64,000 nt of DNA from positions 868,001 through 932,000 of the forward strand of contig CDROCS010001382.1 in assembly GCA_977020255.1 (NCBI GenBank), in the 5' to 3' direction. Both the position numbers and the translations under genes were made by a program. Below are positions 1-64,000 of the stretch, piece after piece. Source of the stretch: Obrimoposthia wandeli (taxonomy: Eukaryota). Position 1 is the first letter of the stretch; the number at the start of each line of letters is the position of its first letter. The notes under the pieces are model-generated. The model was not told the origin of the DNA. It was given only the letters and a program-made list of their open reading frames with translations, and ran no database searches.

Positions 1-617
1 TTTGACAGTTATTTTAACTCTTATTTTGTTTTGTCCATATTTTATTTGTTGCAAAATATAATTTAACAATTGCACGACTGCATAAAAATACACCTCTTGA
101 AACCTTGCATGGTTATAAAGATCATGGAGAATTCGGTAACCCAAGTATCACGGATGAGTATAATATACAGACCATAGTCCATGTCTTCAAAATGGTGAAT
201 GCAGACCGTGAAAGATTACTACAAACCTTTAGACTTGAACTAATCTCTTTGGGTAAACGCATCTCGAAATGCAGACTTATTAATTTGCCTGTCCCATTCC
301 TTAATTTTTCAGTAGAACGTGGAGAATGTTGTTATTGGGATCTAAAATATCTGATAATGAATTTTTTTAATATACTTTGATATTTAATTAAATTAATTGT
401 ACATTTTATTATTATTTTACCAGCATAAGAAAAAACATTCCAAACCAAAAAAAGACCTTTGGAAGTTTAAATGTTATCTGTTCTTGTCAAATATCGTACT
501 AAAATTAATTTAGACTATCTCAATTCGTTTGAGCCAAAATCATTTTTCAACACTAAAAACGATCTCTTTGTGTTATTCTTCACTTTTTCTAAGTATTTTT
601 TAAACTAATTTGCGCTT

Positions 618-1604
618 TAATAGTAGAGAAAAGTGATGACTTTGACTCAAAACAATATGTCCTCCCCCCGAGAGGAAGGATTCTCCCGAGTACGACGGAC
701 GTTGCAATGGAAACGTGTTGGTTGCCATCGCAACAAACACACATACTATATTTTCTCTTCTGAAACCAATACTCTAGTTAAATCTTCTAAATATCACAAA
801 TTTCCTTGTTAATTTCTGTTTCCCATATTCTCTAAATATGATACATTTCCTGAGTTTATTTCTTAACCACCTACGTATCTTCTAAAATCAATACTCCTGT
901 TAAATCTTCTAAATATCACAAATTTCCTTGTTAATTTCTGTTTCCCATATCCTTTAAATATTTTCTGAAATGACTTCTTAACCATCTAAATATCCTAAAT
1001 TTATCTCCTAGATCCTTCTGTGAATATCTCCTCTGATCCATCAATTTGTCTTCTATGTCATTTTCCCTTCTAAAGTCTTTCTAAGTTGTTAATATCTGTG
1101 CTTAAATTTCCTTTTCTAAAACATCTTAAATCCCCCTCTGAACCCCTTTACAGGTTATAGTTTCTCTTCTGAAACCAACACCCCTGTTAAATCCCCTGTA
1201 AACCCATTTAGGCCTATATTTTTCTCTTCTGAAACCAAGACACATGTTGAATCCTCATCTAAATCCCTCTTAGTATATATTCTCTCTTCTGAAACCGACA
1301 ACCTGTTAAATCTTATAAATATCACAAAATCACAAGTTTTTGAAATTTTCAAGTTTTTAAAAAGAATTATGTTTTTTTGAAATTTCAAGTTTTTTGATTT
1401 TTTTGTATTTTGGTAATTTTTGAAATTATTTTGACGTACCCGGGAGAATTGGTTGCCACGGGGATATACATGACAACAGTGTGTATTGGTTGCAATCGCA
1501 ACCAACATGTTTCCATGGCAACGGCGTCATACTCGGGAGAATCCTTTCTCTCGGGGCGGACCTATTGCCTTGAGTCGAAGTCATCACTTCTCCCTACTTT
1601 TATT
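618..1604. mobile_element. Non-autonomous foldback/MITE-like element with ~130-bp imperfect inverted repeats and internal ~60-bp subrepeats
   Basis: Left arm agtagagaaaagtgatgactttgactcaaaacaatatgtcctccccccgagaggaaggattctcccgagtacgac (~622-750) is the imperfect reverse complement of ~1474-1600. Internal unit tttctcttctgaaacc...ctgttaaatc recurs at ~752, 1161, 1221 and 1281. No transposase; outer ends approximate. Confidence 0.7.
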
Positions 1605-1724
1605 TTGTAATATTTGGTAAGAACAGGATTTTCCATATAACTGTGGCTTCTTTATTATAAGATGTACCCCATACCTTCTGATTTGGTTATCTATACCGCG
1701 TGATCTCACCGACAACAATTTGTA

Positions 1725-1728
1725 CTCT
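1725..1728. other. Target-site duplication CTCT (second copy 22625-22628)
   Basis: gta-CTCT-TGTTAGG at the left end and CCCCAACA-CTCT-ttt at the right end. Confidence 0.9.
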
Positions 1729-2051
1729 TGTTAGGATTAGGTTTTGTTAAAATTAAATAATTAGTTGAATTTATAGTGAATTTATAGTAAAATGAAAATC
1801 CTTGAAAACAAGGTTAAAATTAAATAAAATTTAAATTTAAAATTAAAATGTTAAAAGTAAAAGGAAAATTGAATATTAGAGGACCACGAAGGTCGTGTGA
1901 AATGCGTGAATATATATAATATTAGTTTAAAAAACAAAAGTGCAAAAAAGAAAATTAATTAGAAGATTAACGAAAAGGAAATTAAGAAACGAAGAAAATA
2001 ATCCACGTCGTCAGCCACGTCACCAACAGAAGTAGCAGCTGTTTTCCCGAG

Positions 2052-2096
2052 GTGAGTGGTGACCGGAATTTGCATTAATTAACTTACTAATTTCAG
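2052..2096 (+). other. Predicted 45-nt spliceosomal intron inside the LTR (also 20774-20818)
   Basis: AG|GTGAGT donor, TTACTAAT branch-like motif and TTTCAG| acceptor; identical in both LTRs and close in size to the 43-nt host HPD intron 1. Confidence 0.7.
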
Positions 2097-2412
2097 GACC
2101 GAGAAGCAAGAGGAATCGATTGTCAACTGAGTGACAGACACATACCTGCATAAGCTCTTCAAAATCTACACAGAAATAGACTATATAAGTCTACACTGGA
2201 ATAACCGCAAACCACACACGATCCCCAAAAAAGAAGAGAAGAAGTCATATTATCAAGGAGAAGAAACAGAGTAGACGAATCCACGAATTAAAGGTAAAAG
2301 GAGAAACATCAGCATCACCAAAATTAATACAATACGCGCAGGTCTCGCAGCAACCAGATCTCACTGTCGATATCAACAGCTCAATTCCATTGTTGCAGTT
2401 CAATCGTGCAAG

Positions 2413-2523
2413 TCGCCGCTGCTCAATTCACAGTTGCAGCCCAAGCTCTCAAATTCGCCGCTGCTCAATTCACAGTTGCAGCCCAAGCTCTCAAATTCGC
2501 CGTTGTTCAATTCTACAGTTGCT
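2413..2523 (+). repeat. 42-bp tandem repeat in the LTR (~2.6 copies in 5' LTR, ~1.6 in 3' LTR)
   Basis: Unit tcgccgctgctcaattcacagttgcagcccaagctctcaaat starts at 2413, 2455 and 2497 (partial). Confidence 0.9.
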
Positions 2524-2603
2524 GTCCAGCAGTTCATTTCTGTCTCGCCAATTCGAGAGGACTCATTGATAACCGGAGCAACTAAAGGTATAAATACCGC
2601 AAC

Positions 2604-2958
2604 TTTAAAGGAATTTTGTAACAGTTATTTGAATTTGGAATCATAAATTTAAAGGAATTTTGTAACAATTATTTGAATTTGGAATCATAAATTTAAAGGA
2701 ATTTTGTAACAATTATTTGAATTTGGAATCATAAAATTAAAGGAATTTTGTAACAATTATTTGAATTGGGAATCATAAATTTAAAGGAATTTTGTAACAA
2801 TTATTTGAATTTGGAATCATAAAATTAAAGGAATTTTGTAACAATTATTTGAATTTGGAATCATAAAATTAAAGGAATTTTGTAACAATTATTTTGAATT
2901 GGGAATCATAGATTTAAAGGAATTTTGTAACAATTAATTGAATTGGGAATCATAAATT
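2604..2958 (+). repeat. 44-bp minisatellite in 5' LTR (~8 copies)
   Basis: Unit aaatttaaaggaattttgtaacaattatttgaatttggaatcat with period 44. Confidence 0.95.
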
Positions 2959-3482
2959 GAAAAAGATACTTTGAACCCTAAAATAATCTGTTTTATCAAA
3001 AAGATCTAAACTACCCATAATTTTGAGCAACCAGCTCTAAATTCGTTCCCTATTTTTAGAGCAACCAGCTCTCCAAAATCTGTGCCCTGAGTTTATCCAC
3101 AAGCTAGAGTAAAGACTCAAATAAGCTAACCGACCTTAACGTAAAATCGATACGTGGTTCATCCCCACTTGTGTAGAGACTTACAGAAGTCTTAGGAATT
3201 TTACTACCACTTTTTAGAGAATACGTACGTAAACGTATTGTTGTGTTTAATCTAGTGTGTTAACAATAAACGATTTCCTACATTAGAAAGCATTGTTTTA
3301 AACCCTTCAGATTAAGAGACATCAAAAACAAACACCTTCAGATAAGCAATTGAGACAGGCAACCATAACATTAAGTAGGCCACGATCAACTTTAAGACCT
3401 GCTTCTACAGAACTCACGTTGGGGCCCTCCACATTCAAGAGGATCTATATAAGTTTCATATAGAAACCCCAACATATTAAAG

Positions 3483-3500
3483 TGGTGTCCCGAGTGAGGA
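3483..3500 (+). promoter_or_regulatory. Primer-binding site resembling the complement of the 3' end of elongator tRNA-Met
   Basis: TGGTGTCCCGAGTGAGGA matches at 16/18 the complement of the vertebrate elongator tRNA-Met 3' end (TGGTGCCCCGTGTGAGGA, recalled); it lies 8 nt after the LTR end. Confidence 0.75.
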
Positions 3501-3544
3501 TAGCTCGTCGGACACAGCGAATTCACATAGAATAGAGAGCAAAC

Positions 3545-3885
3545 TGAGAATAAGTTATTGAAGAAATAAGTAAATTGAGAATAAGTTTCAGAAGAAGAAA
3601 ATATAAGTAAATTGAGAATAAGTTTCAGAAGAAGAAAATATAAGCAAATTGAGAATAAGTTTCAGAAGAAGTAGATATAAACAAATTGAGATAAGATAAT
3701 TGATAAGTTTTGAGAAATCGAGTAGATTTGTTCCTCGAGTTAAGAATTTGATAAGTTTTGAGAAATCGAGTAGATTTGTTCCTCGAGTTAAGAATTTGAT
3801 AAGTTTTGTAAAATCGAGTGGATTTGTTCCTCGAATTGAGTAAATTTGATAAAGTTGAGAATCGAGTGGATTGTTACTCGAGGTA
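3545..3885 (+). repeat. Two tandem-repeat blocks in the 5' leader (~38-bp and ~48-bp units, 3-4 copies each)
   Basis: gagaataagtttcagaagaagaaaatataagtaaatt repeats are followed by gataagttttgagaaatcgagtagatttgttcctcgagttaagaattt repeats. Confidence 0.85.
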
Positions 3886-4342
3886 ATTAATTGAATAGGT
3901 TAAGTCGAGAGACGTGTCCTCGAACTAATAAAAGAGATATAAGAAATCGTAAAATAAGAATTGTGAAATAAGATAAAATAATAAGTAAATTGATATCGTA
4001 AACGAATACATAATTGATAAGACAACGGATAATAGAAAAGGACCCGCGTATAATACTAGAAGACAAAGTCAGATTCCCCAGGAAGAGATAAATAATAATA
4101 AATTTAACCGAATTGAACAGGTTCCCCAAACAGATAACAAAGTAACAGAAAAGACTAGAATCGAAGAAAACGTATCAGAAAGAGACGTTGATCAATCAGC
4201 GGTTTCAACCGACAGTTTTAATTTGACTGAATTATTTGGTGACATAAACCCAGAAGAATTTGAAATTGCCAATCCAGTAGTGATTGAGGAAGTTCAAGTG
4301 AAAAATATTGAAGAAATAGTTGAGGAGGATATAGTTGGAAAT

Positions 4343-6457
4343 ATGGCTCAACCAGGAGCTCAAGCAGATAATAATGCAGGAAATAATGTAGGAGAAATGA
4401 ATGCAGAACAGTTGGCACTAGCCTTAAATGCGACGTTGAGACCCAACTTTTCGGGATCATTGCAGATTACAAAGTTTAAAGGAGATGAGGAAAGTATTTG
4501 TGACTTCCTCGCAGAATATTCGAGTTGTGCAGATGTTCAAGGATGGAACGATAGAGAAAAATGTGTCCGTGTACAGGCACACTTAACCGGATTAGCACTT
4601 GAAGTGTATAAACATTTGACAGAAGTAGAACGTTTAGATTGGGCAACGTTGGAAAATGCTTTTATTGGAAAATTGGTATTGGGAGATTTAGCAAAAGTGA
4701 ATAAGCGAATCATGAGAGAACGGAAACAGAAACATGACGAAGGCGTGAATGAATACGCGTATGTTTTGAGAACCTTGGCCGCAAGAGCGTACCCAAGAAG
4801 AATAATGAGAAATCAGGACGGTATTCCTGTAGCTCCAGAAGCACAAGCAGCGGAAAATAACCGGAACCAAGATGAAATGGCAGAAGTTTTGTTAGACATA
4901 TTTAGAGGAGGACTGAAAAAAGATATTAAAGTGTTATTAGCAGTATCGGACACGAATGATTTTGATAACGCCGTACGAAAGGCGAGAGAGATTGAGAAAA
5001 ATATAAAAAATAACGCAGCAATGGCAATTTACGCAATGACTGCAGGTGATGACGATAAGACAAAGGTATTTGTGAATAAGACAGAACCGAGTAATTTTCA
5101 GAATCGAAATTATGGACAAAATAAGTTTGAAAAAGGAGATGAATCCAGTAACGGAAACAGAGATAATTTCCGAAATAGGAATCGAGATGATTCCAGAGGT
5201 AGAAAAAGTAATGATTCGTGGAATAGAAATAGAGATGATTCCAGGAATAGATTTAGTAGAGATAATTCAGGAAATCGCCAACCGTGGAGAGGAGACGATA
5301 GGAATTATAACGCAAACAGAGGAGAGCGAAGTGACTCTCGATTTGAAAATAATACAGGAAGTAGTGACGGAAGATTCAATAATCGAGGAAGCGGTTATAA
5401 TTCCGATAAAGATATACTTACGGGAATTCTCAGGCAAGTGAAGCCGAAGTTGTTCAAAATGTACAAAGATGAAACAACCGATATAACAGACAATTTGACT
5501 AAAGCAGTCAGATCACAAATGTCTGCAGTAAAGAGAATGACTGCGAATCATGTATACCATGCATCAATAGATAGATTTTATGACGGTGAAGTTTTAGCAA
5601 GATTATGTGGAAACCAGACTACGAATAAAAAGTTGATTACGGCGATCACATATCTATGTTTCCAATTGACGGAACGAACGAGCCAACCTCACGAAGTCAA
5701 ACAAGGAATAAATGAAGCGATGTATTTGATCGAAAATGTATTGCAGAGACGAATCGACGAAAACGGAGGTTGGGCAAAATTAAGTGACTACGCTAAAACC
5801 ATTGTGGAAATGAACGAAGACGATGACGAACAATGTCATGAAAATCGTCAAAGAGAAAATAAACAATACCATTCGAAAGAAAGAAACAATCAACCAAATA
5901 TGTCCACAACAATGATGATGATGATGTTAGTAATGTTCATGGGAATGCAACAGGCATCAGGGTTGATAGCATACGACTGTAGCATACCAAAGATGGGACA
6001 AAAGTATTCACTGCTTGACAGCGAAAACTGTCCAGAATCACAACCGTCAAAATTAGAAGTTAAAGGTGTTGAAAACTACTTTGTGTATCAGGATGTTGAT
6101 AAGATACAAGTAGAAGTGAAAGAATGTTCAGTTCATTCAAGTTATTACGAATTCTATTGTGGCCATATAAGTTTTATGTCGGAAATCACACCTACCACAC
6201 CGTACAAAGTACATAAGGTTTTTTCGAGAGATTGCGAAGACGCATTTCGAACAGGAACAATAGAAATAGACAAGAATTACAAGCCTGATGTAAAAGTTGG
6301 AGTAAGACAATACGAAACAGTCACGAGAGTAGGACAACGATGGCCTGATGGATCGTGTGACGGAGGAACAAAAAAACGTGCGTGGAACCAAAGTAACAGA
6401 GTTAGTAATGGACGTAACTTACAAAATAGAATTAAAAACATGGACCGCCAATTTTGA
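4343..6457 (+). CDS. gag: Polyprotein part 1: Gag (~4343-5008), Arg/Asp/Asn/Ser-rich region (~5090-5407), Bcl-2-like domain (~5411-5800), signal peptide (5900-5962), N-terminal part of class III glycoprotein
   Basis: Retrotransposon capsid-like motifs (KFKGDEESICDFL, GWND, QKHDEGVNEYAYVLRTLAARAYP, FRGGL); RRIDENGGWAKLSDY resembles BH2; MMMMMLVMFMGMQQASG|LIAYDC. First ATG at 4343, but the frame is open from 3989. Confidence 0.85.
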   Translation: MAQPGAQADNNAGNNVGEMNAEQLALALNATLRPNFSGSLQITKFKGDEESICDFLAEYSSCADVQGWNDREKCVRVQAHLTGLALEVYKHLTEVERLDWATLENAFIGKLVLGDLAKVNKRIMRERKQKHDEGVNEYAYVLRTLAARAYPRRIMRNQDGIPVAPEAQAAENNRNQDEMAEVLLDIFRGGLKKDIKVLLAVSDTNDFDNAVRKAREIEKNIKNNAAMAIYAMTAGDDDKTKVFVNKTEPSNFQNRNYGQNKFEKGDESSNGNRDNFRNRNRDDSRGRKSNDSWNRNRDDSRNRFSRDNSGNRQPWRGDDRNYNANRGERSDSRFENNTGSSDGRFNNRGSGYNSDKDILTGILRQVKPKLFKMYKDETTDITDNLTKAVRSQMSAVKRMTANHVYHASIDRFYDGEVLARLCGNQTTNKKLITAITYLCFQLTERTSQPHEVKQGINEAMYLIENVLQRRIDENGGWAKLSDYAKTIVEMNEDDDEQCHENRQRENKQYHSKERNNQPNMSTTMMMMMLVMFMGMQQASGLIAYDCSIPKMGQKYSLLDSENCPESQPSKLEVKGVENYFVYQDVDKIQVEVKECSVHSSYYEFYCGHISFMSEITPTTPYKVHKVFSRDCEDAFRTGTIEIDKNYKPDVKVGVRQYETVTRVGQRWPDGSCDGGTKKRAWNQSNRVSNGRNLQNRIKNMDRQF

Positions 6458-8777
6458 TAAAAAGACACAACGAATGATGAAGTATCCGGAATGTAAAATG
6501 ACAGATGCATCTTGTTTTACAGGTGAATCCACAATTGTGTATCACGTGAATCCGAAACAATGCTCTTTAGTATTTTTGAAAGAAATTAGTTTTAATAAAA
6601 TAAAAGGGTTCCTGTATAATAAAGATGGAGAAGGGTTCCTGTATAATAAAGTTGGAGAAGGATTTCACAATGAAACAAGACCAATTCCTATGACGGCGAC
6701 ACCTACACTGTTAATGGCAACATCAACAGAAGAAGGATTGATATTTATTAAAAAGAGAAATAAAGCACGATGCGGAATGACTGTTAGTACTACAAACTAT
6801 CCTGGAATAGTTTTGTCCAGAGAATTAATAGCATTGGCAGAAACCAAGCTAAAACCTAGAGATATGCAGCTACACACGTATTTTAATAATAAAATTGATT
6901 TTTATTATCATAAAGGATTGATGCAAATGGAACAGTTATATCGGATGATGATCGAGAGAGATTGCCAGCTAAACAAAGAGATCGTAAGAACAAAGTTAGC
7001 ATTAGCTATTACGAATCCAGACATGGTAGCACCATTATTACCCTTGGATGAAGGAGTATTTGCTAAAACCATGGGAGAAGTATTGTATACTTACAAGTGT
7101 AATAAAGTAGAAGAACAGTTGAGAAAAACAAGCCGATGTACGAGTGAATTGGCAGTAACACATTATTTAAAAGAACTCTTTGTTGAACCAATCACGAGAA
7201 TGATACTTCCAAAAGACACTCCAACCAAAGAAATCAGCTGCTCTAATATAATGGCACCTGAATATCAGATGACGAATGATCTATGGATAACGCTACCTGA
7301 CCGAAAGCCAACGAAAACTCCAGAGATGATAAAAATGACGAATCTTAAAGGAAAAATGAAATTCGAAGCGGTAGAAAATATGGAAAATGCAGGTTTGTAC
7401 AATGAGAAAGACTTAAAAGCGGCCTGGAACGAAATAATGTTTCCATTAAAAAGAGCCAGAGTACTTACGGAGATGGTGCAGCGAGCATTACCGCCAGGAG
7501 CTAGATATGTGAATTTTGATATGTTATTATTGCCAAGTCATTTCAAGGAAGCAGCACATCAGACACTTAGAAAGATGTGGGGGAAATTCCTTGTTTTAGG
7601 ACAGTTATTTTCAGGTATCATAGGTATTTATGTTATAATTAAATTTGTGCAGGTAATTATAGCCCAGGTGTTATCTACATATAGTTTATACAGGATAGCC
7701 GGAATCACCTGGCAACTTATAATTGGATGTTTTCCATTTTTAGCGAAATATCTAATGCACCATCATCACGAGAACGAGTTGCGAGCCCTCAAGAAGGAGC
7801 AACATCAAACGAGAACCATGATGCGAGAATCAAGAAACTATCGAGACGACAACGACGACGATAATGATAGTCCAGGAGAATATGCAAAGATACCAGGAAA
7901 ACCAAAAATTCCGTTACCAGATAAGGAAGAAGTGGCGTTAAACCTATATCCAATGAAGGAACTAAAGGAAGAGAAGGAAAATTTTAAGAGAGGCATTTTA
8001 ATGATAAGATGGCCTAAAGTGAGCTACAGTGAGATTCCACAAGCAGAGGAAAAATACAAAAAAGATAATTCCAGAAGAATTCTAAAGTCTAGGATATCCA
8101 ATGAGAATCCAAATGCTCCACCACAAGTAGCAGTAACACTGAACGGAAGAGAATATCTTGCTGAAGTTGATACTGGATCTGCAGTATCAGTACTGAGTAA
8201 AGAAATCTTGTCATCAAAAGAATTAAAGGAAGTATGTCCTAGAAAACAGACATTTGTTAACGTGAATGGTACAGATGTAATGTCAGAAGGAACACTGAAA
8301 TGTTCATTGAATATCGATAGAAGAGCATTGCAGTTAAATGCTAGAATATTCAGAGATTGTGGTAGCCCAGTCATGATTGGGATGGACGTAATAAGGATGT
8401 TTGAAGGAATAATTATATTACCAAATAACAAGAGTTATAAGAACGACAGTTCATTGAGAGAGATAAAAATGTTGAGAGGACCTATAGTCGAAAAGGAAAA
8501 ATACACTATGTTCCGTATGGGAAATCCGTACCAAGATAAGAAACAGGAAGCGCTAGTAAAGTCGATACTTCACTACAAAGATGTAAACTCCGGACCACAA
8601 GCTATGACGAGGAGGAAAATAACATATGTGAATCTGTCAGAAAAGGATCCCATGAGATTCGAGAAAAATAGTCGAAAATCACTAGAACTGTACTATTCAA
8701 AAGAAATGGCACGTAAAATGGCAAGAACAGGATTAGAAATGTTAAAGCGACAAGTAGTTATGGTCATGAGGAAGTAG
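6348..8777 (+). CDS. env: Polyprotein part 2 (after +1 shift at the A7 run 6370-6376): rest of chuvirus-like glycoprotein with TM region (to ~7757), retropepsin 1 (~8124-8420), start of BIR1
   Basis: Motifs recalled from chuvirus G proteins (DCQLNKEIVRTKLALAITNPD, GEVLYTYKC, LFVEPITR, AGLYNEKDL, IMFP, hydrophobic C-terminus); VDTGS at 8166 and IGMDV. Confidence 0.85.
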   Translation: MDRVTEEQKNVRGTKVTELVMDVTYKIELKTWTANFDKKTQRMMKYPECKMTDASCFTGESTIVYHVNPKQCSLVFLKEISFNKIKGFLYNKDGEGFLYNKVGEGFHNETRPIPMTATPTLLMATSTEEGLIFIKKRNKARCGMTVSTTNYPGIVLSRELIALAETKLKPRDMQLHTYFNNKIDFYYHKGLMQMEQLYRMMIERDCQLNKEIVRTKLALAITNPDMVAPLLPLDEGVFAKTMGEVLYTYKCNKVEEQLRKTSRCTSELAVTHYLKELFVEPITRMILPKDTPTKEISCSNIMAPEYQMTNDLWITLPDRKPTKTPEMIKMTNLKGKMKFEAVENMENAGLYNEKDLKAAWNEIMFPLKRARVLTEMVQRALPPGARYVNFDMLLLPSHFKEAAHQTLRKMWGKFLVLGQLFSGIIGIYVIIKFVQVIIAQVLSTYSLYRIAGITWQLIIGCFPFLAKYLMHHHHENELRALKKEQHQTRTMMRESRNYRDDNDDDNDSPGEYAKIPGKPKIPLPDKEEVALNLYPMKELKEEKENFKRGILMIRWPKVSYSEIPQAEEKYKKDNSRRILKSRISNENPNAPPQVAVTLNGREYLAEVDTGSAVSVLSKEILSSKELKEVCPRKQTFVNVNGTDVMSEGTLKCSLNIDRRALQLNARIFRDCGSPVMIGMDVIRMFEGIIILPNNKSYKNDSSLREIKMLRGPIVEKEKYTMFRMGNPYQDKKQEALVKSILHYKDVNSGPQAMTRRKITYVNLSEKDPMRFEKNSRKSLELYYSKEMARKMARTGLEMLKRQVVMVMRK

Positions 8778-9277
8778 AACGATGCGTATGGTGTAGAGTA
8801 AAATTTAGAAAATGGGAGAAGAATGAAAACCTTATGAAACGTCATAAAAGAGATGCACCAAATTGTCCATTTCTCTTGAAACTGAAAACTTCAAACGTAC
8901 CAGAAATCCAAATGGGAAAAGCACCCGATTTCGATTACAGTGACGAGATTCCAAAAGGAGAATCAGCTCTAATAGTAGGCAGAGTAATAACAAATAGCCG
9001 AATTGAAGACATATTCGAAGTTATGCGAGAAGTGAACGAATGTGACGAACAATATCGAGAAGTAACTTTCGAAGATCCAAGACTTAAAAAATTTGCAAAA
9101 AAGGGACTTTTTGCTATAAAAAAGGATGGTAAAGACGTAATTAAATGCCACAAGTGTAAAAAAGAACGAATTATCGACAGATATACTCTTGAGTTACCTA
9201 AGAAAACGTTACATAATGAATTTTGCGAATTTTGTAATTCTAAAAACAAAATAAAGCAAAAAGAACAGAAAACCTAA
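8734..9277 (+). CDS. Polyprotein part 3 (after -1 shift near 8733): BIR1 C-terminal half and BIR2
   Basis: CVWC-x16-H-x6-C (RCVWCRVKFRKWEKNENLMKRHKRDAPNCPFL). Adding one T at ggatt(t)aga restores KMARTGF. Second CHKC-x18-H-x6-C is preceded by FAKKGLF. Confidence 0.85.
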
Positions 9278-12034
9278 TGTATAATCGAATATCAAATCAC
9301 ACGGAAAGAGATTTTGGCTCAACAAGACACACCGGTAGTGTCATTCGTGAGAAGACTATATCCAAAAGAAGCAGAAAGAATCAGAGATTTGGTAGAATTA
9401 AAAATAAAAACTACGCGAAACGGATACGGATCGATTTTTGAATTACTAAAAGATAAAGATGACAGTACAATTGAAACAAAAGAGAAAGAGTACATAAACG
9501 AACTAGAATACGTACTAGAAGATCCGGAATGCGCAGTTTGCATGGTCAACAAAATAGAAGTTGCCTTTTTACCATGCGGACATGTAAGAACATGTCGGAG
9601 ATGTGCGAAGGAAATGGTATCATGTCCAATTTGTAGAAGGATAATAGATCGGCAAGTGGGAAATATTAGATTTCACTATCCAAACAAAGGAAGTGGACCG
9701 ACAGAGTTTAATAATTCGATAAATACAATATACCATATGGGAAATATAAATGGAGCACAGCGACCAGCAGCTATCATTAGAGTAAATAATTTAAGAGTAA
9801 AAGCCTTAATTGATACAGGTGCTGTAGCTTCGATAGTAAGTGAAGATTGTTTGACAGAGGAACAAAAACGAACAATGGCAGAACCAGATGAATTCTTGGT
9901 ATCGGTCAATGGAGACCCTGTAAAAGTGACGGGAATATTACCATGTACATTTATAATTGGACGTAATACGATCACTATACCAGTTAGAATCATGAAAGAA
10001 TGTCCTGAACCTACAATTTTAGGAATGGATGTACTATCACAACTCAAAGGGATAAGTATTGATTTACAAGATCCAAGATTGAAGGATAGCACATCAAACA
10101 GACAAATAAACCAAATTGATGTAATTATAGAAAATCCTATAAAAATCGGTAAAAGATCACAATTTGTCATTCAAGGTCACACATTATCAGAAGATAAAGG
10201 ACCAGTTGTGTTCGAACCATCACGGGATTTCATAGAGAAATACGAATTACCAGTTGTGAGTACAGTATGTCTGATTGAAAACCACAAAATACCAGTTAGA
10301 CAGATGAATACAACAAACAATGACATCCTATTATACAGAGGAATGAGGTTGGGAAAGATAGCACAGATGGAGAATTCCACCGTGTGTGCTATGAAACTCG
10401 ATAAAGATACGAATGATTACGAAGAAATAGTAATCCAATCAGAAAGACTGACAACCAGAGAAAAGAAACAATTACTCGACCTAATACATAAATTTCCGAA
10501 AGTAATTGCAAAAAATCCATATGACATAGGAGAAACACCTGTCATAAAACACACAATACCGCTGACAGAAGACAAAGTAGTCAGAAGAAGACCATATCGA
10601 GTACCATTACAGTTACACGACGAAGTCAAAAGCCAGATCGAAGATATGTCTAAAACAGGAGTAATTAGACCGAGTTTTTCACCATTCTCAGCACCTGTAG
10701 TGTTGGTAAAAAAGAAGGATGGGAAAATGAGATTATGTATAGATTTCAGAGAACTGAACAAGATCACAAGAAAAGATGTGTATCCATTACCTAGAATCGA
10801 AGAGATGCTCGATAAATTGGGTAATTCAGATTATTTTACGACATTGGATTTGCAGAGTGGATACTGGCAAATCGAGATAGAGGAAGAGGATAAACACAAA
10901 ACAGCCTTTTCCTGCGGAGATGGACTATACGAATGCGAAAAGATGCCATTCGGACTGACAGGAGCGCCAGCAACATTTCAGCGTTGCATGAATTTTGTAC
11001 TCGCATCGTGTGCAAACACGATGGTTTATATCGATGACATAATAATATTTTCGAAAACGTTCGAAGAACATTTAAAAAATCTTGAAGTTGTATTTAAAAG
11101 ACTGGAAAACGCTAAATTAAAAGTTAAACCTACAAAATGCGAATGGGCTAAAGAGCGAGTAACATTTTTAGGACATCTAGTATCGAAAGAAGGCATCCGA
11201 CCTGATCCAGCAAAGATCGAGAAAGTAAAAGCGCATTTAGCGCCAAAGACTGTTAAGGAAATACAAAGTTTTTTAGGTCTTGCAAACTATTATAGACGAT
11301 TTGTTGAACATTTTTCAGATATAGCAACACCATTGAGAAAGTTGACGAGGAAAGATGAGAAGTTCATATGGGGAAAGGAAGCACAACAAGCGTTCGAACA
11401 TTTGAAAGAAAGACTGATAAAAGCACCAATATTAGCGTTTCCAGATATAAACCGACAATTCATACTTATGACAGATGCAAGTAACTATGCTGTAGGAGCA
11501 GTATTGGGACAAGAGGATGACGAAGGAAGAGAACACGTCATCGCGTATGCGAGTAGAGGATTAAACAGAGCCGAAAGAGGATACTCTGTTATTGAAAAGG
11601 AATGTCTAGCCATAGTGTATTCATGTAGACAGTACAGACACTACTTGCTAGGACAAAAAGTATTACTATATACAGATCACAAACCACTACAGTTCTTATA
11701 TAAACACAGAGACGAGATGAGTAGATTAAATAGATGGTTTCTAAAATTGGCCGAATTTGACCTAGAGATCCTTTATAGAACCGGAAAGTCGAATGGCAAC
11801 GCAGATTGTTTGTCGAGGTTGACAAATGTAGACGAGAAAGGAAACATAATTCCAGAAGAAGAACAAGATGAAACCAACGACCAAAAAGGAAAAGCAAATC
11901 TATTAACGATTTTGCTGAAGACGGGTAAAATAGACAAAGATATCATCAAAGAACAGAAAGAAGATGAAGAACTGAGTCTAATCAAAGAACTGTTGGTGAA
12001 AGGAGATCTAAACGATGAAATGACGAAAAAATAA
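9278..12034 (+). CDS. pol: Polyprotein part 4: UBA-like domain, IAP-type RING (~9527-9650), retropepsin 2 (~9767-10060), reverse transcriptase, RNase H
   Basis: CAVC...LPCGH..C..C....CPICR; LIDTGA; LCIDFRELN, DLQSGYWQI, MPFGL..APATFQ, YIDD; TDAS, EKECLAI, TDHKPL, NADCLSR. Same frame as part 3, separated only by TAA at 9275. Confidence 0.95.
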   Translation, partial: CIIEYQITRKEILAQQDTPVVSFVRRLYPKEAERIRDLVELKIKTTRNGYGSIFELLKDKDDSTIETKEKEYINELEYVLEDPECAVCMVNKIEVAFLPCGHVRTCRRCAKEMVSCPICRRIIDRQVGNIRFHYPNKGSGPTEFNNSINTIYHMGNINGAQRPAAIIRVNNLRVKALIDTGAVASIVSEDCLTEEQKRTMAEPDEFLVSVNGDPVKVTGILPCTFIIGRNTITIPVRIMKECPEPTILGMDVLSQLKGISIDLQDPRLKDSTSNRQINQIDVIIENPIKIGKRSQFVIQGHTLSEDKGPVVFEPSRDFIEKYELPVVSTVCLIENHKIPVRQMNTTNNDILLYRGMRLGKIAQMENSTVCAMKLDKDTNDYEEIVIQSERLTTREKKQLLDLIHKFPKVIAKNPYDIGETPVIKHTIPLTEDKVVRRRPYRVPLQLHDEVKSQIEDMSKTGVIRPSFSPFSAPVVLVKKKDGKMRLCIDFRELNKITRKDVYPLPRIEEMLDKLGNSDYFTTLDLQSGYWQIEIEEEDKHKTAFSCGDGLYECEKMPFGLTGAPATFQRCMNFVLASCANTMVYIDDIIIFSKTFEEHLKNLEVVFKRLENAKLKVKPTKCEWAKERVTFLGHLVSKEGIRPDPAKIEKVKAHLAPKTVKEIQSFLGLANYYRRFVEHFSDIATPLRKLTRKDEKFIWGKEAQQAFEHLKERLIKAPILAFPDINRQFILMTDASNYAVGAVLGQEDDEGREHVIAYASRGLNRAERGYSVIEKECLAIVYSCRQYRHYLLGQKVLLYTDHKPLQFLYKHRDEMSRLNRWFLKLAEFDLEILYRTGKSNGNADCLSRLTNVDEKGNIIPEEEQDETNDQKGKANLLTILLKTGKIDKDIIKEQKEDEELSLIKELLVKGDLNDEMTKK

Positions 12035-13909
12035 TCGATAAAAGAAGGAATCTTGTATATTGTCAACAATGTCGGAAAGATAGTAGTAGTAATTCCGAAG
12101 TCATTGAAAACAGCAGTGATGATCCAGTATCACGATGGAACACTAGGAGGACATCTGTCAGGACGAAAGACAATAGCCAGAATCAAAGAGAAGTACCATT
12201 GGGATGGTATGGAAGACGACATAAAACAATGGTGTAAACAATGTAAAGTATGTTTAACCAGAAAAGACACTGGAACTCGTACTAAAGTTCCACTGAAACC
12301 AATGCCAGTTCCTTTGGCACCAATGGAATTCACAGCGATGGATATATTGGGACCATTGAGAGAATCAAGTAAAGGAAACAAGTACGTCATAGTATTTACG
12401 GACTACATGACGAGATGGGTAGAAGCATACCCCATGCAAAATCAGAAGGCTGAAACAATAGCGCAGATCTTAGTGGAAGAGATAATATTTCGATACGGAG
12501 TGCCTAGAAAGTTGTTAACAGATCAAGGAAAGAACTTCACTGGAGAAGTAATAAAAGCAGTATCGAAGATATTCGGAATCATGAAGTTACAAACTTCACC
12601 ATATCACCCACAAACCAATGGTCTAGTAGAAAGGTTTAATAAAACTTTATGTATGATGGTACAATCCTATTGCTCAGACAAACAAGAGGATTGGGATAAA
12701 TATTTACCTTCATGTTTATATGCTTACAGGAATTCAGTTCGAGAGGCGACGGGTCACACACCATTATATCTGATGTATCTCAGACAGAACAATATGCCAA
12801 TGGATCTGGAGTGGACCGAACCAACATCTCAATATTTAGAAACTGAACAATACATTGTCGTCATGAAAGAAAGATTACAAGATGCTTGGACCAAAGCCGG
12901 ATTGAAGTTGAAATTCAATCAAGAAGGTTACAAGGAACAATATGACAAAAAGGCAAAACCACATGAATTTAGAGTCGGAGATCAAGTGATGATATTTTAT
13001 CCAGTCATCGAACCAGGTCTATCGTTTAAACTTCATAGACCATACAAAGGCCCATACAAGGTGATACAGACAACCTCAACGAACTTGAAAGTAATCAACG
13101 AGGAAAATCGGAACAAGGAACCGATGATTGTACATGCAAATCGATGTAAATTAGTACCAAATAAAGATAACGCGTCACGATATGAGTTAAGATCACAAAA
13201 TTTGAAGCCGAATACCAATACCATTAAACTTACACGAATGGTAAGTGATCGGAACTACATAAACATGATGACAAGTGGTAGCGAGGAAAAACCAGCGAGA
13301 ATTGGTATGCTCAGAGTGAAGCACCAAAAGGAAAAAGAAGTAATCCGACACATCGCACCACAAGAAGACATAATAGTTGTTTTCGAAAAAACACAACCAA
13401 CAGATGTGGCGAAAGAAGTCATTGTGAAAGATGCACTAACAAACGAATTTCTGTGCGAACTTAGAGTATCATACTACGACGGAAATACACTAGTCGCAGC
13501 ACTACATCAAAACTCCAATGTGTTTACGACTGAGAAAGTGATAATCGAAATCACATTGACACCAAACATAGTTGCATGGCAGAACTATGACAGTACTGAA
13601 GCAGGACTAGCCAGTCAGGAAGAAAAGGAACCGGCCGGTGGTCACATACTGCATGGTACACCAAAAAGACTCAAACAAGAATACCACGATGTGATAATGG
13701 TATTACGTAATTCACATGAGAGAAGAGATATAATGAGAGTTCATTTAATCGACGCTGACACTGAAAAGATAATCTGTCAGATGGACACCAAATACTTTGA
13801 CGGAAAGACCATTGTATGTAGTATACCGGAATCTCACCGGTTAAACACAGATCAAACGGAAGTATCTGTAAGGTTGAGCGTAATAGAAGGATTTCATTCG
13901 CCAACCTAA
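12035..13909 (+). CDS. pol: Polyprotein part 5: integrase (HHCC, DDE core, GPY) plus two copies of a beta-rich repeat domain
   Basis: YHDG..GGH...C..C, MDILGP, TDQGKNF, PYHPQTNGLVERFN, YKGPYKV; repeats carry Y(Y/F)DG.T. In frame across TAA at 12032. Confidence 0.93.
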   Translation, partial: SIKEGILYIVNNVGKIVVVIPKSLKTAVMIQYHDGTLGGHLSGRKTIARIKEKYHWDGMEDDIKQWCKQCKVCLTRKDTGTRTKVPLKPMPVPLAPMEFTAMDILGPLRESSKGNKYVIVFTDYMTRWVEAYPMQNQKAETIAQILVEEIIFRYGVPRKLLTDQGKNFTGEVIKAVSKIFGIMKLQTSPYHPQTNGLVERFNKTLCMMVQSYCSDKQEDWDKYLPSCLYAYRNSVREATGHTPLYLMYLRQNNMPMDLEWTEPTSQYLETEQYIVVMKERLQDAWTKAGLKLKFNQEGYKEQYDKKAKPHEFRVGDQVMIFYPVIEPGLSFKLHRPYKGPYKVIQTTSTNLKVINEENRNKEPMIVHANRCKLVPNKDNASRYELRSQNLKPNTNTIKLTRMVSDRNYINMMTSGSEEKPARIGMLRVKHQKEKEVIRHIAPQEDIIVVFEKTQPTDVAKEVIVKDALTNEFLCELRVSYYDGNTLVAALHQNSNVFTTEKVIIEITLTPNIVAWQNYDSTEAGLASQEEKEPAGGHILHGTPKRLKQEYHDVIMVLRNSHERRDIMRVHLIDADTEKIICQMDTKYFDGKTIVCSIPESHRLNTDQTEVSVRLSVIEGFHSPT

Positions 13910-14722
13910 CCGGAAGTAACAAACAATAAAATCATTAAAGCAACGGCAGAGTTACGCATTGACAGCGGATACCGCAAGTGGGAAGCTAAAAATAAACCAC
14001 AACGAATCAATATGATCCGAGAACAAGTGACAACCTCAATCCAACCAAAATATCATGCTGAAATAGTATCATCCGCACCAAGTGTGATTACATCGATAAA
14101 CGACGAAATTATAATTTTACTAAAAAATCGATGGCCGTCATCAACCGAGATACGAGTCAATTTAATTAATTATGCGAAAACACCGATATCTAAGCTGAAT
14201 GTCACCTATTTCGATGGATTGACTATCATGGGTAAATTGGAAACAATTGTCATGTGCTATGGAGCACAGTTCCAAGTTGAGATACTTAAGGATAGTGTAA
14301 TACCGTATCCGATTCACAGATACGCAGGACCAGTCAATCCAATTATTCTAACCCCTTCATTAATTTCAGTTCAGACAGACATACCAGAATACCCTTCGAG
14401 CGAGTCTAGTCAAGACAGCGAACCTGAAAGTAGCGATCCAGAATCAACAGAATCCGAAGATAACATAATAGAGCGATTCGAAAAAACCATGGAGGTTGAA
14501 TTCGCTAAAGAAAGCAGAAAAAGACAAAACATAGAATTCGTGAAACAGAATATACAAGAAAGACGAATTAAATCTGCAGAAGAGACCGAGTCGGAAGAGG
14601 AACCAACAAAGGAACAGACATCAGAGACAAAGATGAATATCTCTCCAGCAATACGAATGCTGAGAGGAAAGAAACTAGCGAAACTATCCAACATCGACGG
14701 ACAAATAAAGAAGAGATTATAA
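13910..14722 (+). CDS. Polyprotein part 6: third copy of the repeat domain and an acidic Ser-rich linker
   Basis: In frame across TAA at 13907; EIIILLKN...RVNLI...TYFDGLTI aligns with the copies at ~13298-13560 and ~13637-13890. Confidence 0.75.
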   Translation, partial: PEVTNNKIIKATAELRIDSGYRKWEAKNKPQRINMIREQVTTSIQPKYHAEIVSSAPSVITSINDEIIILLKNRWPSSTEIRVNLINYAKTPISKLNVTYFDGLTIMGKLETIVMCYGAQFQVEILKDSVIPYPIHRYAGPVNPIILTPSLISVQTDIPEYPSSESSQDSEPESSDPESTESEDNIIERFEKTMEVEFAKESRKRQNIEFVKQNIQERRIKSAEETESEEEPTKEQTSETKMNISPAIRMLRGKKLAKLSNIDGQIKKRL

Positions 14723-17700
14723 AGACTAAAACTTGAAGAGTCAGAATTAATGCCACCAATGAGTGAGATCATTCCAGGTAAGTTATACCTCGGAAATGTG
14801 GAAGATGCAACAGACGAAAAGAAACTGTCGGAACAAGGGATAACATACGTGATCAACGTTACAATGAATCACAAATCACAATATCAGACGATCAGAGCCA
14901 TGATGTTAAGAGTAAAAGACTCAATGGAAGCTAACCTTCTCGAATGGTTCGTAGAAACAAACGAGATACTTCACAGAGAACTCCAAAACCAAGGAAAAGT
15001 GTTGGTACATTGTCAGAAAGGAATCTCCCGATCAGCAACCCTAGTATTAGCGTATCTAATAAAGACTAGACGAATGCAGGTACTAGAAGCGTTGAAATAC
15101 CTACAGGAAAGAAGAAGTATCGCGAACCCAAACCTTAATTTTTTGGGACAATTGTCAAATTATCAACTCCTGTTGCAAGAACAGAGACGGATGGACGACA
15201 TCCCTGAGGATCCAAAGGAAAAGAATTTCCTCCAAGCACTATCGTTGACCGGGTTATTCTTAGCCGGAGTCGACAAAATTACGCAGATAATGCCAAAAGT
15301 ATTTTTATGTTATCCAGGAGATATAGATACTGCTGGATTAAAGTTCCACAGTATCAACCGAGTAATTAATATTGTTGAAGTCGGAAATGAGATAATCAGT
15401 CTGTGTCAAAATACTGAAGATGACACAACTCGATACATACATGCTTCCAATCGAGAGATAAATGATGCACAACAACATCTGATGAAATTGACTCAAACCA
15501 TTCAAGCCGAAGTCACAGAAGGAAACGGCGTTCTGATATATCAGAAAAAAGGTACAATGTTAGCTCCAACCATAGGTGTATCCTTGTTGGTAGAGTACCA
15601 TGGTCATACACCAGAAGAAGCGATGGTTTATATCAAACAGAATAGACCAGACACGGAATTCAAACCGTTACTCGTTCGAGAAATAGATAAATATTCCGAA
15701 AAGAGGAAGCAACAACAAGAAACAAATGAAGCTACCACAACAGTGCCCAGCTATCAATACCAAAGATTGCTAGCACTAGGCTTGTTAAGTTGTCTAATGC
15801 CGATAACGGGAGCACAAGAGATAGGCTCCAACCACGGAAATAGTTCATGGTTCACAGAAATCAACAACTACATCATACAGTACCATACACCAGCACTGAT
15901 GATGCTATTAGTGTTGTTAGGACTAATTGATGTGTGGGTTATCCGAAAATGTCTCCGATCCATGAGAACCGACAGTAAAAGATTCCAGTTTGTGAAAATG
16001 AAGAGACCAAATGGACCAACGAACCAAGTACTTGTGTATCTAGACGAAAGGATCGAGGATAACATAGTAAATGTAGCGATATTCTATCCACAAAACAGAG
16101 TACTGAATCAATTCCGAATAGATTACGAAGCTGACCGACAGCGCACACTTGACCGAATATCAGCAACATTCGCCGAATGCAAGCGAAGAAAACGAATTGT
16201 AAAGGAAATACAAAAAGATGCGGATAAAAAAGGTCCGACGTATATATTCGACGGCGATGTCATCAAAACACGTGAGTATGGAAGTAAGAGAGTGATAATT
16301 GAAACGATGGAAGAACATAAAAAATGTTTGTCCGCCAAAAATGGATTCGGAAAGTTGATGATACAAGGTAAACAGGTACAGTTGATTATCGGAAAAACTG
16401 GAATCGAAGAAATGTCAGAACAACGACAGACAACAAAACGACCTAACCAGAAACAGATATCTCTCAAACGAATGATAATTAAAACCCTTTGCAAAAGGAC
16501 AATCAAGGCCCTGTGCACCGTTGCACAAGGATTGATCTACGGAGTAGTAATTGGATTGGTACTACAAGCCATGCCAACCAGTAAAGCTGAATTGATGACA
16601 CTATCCGAATATAATTTACATTTGAGAAATCTAGACAACACCCTAGAAATAATCAAGACGTCCCACAGTAAAGCCGTGATGATCATGTGTGTGAAAGGAT
16701 GTCCAGGACGAATGTGTATAGTCCCAGCGACCGAAATGAAAACACTTAATGGACATTATAGAGTTAGTGTTGTTACATGTGAAGATTACACATTTAGACA
16801 AACTAAAATAGTACTTCTCAGTGACATGTCCAACCAAAGTGTACATAAATTTAAAATATTAACCATCAAGAGCAAAGGGATACCAGCAATACGTTATGGT
16901 ATTCTAGAATTGGTTAATCCAATACTGGCATTGATCATTGGATTTATAATATTAATATTACTCATCTTGTTTTGTTGTACAAAGATAGAGTTGAGATCAA
17001 AAAAGAAACGTCATGATCTCGCAAGACAAACAGGTCAAATGAATTTACAAAAATTCAACACAAGTATACCAAGACCAGCATTCCTAAATGAACCAGCACC
17101 AGAGTACCAGCCAACGATATATGAACATATCGAGGAAAGACCGTACTATATGAGTAACTTGAGTTGTTCCAGAGAAGTTCCTGAGTTTCGGAACCGGACG
17201 ATCATAGGAATCATGCTGATCATACAAATTACCACGACCAAGGCTAGTTATGAGATCATGATCAGTAAATGGAGACAAGATACAATACGGGCGTTATACA
17301 TAGAAATTCCCCTATTAAAAACAAATCACGTAGTAGACATTCACCTACAGACGTCAGCAACCGACAATGTCGATCAGAAATTGTATGTCATCCGACAGGT
17401 CAGAATAAAGATCGACCAACGTACACCTTACTACCGACTGATATTATTCTATCATGAAAGGGTGTTATACCTACGGATAACGATATCAAAGAGGAAACGG
17501 ATTATTCAAAGTATCCGAACAAAGTCAATAATATTGCCTAGAGATGAGCGCATCTGGAAAGTTGTCGACAGGATTATGATCACAGGTAGACGACGTAAAA
17601 CCGTATGGAATTCCGTTAGAATATTTTTCAGATTGTTAGAAACCGACCATGCAACAGTGGCGTGTCCCAATCCAGATGGTGGAATCAGATTTGAATTGCA

Positions 17701-18487
17701 AAACCAAATGTTAGTACCACATTTTGATGCAGAATGTATATGTAACCGAATTCCCAGCAATGCTAGAGAGACCACTACCATAATCATGGTAATAACAGGT
17801 GAAATATTCTACATAACTCTAAGATACCAGACACGTCGATTCCGTGGACTCGGTATAAGTATTAAACCCAGGAAAATCAATTCCGGAAAACCAATCAAGG
17901 TCATAAAAAAGGAAAAGGTGAAAGGAAGTAAACGTCACTCCAAAATGCCAGTCATAATCAAAGAGAAGACAAAGATAAACGGAAGTAAACGTCATTCCGA
18001 GAAGCCAAAAATAGTCATAACCAAGGCAGAAGTGAAAGGAAAAGAGCTCGAGCCCAGAAACCAAAGTACAATTATTAAGAGGACAAGAGTGAGGGGAACG
18101 ATCCCACTAGATCCCAAACATAATTTCCAATCTAAATTAATAATACCTGTTCCACCGGAAACAAAATATCCAAATCCGCGAGTTTTTAGAAAATCGGACA
18201 TAATACATGGAAACCGATCAACACCAATGGAAACGCCATTCAAACCGACAAACAACAAAATGGAATACGATTATCAATCGTTTGACAGCGGAATAACAGC
18301 GGTCAATGCTCTAATTGGAATGGCCGTAGTGTCAACAGCAGTGGTCCTATTGACAGTCGTGTGCGTGAAAGGCAGTCAAGTATGCCCAAGAATACGACGG
18401 AAATGCGAAGGACTGCGATGCTGTAACACACCCACAATGGAGGAAGTGGAATTGCGACCCTTACCTCCGCCTCCCATCAAGATATGA
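14723..18487 (+). CDS. Polyprotein part 7: dual-specificity phosphatase, inactive second DSP domain, then alternating signal-like and TM segments
   Basis: SEIIPGKLYLG...VINVT...HCQKGISRS...PNLNFLGQL; second copy ITQIMPKVFL...VINIV...YQKKGTMLA; hydrophobic segments at ~15767, 15893, 16511, 16922, 17198 and 18308. In frame across TAA at 14720. Confidence 0.88.
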   Translation, partial: RLKLEESELMPPMSEIIPGKLYLGNVEDATDEKKLSEQGITYVINVTMNHKSQYQTIRAMMLRVKDSMEANLLEWFVETNEILHRELQNQGKVLVHCQKGISRSATLVLAYLIKTRRMQVLEALKYLQERRSIANPNLNFLGQLSNYQLLLQEQRRMDDIPEDPKEKNFLQALSLTGLFLAGVDKITQIMPKVFLCYPGDIDTAGLKFHSINRVINIVEVGNEIISLCQNTEDDTTRYIHASNREINDAQQHLMKLTQTIQAEVTEGNGVLIYQKKGTMLAPTIGVSLLVEYHGHTPEEAMVYIKQNRPDTEFKPLLVREIDKYSEKRKQQQETNEATTTVPSYQYQRLLALGLLSCLMPITGAQEIGSNHGNSSWFTEINNYIIQYHTPALMMLLVLLGLIDVWVIRKCLRSMRTDSKRFQFVKMKRPNGPTNQVLVYLDERIEDNIVNVAIFYPQNRVLNQFRIDYEADRQRTLDRISATFAECKRRKRIVKEIQKDADKKGPTYIFDGDVIKTREYGSKRVIIETMEEHKKCLSAKNGFGKLMIQGKQVQLIIGKTGIEEMSEQRQTTKRPNQKQISLKRMIIKTLCKRTIKALCTVAQGLIYGVVIGLVLQAMPTSKAELMTLSEYNLHLRNLDNTLEIIKTSHSKAVMIMCVKGCPGRMCIVPATEMKTLNGHYRVSVVTCEDYTFRQTKIVLLSDMSNQSVHKFKILTIKSKGIPAIRYGILELVNPILALIIGFIILILLILFCCTKIELRSKKKRHDLARQTGQMNLQKFNTSIPRPAFLNEPAPEYQPTIYEHIEERPYYMSNLSCSREVPEFRNRTIIGIMLIIQITTTKASYEIMISKWRQDTIRALYIEIPLLKTNHVVDIHLQTSATDNVDQKLYVIRQVRIKIDQRTPYYRLILFYHERVLYLRITISKRKRIIQSIRTKSIILPRDERIWKVVDRIMITGRRRKTVWNSVRIFFRLLETDHATVACPNPDGGIRFELQNQMLVPHFDAECICNRIPSNARETTTIIMVITGEIFYITLRYQTRRFRGLGISIKPRKINSGKPIKVIKKEKVKGSKRHSKMPVIIKEKTKINGSKRHSEKPKIVITKAEVKGKELEPRNQSTIIKRTRVRGTIPLDPKHNFQSKLIIPVPPETKYPNPRVFRKSDIIHGNRSTPMETPFKPTNNKMEYDYQSFDSGITAVNALIGMAVVSTAVVLLTVVCVKGSQVCPRIRRKCEGLRCCNTPTMEEVELRPLPPPPIKI

Positions 18488-18611
18488 TAAGTCAGAGGAG
18501 GTTGTAGATAAATTAGTGTGTGAAATATGTAGAAATATCTAGAAGCGATTGTACAAATAAGTAGAAATATGTAAAACTCATGTAGAAATTAATCATCATC
18601 ATGTATTTAGA

Positions 18612-18911
18612 ATGTCCGAAGAATGCCCAATATGTTTGGAAGATCTAACCGAACAAAGAACAAGACCCGAAACCTGCAACCATTTACATCACGAGGAATG
18701 TTTATCAAAATGGATCAGAACTTATGGAAAATTCGTACATCCAACATACCCTCGTTGCCCTGTATGCAGAAGACAATTCACAAAGTTCATCATGATAGAA
18801 CCCAACCAAAAGGATGTATATGTACAGGTGATATTCTGTTGGAAGAATTTCAGAGAGTGTTGGTGTTACTACTGTCTGTCAGAACGACAAAATCCGACCA
18901 CTTTTGTGTAA
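18612..18911 (+). CDS. Small RING-H2 protein 1 (99 aa), putative E3 ligase
   Basis: CPIC-x13-CNHLHHEEC...W...CPVC; acceptor TATTTAG ends 1 nt before the ATG. Confidence 0.85.
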   Translation: MSEECPICLEDLTEQRTRPETCNHLHHEECLSKWIRTYGKFVHPTYPRCPVCRRQFTKFIMIEPNQKDVYVQVIFCWKNFRECWCYYCLSERQNPTTFV

Positions 18912-18971
18912 ACATCGCACAACCACCAGTCCTCAATCGAGCCCAAATTCAACATTAACCCTCTCACAGTA

Positions 18972-19277
18972 ATGTCTGGAGAATGTTCCATCTGCTACGA
19001 GAACATCGTGGACCTCTACACCAAACCCAACAACTGCAACCACCAGTTCCACATCGAATGCCTCGAGACGTGGATCCCAATAGCCAACAACAACAATCCC
19101 CTCGACTACCCAAACTGCCCGATGTGCAGAGCAACCTTCTCGGTGCACTACGTCTACAACCGGGACAGCCTCCAAGCAGTGGTACCCATTGTACACTGTT
19201 GGAAAAACATCTGCGACTGCTGGTGTTCGTTCTACGTGGAGGAGCGACGCACAGGCCAGCCCAACACCCAGCAGTAA
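18972..19277 (+). CDS. Small RING-H2 protein 2 (101 aa), paralog of protein 1
   Basis: CSIC...CNHQFHIEC..W...CPMC and shared C-terminal CWKN..CWC; acceptor TTAACCCTCTCACAG ends 2 nt before the ATG. Confidence 0.85.
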   Translation: MSGECSICYENIVDLYTKPNNCNHQFHIECLETWIPIANNNNPLDYPNCPMCRATFSVHYVYNRDSLQAVVPIVHCWKNICDCWCSFYVEERRTGQPNTQQ

Positions 19278-19628
19278 CCGAAGGTAACTTTCTGACTTAA
19301 AACGTGACATCATGAACTACCCCTGTGTATCGCATACCGCGATAAATTAGCTACCATAATTGTAATCATAATTGTATAATCTTGTGAAACTGTAAAATGA
19401 CCATTACCATTTTTATGTATGTTGTTTATTTGAAATTGTAATTATTATACTGAAACAAAAGACAATTTTTATGCTTAGTATAAATGTGAAAAAACATGCC
19501 TAAAATCGGAACAAAACTCGGTAGGATTAAAATACTAAGGTTTATAATATTGAAACTAAAATATTAATTGCGTAAATTAATGTTAAAACCAATCGAACCC
19601 AAATTAAAAAAGTAATTATTTTGTGCAG

Positions 19629-20141
19629 ATGATTTGTTCAATTTGCCTCGAGAAGATCTGGGCAACGTCGGCATCCCCTGTCGGTTGTCGACAGAAATTC
19701 CACGAGTCCTGCATCTACTTGTGGGCCAGAGCTCGACTCCCCGGCCACATCACCTGCCCGATGTGCCGGGCACCCTTTACCGAGTGGACGCTCCAGTGCC
19801 GTGGACGACTCATGGGCACCCGCTCGCCCACCAGCTGCATTGGTGGCGAGCACTGTCAGTGCTCCATATGCCTCGCGCGCCGTCGCGACGCACGGCTCTC
19901 CATCCGAGAGAGGTGGCGATCCAGCCACGACAGCCACTCGTGGCAGCATAACCGACAAATGTGGCTCCAAAACCACAATTTGTACAGATCAGACACCGAC
20001 CTGTTTCGCCCAAGCCCACACCTCAGCATCGCACAGCAGATGGCCCTATTCCTGGAAGACACCCCATCCTTCCCGGACTTGCCACTGGAGCAAGTCCTGT
20101 TCTTCTTGGACGACCGAAACACGCCGGACGTGGACAATTAA
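19629..20141 (+). CDS. RING-H2-variant protein 3 (170 aa), GC-rich
   Basis: CSIC...CRQKFHESC..W...CPMC (first His replaced by Gln) plus C-x4-HCQCSIC; acceptor TTATTTTGTGCAG directly precedes the ATG. Confidence 0.8.
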   Translation: MICSICLEKIWATSASPVGCRQKFHESCIYLWARARLPGHITCPMCRAPFTEWTLQCRGRLMGTRSPTSCIGGEHCQCSICLARRRDARLSIRERWRSSHDSHSWQHNRQMWLQNHNLYRSDTDLFRPSPHLSIAQQMALFLEDTPSFPDLPLEQVLFFLDDRNTPDVDN

Positions 20142-20250
20142 CACTGATTTCCCCTTCATCCTTTTCTTGACCGCAACAATTAACATGACATCCAACCCAT
20201 TCACCTTCCTGATCCTTTCCTTGTCTGTAAATCATTTTTTCTTTGTGTAT

Positions 20251-20256
20251 AATAAA
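20251..20256 (+). terminator. Candidate internal polyadenylation signal after RING ORF 3
   Basis: AATAAA ~110 nt after the stop and ~195 nt before the 3' LTR; weak because the region is AT-rich. Confidence 0.35.
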
Positions 20257-20450
20257 TTAGTGAATATTTTAGACTCTGTCTAAATATTCGCTATTTTGAC
20301 GAAAACCGAGTTTTGGCAAAACGTTTGGGCCTGTTTGATGAGTTGAATGACTGAATTAGTAGGGATGAACTTAAAATCAACAGCCCAGAGGCTTGTAAGA
20401 GTAAAATCGATACGTTCCGGGGACGTAACTTTTTTAGAACCCCCGAGATA

Positions 20451-22624
20451 TGTTAGGATTAGGTTTTGTTAAAATTAAATAATTAGTTGAATTTATAGTG
20501 AATTTATAGTAAAATGAAAATCCTTGAAAACAAGGTTAAAATTAAATAAAATTAAAATTTAGAATTAAAATGTTAAAAGTAAAAGGAAAATTGAATATTA
20601 GAGGACCACGAAGGTCGTGTGAAATGCGTGAATATATATAATATTAGTTTAAAAAACAAAAGTGCAAAAAAGAAAATTAATTAGAAGATTAACGAAAAGG
20701 AAATTAAGAAACGAAGAAAATAATCCACGTCGTCAGCCACGTCACTAACAGAAGTAGCAGCTGTTTTCCTGAGGTGAGTGGTGACCGGAATTTGCATTAA
20801 TTAACTTACTAATTTCAGGACCGAGAAGCAAGAGGAATCGATTGTCAACTGAGTGACAGACACATACCTGCATAAGCTCTTCAAAATCTACACAGAAATA
20901 AGCAAGAGGAATCGATTGTCAACTGAGTGACAGACACATACCTGCATAAGCTCTTCAAAATCTACACAGAAATAGACTATATAAGTCTACACTGGAATAA
21001 CCGCAAACCACACACGATCCCCAAAAAAGAAGAGAAGAAGTCATATTATCAAGGAGAAGAAACAGAGTAGACGAATCCACGAATTAAAGGTAAAAGGAGA
21101 AACATCAGCATCACCAAAATTAATACAATACGCGCAGGTCTCGCAGCAACCAGATCTCACTGTCGATATCAACAGCTCAATTCCACTGTTGCAGTTCAAT
21201 CGTGCAAGTCGCCGCTGCTCAATTCACAGTTGCAGCCCAAGCTCTCAAATTCGCCGTTGTTCAATTCCACAGTTGCTGTCCAGCAGTTCATTTCTGTCTC
21301 GCCAATTCGAGAGGACTCATTGATAACTGGAGCAACTAAAGGTATAAATACCGCAACTTTAAAGGAATTTTGTAACAGTTATTTGAATTTGGAATCATAA
21401 ATTTAAAGGAATTTTGTAACAATTATTTGAATTTGGAATCATAAATTTAAAGGAATTTTGTAACAGTTATTTGAATTTGGAATCATAAAATTAAAGGAAT
21501 TTTGTAACAATTATTTGCATTGGGAATCATAAATTTAAAGGAATTCTGTAACAATTATTTGCATTGGGAATCATAAATTTAAAGGAATTCTGTAACAATT
21601 ATTTGAATTGGGAATCATAAATTTAAAGGAATTTTGTAACAGTTATTTGAATTTGGAATCATAAATTTAAAGGAATTTTGTAACAATTATTTGAATTGGG
21701 AATCATAAATTTAAAGGAATTTTGTAACAATTATTTGCATTGGGAATCATAAATTTAAAGGAATTCTGTAACAATTATTTGAATTGGGAATCATAAATTT
21801 AAAGGAATTTTGTAACAGTTATTTGAATTTGGAATCATAAATTTAAAGGAATTTTGTAACAATTATTTGAATTGGGAATCATAAATTTAAAGGAATTTTG
21901 TAACAATTATTTGAATTTGGAATCATCAAATTAAAGGAATTTTGTAACAATTATTTGAATTGGGAATCATAAATTTAAAGGAATTTTGTAACAATTATTT
22001 GAATTTGGAATCATCAAATTAAAGGAATTTTGTAACAATTATTTTGAATTGGGAATCATAGATTTAAAGGAATTTTGTAACAATTAATTGAAATGGGAAT
22101 CATAAATTGAAAAAGATACTTTGAACCCTAAAATAATCTGTTTTATCAAAAAGATCTAAACTACCCATAATTTTGAGCAACCAGCTCTAAATTCGTTCCC
22201 TATTTTTAGAGCAACCAGCTCTCCAAAATCTGTGCCCTGAGTTTATCCACAAGCTAGAGTAAAGACTCAAATAAGCTAACCGACCTTAACGTAAAATCGA
22301 TACGTGGTTCATCCCCACTTGTGTAGAGACTTACAGAAGTCTTAGGAATTTTACTACCACTTTTTAGAGAATACGTACGTAAACGTATTGTTGTGTTTAA
22401 TCTAGTGTGTTAACAATAAACGATTTCCTACATTAGAAAGCGTTGTTTTAAACCCTTCAGATTAAGAGACATCAAAAACAAACACCTTCAGATAAGCAAT
22501 TGAGACAGGCAACCATAACATTAAGTAGGCCACGACCAACTTTAAGACCTGCTTCTACAGAACTCACGTTGGGGCCCTCCACATTCAAGAGGATCTATAT
22601 AAGTTTCATATAGAAACCCCAACA
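20451..22624 (+). repeat. 3' LTR (2,174 bp)
   Basis: Same termini as the 5' LTR; about 10 substitutions counted by eye outside the arrays; carries a 74-bp duplication (20827-20900/20901-20974), ~17 copies of the 44-bp unit and one fewer 42-bp unit. Confidence 0.97.
21358..22107 (+). repeat. 44-bp minisatellite in 3' LTR (~17 copies)
   Basis: Same unit as 2604-2958, with variants ttgcattggg and gaattctgta seen only here. Confidence 0.95.
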
Positions 22625-22878
22625 CTCTTTTGCTGTTCGCATAATAAAATTACACAATATTTTCCCGATACTCTGAACACTTTTCACTATTTGTTATCAT
22701 TAAATCGTAATATAATGGTTTTTATATAATTTGAGAAAGTTGAAGGGTTTGCTTGAAACTTTCCACAATTTTATTTCAAGACATGAAAAAAGGAAAAACA
22801 ATAAAATCAGTTAGTAACGTGAACTATTTATATTGAATACTATGAGAAAATTGACGAAATTAAAGTCATAACTAATTA

Positions 22879-42338
<19,460 letters not shown>

Positions 42339-45300
42339 TTTCTTCGAGAAACTGAATCTAACTCCTGACTCATTGCAATACTTATATACGTGATATTCGA
42401 GTAAAGTCCTTGTATTTTTAGAAATAAAACATATTAAGAATTTATAATGTATGTCTCAGGTAACCAAAATAAACTACTGGTAAATTCAAAATGATCTAAA
42501 ACTATGTTATTGACATTTGACATTAGTGGACAAAACACTTGAAAAACGACGCCATTTTATCAGCACTCGAAATTTATGAGAATTTTGAGTTGAACGTAGT
42601 AGATAATCAAATGAATCACTTTCATGGTTACTTAAATCAAATCGCATATTCAAGATATTTTCACATCATTTAATACTGTTAATAGAAATGCATTATGTTA
42701 GGTTGAGAGAAAATAAGTTGCCACGACCTGAAATCAAATCACTTCTTAAAAGTTGGGTATTTTACCACTGAACTATAGCAGATTGCTTTTATCCGTTAAA
42801 TAAATAGAGAATTTTTATTGGAAATTATATGAAATTCATTTTTTAAAGATTTATCTTAAAACTTTTAGAACAAATTAAAGATGGCAGTGGCTGTGAAAGA
42901 AAGTTATAATTGTTTTCAGAAACTGACGAAATTGTAAAAATTATATTTATAATTGAATTATTTTTAATTTGATACTTTTATAATTTACATTAAAAGTTTT
43001 CAAAAATCCTTCAAACAAGAATAAGTTAAAATAATTCATAATACAATATTTAATGAATGATGGTTTCTGTAACAACTTTCTTAAAATGTTCCTACATTAA
43101 TTCATTTTTATAAAAAGCTAATTATAAATATTATTTGTTTAAATGTCTTATATGATTTTCATCCTAAAAAGGACCTTTGATTAAAAAGACAATAAACGTA
43201 ATTTTACACTTCCATATTGCCAACTGCTCTACTAGTCTTTGTTTGTCCTTTATACATTGAATTTAGCAAAAGATACCATAAAACATAAACTTTCCGATCA
43301 GATCTTTCTAAATTTAACTGTTTTTGGTGCTCATTAATTTCGTGAAATTAAATTTTTAACCACAAATTCTTACTTCATAAAAGTATTATTATTTTTGATT
43401 TCAACAATATGTATTTGTTTTTATTGAGCTAAAGTATTGTATCAATATACATCCAATCAAATTAATTAACACAGTTGTAATAATTAATTTCAACAACTGC
43501 ATATCAATTTGTACAGGAAGGTAAAAAAGATGTCCAACAAGGAAATATCTGATTATGTAAGTAGCTAAATAATATAATTATAATGATAATAGACCGTAAT
43601 GTGGCACACAAAATTCCCTACAGACTATATCTACCAGGATTTAACTTGACATAAAGTTAAAGTTAAATATTAACACTGATGACCATTTTTATATTTGCAG
43701 CAATAATTTGCGTACTGATAAATTATCTCTGGTATAACCTATTTTCTGTAAAATTCCAGGATTTTTCCTTTGAAAGTAAATTTAAAATTTGTATAAAATT
43801 CCCCGTCAACTTTTCCAGCCGGGAATCAGTCGGGATTCAACAAAAACATTTTTTCAATGAGTAATAAAATTCTGATGGAACTGAAATTTGGCAAGCAATT
43901 TGTGATCGATGTAAGTCCACCGTTTCCAAAGTTTCATTCAAAAATATTTATTCCTTCCGGAGATATTCTCCCGCAACCCAGGTTCTACCAGCATTTATAC
44001 ATTTCTGAAACTAAATATCGAAATTTCAATTTCCGGCTCGCGCAACCACCGAACACAAACCGCTAAAATTTGGCAAGCAATTTGTGATCAATGTCTGGCC
44101 ACCGTTCTTACTTTTTATGTGTCTATCCTACGTGAATAAATGAGGCCAGTGTGAATATGTAATTAGCAAATTAATGAAATTTTGCTTTAATGTTTATTAC
44201 AATTAGTACTAATTATTTTTTCTCAACGAGGCAAGAAATAATATGTTTTACTTTCTGTTTTGATCATTAGGAATGTGTTGTTTACCAGATAGTTGTTCTC
44301 GTTTTATCCTTATGCCACTAGTACAGTTATTTTTACTAATTTAATACTTCTGGGTATAATAACTACTGTAATTAGTAATAATTGAATTTTGTGTTTTGTT
44401 TGTAGTGCTGCAATCTTTGTGTGTTAGTTGTTAGTTTGTTTCCCTTTCTTCCTGTCTGCCTCTGTAATAAAAAGGTAACACTAATGCAAGTGAATTTACA
44501 TCCTTTTTATGGAGTACTCATAATTTATCTGTTATTAGAATTAGAAATCAACTCGAATTATTGCCACAAATTGAACAATATTTTATTGAAAAGAATTTAT
44601 TAATACAATTTTACCAATTCATCATATTTTATGGGTTTTCTCATATAACAATTTGTGAGCCCAATCAAGAGCACTAAAGGAAAACCACAGGTCGATTTTT
44701 TTTTGTTTTTACTTTTTTAAAATTCTTATTGTGAATATTTTAAATTCATTAAAATGTTTGGTATATTGTTAGATATAATTTTAAAGGGTCTACAACAATA
44801 TTTTTTGATCTATATCTTTATTTATTTTTTAAATTATACTATTATAGACGATTTTTATTGAAATAAATTTAGTTTTATACATAGTAAACAGAACTTCGTT
44901 CTGGTTGCAGTCACTTTAAAAATCTACAGAAATTTTTGAATGAAGACCATAACTATATATATTTAGAGATGACAACATGGAAATTAATTTCCCAGACAAA
45001 TAACGTAAATAATATATATTCGTTTGCGATCCTCAAATTATTAACAATTGATAATGATTATATTTGAAAAAATGTCGTTATAATAATTTGTGAAAATAAT
45101 ATTTTGGACAAATAACGTCAATCTTATATATTTGTTTCCGATCACAAAATTGTACTGGTAAAAAATAACTACTGACTGATTTTCATTATCAGTCACAGTT
45201 ATAATTCGAGCAGTCACCCGAAAATGTCGCTAGAAGTGACCACGAGATGGGAATACAGCAAAAATCAAGTGTGATTGCCTCTTACAGGGGAAAATTTCCA

Positions 45301-45484
45301 AGAATCGGTAAGACCCACTCCGGTCATAGCCGATACAGATACTGTTGCTTGGATTACAGACCGACAAAGAGGGTGAAAAACTTGGGTTGCTTTTGTGGGT
45401 GAAATACCATCTTGCTTTTTTGTTCATTTTTATCTCTGACTTTGTGATGAACAAGTACCCGCGAGATCGGAGATAAAAATTCGT

Positions 45485-45562
45485 GCCGTCTCCCTGAAGA
45501 ATCAGGCAGGACGAAACGAGGATTTTACCCCACCAGACTGAACGATTTCACCTCTGAGACAG
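45485..45562 (+). ncRNA. Degenerate type I hammerhead-ribozyme-like motif
   Basis: CTGAAGAATCAGGCAGGACGAAAC (45494-45517) matches the canonical CTGATGAGTCCGTGAGGACGAAAC at 19/24; possible stems gtctc/gagac and gagg/cctc. Stem II and the cleavage triplet are damaged. Confidence 0.4.
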
Positions 45563-46193
45563 TGGGCATCTCTGTATTTCAAGTTTATTATTAAAACATT
45601 AATTAGTAAAACCCAACATATACAACATCTTTGATTTAAAGCTTTCATATATATATATATATATATAAATATATATATGAAAGTTTTAATATCAAATTTC
45701 AATCAATAAACAACTTTTTATCTTTTATAAAATAACTTGAAGTAGCTTTAAAGGATATTATGGTACCAATTAATATGATTTTTTTTGTAATTGTTCTCAA
45801 AAATTAAAAGAAGACTTATATGCTAATCAAGCTAAAAATATGGTTAGGACTATACTTTGTGGATTAACCAAGATTACAAAGTTGAAAAAGAAAAAAAATC
45901 TGAATTTACTCAATTTAAATTTCAAGTAGAAAGTTTTATTTTTTATTTTTCAATTAAGAAAAAAAATGTAAATTTTGTAAAATGGATTTTAAAAATATAT
46001 ACAGTTGATAAAGAGATTTTAAAATTTTTGATTCCTTAATTATGCATTAAATTTTAGAATTTATTCAGATGTAAATACTTTTAATATATTAAATTCTATT
46101 CCTAACACGCGTTTATTTAAATTGCATAAATAATTGTAGGAAATTCTATTTTTCAAACTTCAATTATTCATAATCATATTTTAAGTTAAATTC

Positions 46194-49161
46194 ATGGCAT
46201 TTAAATATGCATATGCAATAGTTAGTAGTTTGCCACAGTCATTTAAACATTTTGCTAAAGAAAATACTTTTGATCTGGAAAAGGCCAAGGAAGAACATTT
46301 GAATTTTGTCGAAATATTAAGAGAAATTGGAGTTGATGTACTAGAATTAGAACCAGAAGATAGGCACCCTGAGTGTGTTAAGGTTGATGATACTGCTGTT
46401 ATCCTTAATGGCACAGCTTTAATGTGCAGTCCATATGGAGCTCATAGACAAGGAGAAGTAAATTTAATTCGACAGACATTGAAAAAAGAATTAGGTTTGA
46501 AAATAGTTGAGATTAATATGGATAATGCTAATCTAACTGGTAGTGATGTTCTATTTACGGGTATGCTTTTTATTTTTATTTTTTGCATAAAATTAATTCT
46601 ATTAAAATTAATACTTATATCTATAATTTCAGGCAAAGAAATAATTGTTGGTTTATCTGCACATACAAATGAAAATGGTGCACAAGCTGTTGCACGTGCG
46701 TTTCCTGAGTATGCCACGACAACTGTTCGTGTGTTGCCACCTTTTAGGAATCTCAAGGATGCAATTACAATGGCTGGTGTGAATGTTTTTGCTGTTGGAC
46801 AGAGCGAAGCTGCTAGAAAGATGCTGACGGTATGTTATGTCTAATAGAAAGTTCGATATTGGACATGTTTATTTATGTTTGTAAATTGTCTAAACTTGAT
46901 GGTTGTAAATCAAATAGACAGCATTATATCTTTGATATTATTAGCCAATACAATCTAAAATATAAAAATTCGGTAGGTTGAAGTCTTCATAAAATACTAT
47001 TTAAAAGTTTAGCAAGTTCATTTGCGTTTTATTGTTAATTAACATTTTTAATTTGAGTATCTGTCCTTGTTTTATGCAAAACTATTCTTAAATCCATCAT
47101 ACAATGTATGTTACATATAATGAATTAAATCAAAATGATATTTTCCAATTAACATTAATATTTATTTTTCGAACAAATATCTTTTAAATATTCAGTTATA
47201 CATTCACATTAATTACTTTTATAGATTAAATATGTGCGATATTTTGAATCCTTTGCAATTACTTCAAGTAAGTAATAGTAAAGTTCAACTTCAATCTAAT
47301 CATTTGGTTCGAGAAAAGTTACTACGGTCAAATATATGAGTTGTCAATTGAAGTAATTTAGAATAAAGTGTCAAACACAACCTGATAATTATTTTTTTGT
47401 TTGAGCATTTTAAAATTGTTTTCGAATATAAAGTAAATAAAGTAATAATTTTTTCTAAAGCTTTTGAAATAAGATTTTAAAAAGATCAGGTGTTTTTTGA
47501 TCTGGATCGGATATTTTGAAATGGTGCACATAAATATGTAACGATTTTATATAATTTGAGATTTTATTTTATTCATTCAACTTTCAGGAAATTTATTTAT
47601 AAATTGAAAAATACATTCAAAGAAATAAAATCGGAATCAATTTAGATAATACATTTTAAAACTATTTTCACATAAATTGGTTGTGGTATAATCAGTGACT
47701 GATATGATATTTTATACTGTGTTTAAATAAATAATTTTTTTCCTAAATTGTTTTCCGAATTTCTGTGACTTGATACTTTTAAAAATTGCATATTTATTAT
47801 ACAGCGAAACTATTTTAAAGTTTGAATTTTGTACTTAGTATGTTGTTTAAAATTATTTTAAATATACTATATCATCTCCATATAAAATGCATCATCGTAT
47901 TGACAGAAAATTTGAAGATAAAAACTTTATTTAAATTTTTTGTTTTGAAAAAATACAAACCAAAATGAAGTTTAATGTATTGTAACCTGATACTGAGCCT
48001 TTTTTATAATGCAGGCTCTTTTATTGAAAACTAAAGAGCAATATTGTTTCCTAAAGATATCGCAAAAATAATTTGTTTATAAGTTGTTTATTACTTTAAT
48101 TGAAAATTTCGTTTTTCTTTAAATAAATTTATTTTATTTTTGTTTCATAAGTAGCTAAAGTATCAGGCTATCCATGCTACTCAGTTAACATTTTATCAAT
48201 TAATTTAATTATTTAGTTTAACGTTTTTATAAGTAATGAATTAATTTTATAATTCTGTACATAATTTTTCATCATTACACATTTTGGGTTAGTATAATTT
48301 TATCTTATATTTATTATTTATCGGTATTTTTCAAGTTAAATTCAGACATTTTTGAGATATGTCTAAAATGTTTCGGCTTTATTAAATTTATGTCATTTGT
48401 TTTTAGTATTTTGGTTAAAATTCTGAAACTATTTAATTTCTTACATTTAAAATTAGTCTATTTTTAAAATAGTGCTAACGAAAAGTAATAACTTAATTTT
48501 GCGTATACATTTTTTCTAGTTTATTATTTATCGTTTTTTTTCAATCTTCGTTTTTGTAAATGTTTAAAATGATTTACCTTTTCGTTTATCAATTAATACG
48601 ACTTATATAATACCTGTTCAACTTTGCTTCATTTTACATTCCCGTCAGAGGTAAGATTGGACAACTTTCTCTCAATTTAATTTGAATTTGTCAAAAACAA
48701 CTGATGTATTGTCTAAAAATAATTAAATGTCGAGACTTTATTTCAAAAAATTTCTTTCAATATGCCATAAAATACCAACAATAATAAGAGATTTTATTTA
48801 AAAAATAGGCGATGCATATTATACAGGGAAGACTCAAAAAGCATTCTCCGTATCGCATATTTTGAACTGCTCCAATTTTCCTAATATCCAGGAAATCATG
48901 AGTGTTGTCACCTACAACTACAAACAGATCACCTTGCCCGAAGATATTGCGGCCCAGACCTTCTATATCAACCACATCCTCATTCACCTCTGCGATTCGA
49001 TGGTTCCCAACAGCTATGGTGTCTTTGAGAATAAGATCGACTTCAATCGACTTCCTGTGGAGCTCTCTGAGCTCTACAAAGTCGGTGTGACCTTACCTAA
49101 ACTGGCGCTATTGGTGGGGAGGTTCAAGAACCAGAAGAGCATTGTGTCCACATTGCCGTGA
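46194..49161 (+). CDS. DDAH: Dimethylarginine dimethylaminohydrolase-like protein, 3 coding exons, 277 aa
   Basis: Exons 46194-46560, 46633-46829, 48892-49161 (GT-AG, 834 nt); motifs HPECVKVDDTAV, HRQGEV, LTGSDVLFTGKEIIVGLS, TNENGA, PVELSEL. Confidence 0.88.
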
Positions 49162-49504
49162 CTGTCAGTGGTATTCAGTACCATACACATTTACACCTAC
49201 AAACTGACTGAGTTGATTGTCTCGGTGATGTGATGAGAGTCCACTGCACAATTTTTCCTATCACGACTGCCGCCCTTCCGCGACAATAGGTGAATTCTTC
49301 AGTGTTGTGCGCTCTACTGAATCTGCTTGTTTCTAAGTGTGTTTGTGTTTGATAACTATTATCTCTATAAATTTTTCTTAAACATTAATAGTAATACATT
49401 TTATAATTTTGTTATTAGTGTCTTCTACAATAAAAGTACAATGTTTCGTCAAAATTATTATATAATCTTTGGAAGATATTGAAATATTTTTTAAAAAATT
49501 ATTT

Positions 49505-49573
49505 CAGTGAAACCTTGATATAACGAAATTATTTGCTTAGTCTCTGAAATTTCGTTATATCGGGGATTCGCTG
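49505..49573. mobile_element. 69-bp hairpin MITE (Tc1/pogo-like ends)
   Basis: cagtgaaaccttgatataacgaa...ttcgttatatcggggattcgctg form imperfect 23-bp inverted repeats. Confidence 0.6.
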
Positions 49574-51549
49574 TATATATTCTCGAAATACAAAATATAT
49601 ATATCAGACTTTTAGAAAGTGAAACTTACTTTTTTCACGACTTTACATATATCAAAGGCTTACGAACCTTCCAATATATATATTTATATATATATAATCG
49701 ACTGTTATTGAATTTTCTGATTATTTCCACTTTTTATAAAACTGGAAGAATATCTGTTATAGAAGTTTTATTTTTGGCATATTCTGATACATTTAAAATT
49801 ATGATAAGGGATTTGTCTTATTTCTTAAATATACTTTTATTGTAAAAAATCGAATATCAGCTGACAAATTCAATTACAATAAATGTACATGAACTATTAT
49901 CTGGAATTTGTATTTTATGGTATAGGATGGCTTCTATCTGCATCTTCATACCGATAGTAATCTATTTGATTTATATTTTAGAAAAATATATCAAAATTCT
50001 ACAGAAAAGACTAACAACTTATATTAATGATTGAATTTAAATTCAATATTCGAGGTATCTGTATAACAAATTGCTAAATAAGGGAAAAACATGTCAGATA
50101 ATGGGTATATTTTAGTCAAAGTTTATATTGTAGTACCTTCTACTGCAGCTCACCTTAACTCAAGTAAAGATCAAAGTTTAACTTAAACATACATTCAATA
50201 TAAACTGCAATTTTCTTCAAAATCTGATTTCAAAGCTTGCAAGACAACAGTTGAAGTGTTATCCATTTGAACCTTTAAAGTTATCTCATCTCAATTACCG
50301 CACAGATTATCCGATCTCACTCTACCACTGTTACAGTTAATAACATGTCTATGGGATAAGACAATTAGAATATCTATAATTTTCTGACCTTTATCTATAA
50401 AAAAATATTTGGGTAGTAAAATTTGATAATTCACTGCATTAATGACAAAGCAATAATTCCAAAATAACAATTTCGTGACAGTGACAAATTATTAATAAAC
50501 ACCATGATTTCAGATGTTTTAAATTTTCCCCAGCAATTTTGAAAGACTCTTTCCATACATCTCTATCCTCAAAAGGCTTTTATGTTTCATTAAAATATTT
50601 ATTACTTTGGATAATGCTGCAGTTACTGTCTCTGAGCTGGTTGTTGCGCTCTCATTTGTAACTTCAACAGTCTGATTTTGGCTTTTCCGATATAAATATT
50701 TGGTATATATTCTTTTCCTATTATTTATGAATTGTTAGAAAATGTCTATCGACGTTAGATCTTTTACGTAATGCTACGTTTGAATTACAAATGATTACAT
50801 TTGTCATTTATCATAATAGAAAATAATTCCTCCTATTCATTATTATAATGATAAGTTTTTGATTTTTAGTACTTAGTTCACTCATAATATATCTGTAATA
50901 TTTAAAGTTAAAAAAATAATATTTTAAAATTTGTAAAAATTAATGAAAATTAACAAAAATAAAAGAAACTTTCATGCAATTTTAATAATTTAAAAGACAA
51001 TATGATGTAAAGTTATTAATTTAAGTTCAATAATTACAATTTATGATTTAATGTTTTACATTATTTTATGAATAGAATGCTACAGTCAGTTAATAAAGTG
51101 CACGTTCCTCAAAATTTCCTGAGTATATTGGTGTGAAAAATGATGCACTTAAGTATATAATAAACAAATATTTGGCAGCTGACTTTCAATTGCTTCACAG
51201 TCGATCAGTCGCTCGCAGTTGACATCTTTGCTATTCCCGATATACACCATATAATATATAATTGCTACGACTATAATTGCAACTCGACACCTTATTAATT
51301 ATTAATTTAGATTTCTTAATATTTAATAGTTTATAAGTAAGATTAAAAACACAACGTGGTGTTTTGAGACCTTTATGAACATATTTGAATTTTGTATCTT
51401 AATGGTTGCCGTAAAAACCGGGTAAGAATTATCTTTCGCATGAAACAGTTGTATTTGAACCCAGCACGTAACGGTAGGCAATGGAATGATGTACTACCAA
51501 AATACAATGTTGGCTCACAGTCGATACCCACCTTCTAAGGCATTCTATG

Positions 51550-52430
51550 AGCAATTAATACAGGTGTTCATCCAATGAACGAAAGAGAAGCACTCTTAAT
51601 TTATCTATAACATATGTAAGATGGAGTCATTATTTATACCAACATGTATAGTTTCTGATCACTTGCTAAACACAATGCCAACCACAAAGCTTAATTATTT
51701 TCACACTAATCCCATTGAAATGGAGGCTTACTTTTGGCAGGAGCTTATAAAGCACAGTACAGATTAACAGAGCTCTGGTTTGAAATAGAAGATAACATAG
51801 AATTTTGAGCAATGATATCATGAAATAGGTTTGCATAACTAAAAGGAAACATTCTGTTTGATTATAAAATGCGAAGAGATATAAGTGATTCCTTGACTCC
51901 AATAAGACATGTCATTGCTAAGCTGATTAAAATACCAGGCCAGTTTGTGCCCCCTAGAATATTTATGCATTGATGAGCATCTTTTAACATTTTCGGTTTC
52001 GCCAATAAATTTCCTCTAAACCTGGAAAGTTTGGAATTTAACTTTACTGGTTGACATAATCTAATTATCACTACAATTACAACATATTTTATACATATGA
52101 GACAATACACTCTCTCATAGAGAGATAACTCAATTATAATCTTTTGCAAACGCAAATTTAATCACCTTTGGAAACCTTTCCTGAACAATGGTTTGAACAT
52201 AACCGGTGACAACTGATTTAGCTCTGTAAATTTGGTAGAATGGCTTTTAGAAAAATGAACAATGTATGTGGAAACCATCAGTAAAATAAGTGACATATTA
52301 GATTCAAGGAAACTTGTTGGACAGCAAAAGGGTGATTTAATTACATTTATGATGATCAGATCCTTATGGTTTGATTCAGAGACAAAAGTTCGTACGTACT
52401 CTTGAAAAAGTCAATGTAATCGGTGATCAG
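51550..52430 (+). mobile_element. Decayed piggyBac-like transposase
   Basis: LCIDEHLLTF, SKPGKFGI* and LNITGDN*FSSVNLVEWLL across frameshifts. Confidence 0.7.
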
Positions 52431-52434
52431 CGAC

Positions 52435-53340
52435 TGTAGCTTCTAATTGATTTGAAATTGCAGACAACAATATAGTATACATTATGAAGAACAAACAATA
52501 GATGACTGAGTGTGCTAAAGACTCAAATGAGTTCTTGAAGAAAGCTCACTACGAACTAAGCGTTTCGCACATAAATTACATAATCATCAGTAATTCTCAG
52601 TTATCAAAGTTGTATTTGTTGTAAAAGGTAGTTTCAATAATTGATTGTTTGTTATTTAGTTGTTTTTATTTGATAAAAGTTATTCTCAATTTTTAATTGT
52701 CAGTTAATAATTTGTTATAAATTGTCAGCGGTTGAGTTATTATCAGTGGACTAAGGACTAAGGTTTCAGTTGAATTTACGTAACCAAGAATTAGATTTAA
52801 ACTAACGGGAAAATTTAAGAAAAAGTTAACATAAAAATTATCAAGAGATTTAGCAATCGAATTACGCAACAGTTTTAATTATAGTCGCCGTTCTAAGCAG
52901 GAGTGCAATATAAGTGTAAAAGGTTTTTTATAAGCTTATCGGAATAGTAGTTGATTATAATAGATATATTTTAAAAAATTAAAAATGTACCAGTTGTTAT
53001 TACTTCATACATTATTACGATTAGAATTTGTCGAGTTGAACTAAAATTTTCTTTATAGAGCCGAGATCCAACTTGCCCAAACACGACTCATACCGTACAT
53101 CAGAAAAGTCGATTCACTACAGAGTCATCCAGTTCACAATTTGTTCATTTTAATGCTATAGGCTCAGCCAGACTATGTTTAAGTTATACTAACATTTGGC
53201 CTTACTGGCTGCACACAAGACGTACATTACATTACAATCAAATTAAGTTGTAGGCCATGAAACCCCCCTATATATAGAACTCACGTTGGGGACATCCATA
53301 AGAGGATTCTAGATCAAGAAGTTTTTGGAAAACCCCAACA
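52435..53340 (+). mobile_element. Probable solo LTR of a family related to the giant element
   Basis: 3' end shares attaag..gtaggcca.ga, agaactcacgttgggg, aagaggat and aaaccccaaca with the giant element's LTR. CGAC follows 53340 and also precedes TG at 52435; the left boundary is less certain. Confidence 0.6.
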
Positions 53341-54300
53341 CGACAATCTATCATTGAATATAAGAAACTGCAACAATACTGAAATATTCAACTTGCAGCT
53401 GAACACTTTACTATTCAGAAAATATTACGAATAATAATATTGTATTATAATGTATAAAAAATATGTGGTTTAATAATCATTTTGTTAAGAAAAAGTGGAT
53501 ACCAGTTGAAAAAGGGGTATCTGAGTCTTAGATACCTATAATTATAATTGATATTCAAATATAATTTTAACGTCATGTAAGAATATATTTATGTCATTTA
53601 AAATATTAATATTGTCTAATGTCAAATGTTTTAATTTTCACTATATCAAGTTGCTTTGCCATATTTGACATCTTAGCTTCGGGTAAATATTTGTTTAAAA
53701 GTCAGTTTCTTGTTTAGATAGATCTTGATTGGAGCTATTTTAAATTTTATTAATTATGAAGTGTGATGGGGTTTGTTGGGAATACCCATTATAAACATAT
53801 GTTTATTTTTTGACTAGTTGTGAGGTTGTTTTCAGCATGATACATTCCCTTTTAAGCGTTTCTGTAACTGTTCTATTTTACCATTTGATTGTTGGTTGTA
53901 TGCTTTTGTAATGTGCTTAATGTTTTGTTTTGTGCAGTCATGGTTGAAAGGTTCACTCATAACCGACACGAGTACTCAAATTTGTTTCTACACAGAAATT
54001 CAACTGTTTCGATATTTCCTTTGCCATATTTTATTGTATTTCCCAGAGATTCTTTGAGATTGGTTTGTGAATTCTGATAGCTTCGTTTTCCCACACAACT
54101 TAATATTTCTAAAATTTCAAATAACTATTTTGCTACACATCTTTTAAGTTAGAATGTAATTGTGAACGTGAATATGGGCTGAAAAATATTACGTAACATA
54201 ATAGTAGATTATTTTACTGCACTAATTTATACTTATTTCGAATTTTTTTGAGTGGTCAAATTGAAGGAAGAGAACAAATAAGAAATGCATGTAATGTATA

Positions 54301-55202
54301 TCAGAGCAGCGGCGACGAGACGGATACAGACTTGCGCGGAGAAAGGGAGAGTCGTCTGGAGATGGAGAATCGCTTCTTGGAAGTGCTAAACATGGTGTAA
54401 CGACGTTGGTTGCTGACGGTCACGACTGGTGGAATCGGTTCGAAAATGACGTACTCACCGTAGTGTTCGGTAAACCTGTCGAACGAGGACTTGCGACGAG
54501 AAGGCATCACTGGAACTAGGTAGTCCATCTGAAGGATGTTGATGTTGTCGGACAGGCTACCATATCTGCAACATAGATTAGGCAATCTGTATTGAATATT
54601 AAAATCAGTTATTTTAAATCATTAATATTCACAACAATAATAATTTGGCATTGAACCCGCTTTCAACTGCCAACTGTATCTGGCTTCTAAATATATTCAA
54701 GGTTGATATATCAAAACTGCTTACCTGTCATCGGGGTGCACATTGGCCCACTCGACTCCTCCACTGATGCTGATGATAGAAGGATGGCGCTCCTGGAAGC
54801 GGACGATGCGATGAGGATTATTTTTCGTATTCTGGCCATCCTCCTGATCTTCGGGGTCTTCTGTGTCTGTCAGAGATTCTGCAATCAGAAATTCAGGAGT
54901 TCGAGTGATAATTTTGTGATAGTCTTATTTGGTCACTAAATTTCTTTTCTAAGTAATCTTTAAATAAATATTTCGCTGGAAATGGCAACTTTAGGTGTAA
55001 CGAGAAAAACACAACAACAATCAACCATTACAATTTTAGTTAAAAATAAGTAGAAAAATCAGATTATTCTAATTATTCTGATCTATTGTATATTTAGTTC
55101 TGGAGTACCAAATGATTGATATGGAAGACCATCTTCGATTTTATTTGGTCCCAAGATCGACGACGAATAGTTCGAGCTATTGCCTTGCAATTTATGTGTT
55201 GA
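54301..55202 (-). CDS. Last three coding exons of an unidentified gene
   Basis: Exons 55202-55109, 54878-54725 and 54565-54301 have GT-AG sites and matching phases (1 then 2), reading ...LPYQSFESLTDTEDPEDQEDG...RIVRFQERHPSII...DDRYGSLSDNINILQMDYLVPVMPSRRKSS...SPLL*. GC-richer than flanks. Confidence 0.65.
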
Positions 55203-55439
55203 CTGTTATTTCTATTTTATTATCTAGTGATATATTTGTATTTACTTTTGCGTTGAGTTTAGCATTTTTTTTTTTTTATTTATAAAATATATTTTTACAG
55301 TTGTTTAAAGTGTTTGTAGGTTTTGTTTTTAGATTCGTGTTTGATTTGTGATTTTTTTGTTCAGAAATTTGGGAAAATATTTTTATATACCAAAATTGTC
55401 TCTCATAAGATTGAGACTATTGCCGATCTAATTTGGAAA

Positions 55440-57350
55440 AATCCTAGCTGAGAACCGATGCATTTAGAAAACCAAGTTGATGAAATGATTAAAAATTTAC
55501 TCAAAGTAAACGTAATTAGGCATTGTGAAAGTCCTTGGAACTCGCCAGTGGTTATTGTAAAAGATGCAGACAATACAATTAGAATATGTGTTGACTACAG
55601 ACAATTGAATGCTGTAACCAAGATGTTTACATTTTCCATACCGGATGCACAACTTTTGTTCGATTATTTGGGAGATGCTAAAATATTTACGACACTCGAT
55701 ATTGGACAAGCTTAGTATTGGGTAGATCTAGAAATTAAGTCTAAGACAAAAACTGGCTTCAATACAAAACTGGGACAATTTTGTTTTAATAGGTTGCCAT
55801 TTGGATTGGTTACGGCACTCGCAACATTCCAGAGTCTGATGCATAAAATATGGGATGGTTTGCTGTTCAAATGAAAAATCGTATATCTGGATGATATCCT
55901 TGTTTATTGTAACAACCAAGAAGAACATTATAAATGATTATGGGAAGTATTCTAAAGAATTGCAGCTCCAGGTTTCAAAATAAACTTTTATAACTACTAC
56001 ATTGGTCAGAAACAGTTAAAATTATCAGATAATATAGCGGAATACATACAAATCAGTCGAGAGTGAACGAAATTTTTAAATTAAAAATAACATTGTAGCG
56101 GAAAACTAAGATTATTCCTTGGAATGACAAACTATTATCGGCGATTTATTAAAGATTATGCCAAAATTGCAGCTTCACTATATGCGACGGGTTCAGGAGA
56201 AAAAAGTCAATACAATGGTCACCGAATTGAAAAACAAGTTTTGCACTTCTCAAAAAAAAATTAACAATAGGTACCATATTTGACTTTTCCAGGCGAAATA
56301 GAAAATTTATAATTGCTACAGACGCCAGTTTTGGGGCGACCGAAGCAGTATTCAGCCAACTGAATGAAATGAAAAACAAAAAAAGTGATTACATACGCTT
56401 CATGAAAAAGGCTATTTTGTTACCAGAAAAGAACTTTTTAGCAGTAAACGAATTTATTATGCATTTCAAACAATATTTATATAGAACAGAATTTTTGGCA
56501 AGAACAGATCATAAAGCATTAGTGATTTAGGGACAACAAAAACAATCAGTCTCCAATTTCAAACATGGTTGGCAAATTTATCAGAATGTAATTTTTAGAT
56601 AGAACATCGTAAAGGTATTGGCCATGGTAATGCCAATGGTATGTCAAGAGTGAATGAAATAGTCTGTGCTCAGTGTGAAACTAAACATAAAGACACACAA
56701 GATAGGAGATCTAGAATACGATATATTCACTCACTAAATGAAGACAAATTCTTGAGGGGGATAAAAAAATACAACAAGATATTCATATAAAAGAAATGAA
56801 TGTTTTTCTCCAACTAGAAAGTAAGGATTTATCAGAAAATTGCAAAATAAGTTGGATTTTTAAAATAAATTAAAAATTTTAACTCTGTGATGATATCCAT
56901 TAATTCGAACAAAATTTTACAGATTTAATTTTTTTACCTCTGAAGAACGTTACTGAGATTATTAATGAAATTCAACAATATCTTTGTCACCTAGTAATGT
57001 TTATAATTTATATTTGAAAGGAATGTTTCTAGAAATAAAAGATTGTAAATCAAAATCATTTGTATTGTGTCAAAAGAAAAATTGAAACAAGCAGAACTAA
57101 AGAACAATATAATTCTAATTTTTTAGATCAAATTGTTGTCAATATAGGTTACAGGAAGAAAGAAAGATATAAAATAAAATATATGTTTATAGTAATCGAT
57201 CGATTTAGTAATCTGGTATCACTGATAGAAACTACAAAAGAATATGAAATAACAATTACTAAAGCTCTCGATACAAATTGGATATATATATTTGAGAAAT
57301 CTAAGAGTATTTTAACAGATAGAGAACGAATATTTACTGAAAATTATTTT
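55440..57350 (+). pseudogene. Decayed Gypsy pol (RT, RNase H, integrase fragments)
   Basis: PWNSPVVIV, ICVDYRQLN, FTTLDI, RLPFGL, YLDDILVY, ATDAS, TDHKAL, HGNANGMSR and FIVIDRFS, with many stops and shifts. Confidence 0.9.
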
Positions 57351-58144
57351 TAGAATTGGATACGAAATTTTCTGGATATCCCTTGGAAATTTCATCGATA
57401 ATTTTTAAGGTTATTTGCTTGAAAATCAGCGTCGAAGATATGGACATTTGGTGAATCATATAAAATGATAGTCTACAAATTTTGACAAGCCAATCTTATA
57501 TATCCCGCGAATAATGTGCCAAAGTTGAAGATGGATAGTGGTAAAATAAAATATTTTGGTGGTGGTGAGACGTGAAATTATATTTTGGCATGAAAGGTGG
57601 TAGCGTGTGAAAAAATGTGTGTTAGTTACGTTGTATATGTGTCACATAGTTGTATCTCATTAATGACAATTTGTTTGCGCAACTGCAGATTTATCCAATA
57701 TTAAAACAAGTTTTTTATCATTATTTAAAGTTTATTTTCAGTTATAAAATATCAAAACAAACTTTATATATTTAAAATGAATTTTTTTTGTTGAAATTTT
57801 AAACCTTAAATAAAGACCTTTAAAAAAATTTAAACACCGAAGATAAAGTCAGCATTGGTTATCAGATTTTTCAAAAACAATTTACTAGCAGTCAAAACCT
57901 TTTACAGAAATTTGTGTACCATTTATTTTAAGCGCAGTTCATTTAAAAATGTTTTATAATTTATTTCTTTGATATAATAAGATAGAAACTTCTCAGCTAT
58001 ATAGGTTTGACATTAATTAATGGTAATAAACCAAGTTCTTATGTAAGTAAATGTGTAATTGTTTAAAATGTTTTTTTTTTCAAAAGCGAACAATTTGTAT
58101 TATAAATACTTTTATATGAAAATGTAAGTACTTCACTAGCAAAT

Positions 58145-59752
58145 TCAATGATCTATGCTCATTTTTTCATTTATTGATTCTTGGACTTGTAGACAACTGA
58201 GTTCAAGTTGTTCTAAACCTTGTAAACAAGCTTCATTGGCCACAAATTTCTGAAACTCGGTGATACACCAATCTTTTAATTGTTGATGCTCGATGATAAT
58301 CTTAAACACATATTGAAAATTAACACTCATGTCTTGGATAGTGCATAAGAATGGTACCATGAGATTGTTTTTATCTTGTTCCTTTAGAAGCAACGCCAAG
58401 ATATGCCAATACTGCATCGAGATGCTGTGTCTCCAAAATATCATTCTACTGGGGACTGTATCTGGAACGGGGATCTGGATATGGTATAGAGACCTGATCA
58501 CCTTCTTCACGTTGTCATCCTTAACTTCGTGGTTGGGGTTTTGTTTCTGCTCTGTAAGGAAATTCTTCGCTTCTGCCAGTTTGGTGAGCATCACTGCAAT
58601 GATCTCAGCGTAGCGTTCGTACTCCTTGGTTAACATTGTATTATAGCTTGTGATTATTTGATCTAGGGTCTGAGGCAACGCTTGCATCACGAACTCAGAA
58701 ACGTGAGGCAGCGGATATACTGTATCGGATGAGAGGGACGCCATAATGGCTGGCTTCCCCGTGGTGCTACATTGCTCCAGCAGACAGTTGGGCTGGACCA
58801 CACCAAATTGCTGTAGACAGCTGCCACATATCCGGTGACCACAGTCTGGAAATTGGGCCCACACCGAGCAACTGACACTGTGACTTTCGTTGCCACACAA
58901 CTGACAACAGCTCATTTCACATCGGCCCACCGTATCCCGTATAACCTCAATTGACACCTTGATTGCTCTGGAACTTGCATATGCTAGCAACATCCTAAAA
59001 TGCACTCTGAACAAGTCCAACACTTCAAGAACATATGCCAATCTCTCTTGCAAGTCTCGCGCCAACTCCTGTCTGGAATCGTTTACATTCATGTTTCCGT
59101 AATTTAAATAATCATAGGAATTCATACCACTAAATAAATTACTCATACACAACACTCTGCATACCTCACTCTTGAAATTATAGAATCTCTCTTTATAAAT
59201 TTCCTGATCGAATCGAACATTTTTATTTGCATAACTATGGATTATATTTTCATTTCTGACTTTGAAATCCGTAGAACTCCAAAGAAAGTTTTTCAGGCAT
59301 TTTTGTGCACTCTTTGTGATTTTCTCCCATTCAATCTTGGTACTCGTTTGATCCAGAGCAGATATTATCAGTTCAGGATAGAGTTTCTTCATGTTTCTCC
59401 CAATTTCATCTAATTTCTTCAATTTTGAGGCCGCTTCCTTCACCAAATCTGTGAACAAAAACTGAATTGTATGATCTGGACTAATCATAAATCTTCTGAT
59501 GTCTTCATCCTCAACTATCGGTAATTCTTCTACCGCTGCCTCGTCGTTCTTTTGGCCAGGACAGAAAACTTTAACATTTTCCACGAAAGTCTTGAAACAA
59601 AATTGACAACGAACTCTAATTATCTGAACATCGAGGTGATAATAGTCATTGAAACAACTCAGACACATTGTATGGCCACATGGAAATTTCACACATTGAT
59701 CGATTTCTTCAAATGTACCTAAACAAAATTCGCAACTAATATCATCTTTCAT
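58145..59752 (-). CDS. Intronless 535-aa protein with two RING-type zinc fingers, putative E3 ligase
   Basis: CEFC...PCGHTMCLSC...CQFC at the N-terminus and CQLC...PDCGHRICGSC...C in the middle, each followed by a helical region; aaaaATG context; long ORF in AT-rich DNA. Confidence 0.85.
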   Translation of the reverse strand: MKDDISCEFCLGTFEEIDQCVKFPCGHTMCLSCFNDYYHLDVQIIRVRCQFCFKTFVENVKVFCPGQKNDEAAVEELPIVEDEDIRRFMISPDHTIQFLFTDLVKEAASKLKKLDEIGRNMKKLYPELIISALDQTSTKIEWEKITKSAQKCLKNFLWSSTDFKVRNENIIHSYANKNVRFDQEIYKERFYNFKSEVCRVLCMSNLFSGMNSYDYLNYGNMNVNDSRQELARDLQERLAYVLEVLDLFRVHFRMLLAYASSRAIKVSIEVIRDTVGRCEMSCCQLCGNESHSVSCSVWAQFPDCGHRICGSCLQQFGVVQPNCLLEQCSTTGKPAIMASLSSDTVYPLPHVSEFVMQALPQTLDQIITSYNTMLTKEYERYAEIIAVMLTKLAEAKNFLTEQKQNPNHEVKDDNVKKVIRSLYHIQIPVPDTVPSRMIFWRHSISMQYWHILALLLKEQDKNNLMVPFLCTIQDMSVNFQYVFKIIIEHQQLKDWCITEFQKFVANEACLQGLEQLELSCLQVQESINEKMSIDH

Positions 59753-60089
59753 TTTTTATCTTTCACTTCTGGATTTTATAAACAAAATAAATATCTAGAA
59801 AATTGTAGGTAGACATTATCAATATGTTAAAAGATTTTTAGATGATTCATTTCAGTACAGCAAAAGTATAAAAACACAAGAATACAGGTGGCTAAAGAAA
59901 TCGAACAAAAGGAAGAATTATTATAAATGTTGCAGTTCACAAAATAGGGTCAACACATATAGACAAGACATTCAGATATTTAATCGATGGTCCAATTCAT
60001 TGCACTGTTTAGCGAACTGTTATTGAATCACCTCTACAATATGAAAAATGAAAAAAGTTCCAAAAAATAAGGCAAAATGGGAAAAAGTT

Positions 60090-60480
60090 TCGAAAATCTT
60101 TTTAAATGAAGGTTTCACTTTTGTCAGAAAGACATTATATTGATAAAAAGGACGAACCTGATGGATTCAGGTATTATTGGCGTGATATAAGAAAACATAC
60201 ACAGTTTTATAACATATATAATATTATAATGGTATCTTGGTAGGGGGCTTAATTTCAGAAAGTGGTGGAAAAATAAATTATCTTAAATATGCTCTCAGTA
60301 TGGTAAGTAAAAAATATTTTCAACCGGATAATGCAACACTACATACATTCTCAAATTAATGTAATTGGTCAAAATATATTGAAAATATGAGGCATAAATA
60401 CAGCTTTATTAAATAATAATTCTTCCAATTTAATAACTTACATAGTTTGAAAGATCAAATTGTTGAAGAATGAAAAAATA
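60090..60480 (+). mobile_element. Tc1/Tc3-like transposase remnant
   Basis: PDGFRYYWRDIRK and FQPDNATLH. Confidence 0.7.
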
Positions 60481-60919
60481 TAACAGATACATAAATTAAA
60501 CGATTTAAGATACTTTTTAATGATCGGTAAATATATATTAAAAACCGGCAACGTTGTTTTATTGAAAATAAATAATAATCATGTCTTCTTTTTACTCATA
60601 AATCAAATCAATGTTAAATGTGAAACATTGATTTTTTACAATTTCTAAGCTAATTTGTTTACGCTTCAATTAACTTGATTATTATGTCACAATCACATTG
60701 TATTATAATCTAGCTAATGAACATGTTATAAATGTTGAATTTTAATTGTTATTAATATTTTACCGAAAAAGATAGATAAATAAACCTTGATATCAAACTT
60801 TGAAACATAGTACATACCAGGTGCCCCGAAAGTTAATGAACCGCTAAAAGCTGTTTAATAAAATTAAGAAACCTTTTATTCTAATTAGACAATTTGATTA
60901 AGCAATACAAATATGTAAT

Positions 60920-61460
60920 GCTAGGAATTTACAAATGTTCAAAATGACTGTCATTAGCCTCAACACAATCTCGAAATCTTCTATCAACACTGCGACATAA
61001 TTTCCTGCAAGTGCCCTCTGAAACTTGGTCCCATTCATGTGGAATACTTTCTTTCAGTTCATCAAAACTCATTCAGCCATTCTTCGCTTAGAAGCATACA
61101 CAATATTTCAAAGAAAATCAATATGATATCAATGGGAGATCAGATGATCTGGTCATTCGATTGGCCCACAGCGTCCAAACTAGTGCCAAAGGAATGTCTA
61201 ATCAAGCCATTGTCGAACATCTTTGGCGAGTAGAGGAGTTGCCCTACTTGTTGAAACTGAAGTCCATCAAATGCGGGTACTCAGACACACTAAGTAGTTA
61301 ATATTTCAGCATATCGAATTAACAAGCTACATTACCAGTTCCTTGAAAGAAGAATGGCCAATTAGGCCAGTGCTATATATTCCTCCTCAGACTGTGACAC
61401 ATGAGATAATGACTTCCTGTTCGCCAGTATGGTGTGGGTTCTCAAATACAATTGTGTCTA
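60920..61460 (-). mobile_element. Tc1/mariner-superfamily transposase remnant
   Basis: KDVRQWLD*TF, FGRCGPIE*P and SVDRRFRDCVEANDSHFEHL*. Confidence 0.7.
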
Positions 61461-62599
61461 TTCACATGTCCAGTCAGTTTGAAGCAAATTTCGTCACTTC
61501 ATAAGATGCAGTTTGGGAAATTTGATGAATCATCAGGAAATTGTAGAATATTCTCACAGAATTATCCTCGCTATGGGCTTGAAGAAAGTGACGTATGTAA
61601 GATTTTAAACCAATTTTATCCATGATACGATGGAGCTCCAAGAAATATGCATGGATTTTTTAGGGCTACGAACAAACTCAGCTGTTGCTAAATTCTTATT
61701 CTTGACTGTTTCCCTTTTTAACTAATTATTTTCGTCTACTGGTAATTTCCTTTAGTCCATTCTTTATTTTATTCCATTTTAAATTCCTACACAAAGTACC
61801 ATCAGAATATCTCGAAATTTTTCAGTGTGTCGGACCAAGATTTAGATTGAAAAATATATCACTGTTGAAAGTTTAATAATCTAATCTTTCAAAAATCATG
61901 AAAACAAAATTTAATTCAAAAATATAATTATTTATTTAATTGATTATTATTCAAAATTTAAATTTGAATATTGCTTCTGAAGAGTTTTTAAACTTTTTAT
62001 GCTGTAAGTTCAAAGAACTCAAAATAATTGTGCTCATCGAAAAGAAACAATGTCTATAATTTAGAAATACTGATTGATTCACCAACCCAAATAACTAAGT
62101 AGAGACTAGCAGCCCGGGCTATGAATGAGTTATTTATTATTTACGTTTGGCAAAACAAAACAATCCATCCAAGTAAACCTTTATCAAAAGTGTCTCTTTC
62201 GTTAAATGCCATTGGTGATATTAAGTATGATCTCAACTTAAGTGGTTGACAGACATTAAAACTAGCTCAATATATTAGACTGATAATCGTTTCAAGAATG
62301 TAATCGAATATGGAATTAAGAACAAACTATATCAAAATAGTCATCAGCTAGATAATCATTTCACTGTCGTGTCTAAAAAAAACCAGAAAGAAAATCAGAC
62401 AAAACACCGTCAATTATAAATACAATGATCCTATTTACAATGTAAACTCTGCAATTATTCTTTTGAAAAAAAAATCATTCATATTCAATTTTACCGTTTC
62501 CAACATTTTATTCTTTAATAATACTCTAAATTTTACTAATATTTTAACATTTTTGAAACTGATTATGAAATTGGTGAGATAGCTAAAAGAATGTCAATT

Positions 62600-62760
62600 A
62601 ATTCCGGCTTATCGAATTCAAGGATTCTTGAGAGAAAAGAGTATGGTCCCCGGTATACAGCAAAATTATGAAAATGTAAAGCAACTTTGGAATTATCTAG
62701 GAATGCACTTACTCACATGACCGTTTGTCATTGCTACTGATCTGAAGTTGAGCAATATGT
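62600..62760 (+). mobile_element. Unclassified transposase-like remnant
   Basis: QNYENVKQLWNYL...FVIATDLKLSNML, a motif I recognise from repeat-encoded proteins; family not named. Confidence 0.45.
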
Positions 62761-63577
62761 TGAGCACACGAAAGAACGCATATATTTAGTTGGTGTTGCT
62801 CTGACAAACATAATTTCAAGAAAACTTGTGAGAAAGGAACAATGGGCTCCTTGGATGAAAACTGCTGGTAGTTCTATGATGATGACGAAACATTCTTAGC
62901 CAAATCTTTCTGTAATGTTAACCATCTTTCTATCAAAGAGAGACAGCCAGACACAAGTGATTGATTTGATTTCACAACCCGAATTGCATCTACTCATTGG
63001 TCCAGTTCATGCCATGTTCTTATTGGTGTTTTTTCTAATAATTTTTTTTGGTCAATTTATAATAAATTATTTATAAATTAAATAGTTAAAGGTTAAAGAT
63101 CTTTTGTTCTCATACACTTATTACCGATTTCTTCAAATGACTATTTTAGTGCTTTATTACTATATATTGCTACAAAAAATAAATACATGTTGTTTTATTA
63201 TTTTATTAATTAAAAAGACTGGTCACGATCACCGGTTTTGCATTAGTTTATAATACAAAGGATTAAATTAGGTCTTTTCATTATTCGAAGGAAGCTAACT
63301 TCCTTTCATGTGTACAATTGGAGTCTACGTATTATCCGTGTTTATTGTTTATTCTGTGTATTTTAGAGATATAACTTTCTGTTGCTTTAATAAATCTTCA
63401 AGAGTAACTAAGAGTAATATAAGAAATTCACTAGTTTTGATTTTCAGTATCACCATTTTGAACTATTACATGCAGCAAAAAAACTATATGTTTAATAATT
63501 TTTTTTGTTTTCACATTTTTTGAAAAAAGGTTTTGGTGATAATATAATTTTCAATCTAAATCTTGGCTCTGACTCAC

Positions 63578-63619
63578 CGTGATTCAAGTAGTTCACGCTC
63601 AGCTTGAGAACGCATTAAT
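63578..63619 (-). CDS. Putative isolated 42-nt coding exon (LMRSQAERELLESR)
   Basis: aacaaacag| acceptor and |gtgagt donor, symmetric phase 2, open frame, GC-richer than flanks; parent gene unknown. Confidence 0.4.
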
Positions 63620-64000
63620 CTGTTTGTTAATATTATAAATTTGAAAAATTAATTTATTTTACAATAGCTAGAATTAAACTTTTAAAATGTGTCGAAAATT
63701 TTGACCACTTCTTAGTTTTAAATTTTCATATATAATTAAATATTAATACAATTTAGTCTATATTACTGAACTTAATAAATACGTGTTATTTCTCTAGACA
63801 TAATATTTGCTAATCATCTTAAAATCAAAAATAAATAAAATTAATGAATGTTTTTTGAATTATTCTGAATTTCTTCAGAAAATAAATCTCAGACAGAAAT
63901 AATCCTTTTCGGGTGTGATCATTTGTTATTTGTGCAAATTACTTGAGAATTGTTGATATTGAGATTTAAAAGAAATATGATAGCTTCTTTAGATTGAAAT

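What the first reader, a model, noticed from the sequence alone, without database searches (positions are those of the whole stretch)
1729..22624. 20.9-kb enveloped-virus-like Gypsy element with a ~4,700-aa multi-cargo polyprotein
Seen: intact termini, TSD and PBS. From ATG 4343 to 18487 is 4,715 codons once +1 and -1 indels are fixed and four TAA are read as sense. It strings Gag, Bcl-2-like, class III Env, PR, IAP, PR, RT, RH, IN, 3x repeat, DSP, pseudo-DSP and membrane modules, followed by three RING genes. Known: typical Gypsy elements are ~5-8 kb; giant cargo-bearing 'Burro' LTR elements were reported in Schmidtea mediterranea (Grohme et al. 2018), so overlap must be checked. Inference: this looks like an infectious retrovirus-like agent with a host-manipulation toolkit usually associated with large DNA viruses.
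Basis: partly seen in the sequence, partly recalled or inferred. Interest (0 to 1): 0.95.

Follow-up and report, generated by a model that had tools for sequence, protein, structure and literature searches.

The report
Decayed giant Burro-like flatworm retroelement
This is a real 20.9-kb retrovirus-like mobile element in a flatworm genome whose single huge protein carries a viral fusion glycoprotein plus anti-cell-death, ubiquitin and phosphatase modules, but this copy is broken and the design is already published for the planarian 'Burro' elements.

Summary
At 1729-22624 lies a 20,896-bp Ty3/Gypsy LTR element with TG..CA ends, a 4-bp target duplication and LTRs 0.7% diverged. One 4,715-codon reading span (4343-18487) carries, in order: Gag-like, Bcl-2-like, a chuvirus/gB-type class III envelope, protease, BIR plus IAP-type RING, a second protease, RT, RNase H, integrase, a weak threefold repeat, an MKP-type phosphatase with intact catalytic loop, a pseudo-phosphatase, and a 930-residue region with four membrane segments. 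Three small paralogous RING-H2 genes follow.

This copy is defective, with two frameshifts and four in-frame stops. That is about what neutral decay since insertion predicts.

Relatives found through env (33-43% identical in env, about 60% in RT and IN) also carry Env-PR-RT-RH-IN in one ORF, so the backbone is not a chimera. None of them shares the BIR, RING, phosphatase or membrane cargo.

The design is already published: env in frame between gag and pol, with BCL2-like, BIR and RING cargo, for Burro/GYPSM1 (Arkhipova & Yushenova 2019), and GAG-ENV-POL gB-type elements in Platyhelminthes (eLife 2026). What may be new is the phosphatase and membrane cargo. Infectivity is not shown. Verdict: new member of a known kind, moderate interest.

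The parts
1725..1728 (.). Target-site duplication, left copy (CTCT)
1729..3474 (+). 5' LTR, 1,746 bp. Starts TG, ends CA. Holds a 44-nt tandem array of 8.1 copies.
3483..3500 (+). PBS-like stretch beginning TGG, 8 nt after the LTR. tRNA not identified.
3541..3886 (+). Leader with 37-nt and 48-nt tandem repeats
4343..18487 (+). Giant polyprotein gene of 4,715 codons, given as one part. Broken by two frameshifts and four in-frame TAA stops. Ends in TGA.
4343..5119 (+). Gag-like N-terminal region (Pfam core 4577-4792, weak). No CCHC knuckle. Followed to about 5400 by an Arg/Asn/Asp/Ser-rich low-complexity stretch.
5420..5830 (+). Bcl-2-like helical domain (Pfam core 5585-5773), with a conserved GGW
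5900..7690 (+). Envelope glycoprotein: internal signal-like hydrophobic start, chuvirus/gB-type class III ectodomain, membrane anchor at about 7593-7688. The cytoplasmic tail runs on to 8126.
8127..8396 (+). Aspartyl protease 1 (DTG present)
8771..8875 (+). BIR zinc-binding half (CX2C..H..C). A second, weaker BIR-like stretch lies at 9068-9166.
9521..9652 (+). IAP-type C3HC4 RING
9758..10051 (+). Aspartyl protease 2 (LIDTGA)
10706..11758 (+). Reverse transcriptase (YIDD, 10706-11176) and RNase H (11369-11758)
12092..13150 (+). Integrase: HHCC zinc domain, DDE core, C-terminal domain
13360..14290 (+). Three divergent repeats of about 70-80 residues with no known family, followed to about 14719 by an acidic Ser/Glu-rich linker
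14783..15166 (+). Dual-specificity phosphatase 1, MKP-type, with HCxxGxxRS and the general-acid Asp present
15287..15694 (+). Dual-specificity phosphatase-like domain 2, lacking the catalytic Cys and Arg (pseudo-phosphatase)
15695..18484 (+). 930-residue stop-free region of unknown family with four strong membrane segments (15887-15943, 16508-16564, 16922-16978, 18311-18367)
18612..18911 (+). RING-H2 gene 1 (99 aa), intact
18972..19277 (+). RING-H2 gene 2 (101 aa), intact, 38% identical to gene 1
19623..20141 (+). RING-H2 gene 3 (172 aa as listed; first Met at the third codon), intact, 30-33% identical to genes 1 and 2
20451..22624 (+). 3' LTR, 2,174 bp. 44-nt array of 17.1 copies and a 74-nt unit duplicated.
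22625..22628 (.). Target-site duplication, right copy (CTCT)

Best explanation
This is a recently inserted, already defective copy of a giant Ty3/Gypsy endogenous-retrovirus-like element of the Burro kind, sitting in a flatworm genome.

Shown:
- It integrated as an LTR element: LTR pair, TG..CA ends, 4-bp duplication.
- It encodes one very long polyprotein, followed by three small RING-H2 genes. The polyprotein order is Gag-like, Bcl-2-like, signal-like start, class III envelope, membrane anchor, PR, BIR and IAP RING, PR, RT, RNase H, IN, repeats, active-looking MKP-type phosphatase, pseudo-phosphatase, multi-membrane region.
- The backbone is shared with a clade of env-bearing relatives. The cargo is not.

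Inferred:
- The full-length LTR transcript is translated into the polyprotein.
- The internal signal-like segment puts the envelope ectodomain into the ER lumen, while Gag/Bcl-2-like upstream and PR-to-phosphatase downstream stay cytosolic. The polyprotein is therefore threaded through the membrane much as in polyprotein RNA viruses.
- The element's own proteases cut the cytosolic parts. Reverse transcription and integration then follow the usual Ty3/Gypsy route.
- The cargo plausibly keeps the producing cell alive and quiet: Bcl-2-like and IAP-like modules against apoptosis, RING ligases acting on ubiquitin pathways, and the phosphatase acting on MAP-kinase signalling.
- The six interruptions are ordinary decay after insertion.
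For: LTRs, termini and duplication.

Domains.

Envelope: Pfam Monjiviricetes_fusion E 1.6e-69. Foldseek hits to chuvirus-type glycoproteins at E 1e-13 and to herpesvirus gB only.

Relatives: seven relatives at or below 43% env identity carry Env-PR(x1-3)-RT-RH-IN in one ORF, up to 4,844 aa. RT-RH is 59-62% and IN 58-60% identical to those relatives, against 50-56% and 40-43% to ordinary Gypsy elements. A Bcl-2-like stretch lies directly before env in two relatives.

Coding and composition: an A-rich composition runs evenly through 4-18 kb. The last 930 codons are stop-free, ln P about -64 by composition.

Decay: LTR divergence is 7/1015, which predicts about 2.7 new stops against 4 seen.

Host: the neighbouring DDAH gene is closest to trematode DDAH.

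Published parallel: PMC6431247 and PMC13524379.
Against: - Gag and Bcl-2 assignments rest on sub-threshold Pfam scores and low-confidence models (pLDDT 55-56).
- No second copy of this family could be examined. The cargo after integrase, the BIR/RING module and the three RING genes are therefore seen in one copy only.
- No polypurine tract is evident before the 3' LTR. The PBS partner tRNA is unknown.
- Membrane topology, processing and all cargo functions are inference.
- Membership in Burro proper could not be tested, because no Burro reference sequence was available.
Confidence: 0.8

Rival explanations
1. One-off composite: the post-integrase cargo (repeats, phosphatases, membrane region, RING genes) was captured from host genes or another element in this copy or in a very recent ancestor. 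It would then not be a stable part of the family.
For: None of the 155 related proteins held matches any of these modules, while all backbone modules match. The phosphatase is closest to cellular MKP-type DUSPs, at 34-39% identity. The RING-gene region has a higher G+C, 0.44.
Against: The cargo continues in the same reading frame as integrase and has the same A-rich composition. No internal LTRs or large repeats bound it. The 930-codon run is stop-free. The three RING genes are old paralogues, 30-38% identical with no DNA similarity, so they were kept for a long time. Relatives also have long post-integrase extensions, about 1,500 residues in a 4,844-aa relative.
Confidence: 0.1
2. The interruptions are not decay. 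They are either programmed recoding signals (stop read-through, frameshifting) that set protein ratios, or errors of the assembly, so the copy is effectively intact.
For: All four in-frame stops are TAA while the true end is TGA. The LTRs are young, 0.7% diverged. Long-read assemblies of AT-rich genomes make indel errors (own knowledge).
Against: Relatives read uninterrupted through the same junctions. One frameshift falls inside the envelope domain itself and the other inside the IAP-like module, which are not plausible regulatory sites. Four stops is close to the 2.7 expected from LTR divergence, and codons one step from TAA are the commonest near-stop class (22.5% of codons).
Confidence: 0.08
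3. A chance neighbourhood: an endogenous fragment of a negative-strand RNA virus glycoprotein lying inside or next to an ordinary Gypsy element, rather than a true envelope gene of the element.
For: The glycoprotein family is that of chuviruses and mononegaviruses. Such genes are known as stand-alone endogenous viral elements (literature cited in PMC13524379).
Against: The glycoprotein sits in the polyprotein frame between Gag/Bcl-2-like and PR. The same arrangement recurs in at least seven distant relatives, and env similarity tracks RT and IN similarity.
Confidence: 0.02

Closest known systems
Burro / GYPSM1 giant Gypsy elements of Schmidtea mediterranea and the Burro-like element of Girardia (Dugesia) tigrina (Jurka 2007; Grohme et al. 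2018; Arkhipova & Yushenova 2019, PMC6431247)
   Same: LTR Gypsy backbone. One giant polyprotein starting with Gag. BCL2-like motif directly before an envelope that lies in frame between gag and pol and resembles mononegavirus-type fusion glycoproteins. BIR and RING cargo. Accessory ORFs. Flatworm host. Interpreted as integrated proviruses meddling with apoptosis and ubiquitination.
   Different: This element is 20.9 kb, not over 30 kb. No CCHC knuckles, MATH/TRAF, Ubl/SUMO, dUTPase, ankyrin or Smc motifs were detected. It has two proteases flanking the IAP-like module, an MKP-type phosphatase plus pseudo-phosphatase, a four-segment membrane region and three RING-H2 genes. None of these is mentioned in the review. 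Direct sequence comparison with Burro was not possible.
GAG-ENV-POL Ty3/gypsy 'errantivirus-like' elements with HSV gB-type class III envelopes in Platyhelminthes, Nematoda and Bryozoa (eLife 2026, PMC13524379)
   Same: Gene order gag-env-pol, gB-type class III envelope, flatworm hosts.
   Different: That survey does not describe giant polyproteins or cargo in the text I searched. Planarians and Burro are not mentioned there.
[quoted passage not shown] 2020, as cited in PMC13524379)
   Same: A chuvirus-type glycoprotein recruited by an LTR retroelement.
   Different: Different superfamily (BEL/Pao, not Gypsy). The envelope is not embedded in the polyprotein. No cargo.
Anti-apoptosis and signalling genes of large DNA viruses: baculovirus IAP, herpes/pox viral Bcl-2, poxvirus VH1-type phosphatase, viral RING ligases (own knowledge; functional analogy only)
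   Same: The same kinds of host-control modules. The IAP-type RING matches cIAP/XIAP RINGs. The Bcl-2-like model retrieves cellular and viral Bcl-2 proteins, though not significantly.
   Different: Here they are domains of one retroelement polyprotein. The phosphatase is closest to cellular MAP-kinase phosphatases, not to viral ones. No common descent with those viruses is implied.

Membership tests
Ty3/Gypsy (Metaviridae) LTR retrotransposon | Direct LTR pair bounded by TG..CA | tested here: met
Ty3/Gypsy (Metaviridae) LTR retrotransposon | Short target-site duplication (4-6 bp) | tested here: met
   CTCT on both flanks
Ty3/Gypsy (Metaviridae) LTR retrotransposon | tRNA primer-binding site next to the 5' LTR and polypurine tract before the 3' LTR | tested here: inconclusive
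   A TGG-starting stretch lies 8 nt after the LTR. There is no tRNA to pair it with. No clear purine tract is seen.
Ty3/Gypsy (Metaviridae) LTR retrotransposon | pol order PR-RT-RNase H-IN with Gypsy-type RT | tested here: met
Burro / GYPSM1 giant Gypsy elements | One giant ORF beginning with Gag and holding env in frame between gag and pol | tested here: met
   The architecture is present, though interrupted six times in this copy. It is uninterrupted in relatives.
Burro / GYPSM1 giant Gypsy elements | Envelope related to mononegavirus-type fusion glycoproteins | tested here: met
   Pfam PF24664 E 1.6e-69. BFVD hits to chuvirus-type glycoproteins E 1e-13.
Burro / GYPSM1 giant Gypsy elements | BCL2-like, BIR and RING cargo | tested here: met
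   BIR E 8.5e-10. IAP-type RING. Bcl-2-like is probable only.
Burro / GYPSM1 giant Gypsy elements | CCHC knuckles, MATH/TRAF, Ubl/SUMO, dUTPase, ankyrin, Smc motifs | tested here: not met
   None found by Pfam or by motif search.
Burro / GYPSM1 giant Gypsy elements | Size above 30 kb, internal region up to 25 kb | tested here: not met
   20,896 bp in all. The internal region, 3475-20450, is about 17 kb.
Burro / GYPSM1 giant Gypsy elements | Sequence identity or RT clade shared with the Burro1-4 references | not testable with these tools
   No Burro or Repbase sequence is reachable. The nearest relatives available are unnamed metagenome proteins.
Burro / GYPSM1 giant Gypsy elements | Host in the planarian family Dugesiidae | tested here: inconclusive
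   The host is a flatworm by its DDAH gene, 58-64% identical to the nearest homologues (named ones trematode). The species is not identified, and no window protein is in the collections.
GAG-ENV-POL gB-type errantivirus-like elements | Order gag-env-pol | tested here: met
GAG-ENV-POL gB-type errantivirus-like elements | Class III (gB-type) envelope fold | tested here: inconclusive
   The model has low confidence (pLDDT 56, pTM 0.22). Even so, the top PDB matches listed (ranks 1-50) are all herpesvirus gB, best E 7e-4 with TM only 0.12-0.16. BFVD matches are chuvirus, rhabdo-like and gB glycoproteins.
Retroviridae | env downstream of pol as a spliced gene with a class I fusion subunit; retroviral RT clade | tested here: not met
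   env lies upstream of pol inside the polyprotein and is of the class III kind. The RT is Gypsy-type.

The most novel reading that the evidence does not exclude
The active-looking MKP-type phosphatase fused to a pseudo-phosphatase and a four-segment membrane region, together with three long-retained RING-H2 genes, is a stable and previously undescribed accessory module of a flatworm endogenous-retrovirus lineage. That would mean a retroelement that tunes host MAP-kinase and ubiquitin signalling, not only apoptosis.
Probability: 0.25. Interest if true: 0.65.

Novelty: new member of a known kind. Interest (0 to 1): 0.45.

Why it matters
Burro-like elements are the largest known LTR retroelements. 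They are unusual in packing an envelope protein and host-control modules into one polyprotein.

This copy shows that the lineage is broader than the published Burro families. Its backbone is only about 60% identical to the nearest relatives available. It also shows that the cargo turns over between lineages while the Gag-(Bcl-2-like)-Env-PR-RT-RH-IN core stays fixed.

A retroelement-borne MAP-kinase-type phosphatase, if confirmed in other copies, would add a signalling target to the apoptosis and ubiquitin themes already proposed. This is of interest in flatworms, where these pathways govern stem cells and regeneration. The finding does not change the existing picture of what such elements are.

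Tried and rejected
- Exact look-ups of window proteins: seven ORFs tried, none on record. The source genome and other identical copies could therefore not be traced.
- Search with the phosphatase-bearing stretch against 5.8 billion proteins: only cellular DUSPs over about 12% of the query. That search seeds from the first 500 residues only, so the membrane region was not truly searched.
- Search with the RT-bearing stretch: only generic Gypsy proteins at 37-50% identity.
- PDB sequence searches for the Gag/Bcl-2/env-N stretch, the env-C stretch, the repeats and the membrane region: nothing significant. NCBIfam: nothing.
- Both structure models came out with low confidence. Their Foldseek results are used only as supporting hints.
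- No other copy, solo LTR or fragment of this element lies in the window. No tRNA gene and no Rfam family was found.
- The Grohme et al. 2018 paper is not in the held library. The supplements of the eLife paper are not held.
- Rejected: a variant genetic code reading TAA as sense. Four stops match the decay expectation, and relatives read uninterrupted through the same junctions.
- Rejected: a bacterial origin for the relative named 'Flavobacteriaceae bacterium'. It is a Gypsy polyprotein, so evidently a mis-binned eukaryotic contig.

Full report
WHAT IS THERE

Two direct repeats bound the region: 1729-3474 (1,746 bp) and 20451-22624 (2,174 bp). They begin TG and end CA, and the same four bases, CTCT, flank both ends. 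This is an integrated LTR element of 20,896 bp.

The length difference between the LTRs lies in tandem-unit copy number: a 44-nt array of 8.1 against 17.1 copies, and a 74-nt unit doubled only in the 3' LTR. Outside the arrays the LTRs differ at 7 of 1,015 positions, or 0.69%, so the insertion is young.

A TGG-starting stretch 8 nt after the 5' LTR looks like a primer-binding site. The window holds no tRNA gene to match it. I see no clear polypurine tract before the 3' LTR. The window has no N.

THE CODING PART

From the first ATG at 4343 to the TGA ending at 18487 is 4,715 codons. The span is not open. Counting only, there are two frameshifts and four in-frame stops, all TAA. By module:
- the envelope gene carries one frameshift;
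- the IAP-like module carries one frameshift and one stop;
- pol carries one stop;
- the post-integrase cargo carries two stops.

I searched each open stretch on its own and never joined them.

Pfam, PDB-sequence and motif results give this order:
- A Gag-like start: Retrotrans_gag E 0.024, no CCHC knuckle.
- An Arg/Asn/Asp/Ser-rich stretch.
- A Bcl-2-like domain.
- A Met-rich hydrophobic signal-like segment opening a Monjiviricetes-type fusion glycoprotein (E 1.9e-18 and 1.6e-69 on its two stretches) with a membrane anchor.
- Protease 1 with DTG.
- BIR, E 8.5e-10, with the CX2C..H..C signature.
- An IAP-type RING, matching the cIAP1/2 and XIAP RINGs at E 4e-11 to 1e-10.
- Protease 2.
- RT with YIDD, RNase H, and integrase with HHCC and DDE.
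- Three divergent repeats and an acidic linker.
- A dual-specificity phosphatase closest to the MAP-kinase phosphatases, DUSP10 E 4.9e-25, with HCxxGxxRS intact.
- A second DSP-like domain without the catalytic Cys and Arg.
- 930 residues of no known family with four strong membrane segments.

That last stretch is stop-free against a chance expectation of ln P about -64, so it is or very recently was coding.

Downstream lie three intact small RING-H2 genes. They are paralogues, 30-38% identical, with no remaining DNA similarity. That speaks for long retention.

THE TWO WEAKER DOMAIN CALLS

Bcl-2-like:
- The window's stretch scores only E 0.068 in Pfam.
- A homologous stretch sits directly in front of env in two relatives (local phmmer 2e-7 and 4e-7).
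- One of those relatives hits Pfam Bcl-2 at 9.6e-4 over the same profile positions.
- A GGW, the position of the BH2 signature, is invariant in the three.
- The AlphaFold model is poor (pLDDT 55). Its best PDB matches are almost all Mcl-1, Bcl-xL, Bcl-2, BOK and viral Bcl-2 proteins, at non-significant E-values of 0.12-0.5.
- I call it probable.

Envelope class:
- The model of the larger envelope stretch is also poor (pLDDT 56, pTM 0.22).
- Yet the PDB matches listed (ranks 1-50) are all herpesvirus gB (best E 7e-4, TM only 0.12-0.16).
- The viral library returns chuvirus/mivirus-type glycoproteins at E 1e-13, then rhabdo-like, nyami-, bornavirus glycoproteins and gB.
- With the strong Pfam score, this supports a chuvirus/gB-type class III envelope. 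The fold itself is not proven here.

IS IT A CHIMERA? RELATIVES

A full-library search with the larger envelope stretch found 46 proteins at E up to 1e-30. The best were only 33-43% identical. Many were long polyproteins from metagenome contigs, one cluster holding a 4,844-aa member.

Seven such relatives scanned with Pfam all show Env, then one to three or more proteases, then RT, RNase H and integrase in a single ORF. The window's RT-RNase H is 59-62% identical and its integrase 58-60% identical to those same proteins. Against the best ordinary Gypsy proteins the figures are 50-56% and 40-43%. Envelope and pol have therefore travelled together, and the backbone is a lineage trait, not a nested insertion.

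In contrast, BIR, the IAP RING, the repeats, both phosphatase domains, the membrane region and the three RING genes match nothing in the 155 related proteins held. The phosphatase-bearing stretch finds only cellular DUSPs in the 5.8-billion-protein set.

The cargo is thus lineage-specific, or seen here only. Three things argue that it has been part of the polyprotein for a long time: the same frame, the even A-rich composition from 4 to 18 kb, and the absence of internal bounding repeats. One copy cannot prove this.

WHY IT IS BROKEN

At half the LTR divergence, the 14.1-kb span should have taken about 49 substitutions. Of random substitutions, 5.6% would create a stop, giving about 2.7 expected stops against 4 seen. 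Codons one step from TAA are the commonest near-stop class. Relatives read straight through the corresponding junctions. Decay after insertion is enough. Recoding or a variant code is not needed. Assembly error cannot be excluded from one assembly.

HOST AND SURROUNDINGS

The flanks are 24-30% G+C. An open stretch at 46194-46844 is a dimethylarginine dimethylaminohydrolase gene that appears to read through a short intron. Its nearest relatives are 63-64% identical unnamed metatranscriptome proteins. The nearest named ones are trematode (58-62%), then cestode (about 52%), then Macrostomum (49%). The host is a flatworm, and I could not name the species. No window protein is in the collections.

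HOW IT MOST LIKELY WORKS

Shown:
- integration as an LTR element;
- the module order;
- intact catalytic signatures in both proteases, RT, integrase and the first phosphatase.

Inferred:
- The full-length transcript is translated into one polyprotein.
- The internal signal-like segment sends the envelope ectodomain into the ER lumen, and its anchor returns the chain to the cytosol. The later membrane segments thread it again.
- Host signal peptidase and the element's proteases release the parts.
- The Bcl-2-like and IAP-like modules hold off apoptosis, the RING proteins redirect ubiquitination, and the phosphatase damps MAP-kinase signalling in the producing cell.
- Nothing here bears on particles or spread, and this copy could not supply a working envelope or pol.

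WHAT IS KNOWN

Arkhipova & Yushenova 2019 (PMC6431247) describe Burro/GYPSM1 of Schmidtea mediterranea and a Burro-like element of Girardia tigrina:
- ORF1 is 4,873 and 5,140 aa respectively.
- It runs Gag, BCL2-like, then an envelope in frame between gag and pol with hits to mononegavirus fusion glycoproteins, with BIR, RING, ankyrin and other motifs and accessory ORFs.
- They read these elements as integrated proviruses meddling with apoptosis and ubiquitination.

An eLife 2026 survey (PMC13524379) reports GAG-ENV-POL Ty3/gypsy elements with gB-type class III envelopes in Platyhelminthes, Nematoda and Bryozoa. BURRO1 is expressed and piRNA-controlled in planarians (PMC8532177).

A phosphatase is not mentioned in the review, and my literature search found no LTR-element phosphatase report. 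That part may be new.

The element also differs from published Burro in several ways. It is smaller, at 20.9 kb. I found no CCHC, MATH/TRAF, Ubl, dUTPase or ankyrin motifs. It has a protease on each side of the IAP-like module. Identity with Burro could not be measured, because no reference sequence was reachable.

STEPS LEFT OUT, AND A SLIP

Left out:
- I never read across a stop or frameshift.
- I did not fetch any named animal virus. Virus names come only from Pfam and Foldseek tables.
- I did not look up the DNA contigs of the relatives or scan public collections by pattern for further copies. These are virus-like elements of animals, and I could not tell whether the bar on fetching applies.
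- The alignment used for the envelope model (A1) holds the window's stretch and 17 search hits as they stand. Its consensus line was not used.

Those bounds border the interruptions.

VERDICT

The element is a new member of a known kind, with a possibly new cargo module. Interest is moderate.

Noticed in passing
window 46194-46844 (+): Host dimethylarginine dimethylaminohydrolase (DDAH) gene piece that seems to read through a short AT-rich intron. Its nearest homologues are 63-64% identical unnamed proteins. The nearest named ones are trematode, 58-62% identical. This places the window in a flatworm.
   Followed up: yes
window 55557-56291 (+): Remnant of a different retroelement: a translated match of 250 residues, 30% identical to this element's RT-RNase H (E 9e-31). 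It coincides with a local rise in G+C.
   Followed up: partly
window 58145-59752 (-): Intronless 535-aa ORF in a G+C-richer island with two RING-like Cys/His clusters (Pfam zf-C3HC4 only at E 0.005). No significant similarity to the element's RING genes, and not on record in the collections.
   Followed up: partly
window 2604-2962 and 21358-22112: The 44-nt tandem array in the LTR has 8.1 copies in the 5' LTR and 17.1 in the 3' LTR of the same insertion, so the array changes copy number quickly. Its role (enhancer-like?) is unknown.
   Followed up: no
relatives P0159, P0011, P0009 (proteins, not in the window): Relatives carry three to five or more retropepsin-like domains in one polyprotein, one of them after integrase in the 4,844-aa protein. 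Repeated proteases seem to be a trait of this clade.
   Followed up: partly
inside the envelope gene (part 5900-7690): A short tandem duplication whose unit is a multiple of three bases (27 nt, about 2.3 copies) was reported by Tandem Repeats Finder.
   Followed up: no
relative P0014 (protein, not in the window): A 2,627-aa Env-PR-RT-RH-IN polyprotein is deposited as a hypothetical protein of a 'Flavobacteriaceae bacterium' metagenome-assembled genome. This is evidently a mis-binned eukaryotic contig.
   Followed up: no
window 1156-1312: A 60-nt tandem repeat (2.6 copies) lies in the left flank, just outside the element.
   Followed up: no

What the first reader, a model, noticed from the sequence alone, without database searches (positions are those of the whole stretch)
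5900..7757. Chuvirus-like class III fusion glycoprotein placed upstream of pol inside the polyprotein
Seen: internal signal with five Met from an (ATG)5 run, A-S-G|LIAYDC cleavage site, Cys-rich ectodomain, hydrophobic C-terminus and an in-frame 27-bp duplication (FLYNKDGEGFLYNKVGEGF). Known: these motifs resemble Chuviridae/gB-like G proteins, which BEL/Pao elements have captured; retroelement env normally lies 3' of pol as a separate ORF. Inference: an independent capture by a Gypsy lineage in which Pol translation must pass through an ER-translocated protein.
Basis: partly seen in the sequence, partly recalled or inferred. Interest (0 to 1): 0.88.

Follow-up and report, generated by a model that had tools for sequence, protein, structure and literature searches.

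The report
Flatworm giant retroelement with in-frame glycoprotein
A 21-kb Gypsy-type retrotransposon in a flatworm genome carries a chuvirus-like membrane-fusion glycoprotein gene between gag and pol; the feature is real, but this layout is already published for planarian 'Burro' elements and nematode endogenous retroviruses, and this copy is damaged.

Summary

**What it is.** Window 5900-7757 is a genuine Monjiviricetes-type (chuvirus-like) fusion glycoprotein.
- Pfam PF24664 matches its two pieces at E=1.9e-18 and 1.6e-69.
- The best named relative is the Tacheng tick virus 4 glycoprotein.
- Structure models of an intact relative and of the window's own larger piece match only herpesvirus gB among solved structures, so the fold is class III.

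**Where it sits.** It lies in a 20.9-kb Ty3/Gypsy element (1729-22624) with LTRs, TG..CA ends and a 4-bp target duplication, in a flatworm genome. The domain order is gag, Bcl-2-like, G, PR, BIR, RING, PR, RT, RH, IN.

**Lineage trait.** Relatives about 40% identical keep G inside uninterrupted gag-G-PR and G-PR-RT-RH-IN reading frames. It is therefore not a nested insertion.

**Not new.** An in-frame env between gag and pol was described for planarian Burro elements in 2019 (PMC6431247). Nematode ERVs with env ahead of pol followed in 2022, and GAG-ENV-POL elements of Platyhelminthes, Bryozoa and Nematoda in 2026 (PMC13524379).

**This copy is broken.** Between gag and IN there are two frameshifts (one inside G) and two premature stops.

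The parts
1729..22624 (+). Whole LTR retrotransposon (20.9 kb), flanked by a 4-bp target-site duplication CTCT (1725-1728 and 22625-22628)
   Evidence: Self-BLAST of the ends and reading of the ends. The termini are TG...CA.
1729..3474 (+). 5' LTR (1746 bp) with a 44-nt tandem array of 8.1 copies at 2604-2962
   Evidence: It is 98.2-99.1% identical to the 3' LTR over the aligned blocks.
20451..22624 (+). 3' LTR (2174 bp). The same 44-nt array has 17.1 copies (21358-22112), and there is a 74-bp duplication (20826-20974).
4223..13909 (+). gag-to-integrase polyprotein gene, treated as one broken gene: two frameshifts and two premature in-frame stops
   Evidence: ORF list and translations, counts only, and Pfam domains. 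Relatives carry the same domains in uninterrupted ORFs.
4451..5152 (+). Gag (capsid-like) region
   Evidence: There is no Pfam hit of its own. BLAST shows homology to the gag of relatives, including L001 7005-7502; that stretch lies in L001's gag ORF, where Pfam finds Retrotrans_gag. It is followed by an Arg/Asn-rich basic stretch with no CCHC knuckle.
5570..5780 (+). Bcl-2-like stretch (BH1-BH2 region, with an ...NGGW... motif) directly upstream of the G signal peptide
   Evidence: Weak evidence: Pfam Bcl-2 E=0.065. A profile of window plus two relatives hits almost only Bcl-xL chains, at E 0.3-2. Relative P0004 gives Bcl-2 at E=9.6e-4. The position matches the BCL2-like motif published for Burro (PMC6431247).
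5900..7757 (+). Chuvirus-like class III fusion glycoprotein domain (signal peptide to end of the hydrophobic tail), interrupted by one frameshift
   Evidence: Pfam PF24664, profile search, alignment with relatives, models and fold searches, and 14 of 14 conserved Cys kept.
5900..5962 (+). Internal signal-peptide-like stretch including the (ATG)5 run (5912-5926). The predicted signal-peptidase site follows A-S-G.
   Evidence: Relatives P0001, P0003 and P0004 have a hydrophobic stretch followed by x-Y-D-C at the same alignment position. Cleavage is inferred from the -3/-1 rule; no predictor was run.
6609..6662 (+). In-frame 27-bp tandem duplication (25 of 27 identical) in a variable surface loop
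7581..7688 (+). Transmembrane anchor of G. A weaker hydrophobic stretch follows up to 7757.
   Evidence: Kyte-Doolittle analysis with a 19-residue window, maximum 2.32. The region is modelled as a long helix.
8127..8396 (+). First aspartyl protease domain (PR1), in the same frame as the C-terminal part of G
   Evidence: Pfam Asp_protease_2 and gag-asp_proteas, E about 1e-5. Relatives P0001 and P0002 have G followed by PR domains in one ORF.
8783..9652 (+). IAP-like module: the C-terminal half of a BIR domain with a CX2CX16HX6C motif (8783-8866), plus an IAP-type RING (9521-9652)
   Evidence: BIR E=6.7e-8, profile positions 34-69 of 70. RING zf-C3HC4_3 E=2.7e-12. The best solved matches are the RINGs of cIAP1, cIAP2 and XIAP, at E about 1e-10 to 1e-11.
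9758..10051 (+). Second aspartyl protease domain (PR2)
   Evidence: Pfam RVP and gag-asp_proteas
10706..11758 (+). Reverse transcriptase and RNase H
   Evidence: Pfam RVT_1 E=1.2e-38 and RT_RNaseH E=4.1e-39. The closest RTs belong to G-carrying relatives, at 58-61% identity.
12092..12652 (+). Integrase (H2C2 zinc domain plus catalytic core)
   Evidence: Pfam Integrase_H2C2 E=3.4e-19 and rve E=9.8e-13
14750..18487 (+). Accessory ORF: a dual-specificity phosphatase domain (14783-15166, HCX5RS signature present), a second degenerate DSP-like stretch, then a tail with four strong hydrophobic segments
   Evidence: Pfam DSPc E=6.6e-41. PDB best match is DUSP10 at E=5.7e-25. No counterpart was found in the relatives at hand.
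19623..20141 (+). RING-H2-like ORF in a GC-richer stretch just upstream of the 3' LTR. A second C-P-M-C-R motif copy lies near 19100.
   Evidence: Pfam zf-RING_2 E=2.5e-6, repeat D6, and GC 0.40-0.47.

Best explanation
The region is the envelope-type gene of an endogenous retrovirus-like Ty3/Gypsy element of a flatworm. It belongs to, or sits next to, the giant planarian 'Burro' group. An ancestor of this lineage took a fusion glycoprotein from a Jingchuvirales/Mononegavirales-type RNA virus and fixed it in frame between gag (plus a Bcl-2-like module) and the protease. In intact relatives one long ORF runs through it. The likely mechanism (inferred) has four steps. (1) Gag and the Bcl-2-like part are made in the cytosol. 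(2) The internal signal peptide takes the nascent chain to the ER, and signal peptidase cuts after A-S-G. (3) The Cys-rich class III ectodomain folds in the lumen and is held by one transmembrane helix. (4) The chain continues on the cytosolic side into PR, the IAP-like module, PR, RT, RH and IN, which the element's own protease releases. This would work like the membrane-threaded structural polyproteins of flaviviruses and alphaviruses. The copy in the window is a decayed provirus. Its LTRs are 98-99% identical, but gag-to-IN holds two frameshifts (one in G, one between PR1 and the recognisable half of the BIR domain) and two premature stops.
For: Shown by tool results. Element anatomy: LTRs, TG..CA ends and TSD. 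Domain order. G homology: PF24664; 2155 profile hits, with Tacheng tick virus 4 glycoprotein as the best standalone match at E=9e-65. Fold: the intact relative P0003 was modelled with ectodomain pLDDT mostly above 90. Its top 50 PDB matches are all herpesvirus gB, at E from 3e-15, and its best viral models are chu-like virus glycoproteins at E=4e-41. The window's own C piece has pLDDT 88.7, and all its top 50 matches are gB, best E=1.2e-4. Lineage trait: P0005, P0008, P0015 and P0016 hold G-PR-RT-RH-IN in one ORF; P0006, P0009 and P0017 hold gag(CCHC)-G(-PR) in one ORF. The closest RTs (58-61% identity) come from G-carrying elements. G is 33-46% identical to the embedded relatives (two fragmentary rows, at 15% and 21%, aside) but only 18-25% identical to standalone viral-type G. 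No repeats bound the G block. Host: a neighbouring dimethylargininase exon has only Platyhelminthes among its best named hits, at 57-64% identity. Literature: PMC6431247 section 7 and PMC13524379 describe the same layout. Inferred, not shown: signal-peptidase cleavage, membrane topology and protease processing.
Against: This copy cannot express the polyprotein as it stands. No expression or protein data were available. TM-scores to gB are modest (0.25-0.46), because monomer models of a multi-domain protein were compared with trimers in fixed conformations; the significance rests on Foldseek E-values. A second, weaker hydrophobic stretch follows the TM helix, and if it also spans the membrane the downstream PR would face the lumen. 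A strict 1:1:1 Gag:Env:Pol output is unlike retroviral stoichiometry. Identity with Burro itself could not be tested. The element is 20.9 kb rather than more than 30 kb, lacks CCHC knuckles and ankyrin repeats, and carries a phosphatase ORF that the Burro description read here (PMC6431247) does not mention.
Confidence: 0.85

Rival explanations
1. G is in frame but is not expressed by straight-through translation. Splicing or subgenomic messages give a gag-pol message without G and a separate G message, as for retroviral env. The shared frame would then be a by-product of compact coding.
For: In relatives L001 and L003 the successive ORFs (gag, G, PR, RT-IN) are each offset by +1 frame. Expression there is therefore not a simple single ORF. 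The 1:1 Gag:Pol stoichiometry of a single polyprotein is unfavourable for particle assembly (established retrovirology).
Against: Several relatives keep 2100-3200-residue ORFs running through G into RT-RH-IN without any stop. That is hard to maintain unless it is translated. No splice signals were tested and no RNA data were available.
Confidence: 0.25
2. The G block is a non-retroviral endogenous viral element, or a nested insertion, that landed by chance inside one retrotransposon copy.
For: Chuvirus-derived glycoprotein fragments are common in invertebrate genomes and often lie near LTR elements (PMC7642597 and PMC10084718, abstracts).
Against: The same order (gag, G, PR...) is found in at least 15 divergent relatives, with G in frame. 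RT and G diverge together. No direct or inverted repeats flank the block. The frame is continuous from the Bcl-2-like stretch into the signal peptide and from the TM tail into PR1.
Confidence: 0.02
3. The glycoprotein domain is retained but no longer acts as a fusogen. It might serve as a membrane anchor that brings Gag and Pol to ER membranes, or as a receptor-blocking or immune-related protein.
For: Fusion activity was not tested. The element also carries host-interaction modules (Bcl-2-like, IAP-like, phosphatase), which suggests selection for functions other than entry.
Against: All 14 family-conserved cysteines and 33 of 38 strongly conserved columns are kept. The full class III architecture, signal peptide and TM anchor are preserved across relatives about 40% identical. 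This is the pattern expected for a working envelope protein.
Confidence: 0.12
4. The frameshifts and stops are assembly or sequencing errors, and the genomic copy is in fact intact.
For: The two frame changes are of opposite sign, so gag and pol end up in the same frame. AT-rich, repeat-rich genomes assembled from long reads often carry indel errors.
Against: The two in-frame stops are substitutions, not indels. The LTRs differ by 1-2%, by repeat copy number and by a 74-bp duplication, so the insertion is old enough for damage to be expected.
Confidence: 0.12

Closest known systems
Burro / GYPSM1 giant Gypsy-like LTR retrotransposons of planarians (Schmidtea mediterranea, Dugesia), as described in PMC6431247 section 7
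   Same: The host is a flatworm. The element is a giant Gypsy with one huge polyprotein and env in frame between a BCL2-like motif and PR. It has a BIR domain and a RING finger, apoptosis and ubiquitin-related accessory modules, and tandem repeats in the non-coding parts. The env hits mononegavirus-type fusion glycoproteins.
   Different: The window element is 20.9 kb, against more than 30 kb. No CCHC knuckles, MATH_TRAF, dUTPase or ankyrin repeats were detected, although ankyrin is present in relatives L001 and L003. It has an extra dual-specificity-phosphatase and multi-TM ORF. Sequence identity to Burro1-4 could not be measured. The published note linked the env to gypsy Env (class I type) by HHpred, whereas the fold test here gives class III.
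GAG-ENV-POL Ty3/gypsy 'errantiviruses' with HSV/gB-type ENV in Platyhelminthes, Bryozoa and Nematoda (Chary and Hayashi 2026, PMC13524379)
   Same: Gypsy pol, a gB-type (class III) env placed between gag and pol, and a flatworm host group.
   Different: Their screen kept candidate regions of at most 10 kb, so giant elements with accessory domains may lie outside it. Their element list was not available here.
Nematode endogenous retroviruses (Sacco et al. 2022, J Gen Virol 103:001739). The paper is not held here; the title and env/pol order come from PMC13524379 and further details from my own memory.
   Same: A metavirus that captured an RNA-virus glycoprotein gene, with env ahead of pol. From memory, the arrangement is a continuous gag-env-pro-pol ORF with a Chuviridae/Nyamiviridae-like env.
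   Different: The host phylum is Nematoda, not a flatworm. The accessory genes differ (from memory, a Upf1-like helicase). The relationship of the two env genes was not tested.
Mosquito BEL/Pao elements with Chuviridae-like glycoprotein ('Anakin'; Dezordi et al. 2020, PMC7642597)
   Same: A retroelement captured the same glycoprotein family.
   Different: The retroelement superfamily is BEL/Pao, not Gypsy. Per the cited literature, env lies downstream of pol as a separate ORF, and the hosts are arthropods.
Glycoproteins of Chuviridae / Jingchuvirales and related Monjiviricetes (Pfam PF24664), for example Tacheng tick virus 4 G
   Same: Same protein family: about 650 residues, a signal peptide, x-Y-D-C at the mature N-terminus, conserved cysteines and a C-terminal TM anchor. 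The best viral fold matches are at E=1e-39 to 4e-41.
   Different: Those proteins are encoded as a separate gene of a negative-strand RNA virus. Identity to the window's protein is only 18-25%.
Herpesvirus glycoprotein B (solved class III fusogens)
   Same: Same overall fold by Foldseek, including a long central helix.
   Different: There is no detectable sequence similarity, at 8-17% identity in structural alignments. gB works with accessory glycoproteins, which nothing here suggests.
Flavivirus/alphavirus structural polyproteins (a 'works like' comparison, not membership)
   Same: A cytosolic capsid-type protein is followed in the same ORF by an internal signal sequence and lumenal glycoprotein. 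Downstream enzymes sit on the cytosolic side and are released by signal peptidase plus a viral protease.
   Different: The genome types and proteins are unrelated, and the analogy is inferred from sequence anatomy only.

Membership tests
Ty3/Gypsy (Metaviridae) LTR retrotransposon | Two long terminal repeats with TG...CA ends and a short target-site duplication | tested here: met
   LTRs are at 1729-3474 and 20451-22624, 98-99% identical, with a CTCT duplication.
Ty3/Gypsy (Metaviridae) LTR retrotransposon | Domain order PR-RT-RH-IN with Gypsy-type RT_RNaseH and Integrase_H2C2 domains | tested here: met
   Pfam results
Ty3/Gypsy (Metaviridae) LTR retrotransposon | RT closest to recognised Ty3/gypsy elements | tested here: met
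   Named hits include 'ty3-gypsy subclass' and 'Transposon Ty3-G Gag-Pol polyprotein'. No formal tree was built.
Ty3/Gypsy (Metaviridae) LTR retrotransposon | tRNA primer-binding site next to the 5' LTR | tested here: inconclusive
   A TGG-initiated 17-mer starts 8 nt after the LTR. No tRNA gene lies in the window for comparison.
Monjiviricetes_fusion glycoprotein family (PF24664; Chuviridae-type G) | Score above Pfam's gathering cut-off (27 bits) | tested here: met
   The two pieces score 66.2 and 235 bits.
Monjiviricetes_fusion glycoprotein family (PF24664; Chuviridae-type G) | Family-conserved cysteine pattern | tested here: met
   All 14 conserved Cys columns are kept, and 33 of 38 columns conserved at 85% or more.
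Monjiviricetes_fusion glycoprotein family (PF24664; Chuviridae-type G) | Type I membrane protein layout: N-terminal signal peptide and C-terminal TM anchor | tested here: met
   Sequence and hydropathy, with the same layout in relatives. No dedicated topology predictor was available.
Monjiviricetes_fusion glycoprotein family (PF24664; Chuviridae-type G) | Encoded as a gene of a negative-strand RNA virus | tested here: not met
   It lies inside a DNA-integrated LTR element. It is a captured homologue, not a viral gene in place.
Class III viral fusion proteins (gB / rhabdovirus G / gp64) | Fold match to solved class III fusogens | tested here: met
   For relative P0003 the top 50 matches are all gB, best E=3.4e-15. 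For the window's C piece the top 50 are all gB, best E=1.2e-4.
Class III viral fusion proteins (gB / rhabdovirus G / gp64) | Long central helix that forms the trimeric core | tested here: met
   A 48-residue helix is predicted in both models: H486-533 in P0003 and H175-222 in the window piece. Only monomers were modelled.
Class III viral fusion proteins (gB / rhabdovirus G / gp64) | Trimer with bipartite hydrophobic fusion loops; membrane-fusion activity | not tested
   No multimer prediction was available, and activity cannot be tested with these tools.
Burro / GYPSM1 planarian giant Gypsy elements | Host is a dugesiid planarian | tested here: inconclusive
   The host is a flatworm. The order or family of the host was not determined.
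Burro / GYPSM1 planarian giant Gypsy elements | env in frame between a BCL2-like motif and PR | tested here: met
   The env-PR link is clear. The BCL2-like motif is only weakly detected: E=0.065, and Bcl-xL profile hits at E 0.3-2.
Burro / GYPSM1 planarian giant Gypsy elements | BIR, RING and ankyrin accessory motifs in the polyprotein | tested here: inconclusive
   BIR (half a domain, E=6.7e-8) and an IAP-type RING are present. Ankyrin is absent here but present in relatives.
Burro / GYPSM1 planarian giant Gypsy elements | Total length over 30 kb with an ORF1 of about 4900 aa | tested here: not met
   The element is 20.9 kb in total, and gag-to-IN spans about 3200 codons.
Burro / GYPSM1 planarian giant Gypsy elements | Sequence similarity to Burro1-4 reference sequences | not testable with these tools
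   No reference sequence or accession was available. Grohme et al. 2018 is not held.
Nematode ERVs of Sacco et al. 2022 | Nematode host | tested here: not met
   The host gene's best named hits are all Platyhelminthes.
Nematode ERVs of Sacco et al. 2022 | env ahead of pol in a metavirus | tested here: met
   The layout is the same, but relatedness of the elements was not tested because the paper is not held.

The most novel reading that the evidence does not exclude
The element is not Burro itself but an undescribed flatworm lineage of envelope-carrying giant Gypsy elements. No protein among about 15 billion is more than about 46% identical to its G or about 61% identical to its RT. It carries an accessory set not described for Burro in the account read here (PMC6431247): a dual-specificity phosphatase with an intact active-site signature fused to a four-TM protein. 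It also has Bcl-2-like and IAP-like modules threaded into the same polyprotein as a class III fusogen. Related elements swap this cargo, carrying ankyrin repeats, an RNase T-like exonuclease or extra protease copies, which would point to a modular host-manipulation toolkit in a retroelement.
Probability: 0.35. Interest if true: 0.45.

Novelty: new member of a known kind. Interest (0 to 1): 0.3.

Why it matters
The finding is a clean, well-supported example of a retroelement that took a fusion glycoprotein from an RNA virus and built it into its polyprotein. It bears on how retrovirus-like agents arise repeatedly in invertebrates. It also adds a direct fold test, showing that the flatworm env of this type is class III (gB/chuvirus-like); an earlier HHpred note had linked it to gypsy Env. 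The central claim, env in frame upstream of pol, has been in the literature since 2019 and was extended in 2022 and 2026. The value here is confirmatory and descriptive. The only possibly fresh element is the accessory cargo (phosphatase plus multi-TM ORF) and its variability among relatives.

Tried and rejected
- **PDB sequence searches.** Searches with the C piece and with the family profile found no relative, so the class III question needed a fold comparison.
- **Word-indexed protein search.** It gave only four relatives. The exhaustive profile search was needed.
- **Host clues from RNA genes.** Rfam and tRNA scans of the window found nothing. The host was inferred from a neighbouring dimethylargininase exon instead.
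- **Gag.** Pfam found nothing in the gag part even at E=1. Gag was recognised only through relatives.
- **Nested-insertion test.** A search for direct or inverted repeats bounding the env block found none.
- **Papers not held.** Sacco et al. 2022, Grohme et al. 2018 and the supplements of PMC13524379 are not held. Comparison with named nematode ERV, Burro and errantivirus sequences was therefore impossible.
- **Troyka elements.** I rejected them (PMC12440569), because they have CG..CG ends, 3-bp duplications and no env.
- **Missing-segment check.** I rejected the idea that part of G is missing at the frame change. The two pieces together cover the family alignment without a large gap.

Full report
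**1. The observation**

- An (ATG)5 run at 5912-5926 encodes five Met within a hydrophobic stretch that starts at 5900.
- A-S-G is followed by L-I-A-Y-D-C at 5963.
- An in-frame 27-bp tandem duplication lies at 6609-6662, with 25 of 27 bases identical. The repeat finder also reports it.
- A hydrophobic end reaches 7757, with a strong Kyte-Doolittle core at 7581-7688.
- The ectodomain is Cys-rich, with 14 Cys.

None of this is chance. Pfam's Monjiviricetes_fusion family (PF24664, 'Viral fusion glycoprotein') matches the N-terminal piece at E=1.9e-18 (profile 4-158). It matches the C-terminal piece at E=1.6e-69 (profile 246-631 of 653).

In this copy the glycoprotein is split between two reading frames by one frameshift inside the ectodomain. 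I searched the two pieces separately throughout.

**2. The surroundings**

The glycoprotein (G) lies in an LTR retrotransposon that spans 1729-22624 (20.9 kb).
- The 5' LTR is 1729-3474 and the 3' LTR is 20451-22624. Their aligned blocks are 98.2-99.1% identical.
- The ends are TG...CA, and a CTCT target duplication flanks the element.
- The LTRs differ in the copy number of a 44-nt tandem array (8.1 against 17.1 copies) and by a 74-bp duplication.

All long ORFs are on the plus strand. The domain order comes from Pfam and PDB sequence searches:
- gag, recognised only through relatives;
- a weak Bcl-2-like stretch;
- signal peptide, G and TM anchor;
- a first aspartyl protease;
- half a BIR domain with a perfect CX2CX16HX6C motif;
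- an IAP-type RING, whose best solved matches are cIAP1, cIAP2 and XIAP;
- a second protease, then RT, RNase H and integrase.

Downstream lies an ORF with a dual-specificity phosphatase domain (E=6.6e-41; closest solved match DUSP10) and four hydrophobic segments. One RING-H2-like ORF follows in a GC-richer stretch, with a second copy of its zinc-finger motif nearby.

The RT_RNaseH and Integrase_H2C2 domains, and the named Ty3/gypsy proteins among the RT hits, place the element in Ty3/Gypsy.

The host is a flatworm. A dimethylargininase exon at 46194-46844 has only Platyhelminthes among its best named homologues, at 57-64% identity. This also means the host is not close to the sequenced parasitic species.

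**3. What the glycoprotein is**

A profile of the window's two pieces plus four relatives was run against 1.84 billion representative proteins. It found 2155 proteins at E<=1e-3.

The list is two-tiered.
- The top twenty or so (E<1e-80) include many long polyproteins of 1100-3200 residues with G embedded in them, alongside shorter fragments.
- Then come standalone proteins of about 650-700 residues. The best of these (E=9e-65) is the glycoprotein of Tacheng tick virus 4, a chuvirus.

The window's C piece is 33-46% identical to the embedded relatives, setting aside two fragmentary rows at 15% and 21%. It is 18-25% identical to the standalone proteins. The window keeps all 14 family-conserved cysteine columns and 33 of 38 strongly conserved columns.

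Sequence searches of the PDB found nothing, so I compared folds.
- The naturally intact relative P0003 is 39% identical to the window's C piece. Modelled with a 130-sequence alignment, its ectodomain has pLDDT mostly above 90 and a 48-residue central helix.
- Its top 50 PDB matches are all herpesvirus gB, at E=3.4e-15 to about 1e-11 with probability 1.00.
- In the viral predicted-structure library its best matches are chu-like virus glycoproteins (E=4e-41 to 1e-29). Rhabdo-like, nyavirus and gB proteins follow.
- The window's own C piece has mean pLDDT 88.7. It also matches only gB in its top 50, with best E=1.2e-4.

TM-scores are modest (0.2-0.46), as expected when monomer models of a multi-domain protein are compared with trimers. 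The class III assignment is therefore supported. Trimer formation and fusion loops were not tested. The 27-bp duplication falls in a loop whose length varies among relatives and whose model confidence is low.

**4. Is the placement real?**

Yes, and it is a trait of the lineage.
- Relatives P0005, P0008, P0015 and P0016 carry G, PR, RT, RNase H and IN in one uninterrupted ORF.
- P0006, P0009 and P0017 carry gag (with a CCHC knuckle or gag homology) and G, with or without PR, in one ORF.
- P0001 and P0002 carry G followed by two PR domains.
- Loci L001 and L003 show the order gag, G, PR, ankyrin plus PR, RT-RH-IN.
- The RTs most similar to the window's (58-61%) belong to G-carrying elements, so pol and G have diverged together.
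- No direct or inverted repeats bound the G block.

In the window the frame runs without a stop from the Bcl-2-like stretch into the signal peptide, and from the TM tail into the first protease. The nested-insertion rival is thus nearly excluded.

All relatives with a known source come from one ENA assembly (ERZ25039515) or from mis-binned metagenome contigs. Their host is unknown.

**5. How it most likely works**

Shown: the anatomy above.

Inferred:
- Gag and the Bcl-2-like part are made in the cytosol.
- The internal signal peptide directs the chain to the ER and is cut after A-S-G. A small residue at -3 and at -1 fits the rule, and the x-Y-D-C start of the mature protein is shared with relatives.
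- The ectodomain folds in the lumen and a single strong TM helix anchors it.
- The remaining chain (PR, IAP-like module, PR, RT, RH, IN) stays cytosolic and is released by the element's protease.

This is how flavivirus and alphavirus structural polyproteins are handled. It is an analogy, not a relationship.

Three open points remain.
- A second, weaker hydrophobic stretch follows the TM helix, and it would invert the topology if it spans the membrane.
- The stoichiometry of a single polyprotein is unlike retroviral Gag:Pol ratios.
- In L001 and L003 every successive ORF is offset by +1 frame. That could mean regulated frameshifting, decay, or systematic assembly error.

**6. State of this copy**

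Between gag and the end of integrase there are two frameshifts and two premature in-frame stops.
- One frameshift lies inside the G ectodomain.
- The other lies between the first protease and the recognisable half of the BIR domain.
- The stops separate domains that are continuous in relatives (counts; domains; relatives).

The two frame changes have opposite sign. With LTRs 1-2% diverged, such damage is expected. Assembly error cannot be excluded for the indels. I give no positions and no corrections.

**7. Comparison with what is known**

- Arkhipova and Yushenova 2019 (PMC6431247, section 7) describe the giant planarian Gypsy elements Burro/GYPSM1. These have Gag, MATH_TRAF, Ubi/SUMO-like, BCL2-like, env, PR, BIR, ankyrin, dUTPase, RT, RH and IN in one enormous ORF. 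[quoted passage not shown]
- Chary and Hayashi 2026 (PMC13524379) report Ty3/gypsy elements with gB-type ENV arranged GAG-ENV-POL in Nematoda, Bryozoa and Platyhelminthes. These elements are not monophyletic in the POL tree. The authors cite Sacco et al. 2022 for the nematode case. They also note that the Chuviridae-like glycoprotein of mosquito BEL/Pao elements occurs next to gypsy POL in several arthropod orders.
- BURRO1 is described as an abundant, active, intestine-enriched retrotransposon in S. mediterranea (PMC8532177).

The window's element shares the defining layout: Bcl-2-like, env, PR, BIR, RING, in a flatworm host. It differs in size (20.9 kb) and in the absence of detectable CCHC, MATH, dUTPase and ankyrin motifs. 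It also has the phosphatase and multi-TM ORF. Identity to Burro reference sequences could not be tested. I therefore file it as a new member of a known kind.

**8. Verdict**

Homology, class III fold and in-polyprotein placement hold as lineage traits. 'Independent capture' is undecided. The arrangement is already published. This copy is broken.
- Interest is low to moderate. The result is a solid confirmation with a direct fold test, plus some possibly new accessory cargo.

No such place is repeated in this report. The consensus lines printed by the alignment tool were not used.

Noticed in passing
window 5570-5780: A Bcl-2-like stretch (BH1-BH2 region with an NGGW motif) lies immediately upstream of the G signal peptide. 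Statistical support is weak but consistent: Pfam E=0.065, profile hits almost only to Bcl-xL at E 0.3-2, and relative P0004 at E=9.6e-4. The position matches the BCL2-like motif published for Burro.
   Followed up: partly
window 8783-9652: An IAP-like module sits between the two protease domains. It has half a BIR domain with a perfect CX2CX16HX6C motif and a RING closest to those of cIAP1, cIAP2 and XIAP. Relatives L001 and L003 carry ankyrin repeats at the same position instead.
   Followed up: partly
window 14750-18487: An accessory ORF inside the element has a dual-specificity phosphatase domain with the HCX5RS signature (closest solved match DUSP10) and a second degenerate DSP-like stretch. 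It also has four strong hydrophobic segments and three 57-nt (19-aa) Lys-rich repeats at 17882-18052. No counterpart exists in the relatives at hand, and it is not mentioned in the published Burro description.
   Followed up: partly
window 19000-20300: A GC-richer stretch (0.40-0.47, against about 0.37 elsewhere in the element) lies just before the 3' LTR. It holds one RING-H2-like ORF and a second copy of its C-P-M-C-R motif 639 nt upstream. It may be captured host sequence.
   Followed up: no
window 2604-2962 and 21358-22112; L001 2457-4217: Both LTRs contain a 44-nt tandem array with different copy numbers (8.1 against 17.1). Relative L001 has 41-43-nt arrays upstream of its gag, so tandem repeats in the LTR or leader seem to be a trait of the lineage.
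   Followed up: partly
window 3538-3886: The leader between the 5' LTR and gag holds 37-nt and 48-nt tandem repeats. A TGG-initiated candidate primer-binding site starts 8 nt after the LTR (3483-3499), further from the LTR than is usual.
   Followed up: no
L001 6669-23731; L003 6922-19477: In both relatives every successive long ORF (gag, G, PR, RT-IN and so on) is offset by +1 frame from the previous one, across nine junctions in total. This could be regulated +1 frameshifting, decay, or a systematic indel bias of that assembly.
   Followed up: no
L001 (ORFs 10001-13900, 13878-17231, 19892-23731); P0005, P0006: Relatives carry many aspartyl-protease-like domains per element (up to about six in L001), including copies downstream of integrase. 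The window has two.
   Followed up: no
L005 9547-11622; L002 7920-9260: Two relatives carry an RNase T-like (DEDD exonuclease) ORF downstream of integrase, where the window's element has the phosphatase ORF. The accessory cargo at this position varies between elements.
   Followed up: no
window 46194-46844 (+) and 58145-59752 (-): Host-side features: an exon-like ORF of a dimethylargininase (DDAH) gene, which was used to identify the host as a flatworm, and a 535-aa ORF with only a weak RING hit and unknown nature.
   Followed up: partly
protein P0008: A 2627-residue G-PR-RT-RH-IN polyprotein of this lineage is deposited in NCBI as a hypothetical protein of a Flavobacteriaceae metagenome-assembled genome. 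This is almost certainly a mis-binned eukaryotic contig.
   Followed up: no

What the first reader, a model, noticed from the sequence alone, without database searches (positions are those of the whole stretch)
8660..9650. A complete IAP (BIR-BIR-UBA-RING) inside Gag-Pol
Seen: BIR1 with exact C-x2-C-x16-H-x6-C, divergent BIR2, DTPVV...LVELKIKTT..Y.SIFELL and an IAP-type RING. Known: the middle segment resembles the cIAP/XIAP UBA; baculovirus IAPs are BIR-BIR-RING. Inference: a captured IAP that, with the Bcl-2-like domain, could block both caspase and mitochondrial death pathways.
Basis: partly seen in the sequence, partly recalled or inferred. Interest (0 to 1): 0.82.

Follow-up and report, generated by a model that had tools for sequence, protein, structure and literature searches.

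The report
Retrotransposon-borne IAP shared with Mavericks
This giant retrotransposon, likely of a planarian, carries a cell-death-inhibitor (IAP) gene inside its polyprotein, a known feature of Burro elements and broken in this copy; the same gene lineage also sits in two Maverick DNA transposon families and likely comes from an intron-containing host gene found in the same genome.

Summary
The IAP is real, but it is not complete in this copy and not new. The window holds a 20.9-kb Gypsy element (gag, Bcl-2-like, fusion env, protease, IAP, protease, RT, RH, IN, phosphatase). It matches the published planarian Burro elements, whose BIR-RING 'B-IAP' is reported to protect stem cells. Here BIR1 is frameshifted and a stop follows BIR2. 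Other natural copies carry the IAP in one frame of up to 4,985 aa. BIR1 and RING pass Pfam; BIR2 is a divergent BIR; the UBA is supported only through relatives. Across 88 copies, shared IAP variants are constrained (dN/dS 0.27, RING 0.04) and private ones nearly neutral (0.88). Two high-copy Maverick families carry an intronless IAP of this lineage as a stand-alone gene. One IAP-free relative lacks the whole protease-1 + IAP block. Trees group the three mobile IAPs apart from the host gene (88/96), but independent captures are not rejected. The primary B-IAP paper could not be read.

The parts
1729..3474 (+). 5' LTR (TG...CA), with a 44-nt tandem array; 4-bp target duplication CTCT on both sides of the element
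   Evidence: 1,689 of 1,704 aligned bases identical to the 3' LTR; 1,334 of 1,343 outside the array
3989..5396 (+). gag region; ends at a deletion of about 2 kb private to this copy (other copies carry a zinc knuckle and a ubiquitin-like domain there)
   Evidence: Retrotrans_gag E 0.031; none of the other 39 of 40 scored hits spans the junction
5585..5773 (+). Bcl-2-like segment (weak)
   Evidence: Pfam Bcl-2 E 0.04, below cut-off; no Bcl-2 match
5909..7853 (+). env: Monjiviricetes-type fusion glycoprotein inside the polyprotein; frameshift near 6372 in this copy
   Evidence: PF24664 E 1.8e-18 and 1.6e-69
8127..8396 (+). aspartyl protease 1 (extra; absent with the IAP from an IAP-free relative)
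8655..8866 (+). BIR1, canonical zinc spacing, broken by a frameshift near 8741-8744 in this copy
9035..9226 (+). BIR2-like domain, spacing C-x2-C-x18-H-x3-C, shared with the host gene and Maverick family B
9275..9277 (+). in-frame stop in this copy, between BIR2 and the UBA-like segment
9308..9451 (+). UBA-like helical segment (homology by way of relatives; no MGF motif)
9530..9682 (+). IAP-type C3HC4 RING and tail, ending in Tyr-Pro just past the point where the stand-alone relatives stop
9776..10042 (+). aspartyl protease 2 (matches the single protease of the IAP-free relative)
10706..11758 (+). reverse transcriptase and RNase H
12092..13150 (+). integrase (H2C2, rve, C-terminal); stop at 12032 just upstream in this copy
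14783..15700 (+). dual-specificity phosphatase domains (two stretches), in the same long frame in unbroken copies
   Evidence: DSPc E 6.8e-41
18960..20141 (+). two small RING ORFs before the 3' LTR
20451..22624 (+). 3' LTR

Best explanation
This is a broken copy of a high-copy Burro-like Gypsy element whose polyprotein contains an intronless IAP (BIR, divergent BIR, UBA-like, RING), likely captured as spliced cDNA from a host gene, likely cut free by the flanking proteases, and predicted to act mainly as a RING ubiquitin ligase that keeps element-expressing cells alive. Shown: the architecture; the single long frame in other copies; purifying selection on shared variants, strongest on RING and the UBA-like segment; a spliced host gene of the same lineage; intronless stand-alone copies in two Maverick families; and one relative lacking both protease 1 and the IAP. 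Inferred: capture through an RNA step (from intron loss); insertion of protease 1 and IAP as one block; release at the Tyr-Pro behind the RING, which would give a free C-terminus near that of the stand-alone relatives (recalled: retroviral proteases cut aromatic-Pro bonds, and IAP RINGs need a free tail to dimerise); and the anti-death effect (by analogy with Burro1 B-IAP). This copy is predicted to make no full IAP.
For: Domains: best PDB match cIAP1 3T6P, E 4.7e-15; pLDDT 80.5, four folded units. One frame: open frames of 4,722 and 4,985 aa with Bcl-2-like, env, PR, BIR, RING, PR, RT, IN, DSP in order. Selection in 88 distinct copies of 90 loci: IAP shared variants 46 syn / 35 nonsyn (0.27), private 76 / 186 (0.88), Fisher p 9e-6; RING 0.04, UBA-like 0.09, BIR2 0.20, BIR1 0.51; PR1, PR2 and RT 65 / 0. 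Host gene at G000:C2454:245350-230264 (-): five exon frames with GT-AG borders and the same BIR2 spacing. All of these form one clade against 16 other animal IAPs at 100/100. The IAP-free relative jumps from env to a protease matching PR2 (37%, E 9e-20), with no PR1 match at that place. The window's Tyr and Pro after the RING are kept in 87 and 85 of 88 copies. Literature: PMC6431247, PMC13465017.
Against: No expression, cleavage, ligase or survival data were obtained. BIR1 has Arg just before the zinc His, as in the first BIR of fish cIAP (P0066) and unlike its BIR2 and BIR3, so direct caspase or IBM binding is doubtful (BIR typing partly recalled); BIR1 is also the least constrained domain (0.51). 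The UBA-like segment scores within shuffles on its own and lacks MGF. The 61-row alignment set BIR2 against host BIRs, so the model leans to that fold; a 6-row alignment did not fold (pLDDT 37). The copies were the top-ranked hits of three searches, not a random sample. The IAP-free relative is a single decayed copy, so loss there is possible.
Confidence: 0.72

Rival explanations
1. Origin: one capture from the host, then passage between element classes. An intronless IAP moved between the LTR element and Mavericks; the LTR side, which has RT, is the likelier first captor.
For: The three mobile IAPs group apart from the host gene and P0007: 88/96, and 87/90 with P0051. LTR+host is rejected (AU p 0.038), as is Mavericks+P0007 (0.027). 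Of 223 full columns, 11 are shared only by the three mobile IAPs. Mavericks have no RT, yet their IAP is intronless. A 15.5-kb IAP-bearing Maverick is nested in the env of an LTR copy at C25.
Against: The bootstrap is under 95. Mavericks+host+P0007 is not rejected (AU p 0.11), nor LTR+host+P0007 (0.053). Eight columns support Mavericks+host+P0007. Without the host gene, the LTR copy's place was unresolved. Fast, compositionally odd branches may attract. Nesting is expected by chance at these copy numbers.
Confidence: 0.5
2. Origin: independent captures. The LTR element and the Maverick ancestor each took a retrocopy of the same host IAP at different times.
For: Not rejected. The mobile IAPs are only 32% identical to each other. 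P0008 and P0013 fall outside host+mobile, which may mark further captures. IAP capture recurs in adintoviruses (PMC8502044) and in many viruses.
Against: The best trees group the mobile IAPs. They share motifs absent from host and P0007 after BIR1 and before and after the RING.
Confidence: 0.4
3. Function: the IAP serves the element, not cell survival. It would ubiquitinate an antiviral or silencing factor, or polyprotein products, alongside the phosphatase, ubiquitin-like and extra RING cargo.
For: RING and UBA-like are the most constrained parts and BIR1 the least. BIR1 lacks some groove residues. Other cargo is ubiquitin- and signalling-related.
Against: The Burro1 homologue is reported to protect stem cells from caspase-mediated apoptosis (cited in PMC13465017). 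The two roles need not exclude each other.
Confidence: 0.2
4. One reading: the IAP and an active Bcl-2 together block both caspase and mitochondrial death pathways.
For: Both domains lie in one frame in unbroken copies. A BCL2-like motif is noted in Burro-2, -3 and -4 (PMC6431247). There is a weak Pfam hit.
Against: The Bcl-2 hit is far below cut-off, with no Bcl-2 match. No functional data were seen for it.
Confidence: 0.3
5. The IAP is a neutral passenger.
For: 21 of 87 copies have a stop or deletion frameshift in it, and private variants are near neutral.
Against: The same decay affects PR and RT (private 1.05). Shared variants are constrained (RING 8 syn / 1 nonsyn).
Confidence: 0.04

Closest known systems
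Burro / GYPSM1 giant Gypsy elements of planarians (Jurka 2007 and Grohme et al. 2018, as described in PMC6431247 section 7, read in full)
   Same: About 5,000-aa polyprotein; gag with CCHC knuckle, ubiquitin-like, BCL2-like, mononegavirus-type env in frame between gag and pol, BIR, PR-RT-RH-IN; thousands of copies.
   Different: About 21-23 kb rather than over 30 kb. No MATH/TRAF or ankyrin hit in the parts scanned. It has two proteases around the IAP, dual-specificity phosphatase domains and small RING ORFs, none mentioned in that section. Two copies have a stop between gag and the long frame. Burro1 itself was not available for alignment.
Burro1 B-IAP (Lee et al. 2026 Dev Cell; not held, known from passages of PMC13465017)
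   Same: BIR plus RING region inside a planarian giant Gypsy element; family reported from Geoplanidae and Dugesiidae.
   Different: Resolved here as BIR, divergent BIR, UBA-like, RING, with a spliced host counterpart and Maverick-borne sisters. Whether that paper reports these could not be checked.
Adintovirus / Maverick accessory IAP and Bcl2 genes (PMC8502044, one passage)
   Same: Mavericks carrying an IAP as a stand-alone accessory gene.
   Different: Here the same IAP lineage is also in an LTR polyprotein of the same genome, and the host gene is identified.
cIAP1/XIAP/DIAP and baculovirus IAP3
   Same: BIR(s), UBA and a C-terminal RING; best PDB match 3T6P; best viral folds are baculovirus IAPs.
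   Different: A separate clade (100/100). BIR2 spacing is altered, there is no MGF and no CARD, and it is embedded in a polyprotein. Baculovirus IAPs were not in the trees.

Membership tests
Ty3/Gypsy LTR retrotransposon | LTRs with TG...CA ends, target duplication, order PR-RT-RH-IN | tested here: met
Burro-like element | One ~5,000-aa polyprotein with a fusion env in frame between gag and pol | tested here: met
   4,722- and 4,985-aa frames in other copies; PF24664. In those two copies gag is separated by one in-frame stop.
Burro-like element | BIR, BCL2-like and ubiquitin/SUMO-like cargo | tested here: met
   BIR strong; Bcl-2 E 0.04 and ubiquitin E 0.022 are weak but in the published order
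Burro-like element | Total length over 30 kb; MATH/TRAF and ankyrin domains (Burro1) | tested here: not met
   20.9 kb here, plus about 2 kb deleted; no such Pfam hits. Hence Burro-like, not Burro1.
Burro-like element | Sequence kinship to Burro1-4 (RT tree) | not testable with these tools
RING-containing IAP | At least one BIR with C-x2-C-x16-H-x6-C | tested here: met
   (ligands kept in 30, 30, 30 and 29 of 30 copies)
RING-containing IAP | C-terminal C3HC4 RING with a free tail | tested here: inconclusive
   RING met; the tail runs on into protease 2, so freedom depends on an inferred cleavage
RING-containing IAP | Second BIR | tested here: met
   divergent: 11.4 bits against best shuffle 6.0; R, G and three Cys columns at least 90% conserved in a 61-row alignment; canonical His position lost
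cIAP/XIAP UBA | UBA profile match and MGF ubiquitin-binding motif | tested here: inconclusive
   3.4 bits, within shuffles; relatives 13.9 and 37.3; confident helical model not searched alone; MGF absent; PF21290 rang nowhere, controls included
RING-containing IAP | Caspase/IBM binding, E3 activity, inhibition of death | not testable with these tools
   needs bench assays
Bcl-2 family | Bcl-2 profile above cut-off, BH motifs | tested here: inconclusive
   14.9 bits against cut-off 31.4; two searches gave no Bcl-2 match; not folded
Maverick/Polinton (neighbours of the stand-alone IAPs) | TIRs, A32 ATPase, rve integrase, jelly-roll capsid, protein-primed PolB | tested here: met
   Family A: ~600-bp TIRs around ~15 kb with the IAP inside, at 2 of 2 loci; A32, rve, DJR. 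Family B: A32, rve, DNA_pol_B_2; TIRs not tested.

The most novel reading that the evidence does not exclude
A planarian host IAP was retro-captured once and then passed between an LTR retroelement and Maverick DNA transposons. Three of the genome's most abundant mobile families now carry it, at thousands of candidate places against one host gene found, so cell survival is a shared currency of unrelated selfish elements.
Probability: 0.45. Interest if true: 0.72.

Novelty: new member of a known kind. Interest (0 to 1): 0.45.

Why it matters
The finding as stated is published biology (Burro B-IAP). The additions could matter. (1) They give the B-IAP story a traceable donor and route: a spliced host gene, intron loss, and a protease-IAP block absent from a relative. 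(2) If Burro's IAP helps stem cells, the Maverick-borne sister genes (about 1,750 and 3,000 first-look candidates, against about 3,400 for the LTR family; not copy numbers) may do so too, and they would confound knock-down work in species that have them. (3) A spliced RING-IAP in a probable flatworm qualifies the statement that RING-IAPs were lost in platyhelminthes (PMC13159474). (4) Gene passage between class I and class II elements in one animal genome becomes testable with more planarian genomes.

Tried and rejected
Protein searches: the search for homologous proteins gave nothing for P0002 ('longer') or alignment A1; P0007 returned only general animal IAPs. No genomic context was found for P0007, P0008 or P0051 (viral scans 65, 92, 93; metagenome scans 87, 97). 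Alignment A2 found three viral contigs, with weak matches only; L103 is a large-DNA-virus contig with generic IAPs. The first fold failed (pLDDT 37). The fold searches mostly covered BIR1 and RING, so the UBA fold was not tested alone. No RNA holder was listed. My working idea that the host lacks a RING-IAP (searches returned only survivin, a BRUCE-like exon and mobile copies among scored hits) was overturned. The C25 415-aa ORF, first taken for a host gene, is a Maverick copy with an internal duplication. A regex for the BIR2 spacing was unspecific, since canonical BIRs match it through a second His, and is not used as evidence on its own. The PF21290 genome search rang nowhere. No dUTPase hit appeared between PR2 and RT in Pfam. 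Earlier-findings look-ups were empty. Lee et al. 2026 and Grohme et al. 2018 were not held, so neither text nor supplements were seen; they may bear on every novelty claim here.

Full report
Verdict. The IAP is real and under selection at family level. It is broken in this copy, and it belongs to a published system, the planarian Burro elements and their B-IAP. What I add is a host donor gene, Maverick-borne sisters and a likely insertion route.

The element. Window 1729-22624 is one LTR element with LTRs 99.3% identical outside a tandem array and a 4-bp target duplication. Pfam on 11 ORFs gives gag (weak), a Monjiviricetes fusion protein, a protease, BIR, RING, a second protease, RT, RNase H, integrase, dual-specificity phosphatase and small RING ORFs. 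The IAP DNA has 3,367 first-look candidates in the 1.35-Gb genome; the 40 scored are 97-100% identical. The host is inferred to be a planarian from this architecture and the AT-rich flanks; no call names it.

Check of the observation. BIR1 has the exact spacing at 8783-8866 and the RING lies at 9530-9634. The frame changes inside BIR1 near 8741-8744, and there is a stop at 9275. Further lesions are a frameshift in env, stops at 12032, 13907 and 14720, and a ~2-kb deletion after gag that none of the other 39 scored hits shares. The neighbouring copy on the same contig breaks frame at the same place in BIR1, which argues against a random read error. The IAP is unbroken in 20 of 30 copies, and 21 of 87 have a stop or deletion frameshift, insertions not counted. 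Two copies hold Bcl-2-like, env, PR, BIR, RING, PR, RT, IN and DSP in single frames of 4,722 and 4,985 aa.

Domains, tested on a natural unbroken copy (P0002). BIR1 and RING pass Pfam cut-offs; the best PDB sequence is cIAP1 BIR3-UBA-CARD-RING, with a 3.2-bit UBA stretch. A profile from 434 host BIR segments scores BIR2 at 11.4 bits (best of 1,000 shuffles 6.0). A UBA profile scores it 3.4 bits (best shuffle 3.9), against 13.9 for Maverick B and 37.3 for P0007. AlphaFold gave pLDDT 37 with 6 rows and 80.5 with 61 rows, with four folded units; that alignment favours a BIR fold for BIR2. Fold searches returned IAPs, mostly through BIR1 and RING. The Bcl-2-like segment is weak (E 0.04) and unsupported.

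Selection. I used 88 distinct copies of 90 loci (2 duplicates dropped), taken from the top hits. Only single-base codon changes were counted; private means 1 copy, shared means 5 or more; a transition weight of 3 was assumed. IAP private 76 syn / 186 nonsyn (0.88), shared 46 / 35 (0.27), p 9e-6. By domain, shared: RING 0.04, UBA-like 0.09, BIR2 0.20, linker 0.31, BIR1 0.51. Both proteases and RT together: 65 / 0. Inserted copies decay, while the propagating lineages kept the IAP.

Literature. PMC6431247 (section 7 read in full) describes Burro elements with a ~5,000-aa ORF, BIR, BCL2-like, ubiquitin-like and env in frame between gag and pol. PMC13465017 (passages) cites Lee et al. 2026 for a Burro1 B-IAP region (RING and BIR) that protects stem cells from caspase-mediated apoptosis. 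That paper and Grohme 2018 were not held. I recall that its abstract calls the protein host-derived; this is recall only. PMC8532177, PMC10680173 and PMC11410931 (passages) add nothing on the IAP.

Mavericks. A BIR search of the genome (12,110 candidates, 150 scored, 30 loci read) gave survivin, a BRUCE-like exon and 28 loci of a stand-alone IAP related to the element's. These are 32% identical to P0002 over the whole length (E 8e-45 and 5e-44). Fourteen of the 28 have the packaging-ATPase motif within the 3-kb locus. Longer stretches show A32 ATPase, rve-chromo integrase, jelly-roll capsid and protein-primed PolB. Family A is a ~15-kb unit with ~600-bp TIRs and the IAP inside, at 2 of 2 loci; one sits inside the env of an LTR copy. 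Family A has lost most of BIR2; family B keeps it. First-look candidates are 1,752 and 2,973. IAPs in adintoviruses are known (PMC8502044, one passage), and Maverick expansion in Dugesia is reported without mention of IAP (10.64898/2025.12.11.693146, passages). Searches listed no paper that evidently links planarian Maverick and Burro IAPs; I read passages of only some of the listed papers, and the primary paper is unseen.

Host gene. A RING search (17,080 candidates, 150 scored, 30 read) gave one short exon with the lineage's tail. Upstream, on C2454, lie exon frames for both halves of BIR1, the end of BIR2 with the same C-x2-C-x18-H-x3-C spacing, the UBA-like segment and the RING, over 15 kb with GT-AG borders. 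The exon for the start of BIR2 was not found. Its closest relative is P0007 (117 of 283 identical). PMC13159474 (passages) states that RING-IAPs were lost in platyhelminthes; this gene is a probable exception.

Trees. Without the host gene, 46 rows: the LTR, Maverick and four unnamed proteins form one clade at 100/98. Placing the LTR IAP with vertebrate and lophotrochozoan IAPs is rejected (p 6e-5), and the inner order is open (20 of 46 rows left out). With the host gene, 24 rows: clade 100/100, mobile IAPs plus P0051 87/90. With 15 of those 24 rows: mobile IAPs 88/96; AU p for LTR+host 0.038, Mavericks+P0007 0.027, LTR+host+P0007 0.053, Mavericks+host+P0007 0.11, Mavericks+host 0.13. Site patterns in 223 columns are 11 for mobile-only, 8 for Mavericks+host+P0007, 1 for LTR+host+P0007 and 10 for LTR+P0008. 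Exchange between elements is favoured but not shown. No flatworm host IAP from a named species and no baculovirus IAP was in the trees.

Route of entry. A decayed, related env-bearing Gypsy on C2454 (33-51% identical over most segments) runs from env straight to one protease, which matches PR2 (37%, E 9e-20); PR1 has no match at that place. About 640 residues, PR1 plus IAP, are missing there. PR1 and PR2 share 28 of 99 residues. Block insertion is the simplest reading, from one copy.

Mechanism. Stand-alone relatives end 13-29 residues after the last RING cysteine. The polyprotein has Tyr-Pro at +15/+16, kept in 87 and 85 of 88 copies, a plausible protease site (recalled specificity). With RING the most constrained part and BIR1 carrying Arg before its His, as in fish cIAP BIR1, I favour a released E3 ligase over a direct caspase blocker. 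Expression, cleavage, ligase activity and survival effect are all untested here.

Score. The stated finding is known. A new Burro-like family with a traced donor and Maverick sisters is of moderate interest: 0.45.

Noticed in passing
G000:C2454:245350-230264 (-), L178-L180: Spliced host BIR-BIR-UBA-RING IAP in a probable flatworm, against the reported loss of RING-IAPs in platyhelminthes (PMC13159474).
   Followed up: partly
G000:C25:323030-338546 (L146-L147): Maverick with TIRs nested in the env of an LTR-element copy; its IAP has an internal duplication of the UBA-RING part, and a TBP-like ORF lies just upstream (PF00352 E 2.9e-13).
   Followed up: partly
window 14783-15700: Two dual-specificity phosphatase stretches in the polyprotein after integrase, followed by ~900 residues with hydrophobic segments and no good Pfam match; not mentioned in the Burro review section read.
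   Followed up: no
G000:C197 and C1883 copies (L136-L141): Both have the same in-frame TGA between gag and the long ORF: either a subfamily lesion or a read-through signal.
   Followed up: no
window 18960-19277 and 19608-20141: Two small, GC-richer RING ORFs before the 3' LTR, unrelated in look to the IAP RING.
   Followed up: no
window 2600-2960 and 21350-22100: 44-nt tandem array inside both LTRs, with different copy numbers; further short arrays at 3560-3843.
   Followed up: no
window 3483-3500: PBS-like sequence starting TGG, 8 bases after the 5' LTR; tRNA not identified.
   Followed up: no
G000:C2454:252153-262740 (-): Decayed env-bearing Gypsy with one protease and no IAP, about 7 kb upstream of the host IAP exons found.
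   Followed up: partly
P0008, P0013, P0051: Unnamed stand-alone IAPs of the same lineage on short metagenome contigs; context not found; may be further mobile copies.
   Followed up: partly
window 58145-59755 (-) and 46185-46844 (+): 536-aa ORF with an N-terminal RING and helical region, and an ORF with a DDAH/arginine deiminase-like stretch; outside the element.
   Followed up: no
L103 (IMGVR_UViG_3300010885_091098): Large-DNA-virus contig with two tandem generic IAP genes beside topoisomerase II; not of this lineage.
   Followed up: no

Follow-up and report, generated by a model that had tools for sequence, protein, structure and literature searches.

Three RING-H2 genes and a cis-spliced intron at the 3' end of a Burro-like LTR element in Obrimoposthia wandeli

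The LTR element and its RING genes

The window analyzed here, a stretch of 64,000 nucleotides from Obrimoposthia wandeli (assembly GCA_977020255.1, contig CDROCS010001382.1, positions 868,001 to 932,000 of the forward strand), contains a gypsy-type LTR retroelement with three small RING ORFs downstream of its polyprotein. The features are listed in Table 1. The element is flanked by a target duplication of 4 bp (1725-1728 and 22625-22628), and its LTRs are 98–99% identical to each other outside differences in repeat number. LTR lengths in the family range from 1.7 to 2.5 kb. The family comprises at least 3,237 copies, as a 24-mer across acceptor 1 and the RING1 start is present at 3,237 places in the genome. 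The candidate primer-binding site is presumably tRNA-Met-like; no plain purine tract was seen immediately upstream of the 3' LTR.

Table 1. Features of the LTR element in the window (all coordinates are window positions).
Feature	Position	Strand	Remarks
Whole LTR element	1729-22624	+	TG..CA ends; gypsy-type; young; 20.9 kb
5' LTR	1729..3474	+	TG..CA; includes 44-bp tandem array
ATG-free leader (LTR R/U5 + 5' UTR)	1911..4342	+	gag start at 4343
LTR mini-intron, 45 nt	2052..2096	+	donor at 2052, as originally predicted
Primer-binding site	3483..3500	+	PBS-like TGG motif, 8 nt past 5' LTR
Candidate leader donor	3883..3888	+	GTAATT kept in 5/5 other copies covering the site
Polyprotein region	4343..18487	+	broken in window copy
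GATAAATTAG motif 1	18507..18516	+	candidate weak poly(A) signal past polyprotein stop
Putative acceptor 1	18604..18610	+	AG ends 18610, then a+ATG at 18612
RING1	18612..18911	+	99 aa; RING-H2 and C-terminal four-Cys motif
Putative acceptor 2	18955..18969	+	AG ends 18969, then ta+ATG at 18972
RING2	18972..19277	+	101 aa; RING-H2 and four-Cys motif
Cis intron, 345 nt	19284..19628	+	GT..AG; donor 6 nt past RING2 stop, acceptor abuts RING3 ATG
GATAAATTAG motif 2	19341..19350	+	candidate poly(A) signal within intron
RING3	19629..20141	+	170 aa; RING-H2, four-Cys motif, tail
AATAAATTAG motif 3	20251..20260	+	canonical poly(A) hexamer, 200 nt upstream of 3' LTR
3' LTR	20451..22624	+	

The window copy lacks approximately 2 kb near 5.3–5.4 kb that other copies have, fuller copies being about 23 kb long. 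Since other copies read through the breaks of the window copy, with frames around the env match that stay open for as many as 5,301 codons, the region probably encodes a single polyprotein. Its Pfam domains are gag, a Monjiviricetes-type fusion protein, protease, BIR, RING, protease-RT-RNaseH, integrase and two DUSP-like domains, besides transmembrane segments, and the order PR-RT-RNaseH-IN is present. The env-like fusion protein lies in frame between gag and pol; PF24664 (fusion protein), BIR (40.4 bits) and RING (zf-C3HC4_3, 44.7 bits) are found within one natural frame of 1,687 aa. No Pfam match to MATH, ankyrin, BCL2 or dUTPase was found in the ORFs scanned, a scan that covers the 2-kb stretch absent from the window copy only in part. 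The two DUSP-like domains are located after the integrase (14750-15700), the first with an intact HCxxGxSRS loop and the second without it.

Searches by RING, env and BIR for sister LTR families returned other RING genes, members of the same family and Polinton-like elements. The latter (L159-L167; C609, C3067 and C760 in G000) carry integrase, ATPase, capsid- and polymerase-like ORFs, as judged by eye. Their BIR-RING IAP genes are 47–53% identical to the IAP end of the LTR element and their DUSP-like ORFs 31–33% identical to its phosphatase, and it is possible that genes have been exchanged between these two classes of mobile elements. Elsewhere in the window, a host DDAH gene is located at 46194-49158 (+), with trematodes as best named matches (58–62%), and host exons at 25040-41392 (-) were read by eye as HPPD. 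Judging by a GC content of 28% and by the Burro-like layout of the element, the host is likely a triclad. An intronless host ORF of 535 aa at 58145-59752 (-) has weak RING matches and no real similarity to RING1-3.

The original prediction of three RING ORFs in a retroelement-borne cassette, the first two 60 nt apart, was confirmed. All three proteins score above the zf-RING_2 cut-off of 27.3 bits (41.6 for RING1, 36.5 for RING2 and 28.1 for RING3), and their ORFs lie inside the LTR element, separated by gaps of 124 nt (polyprotein to RING1), 60 nt (RING1 to RING2) and 351 nt (RING2 to RING3). They are all of the C3H2C3 type and have the C-terminal four-Cys motif in common. Among copies, the zinc ligands are kept in 92–100% for RING1 and RING2 and in 87–100% for RING3, the fastest-diverging part, which in the window copy lacks one ligand kept by most other copies. 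The positions taken here to be the E2-binding Ile/Trp/Pro and the linchpin Arg are occupied in all three RINGs, with Trp, Pro and Arg present in 92–99% of copies. PDB profile matches of the RINGs are E3 RINGs. A structure model of RING1 (mean pLDDT 78) has viral RING E3s as its top fold matches (ICP0, PE38; E ~1e-4), and its Atlas neighbors (0.91–0.94) are mostly viral RING clusters; the single-sequence fold of RING2 has a pLDDT of 44. In sequence searches, the relatives of RING1 are generic RINGs with an identity of at most 53% over matched stretches, none of them a close relative spanning the full protein, and the search with RING2 returned no match. Judged from these features, RING1-3 are likely small RING-H2 E3 ubiquitin ligases. 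RING-H2 ORFs of about 300 aa that lack introns have also expanded strongly in the genome (G000, e.g., L168 and L169), 150 of 22,354 candidates having been scored. Some of these ORFs form tandem arrays, and their identity to RING1-3 is only 25–33%.

Selection on the ORFs was estimated from variants found in at least three rows (loci L057-L115); these counts include many indel-rich loci among L083-L112 and L200-L214 that may hold assembly errors. Omega is 0.21 for RING2, 0.21 for RING3 and 0.30 for the end of the polyprotein, and for RING2 it rises from 0.21 in its own frame to 2.32 in another frame. By this measure, purifying selection acts on both RING2 and RING3. For RING1, with an omega of 1.01 overall and 0.74 within the domain, purifying selection is not clearly indicated; its changes cluster at residues 33–48 and 57–83 and the ligands hold, a pattern that may reflect either relaxed or diversifying selection. 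The start, all ligands and the length of RING1 are kept across subfamilies. As to base composition, GC3 is 0.78 in RING2 and 0.73 in RING3, compared to 0.39 in RING1 and 0.34 in the polyprotein region, in a host of 28% GC.

Splice sites, leader and candidate poly(A) signals

The distance from the RING2 ATG to the RING3 ATG is usually about 657 nt, and 312 nt in two of 50 loci. Those two loci lack exactly 19284-19628, a GT..AG stretch whose ends have only AG in common, so microhomology does not account for its loss. A search for natural junctions with exact 18-mers identified five intronless copies in subfamily A against 1,478 intron-bearing ones, and two more were found among 15 odd contexts in subfamily B (L202 and L211). 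In a RING3 tree of 72 rows, the five intronless copies of subfamily A need four changes, and the tree test rejects a single clade (p-AU 3e-55). Each of them is nearer to intron-bearing copies on both flanks, with the exception of one near-identical pair. The RING3 sequences of L202 and L211 are about 75% identical. The intron was thus lost independently at least four and probably six times, where the separate counting of L202 and L211 is based on their mutual identity. Since such repeated, precise loss is the trace of reverse-transcribed spliced RNA, the AG at 19628 is a working cis splice acceptor with 19284 as its demonstrated donor. Splicing to the RING3 AG had been predicted from donors at 2052 or about 3882; the acceptor is real, and the donor demonstrated for it is a local one that was missing from that prediction. 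The donor GT is kept in 64 of 68 mappable rows and the intron contains eight ATGs as well as motif 2. In its spliced form, RING3 is left as a second cistron, 6 nt behind the RING2 stop. In G000, five matches to the donor motif recur at a spacing of about 900 bp (C82:76678-80299), a part of the RING cassette being tandemly repeated there.

An acceptor-like AG precedes each of the RING ATGs by 0–2 nt, as originally proposed, that of RING3 ending at 19628 immediately before the ATG at 19629. In the element, 36 of 389 ATGs (9.3%) have a YAG ending 0–2 nt upstream, which gives a chance of ~8e-4 for three out of three; the true odds are milder, as the test is post hoc and RING1 and RING2 are paralogs (~37% identical). 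When at least seven pyrimidines in the 12 upstream positions are required as well, 10 of 389 ATGs remain, the three RING ATGs among them. Among mappable copies of 76 loci, the AG is kept in 74/74 at site 1, 72/74 at site 2 and 65/66 intron-bearing rows at site 3. The YAG-before-ATG arrangement is kept in two subfamilies, as illustrated by subfamily B, where acceptor 2, the intron donor and acceptor 3 are each intact in 19 of 20 copies. The TTAAC upstream of site 2, in contrast, is private to the window copy (1/30 copies) and hence no conserved branch point. A crude position matrix built on the acceptors of 15 LTR mini-introns puts site 3 at the top of 1,369 AGs, with site 1 at 475 and site 2 at 391, whereas a position-free pyrimidine metric places sites 1, 2 and 3 in the top 1.4, 0.4 and 7.2% of 1,366 AGs, respectively. 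The two models disagree on sites 1 and 2, and the AGs at 18610 and 18969 are best described as putative splice acceptors.

Two further observations concern these sites. A motif, CAATCGA(G/A)CCCAAATT, is located 25–45 nt upstream of RING2 and RING3 (18927-18945 and 19589-19607); it is well kept before RING2 and variable before RING3, and is likely a remnant of duplication. Moreover, acceptor 3 contains an in-frame ATG in three of 20 subfamily-B copies (L185, L199 and L093), six bases upstream of the regular start.

At the other end of the element, the 2,432 nt from 1911 to 4342 do not contain a single ATG, against a mean of 46.7 and a minimum of 30 in 300 shuffles, and four other LTRs of 1.7–2.3 kb have 0–1 ATG each. 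The lack of ATGs up to the gag start suggests that transcription starts near 1910-2050 and that ribosomes scan the leader. LTRs across the family (1930-3470; L002-L049) have a conserved first ~200 nt followed by many unrelated R/U5 types, most of them nearly ATG-free and with one or more mini-introns of 38–51 nt. Both predicted donors exist, at 2052 (GAG/GTGAGT, 6/6 consensus positions) and at 3883 (GAG/GTAATT, 5/6). GT..AG units of 38–51 nt are found in 26 of the 36 LTR starts examined. In a sister LTR type, which in two contigs is found twice at element-like spacing, the same exons occur with the mini-intron (2 matches) and without it (8/9 matches). Donors of the 2052 type therefore work, as had been supposed, but only with their own acceptor about 45 nt downstream has this been demonstrated.

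Genomic copies joining the leader to a RING gene were searched for as foreign sequence upstream of each acceptor. No splice join was found in 14 odd contexts at acceptor 1 (2 + 12 matches; 13 distinct places) or in 44 at acceptor 2 (30 inspected, the other 14 as 22-mers only), and none of the three odd contexts at acceptor 3 is a leader junction. Copies joining 3883 to a RING acceptor were not found either. The odd-context searches did not yield any processed copy at the RING1 and RING2 acceptors. As RNA spliced from an LTR donor would lose the primer-binding site, this blank is weak for 2052 and real for 3883. One candidate, L086 (~10264 to 18970), was rejected because a 12-nt near-repeat at both ends marks it as a microhomology deletion. 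Other large deletions (L014, L020, L024, L027, L033, L084, L105, L106, L111 and C3522) were discarded as splices, their ends not being GT..AG. Four sequencing runs from one sample and one study have coverage in all of 30 bins and resemble genomic DNA; that the RING-acceptor AGs are not among the ends of the joints listed for these runs is evidence neither way.

Between 1 and 22624, ATAAATTAG occurs three times, after the stops of the polyprotein, RING2 and RING3. Motif 1 is kept in 68 of 86 distinct rows and in 13/20 copies of subfamily B, motif 2 in 73 of 84 and 19/20, and motif 3 in 40 of 44 distinct rows near the window subfamily and 3/20. A role of these motifs as poly(A) signals is a lead suggested by their placement, and it is weakened by the figures for motifs 1 and 3 in subfamily B. 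GAUAAA is absent from the four enriched poly(A) variants named for Schmidtea mediterranea in the cited account (PMC5068929).

Possible routes to expression of the RING genes

Placed after the polyprotein stop, the RING ORFs need a route to translation of their own. On genomic RNA they would be out of reach, because ribosomes scan and the ORFs lie behind a polyprotein of ~5,300 codons. Four ATGs lie ahead of acceptor 1 in the stretch that follows the polyprotein stop, nine separate the start of RING1 from that of RING2 and the intron holds eight, so leaky scanning is blocked. The preferred explanation, with a probability of roughly 0.55, is that RING1-3 are accessory genes, that the AG before RING3 works in cis and that each ORF is the first cistron of its own mRNA, produced by cis splicing from the leader to alternative acceptors. 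A single LTR promoter near 1910-2050 would give rise to an RNA in which a donor in the leader is spliced to 18611, 18970 or 19629, removing all upstream ATGs and leaving the RING ATG 0–2 nt past the junction. The donor at 19284 would close the RING1/RING2 exon, in competition with the weak poly(A) signal at 19341. The products, predicted to be RING-H2 E3 ligases, would then target host proteins by which the element or its host cell is held back.

Demonstrated parts of this scheme are the element itself with its ORFs, the 19284-19628 intron, the LTR mini-intron donor and the ATG-free leader; we infer the long-range joins between leader and RING genes, the E3 activity and any use of a spliced leader (SL). 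As for a working acceptor per ORF, one of three is demonstrated and two are conserved. Several findings speak against alternative splicing from the leader. The sole demonstrated RING splice puts RING3 in second position and is rare (5 against 1,478 exact 18-mers), leader-RING joins are lacking among the copies searched, and the 2052-type donor is seen with a nearby acceptor only. Furthermore, acceptors 1 and 2 are poor in one of the two models, and the omega of RING1 is 1.01.

SL trans-splicing is a less likely route. Cleavage at the weak 18507 signal would resolve the polyprotein RNA like an operon, the downstream piece receiving an SL at 18610 or 18969. RING3 would be released likewise after a cut at 19341, and the 19284 splice would mean that the RING3 acceptor is now and then used in cis. 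The host gene matching flatworms best (DDAH) fits this idea, as free-living flatworms have SL trans-splicing and operons, the spacing of which peaks at around 100 bp (PMC8629364), and motif 1 is located ~100 nt upstream of acceptor 1. In flatworms, acceptors are often common to cis and trans splicing (PMC12582326), and the subgenomic RNA of Cer1 occurs with and without SL1 (PMC3315495). However, site 3 is cis-spliced in seven copies, and acceptors that resolve operons are described as strongly depleted of cis splicing (PMC12582326), which counts mildly against SL trans-splicing. A poly(A)-like motif is absent between RING1 and RING2, the gap of 351 nt between RING2 and RING3 exceeds the published operon threshold of 300 nt, and 7 of 20 subfamily-B copies have a changed motif 1. 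The ATG at which flatworm SLs are reported to end (PMC12582326) would lie in a different frame from RING1 and, at RING2, would be followed by a stop; this is a weak argument, since in S. mansoni the SL ATG is given as in frame for only 28% (PMC9851317).

It is rather improbable that the local intron is the only real one, with RING1 and RING2 expressed from internal starts in the 18.5–18.9 kb spacer and RING3 by re-initiation 6 nt past the RING2 stop on spliced RNA. The demonstrated splice yields exactly this stop-6 nt-start layout while taking out the eight ATGs, and a 10-bp repeat array is located upstream of RING1 (18522-18589). Yet the conserved YAGs right before RING1 and RING2 would be left unaccounted for, and a TATA-like hexamer at ~19480 differs in most contigs compared (19482 A>G). 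Re-initiation, moreover, is usually poor past an ORF of 101 codons unless a special element is present.

Equally doubtful is a more elaborate version of trans-splicing, in which the element would have an operon of E3 ligases. Weak poly(A) cuts after the polyprotein and RING2 would leave pieces to be capped by the host SL at the three AGs, where cis splicing would compete. RING1 and RING3, which change fast, would destroy host silencing or cell-death proteins as a counter-defense of the Vif/ICP0 kind in an invertebrate retroelement, and the element would trade IAP and phosphatase genes with the co-resident Polinton-like elements.

Least probable is that the AGs before RING1 and RING2 are unused leftovers of duplication and RING1 a passenger: the paralogy of RING1 and RING2, an omega of ~1 for RING1, the matrix ranks of 475 and 391 and the similarity of young copies, which makes conservation in part a matter of recent ancestry, agree with it, but RING2 shows purifying selection when read in its own frame (0.21 vs 2.32) and thus needs some route to translation, and the start, ligands and length of RING1 persist across subfamilies.

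Significance and comparison with known systems

Burro-type elements are known for their apoptosis and ubiquitin domains, and the expression of genes outside the polyprotein is the question addressed here. The present family offers exact junctions, and one intron is proven from DNA alone by spliced copies that were repeatedly retrotransposed. If leader-to-acceptor splicing holds, an invertebrate LTR element with more than 3,000 copies would combine accessory gene control in the style of complex retroviruses with self-contained E3 ligases, the targets of which would name the host defenses that the element faces.

The closest known relatives are Burro and GYPSM1, giant gypsy-like elements of planarians (PMC6431247). 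As described in that source, the polyprotein of Burro is single and huge; it has a mononegavirus-like fusion protein placed between gag and pol, and it contains BIR and RING domains and a CCHC knuckle. Accessory ORFs and thousands of copies per flatworm genome complete the features that Burro has in common with the present element. The single Burro polyprotein of ~4,900–5,100 aa compares to open frames of up to 5,301 codons. In contrast, Burro exceeds 30 kb, against 20.9 kb for the window copy and ~23 kb for fuller copies, and the MATH, ankyrin, BCL2 and dUTPase domains reported for it have no match in the scanned ORFs. The DUSP domains after the integrase do not feature in the Burro descriptions cited, nor do separate RING-H2 ORFs with splice signals at the 3' end, of which the present element has three. 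The element is called Burro-like and not Burro because it falls short of the >30-kb length. Burro1 expression (PMC8532177) and planarian genome composition (PMC11410931) are treated elsewhere, and one Burro-type element, with Burro1 B-IAP, is reported at second hand to help host stem cells (PMC13465017). A literature search found no account of flatworm LTR elements that have spliced RING genes as accessory ORFs, and the main Burro papers (Grohme 2018; Lee 2026) or their supplements may contain one.

Cer1 of C. elegans, also gypsy-related, is described as producing GAG and POL from unspliced RNA and a novel protein from a subgenomic mRNA that is spliced and that occurs both with and without SL1 (PMC3315495). 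It is the precedent for subgenomic RNA with splicing and an SL cap. The extra protein of Cer1 has peptides in common with GAG (PMC3315495), whereas the present element has separate RING genes downstream of the polyprotein, each preceded by an AG of its own.

With small viral RING E3s, such as herpesvirus ICP0, baculovirus PE38, IE2 and CG30 and the RING proteins of NCLDV, the likeness is limited to a generic RING. Complex retroviruses, including lentiviruses, express accessory genes via alternative 3' acceptors. Under the preferred explanation, the likeness to these viruses would comprise an LTR promoter, a leader donor, a ladder of acceptors and an internal donor that closes the middle exon. 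By its domain layout, however, the element is not a retrovirus, and its leader joins are deduced rather than observed. Moreover, its accessory proteins bring their own RING instead of recruiting host ligases.
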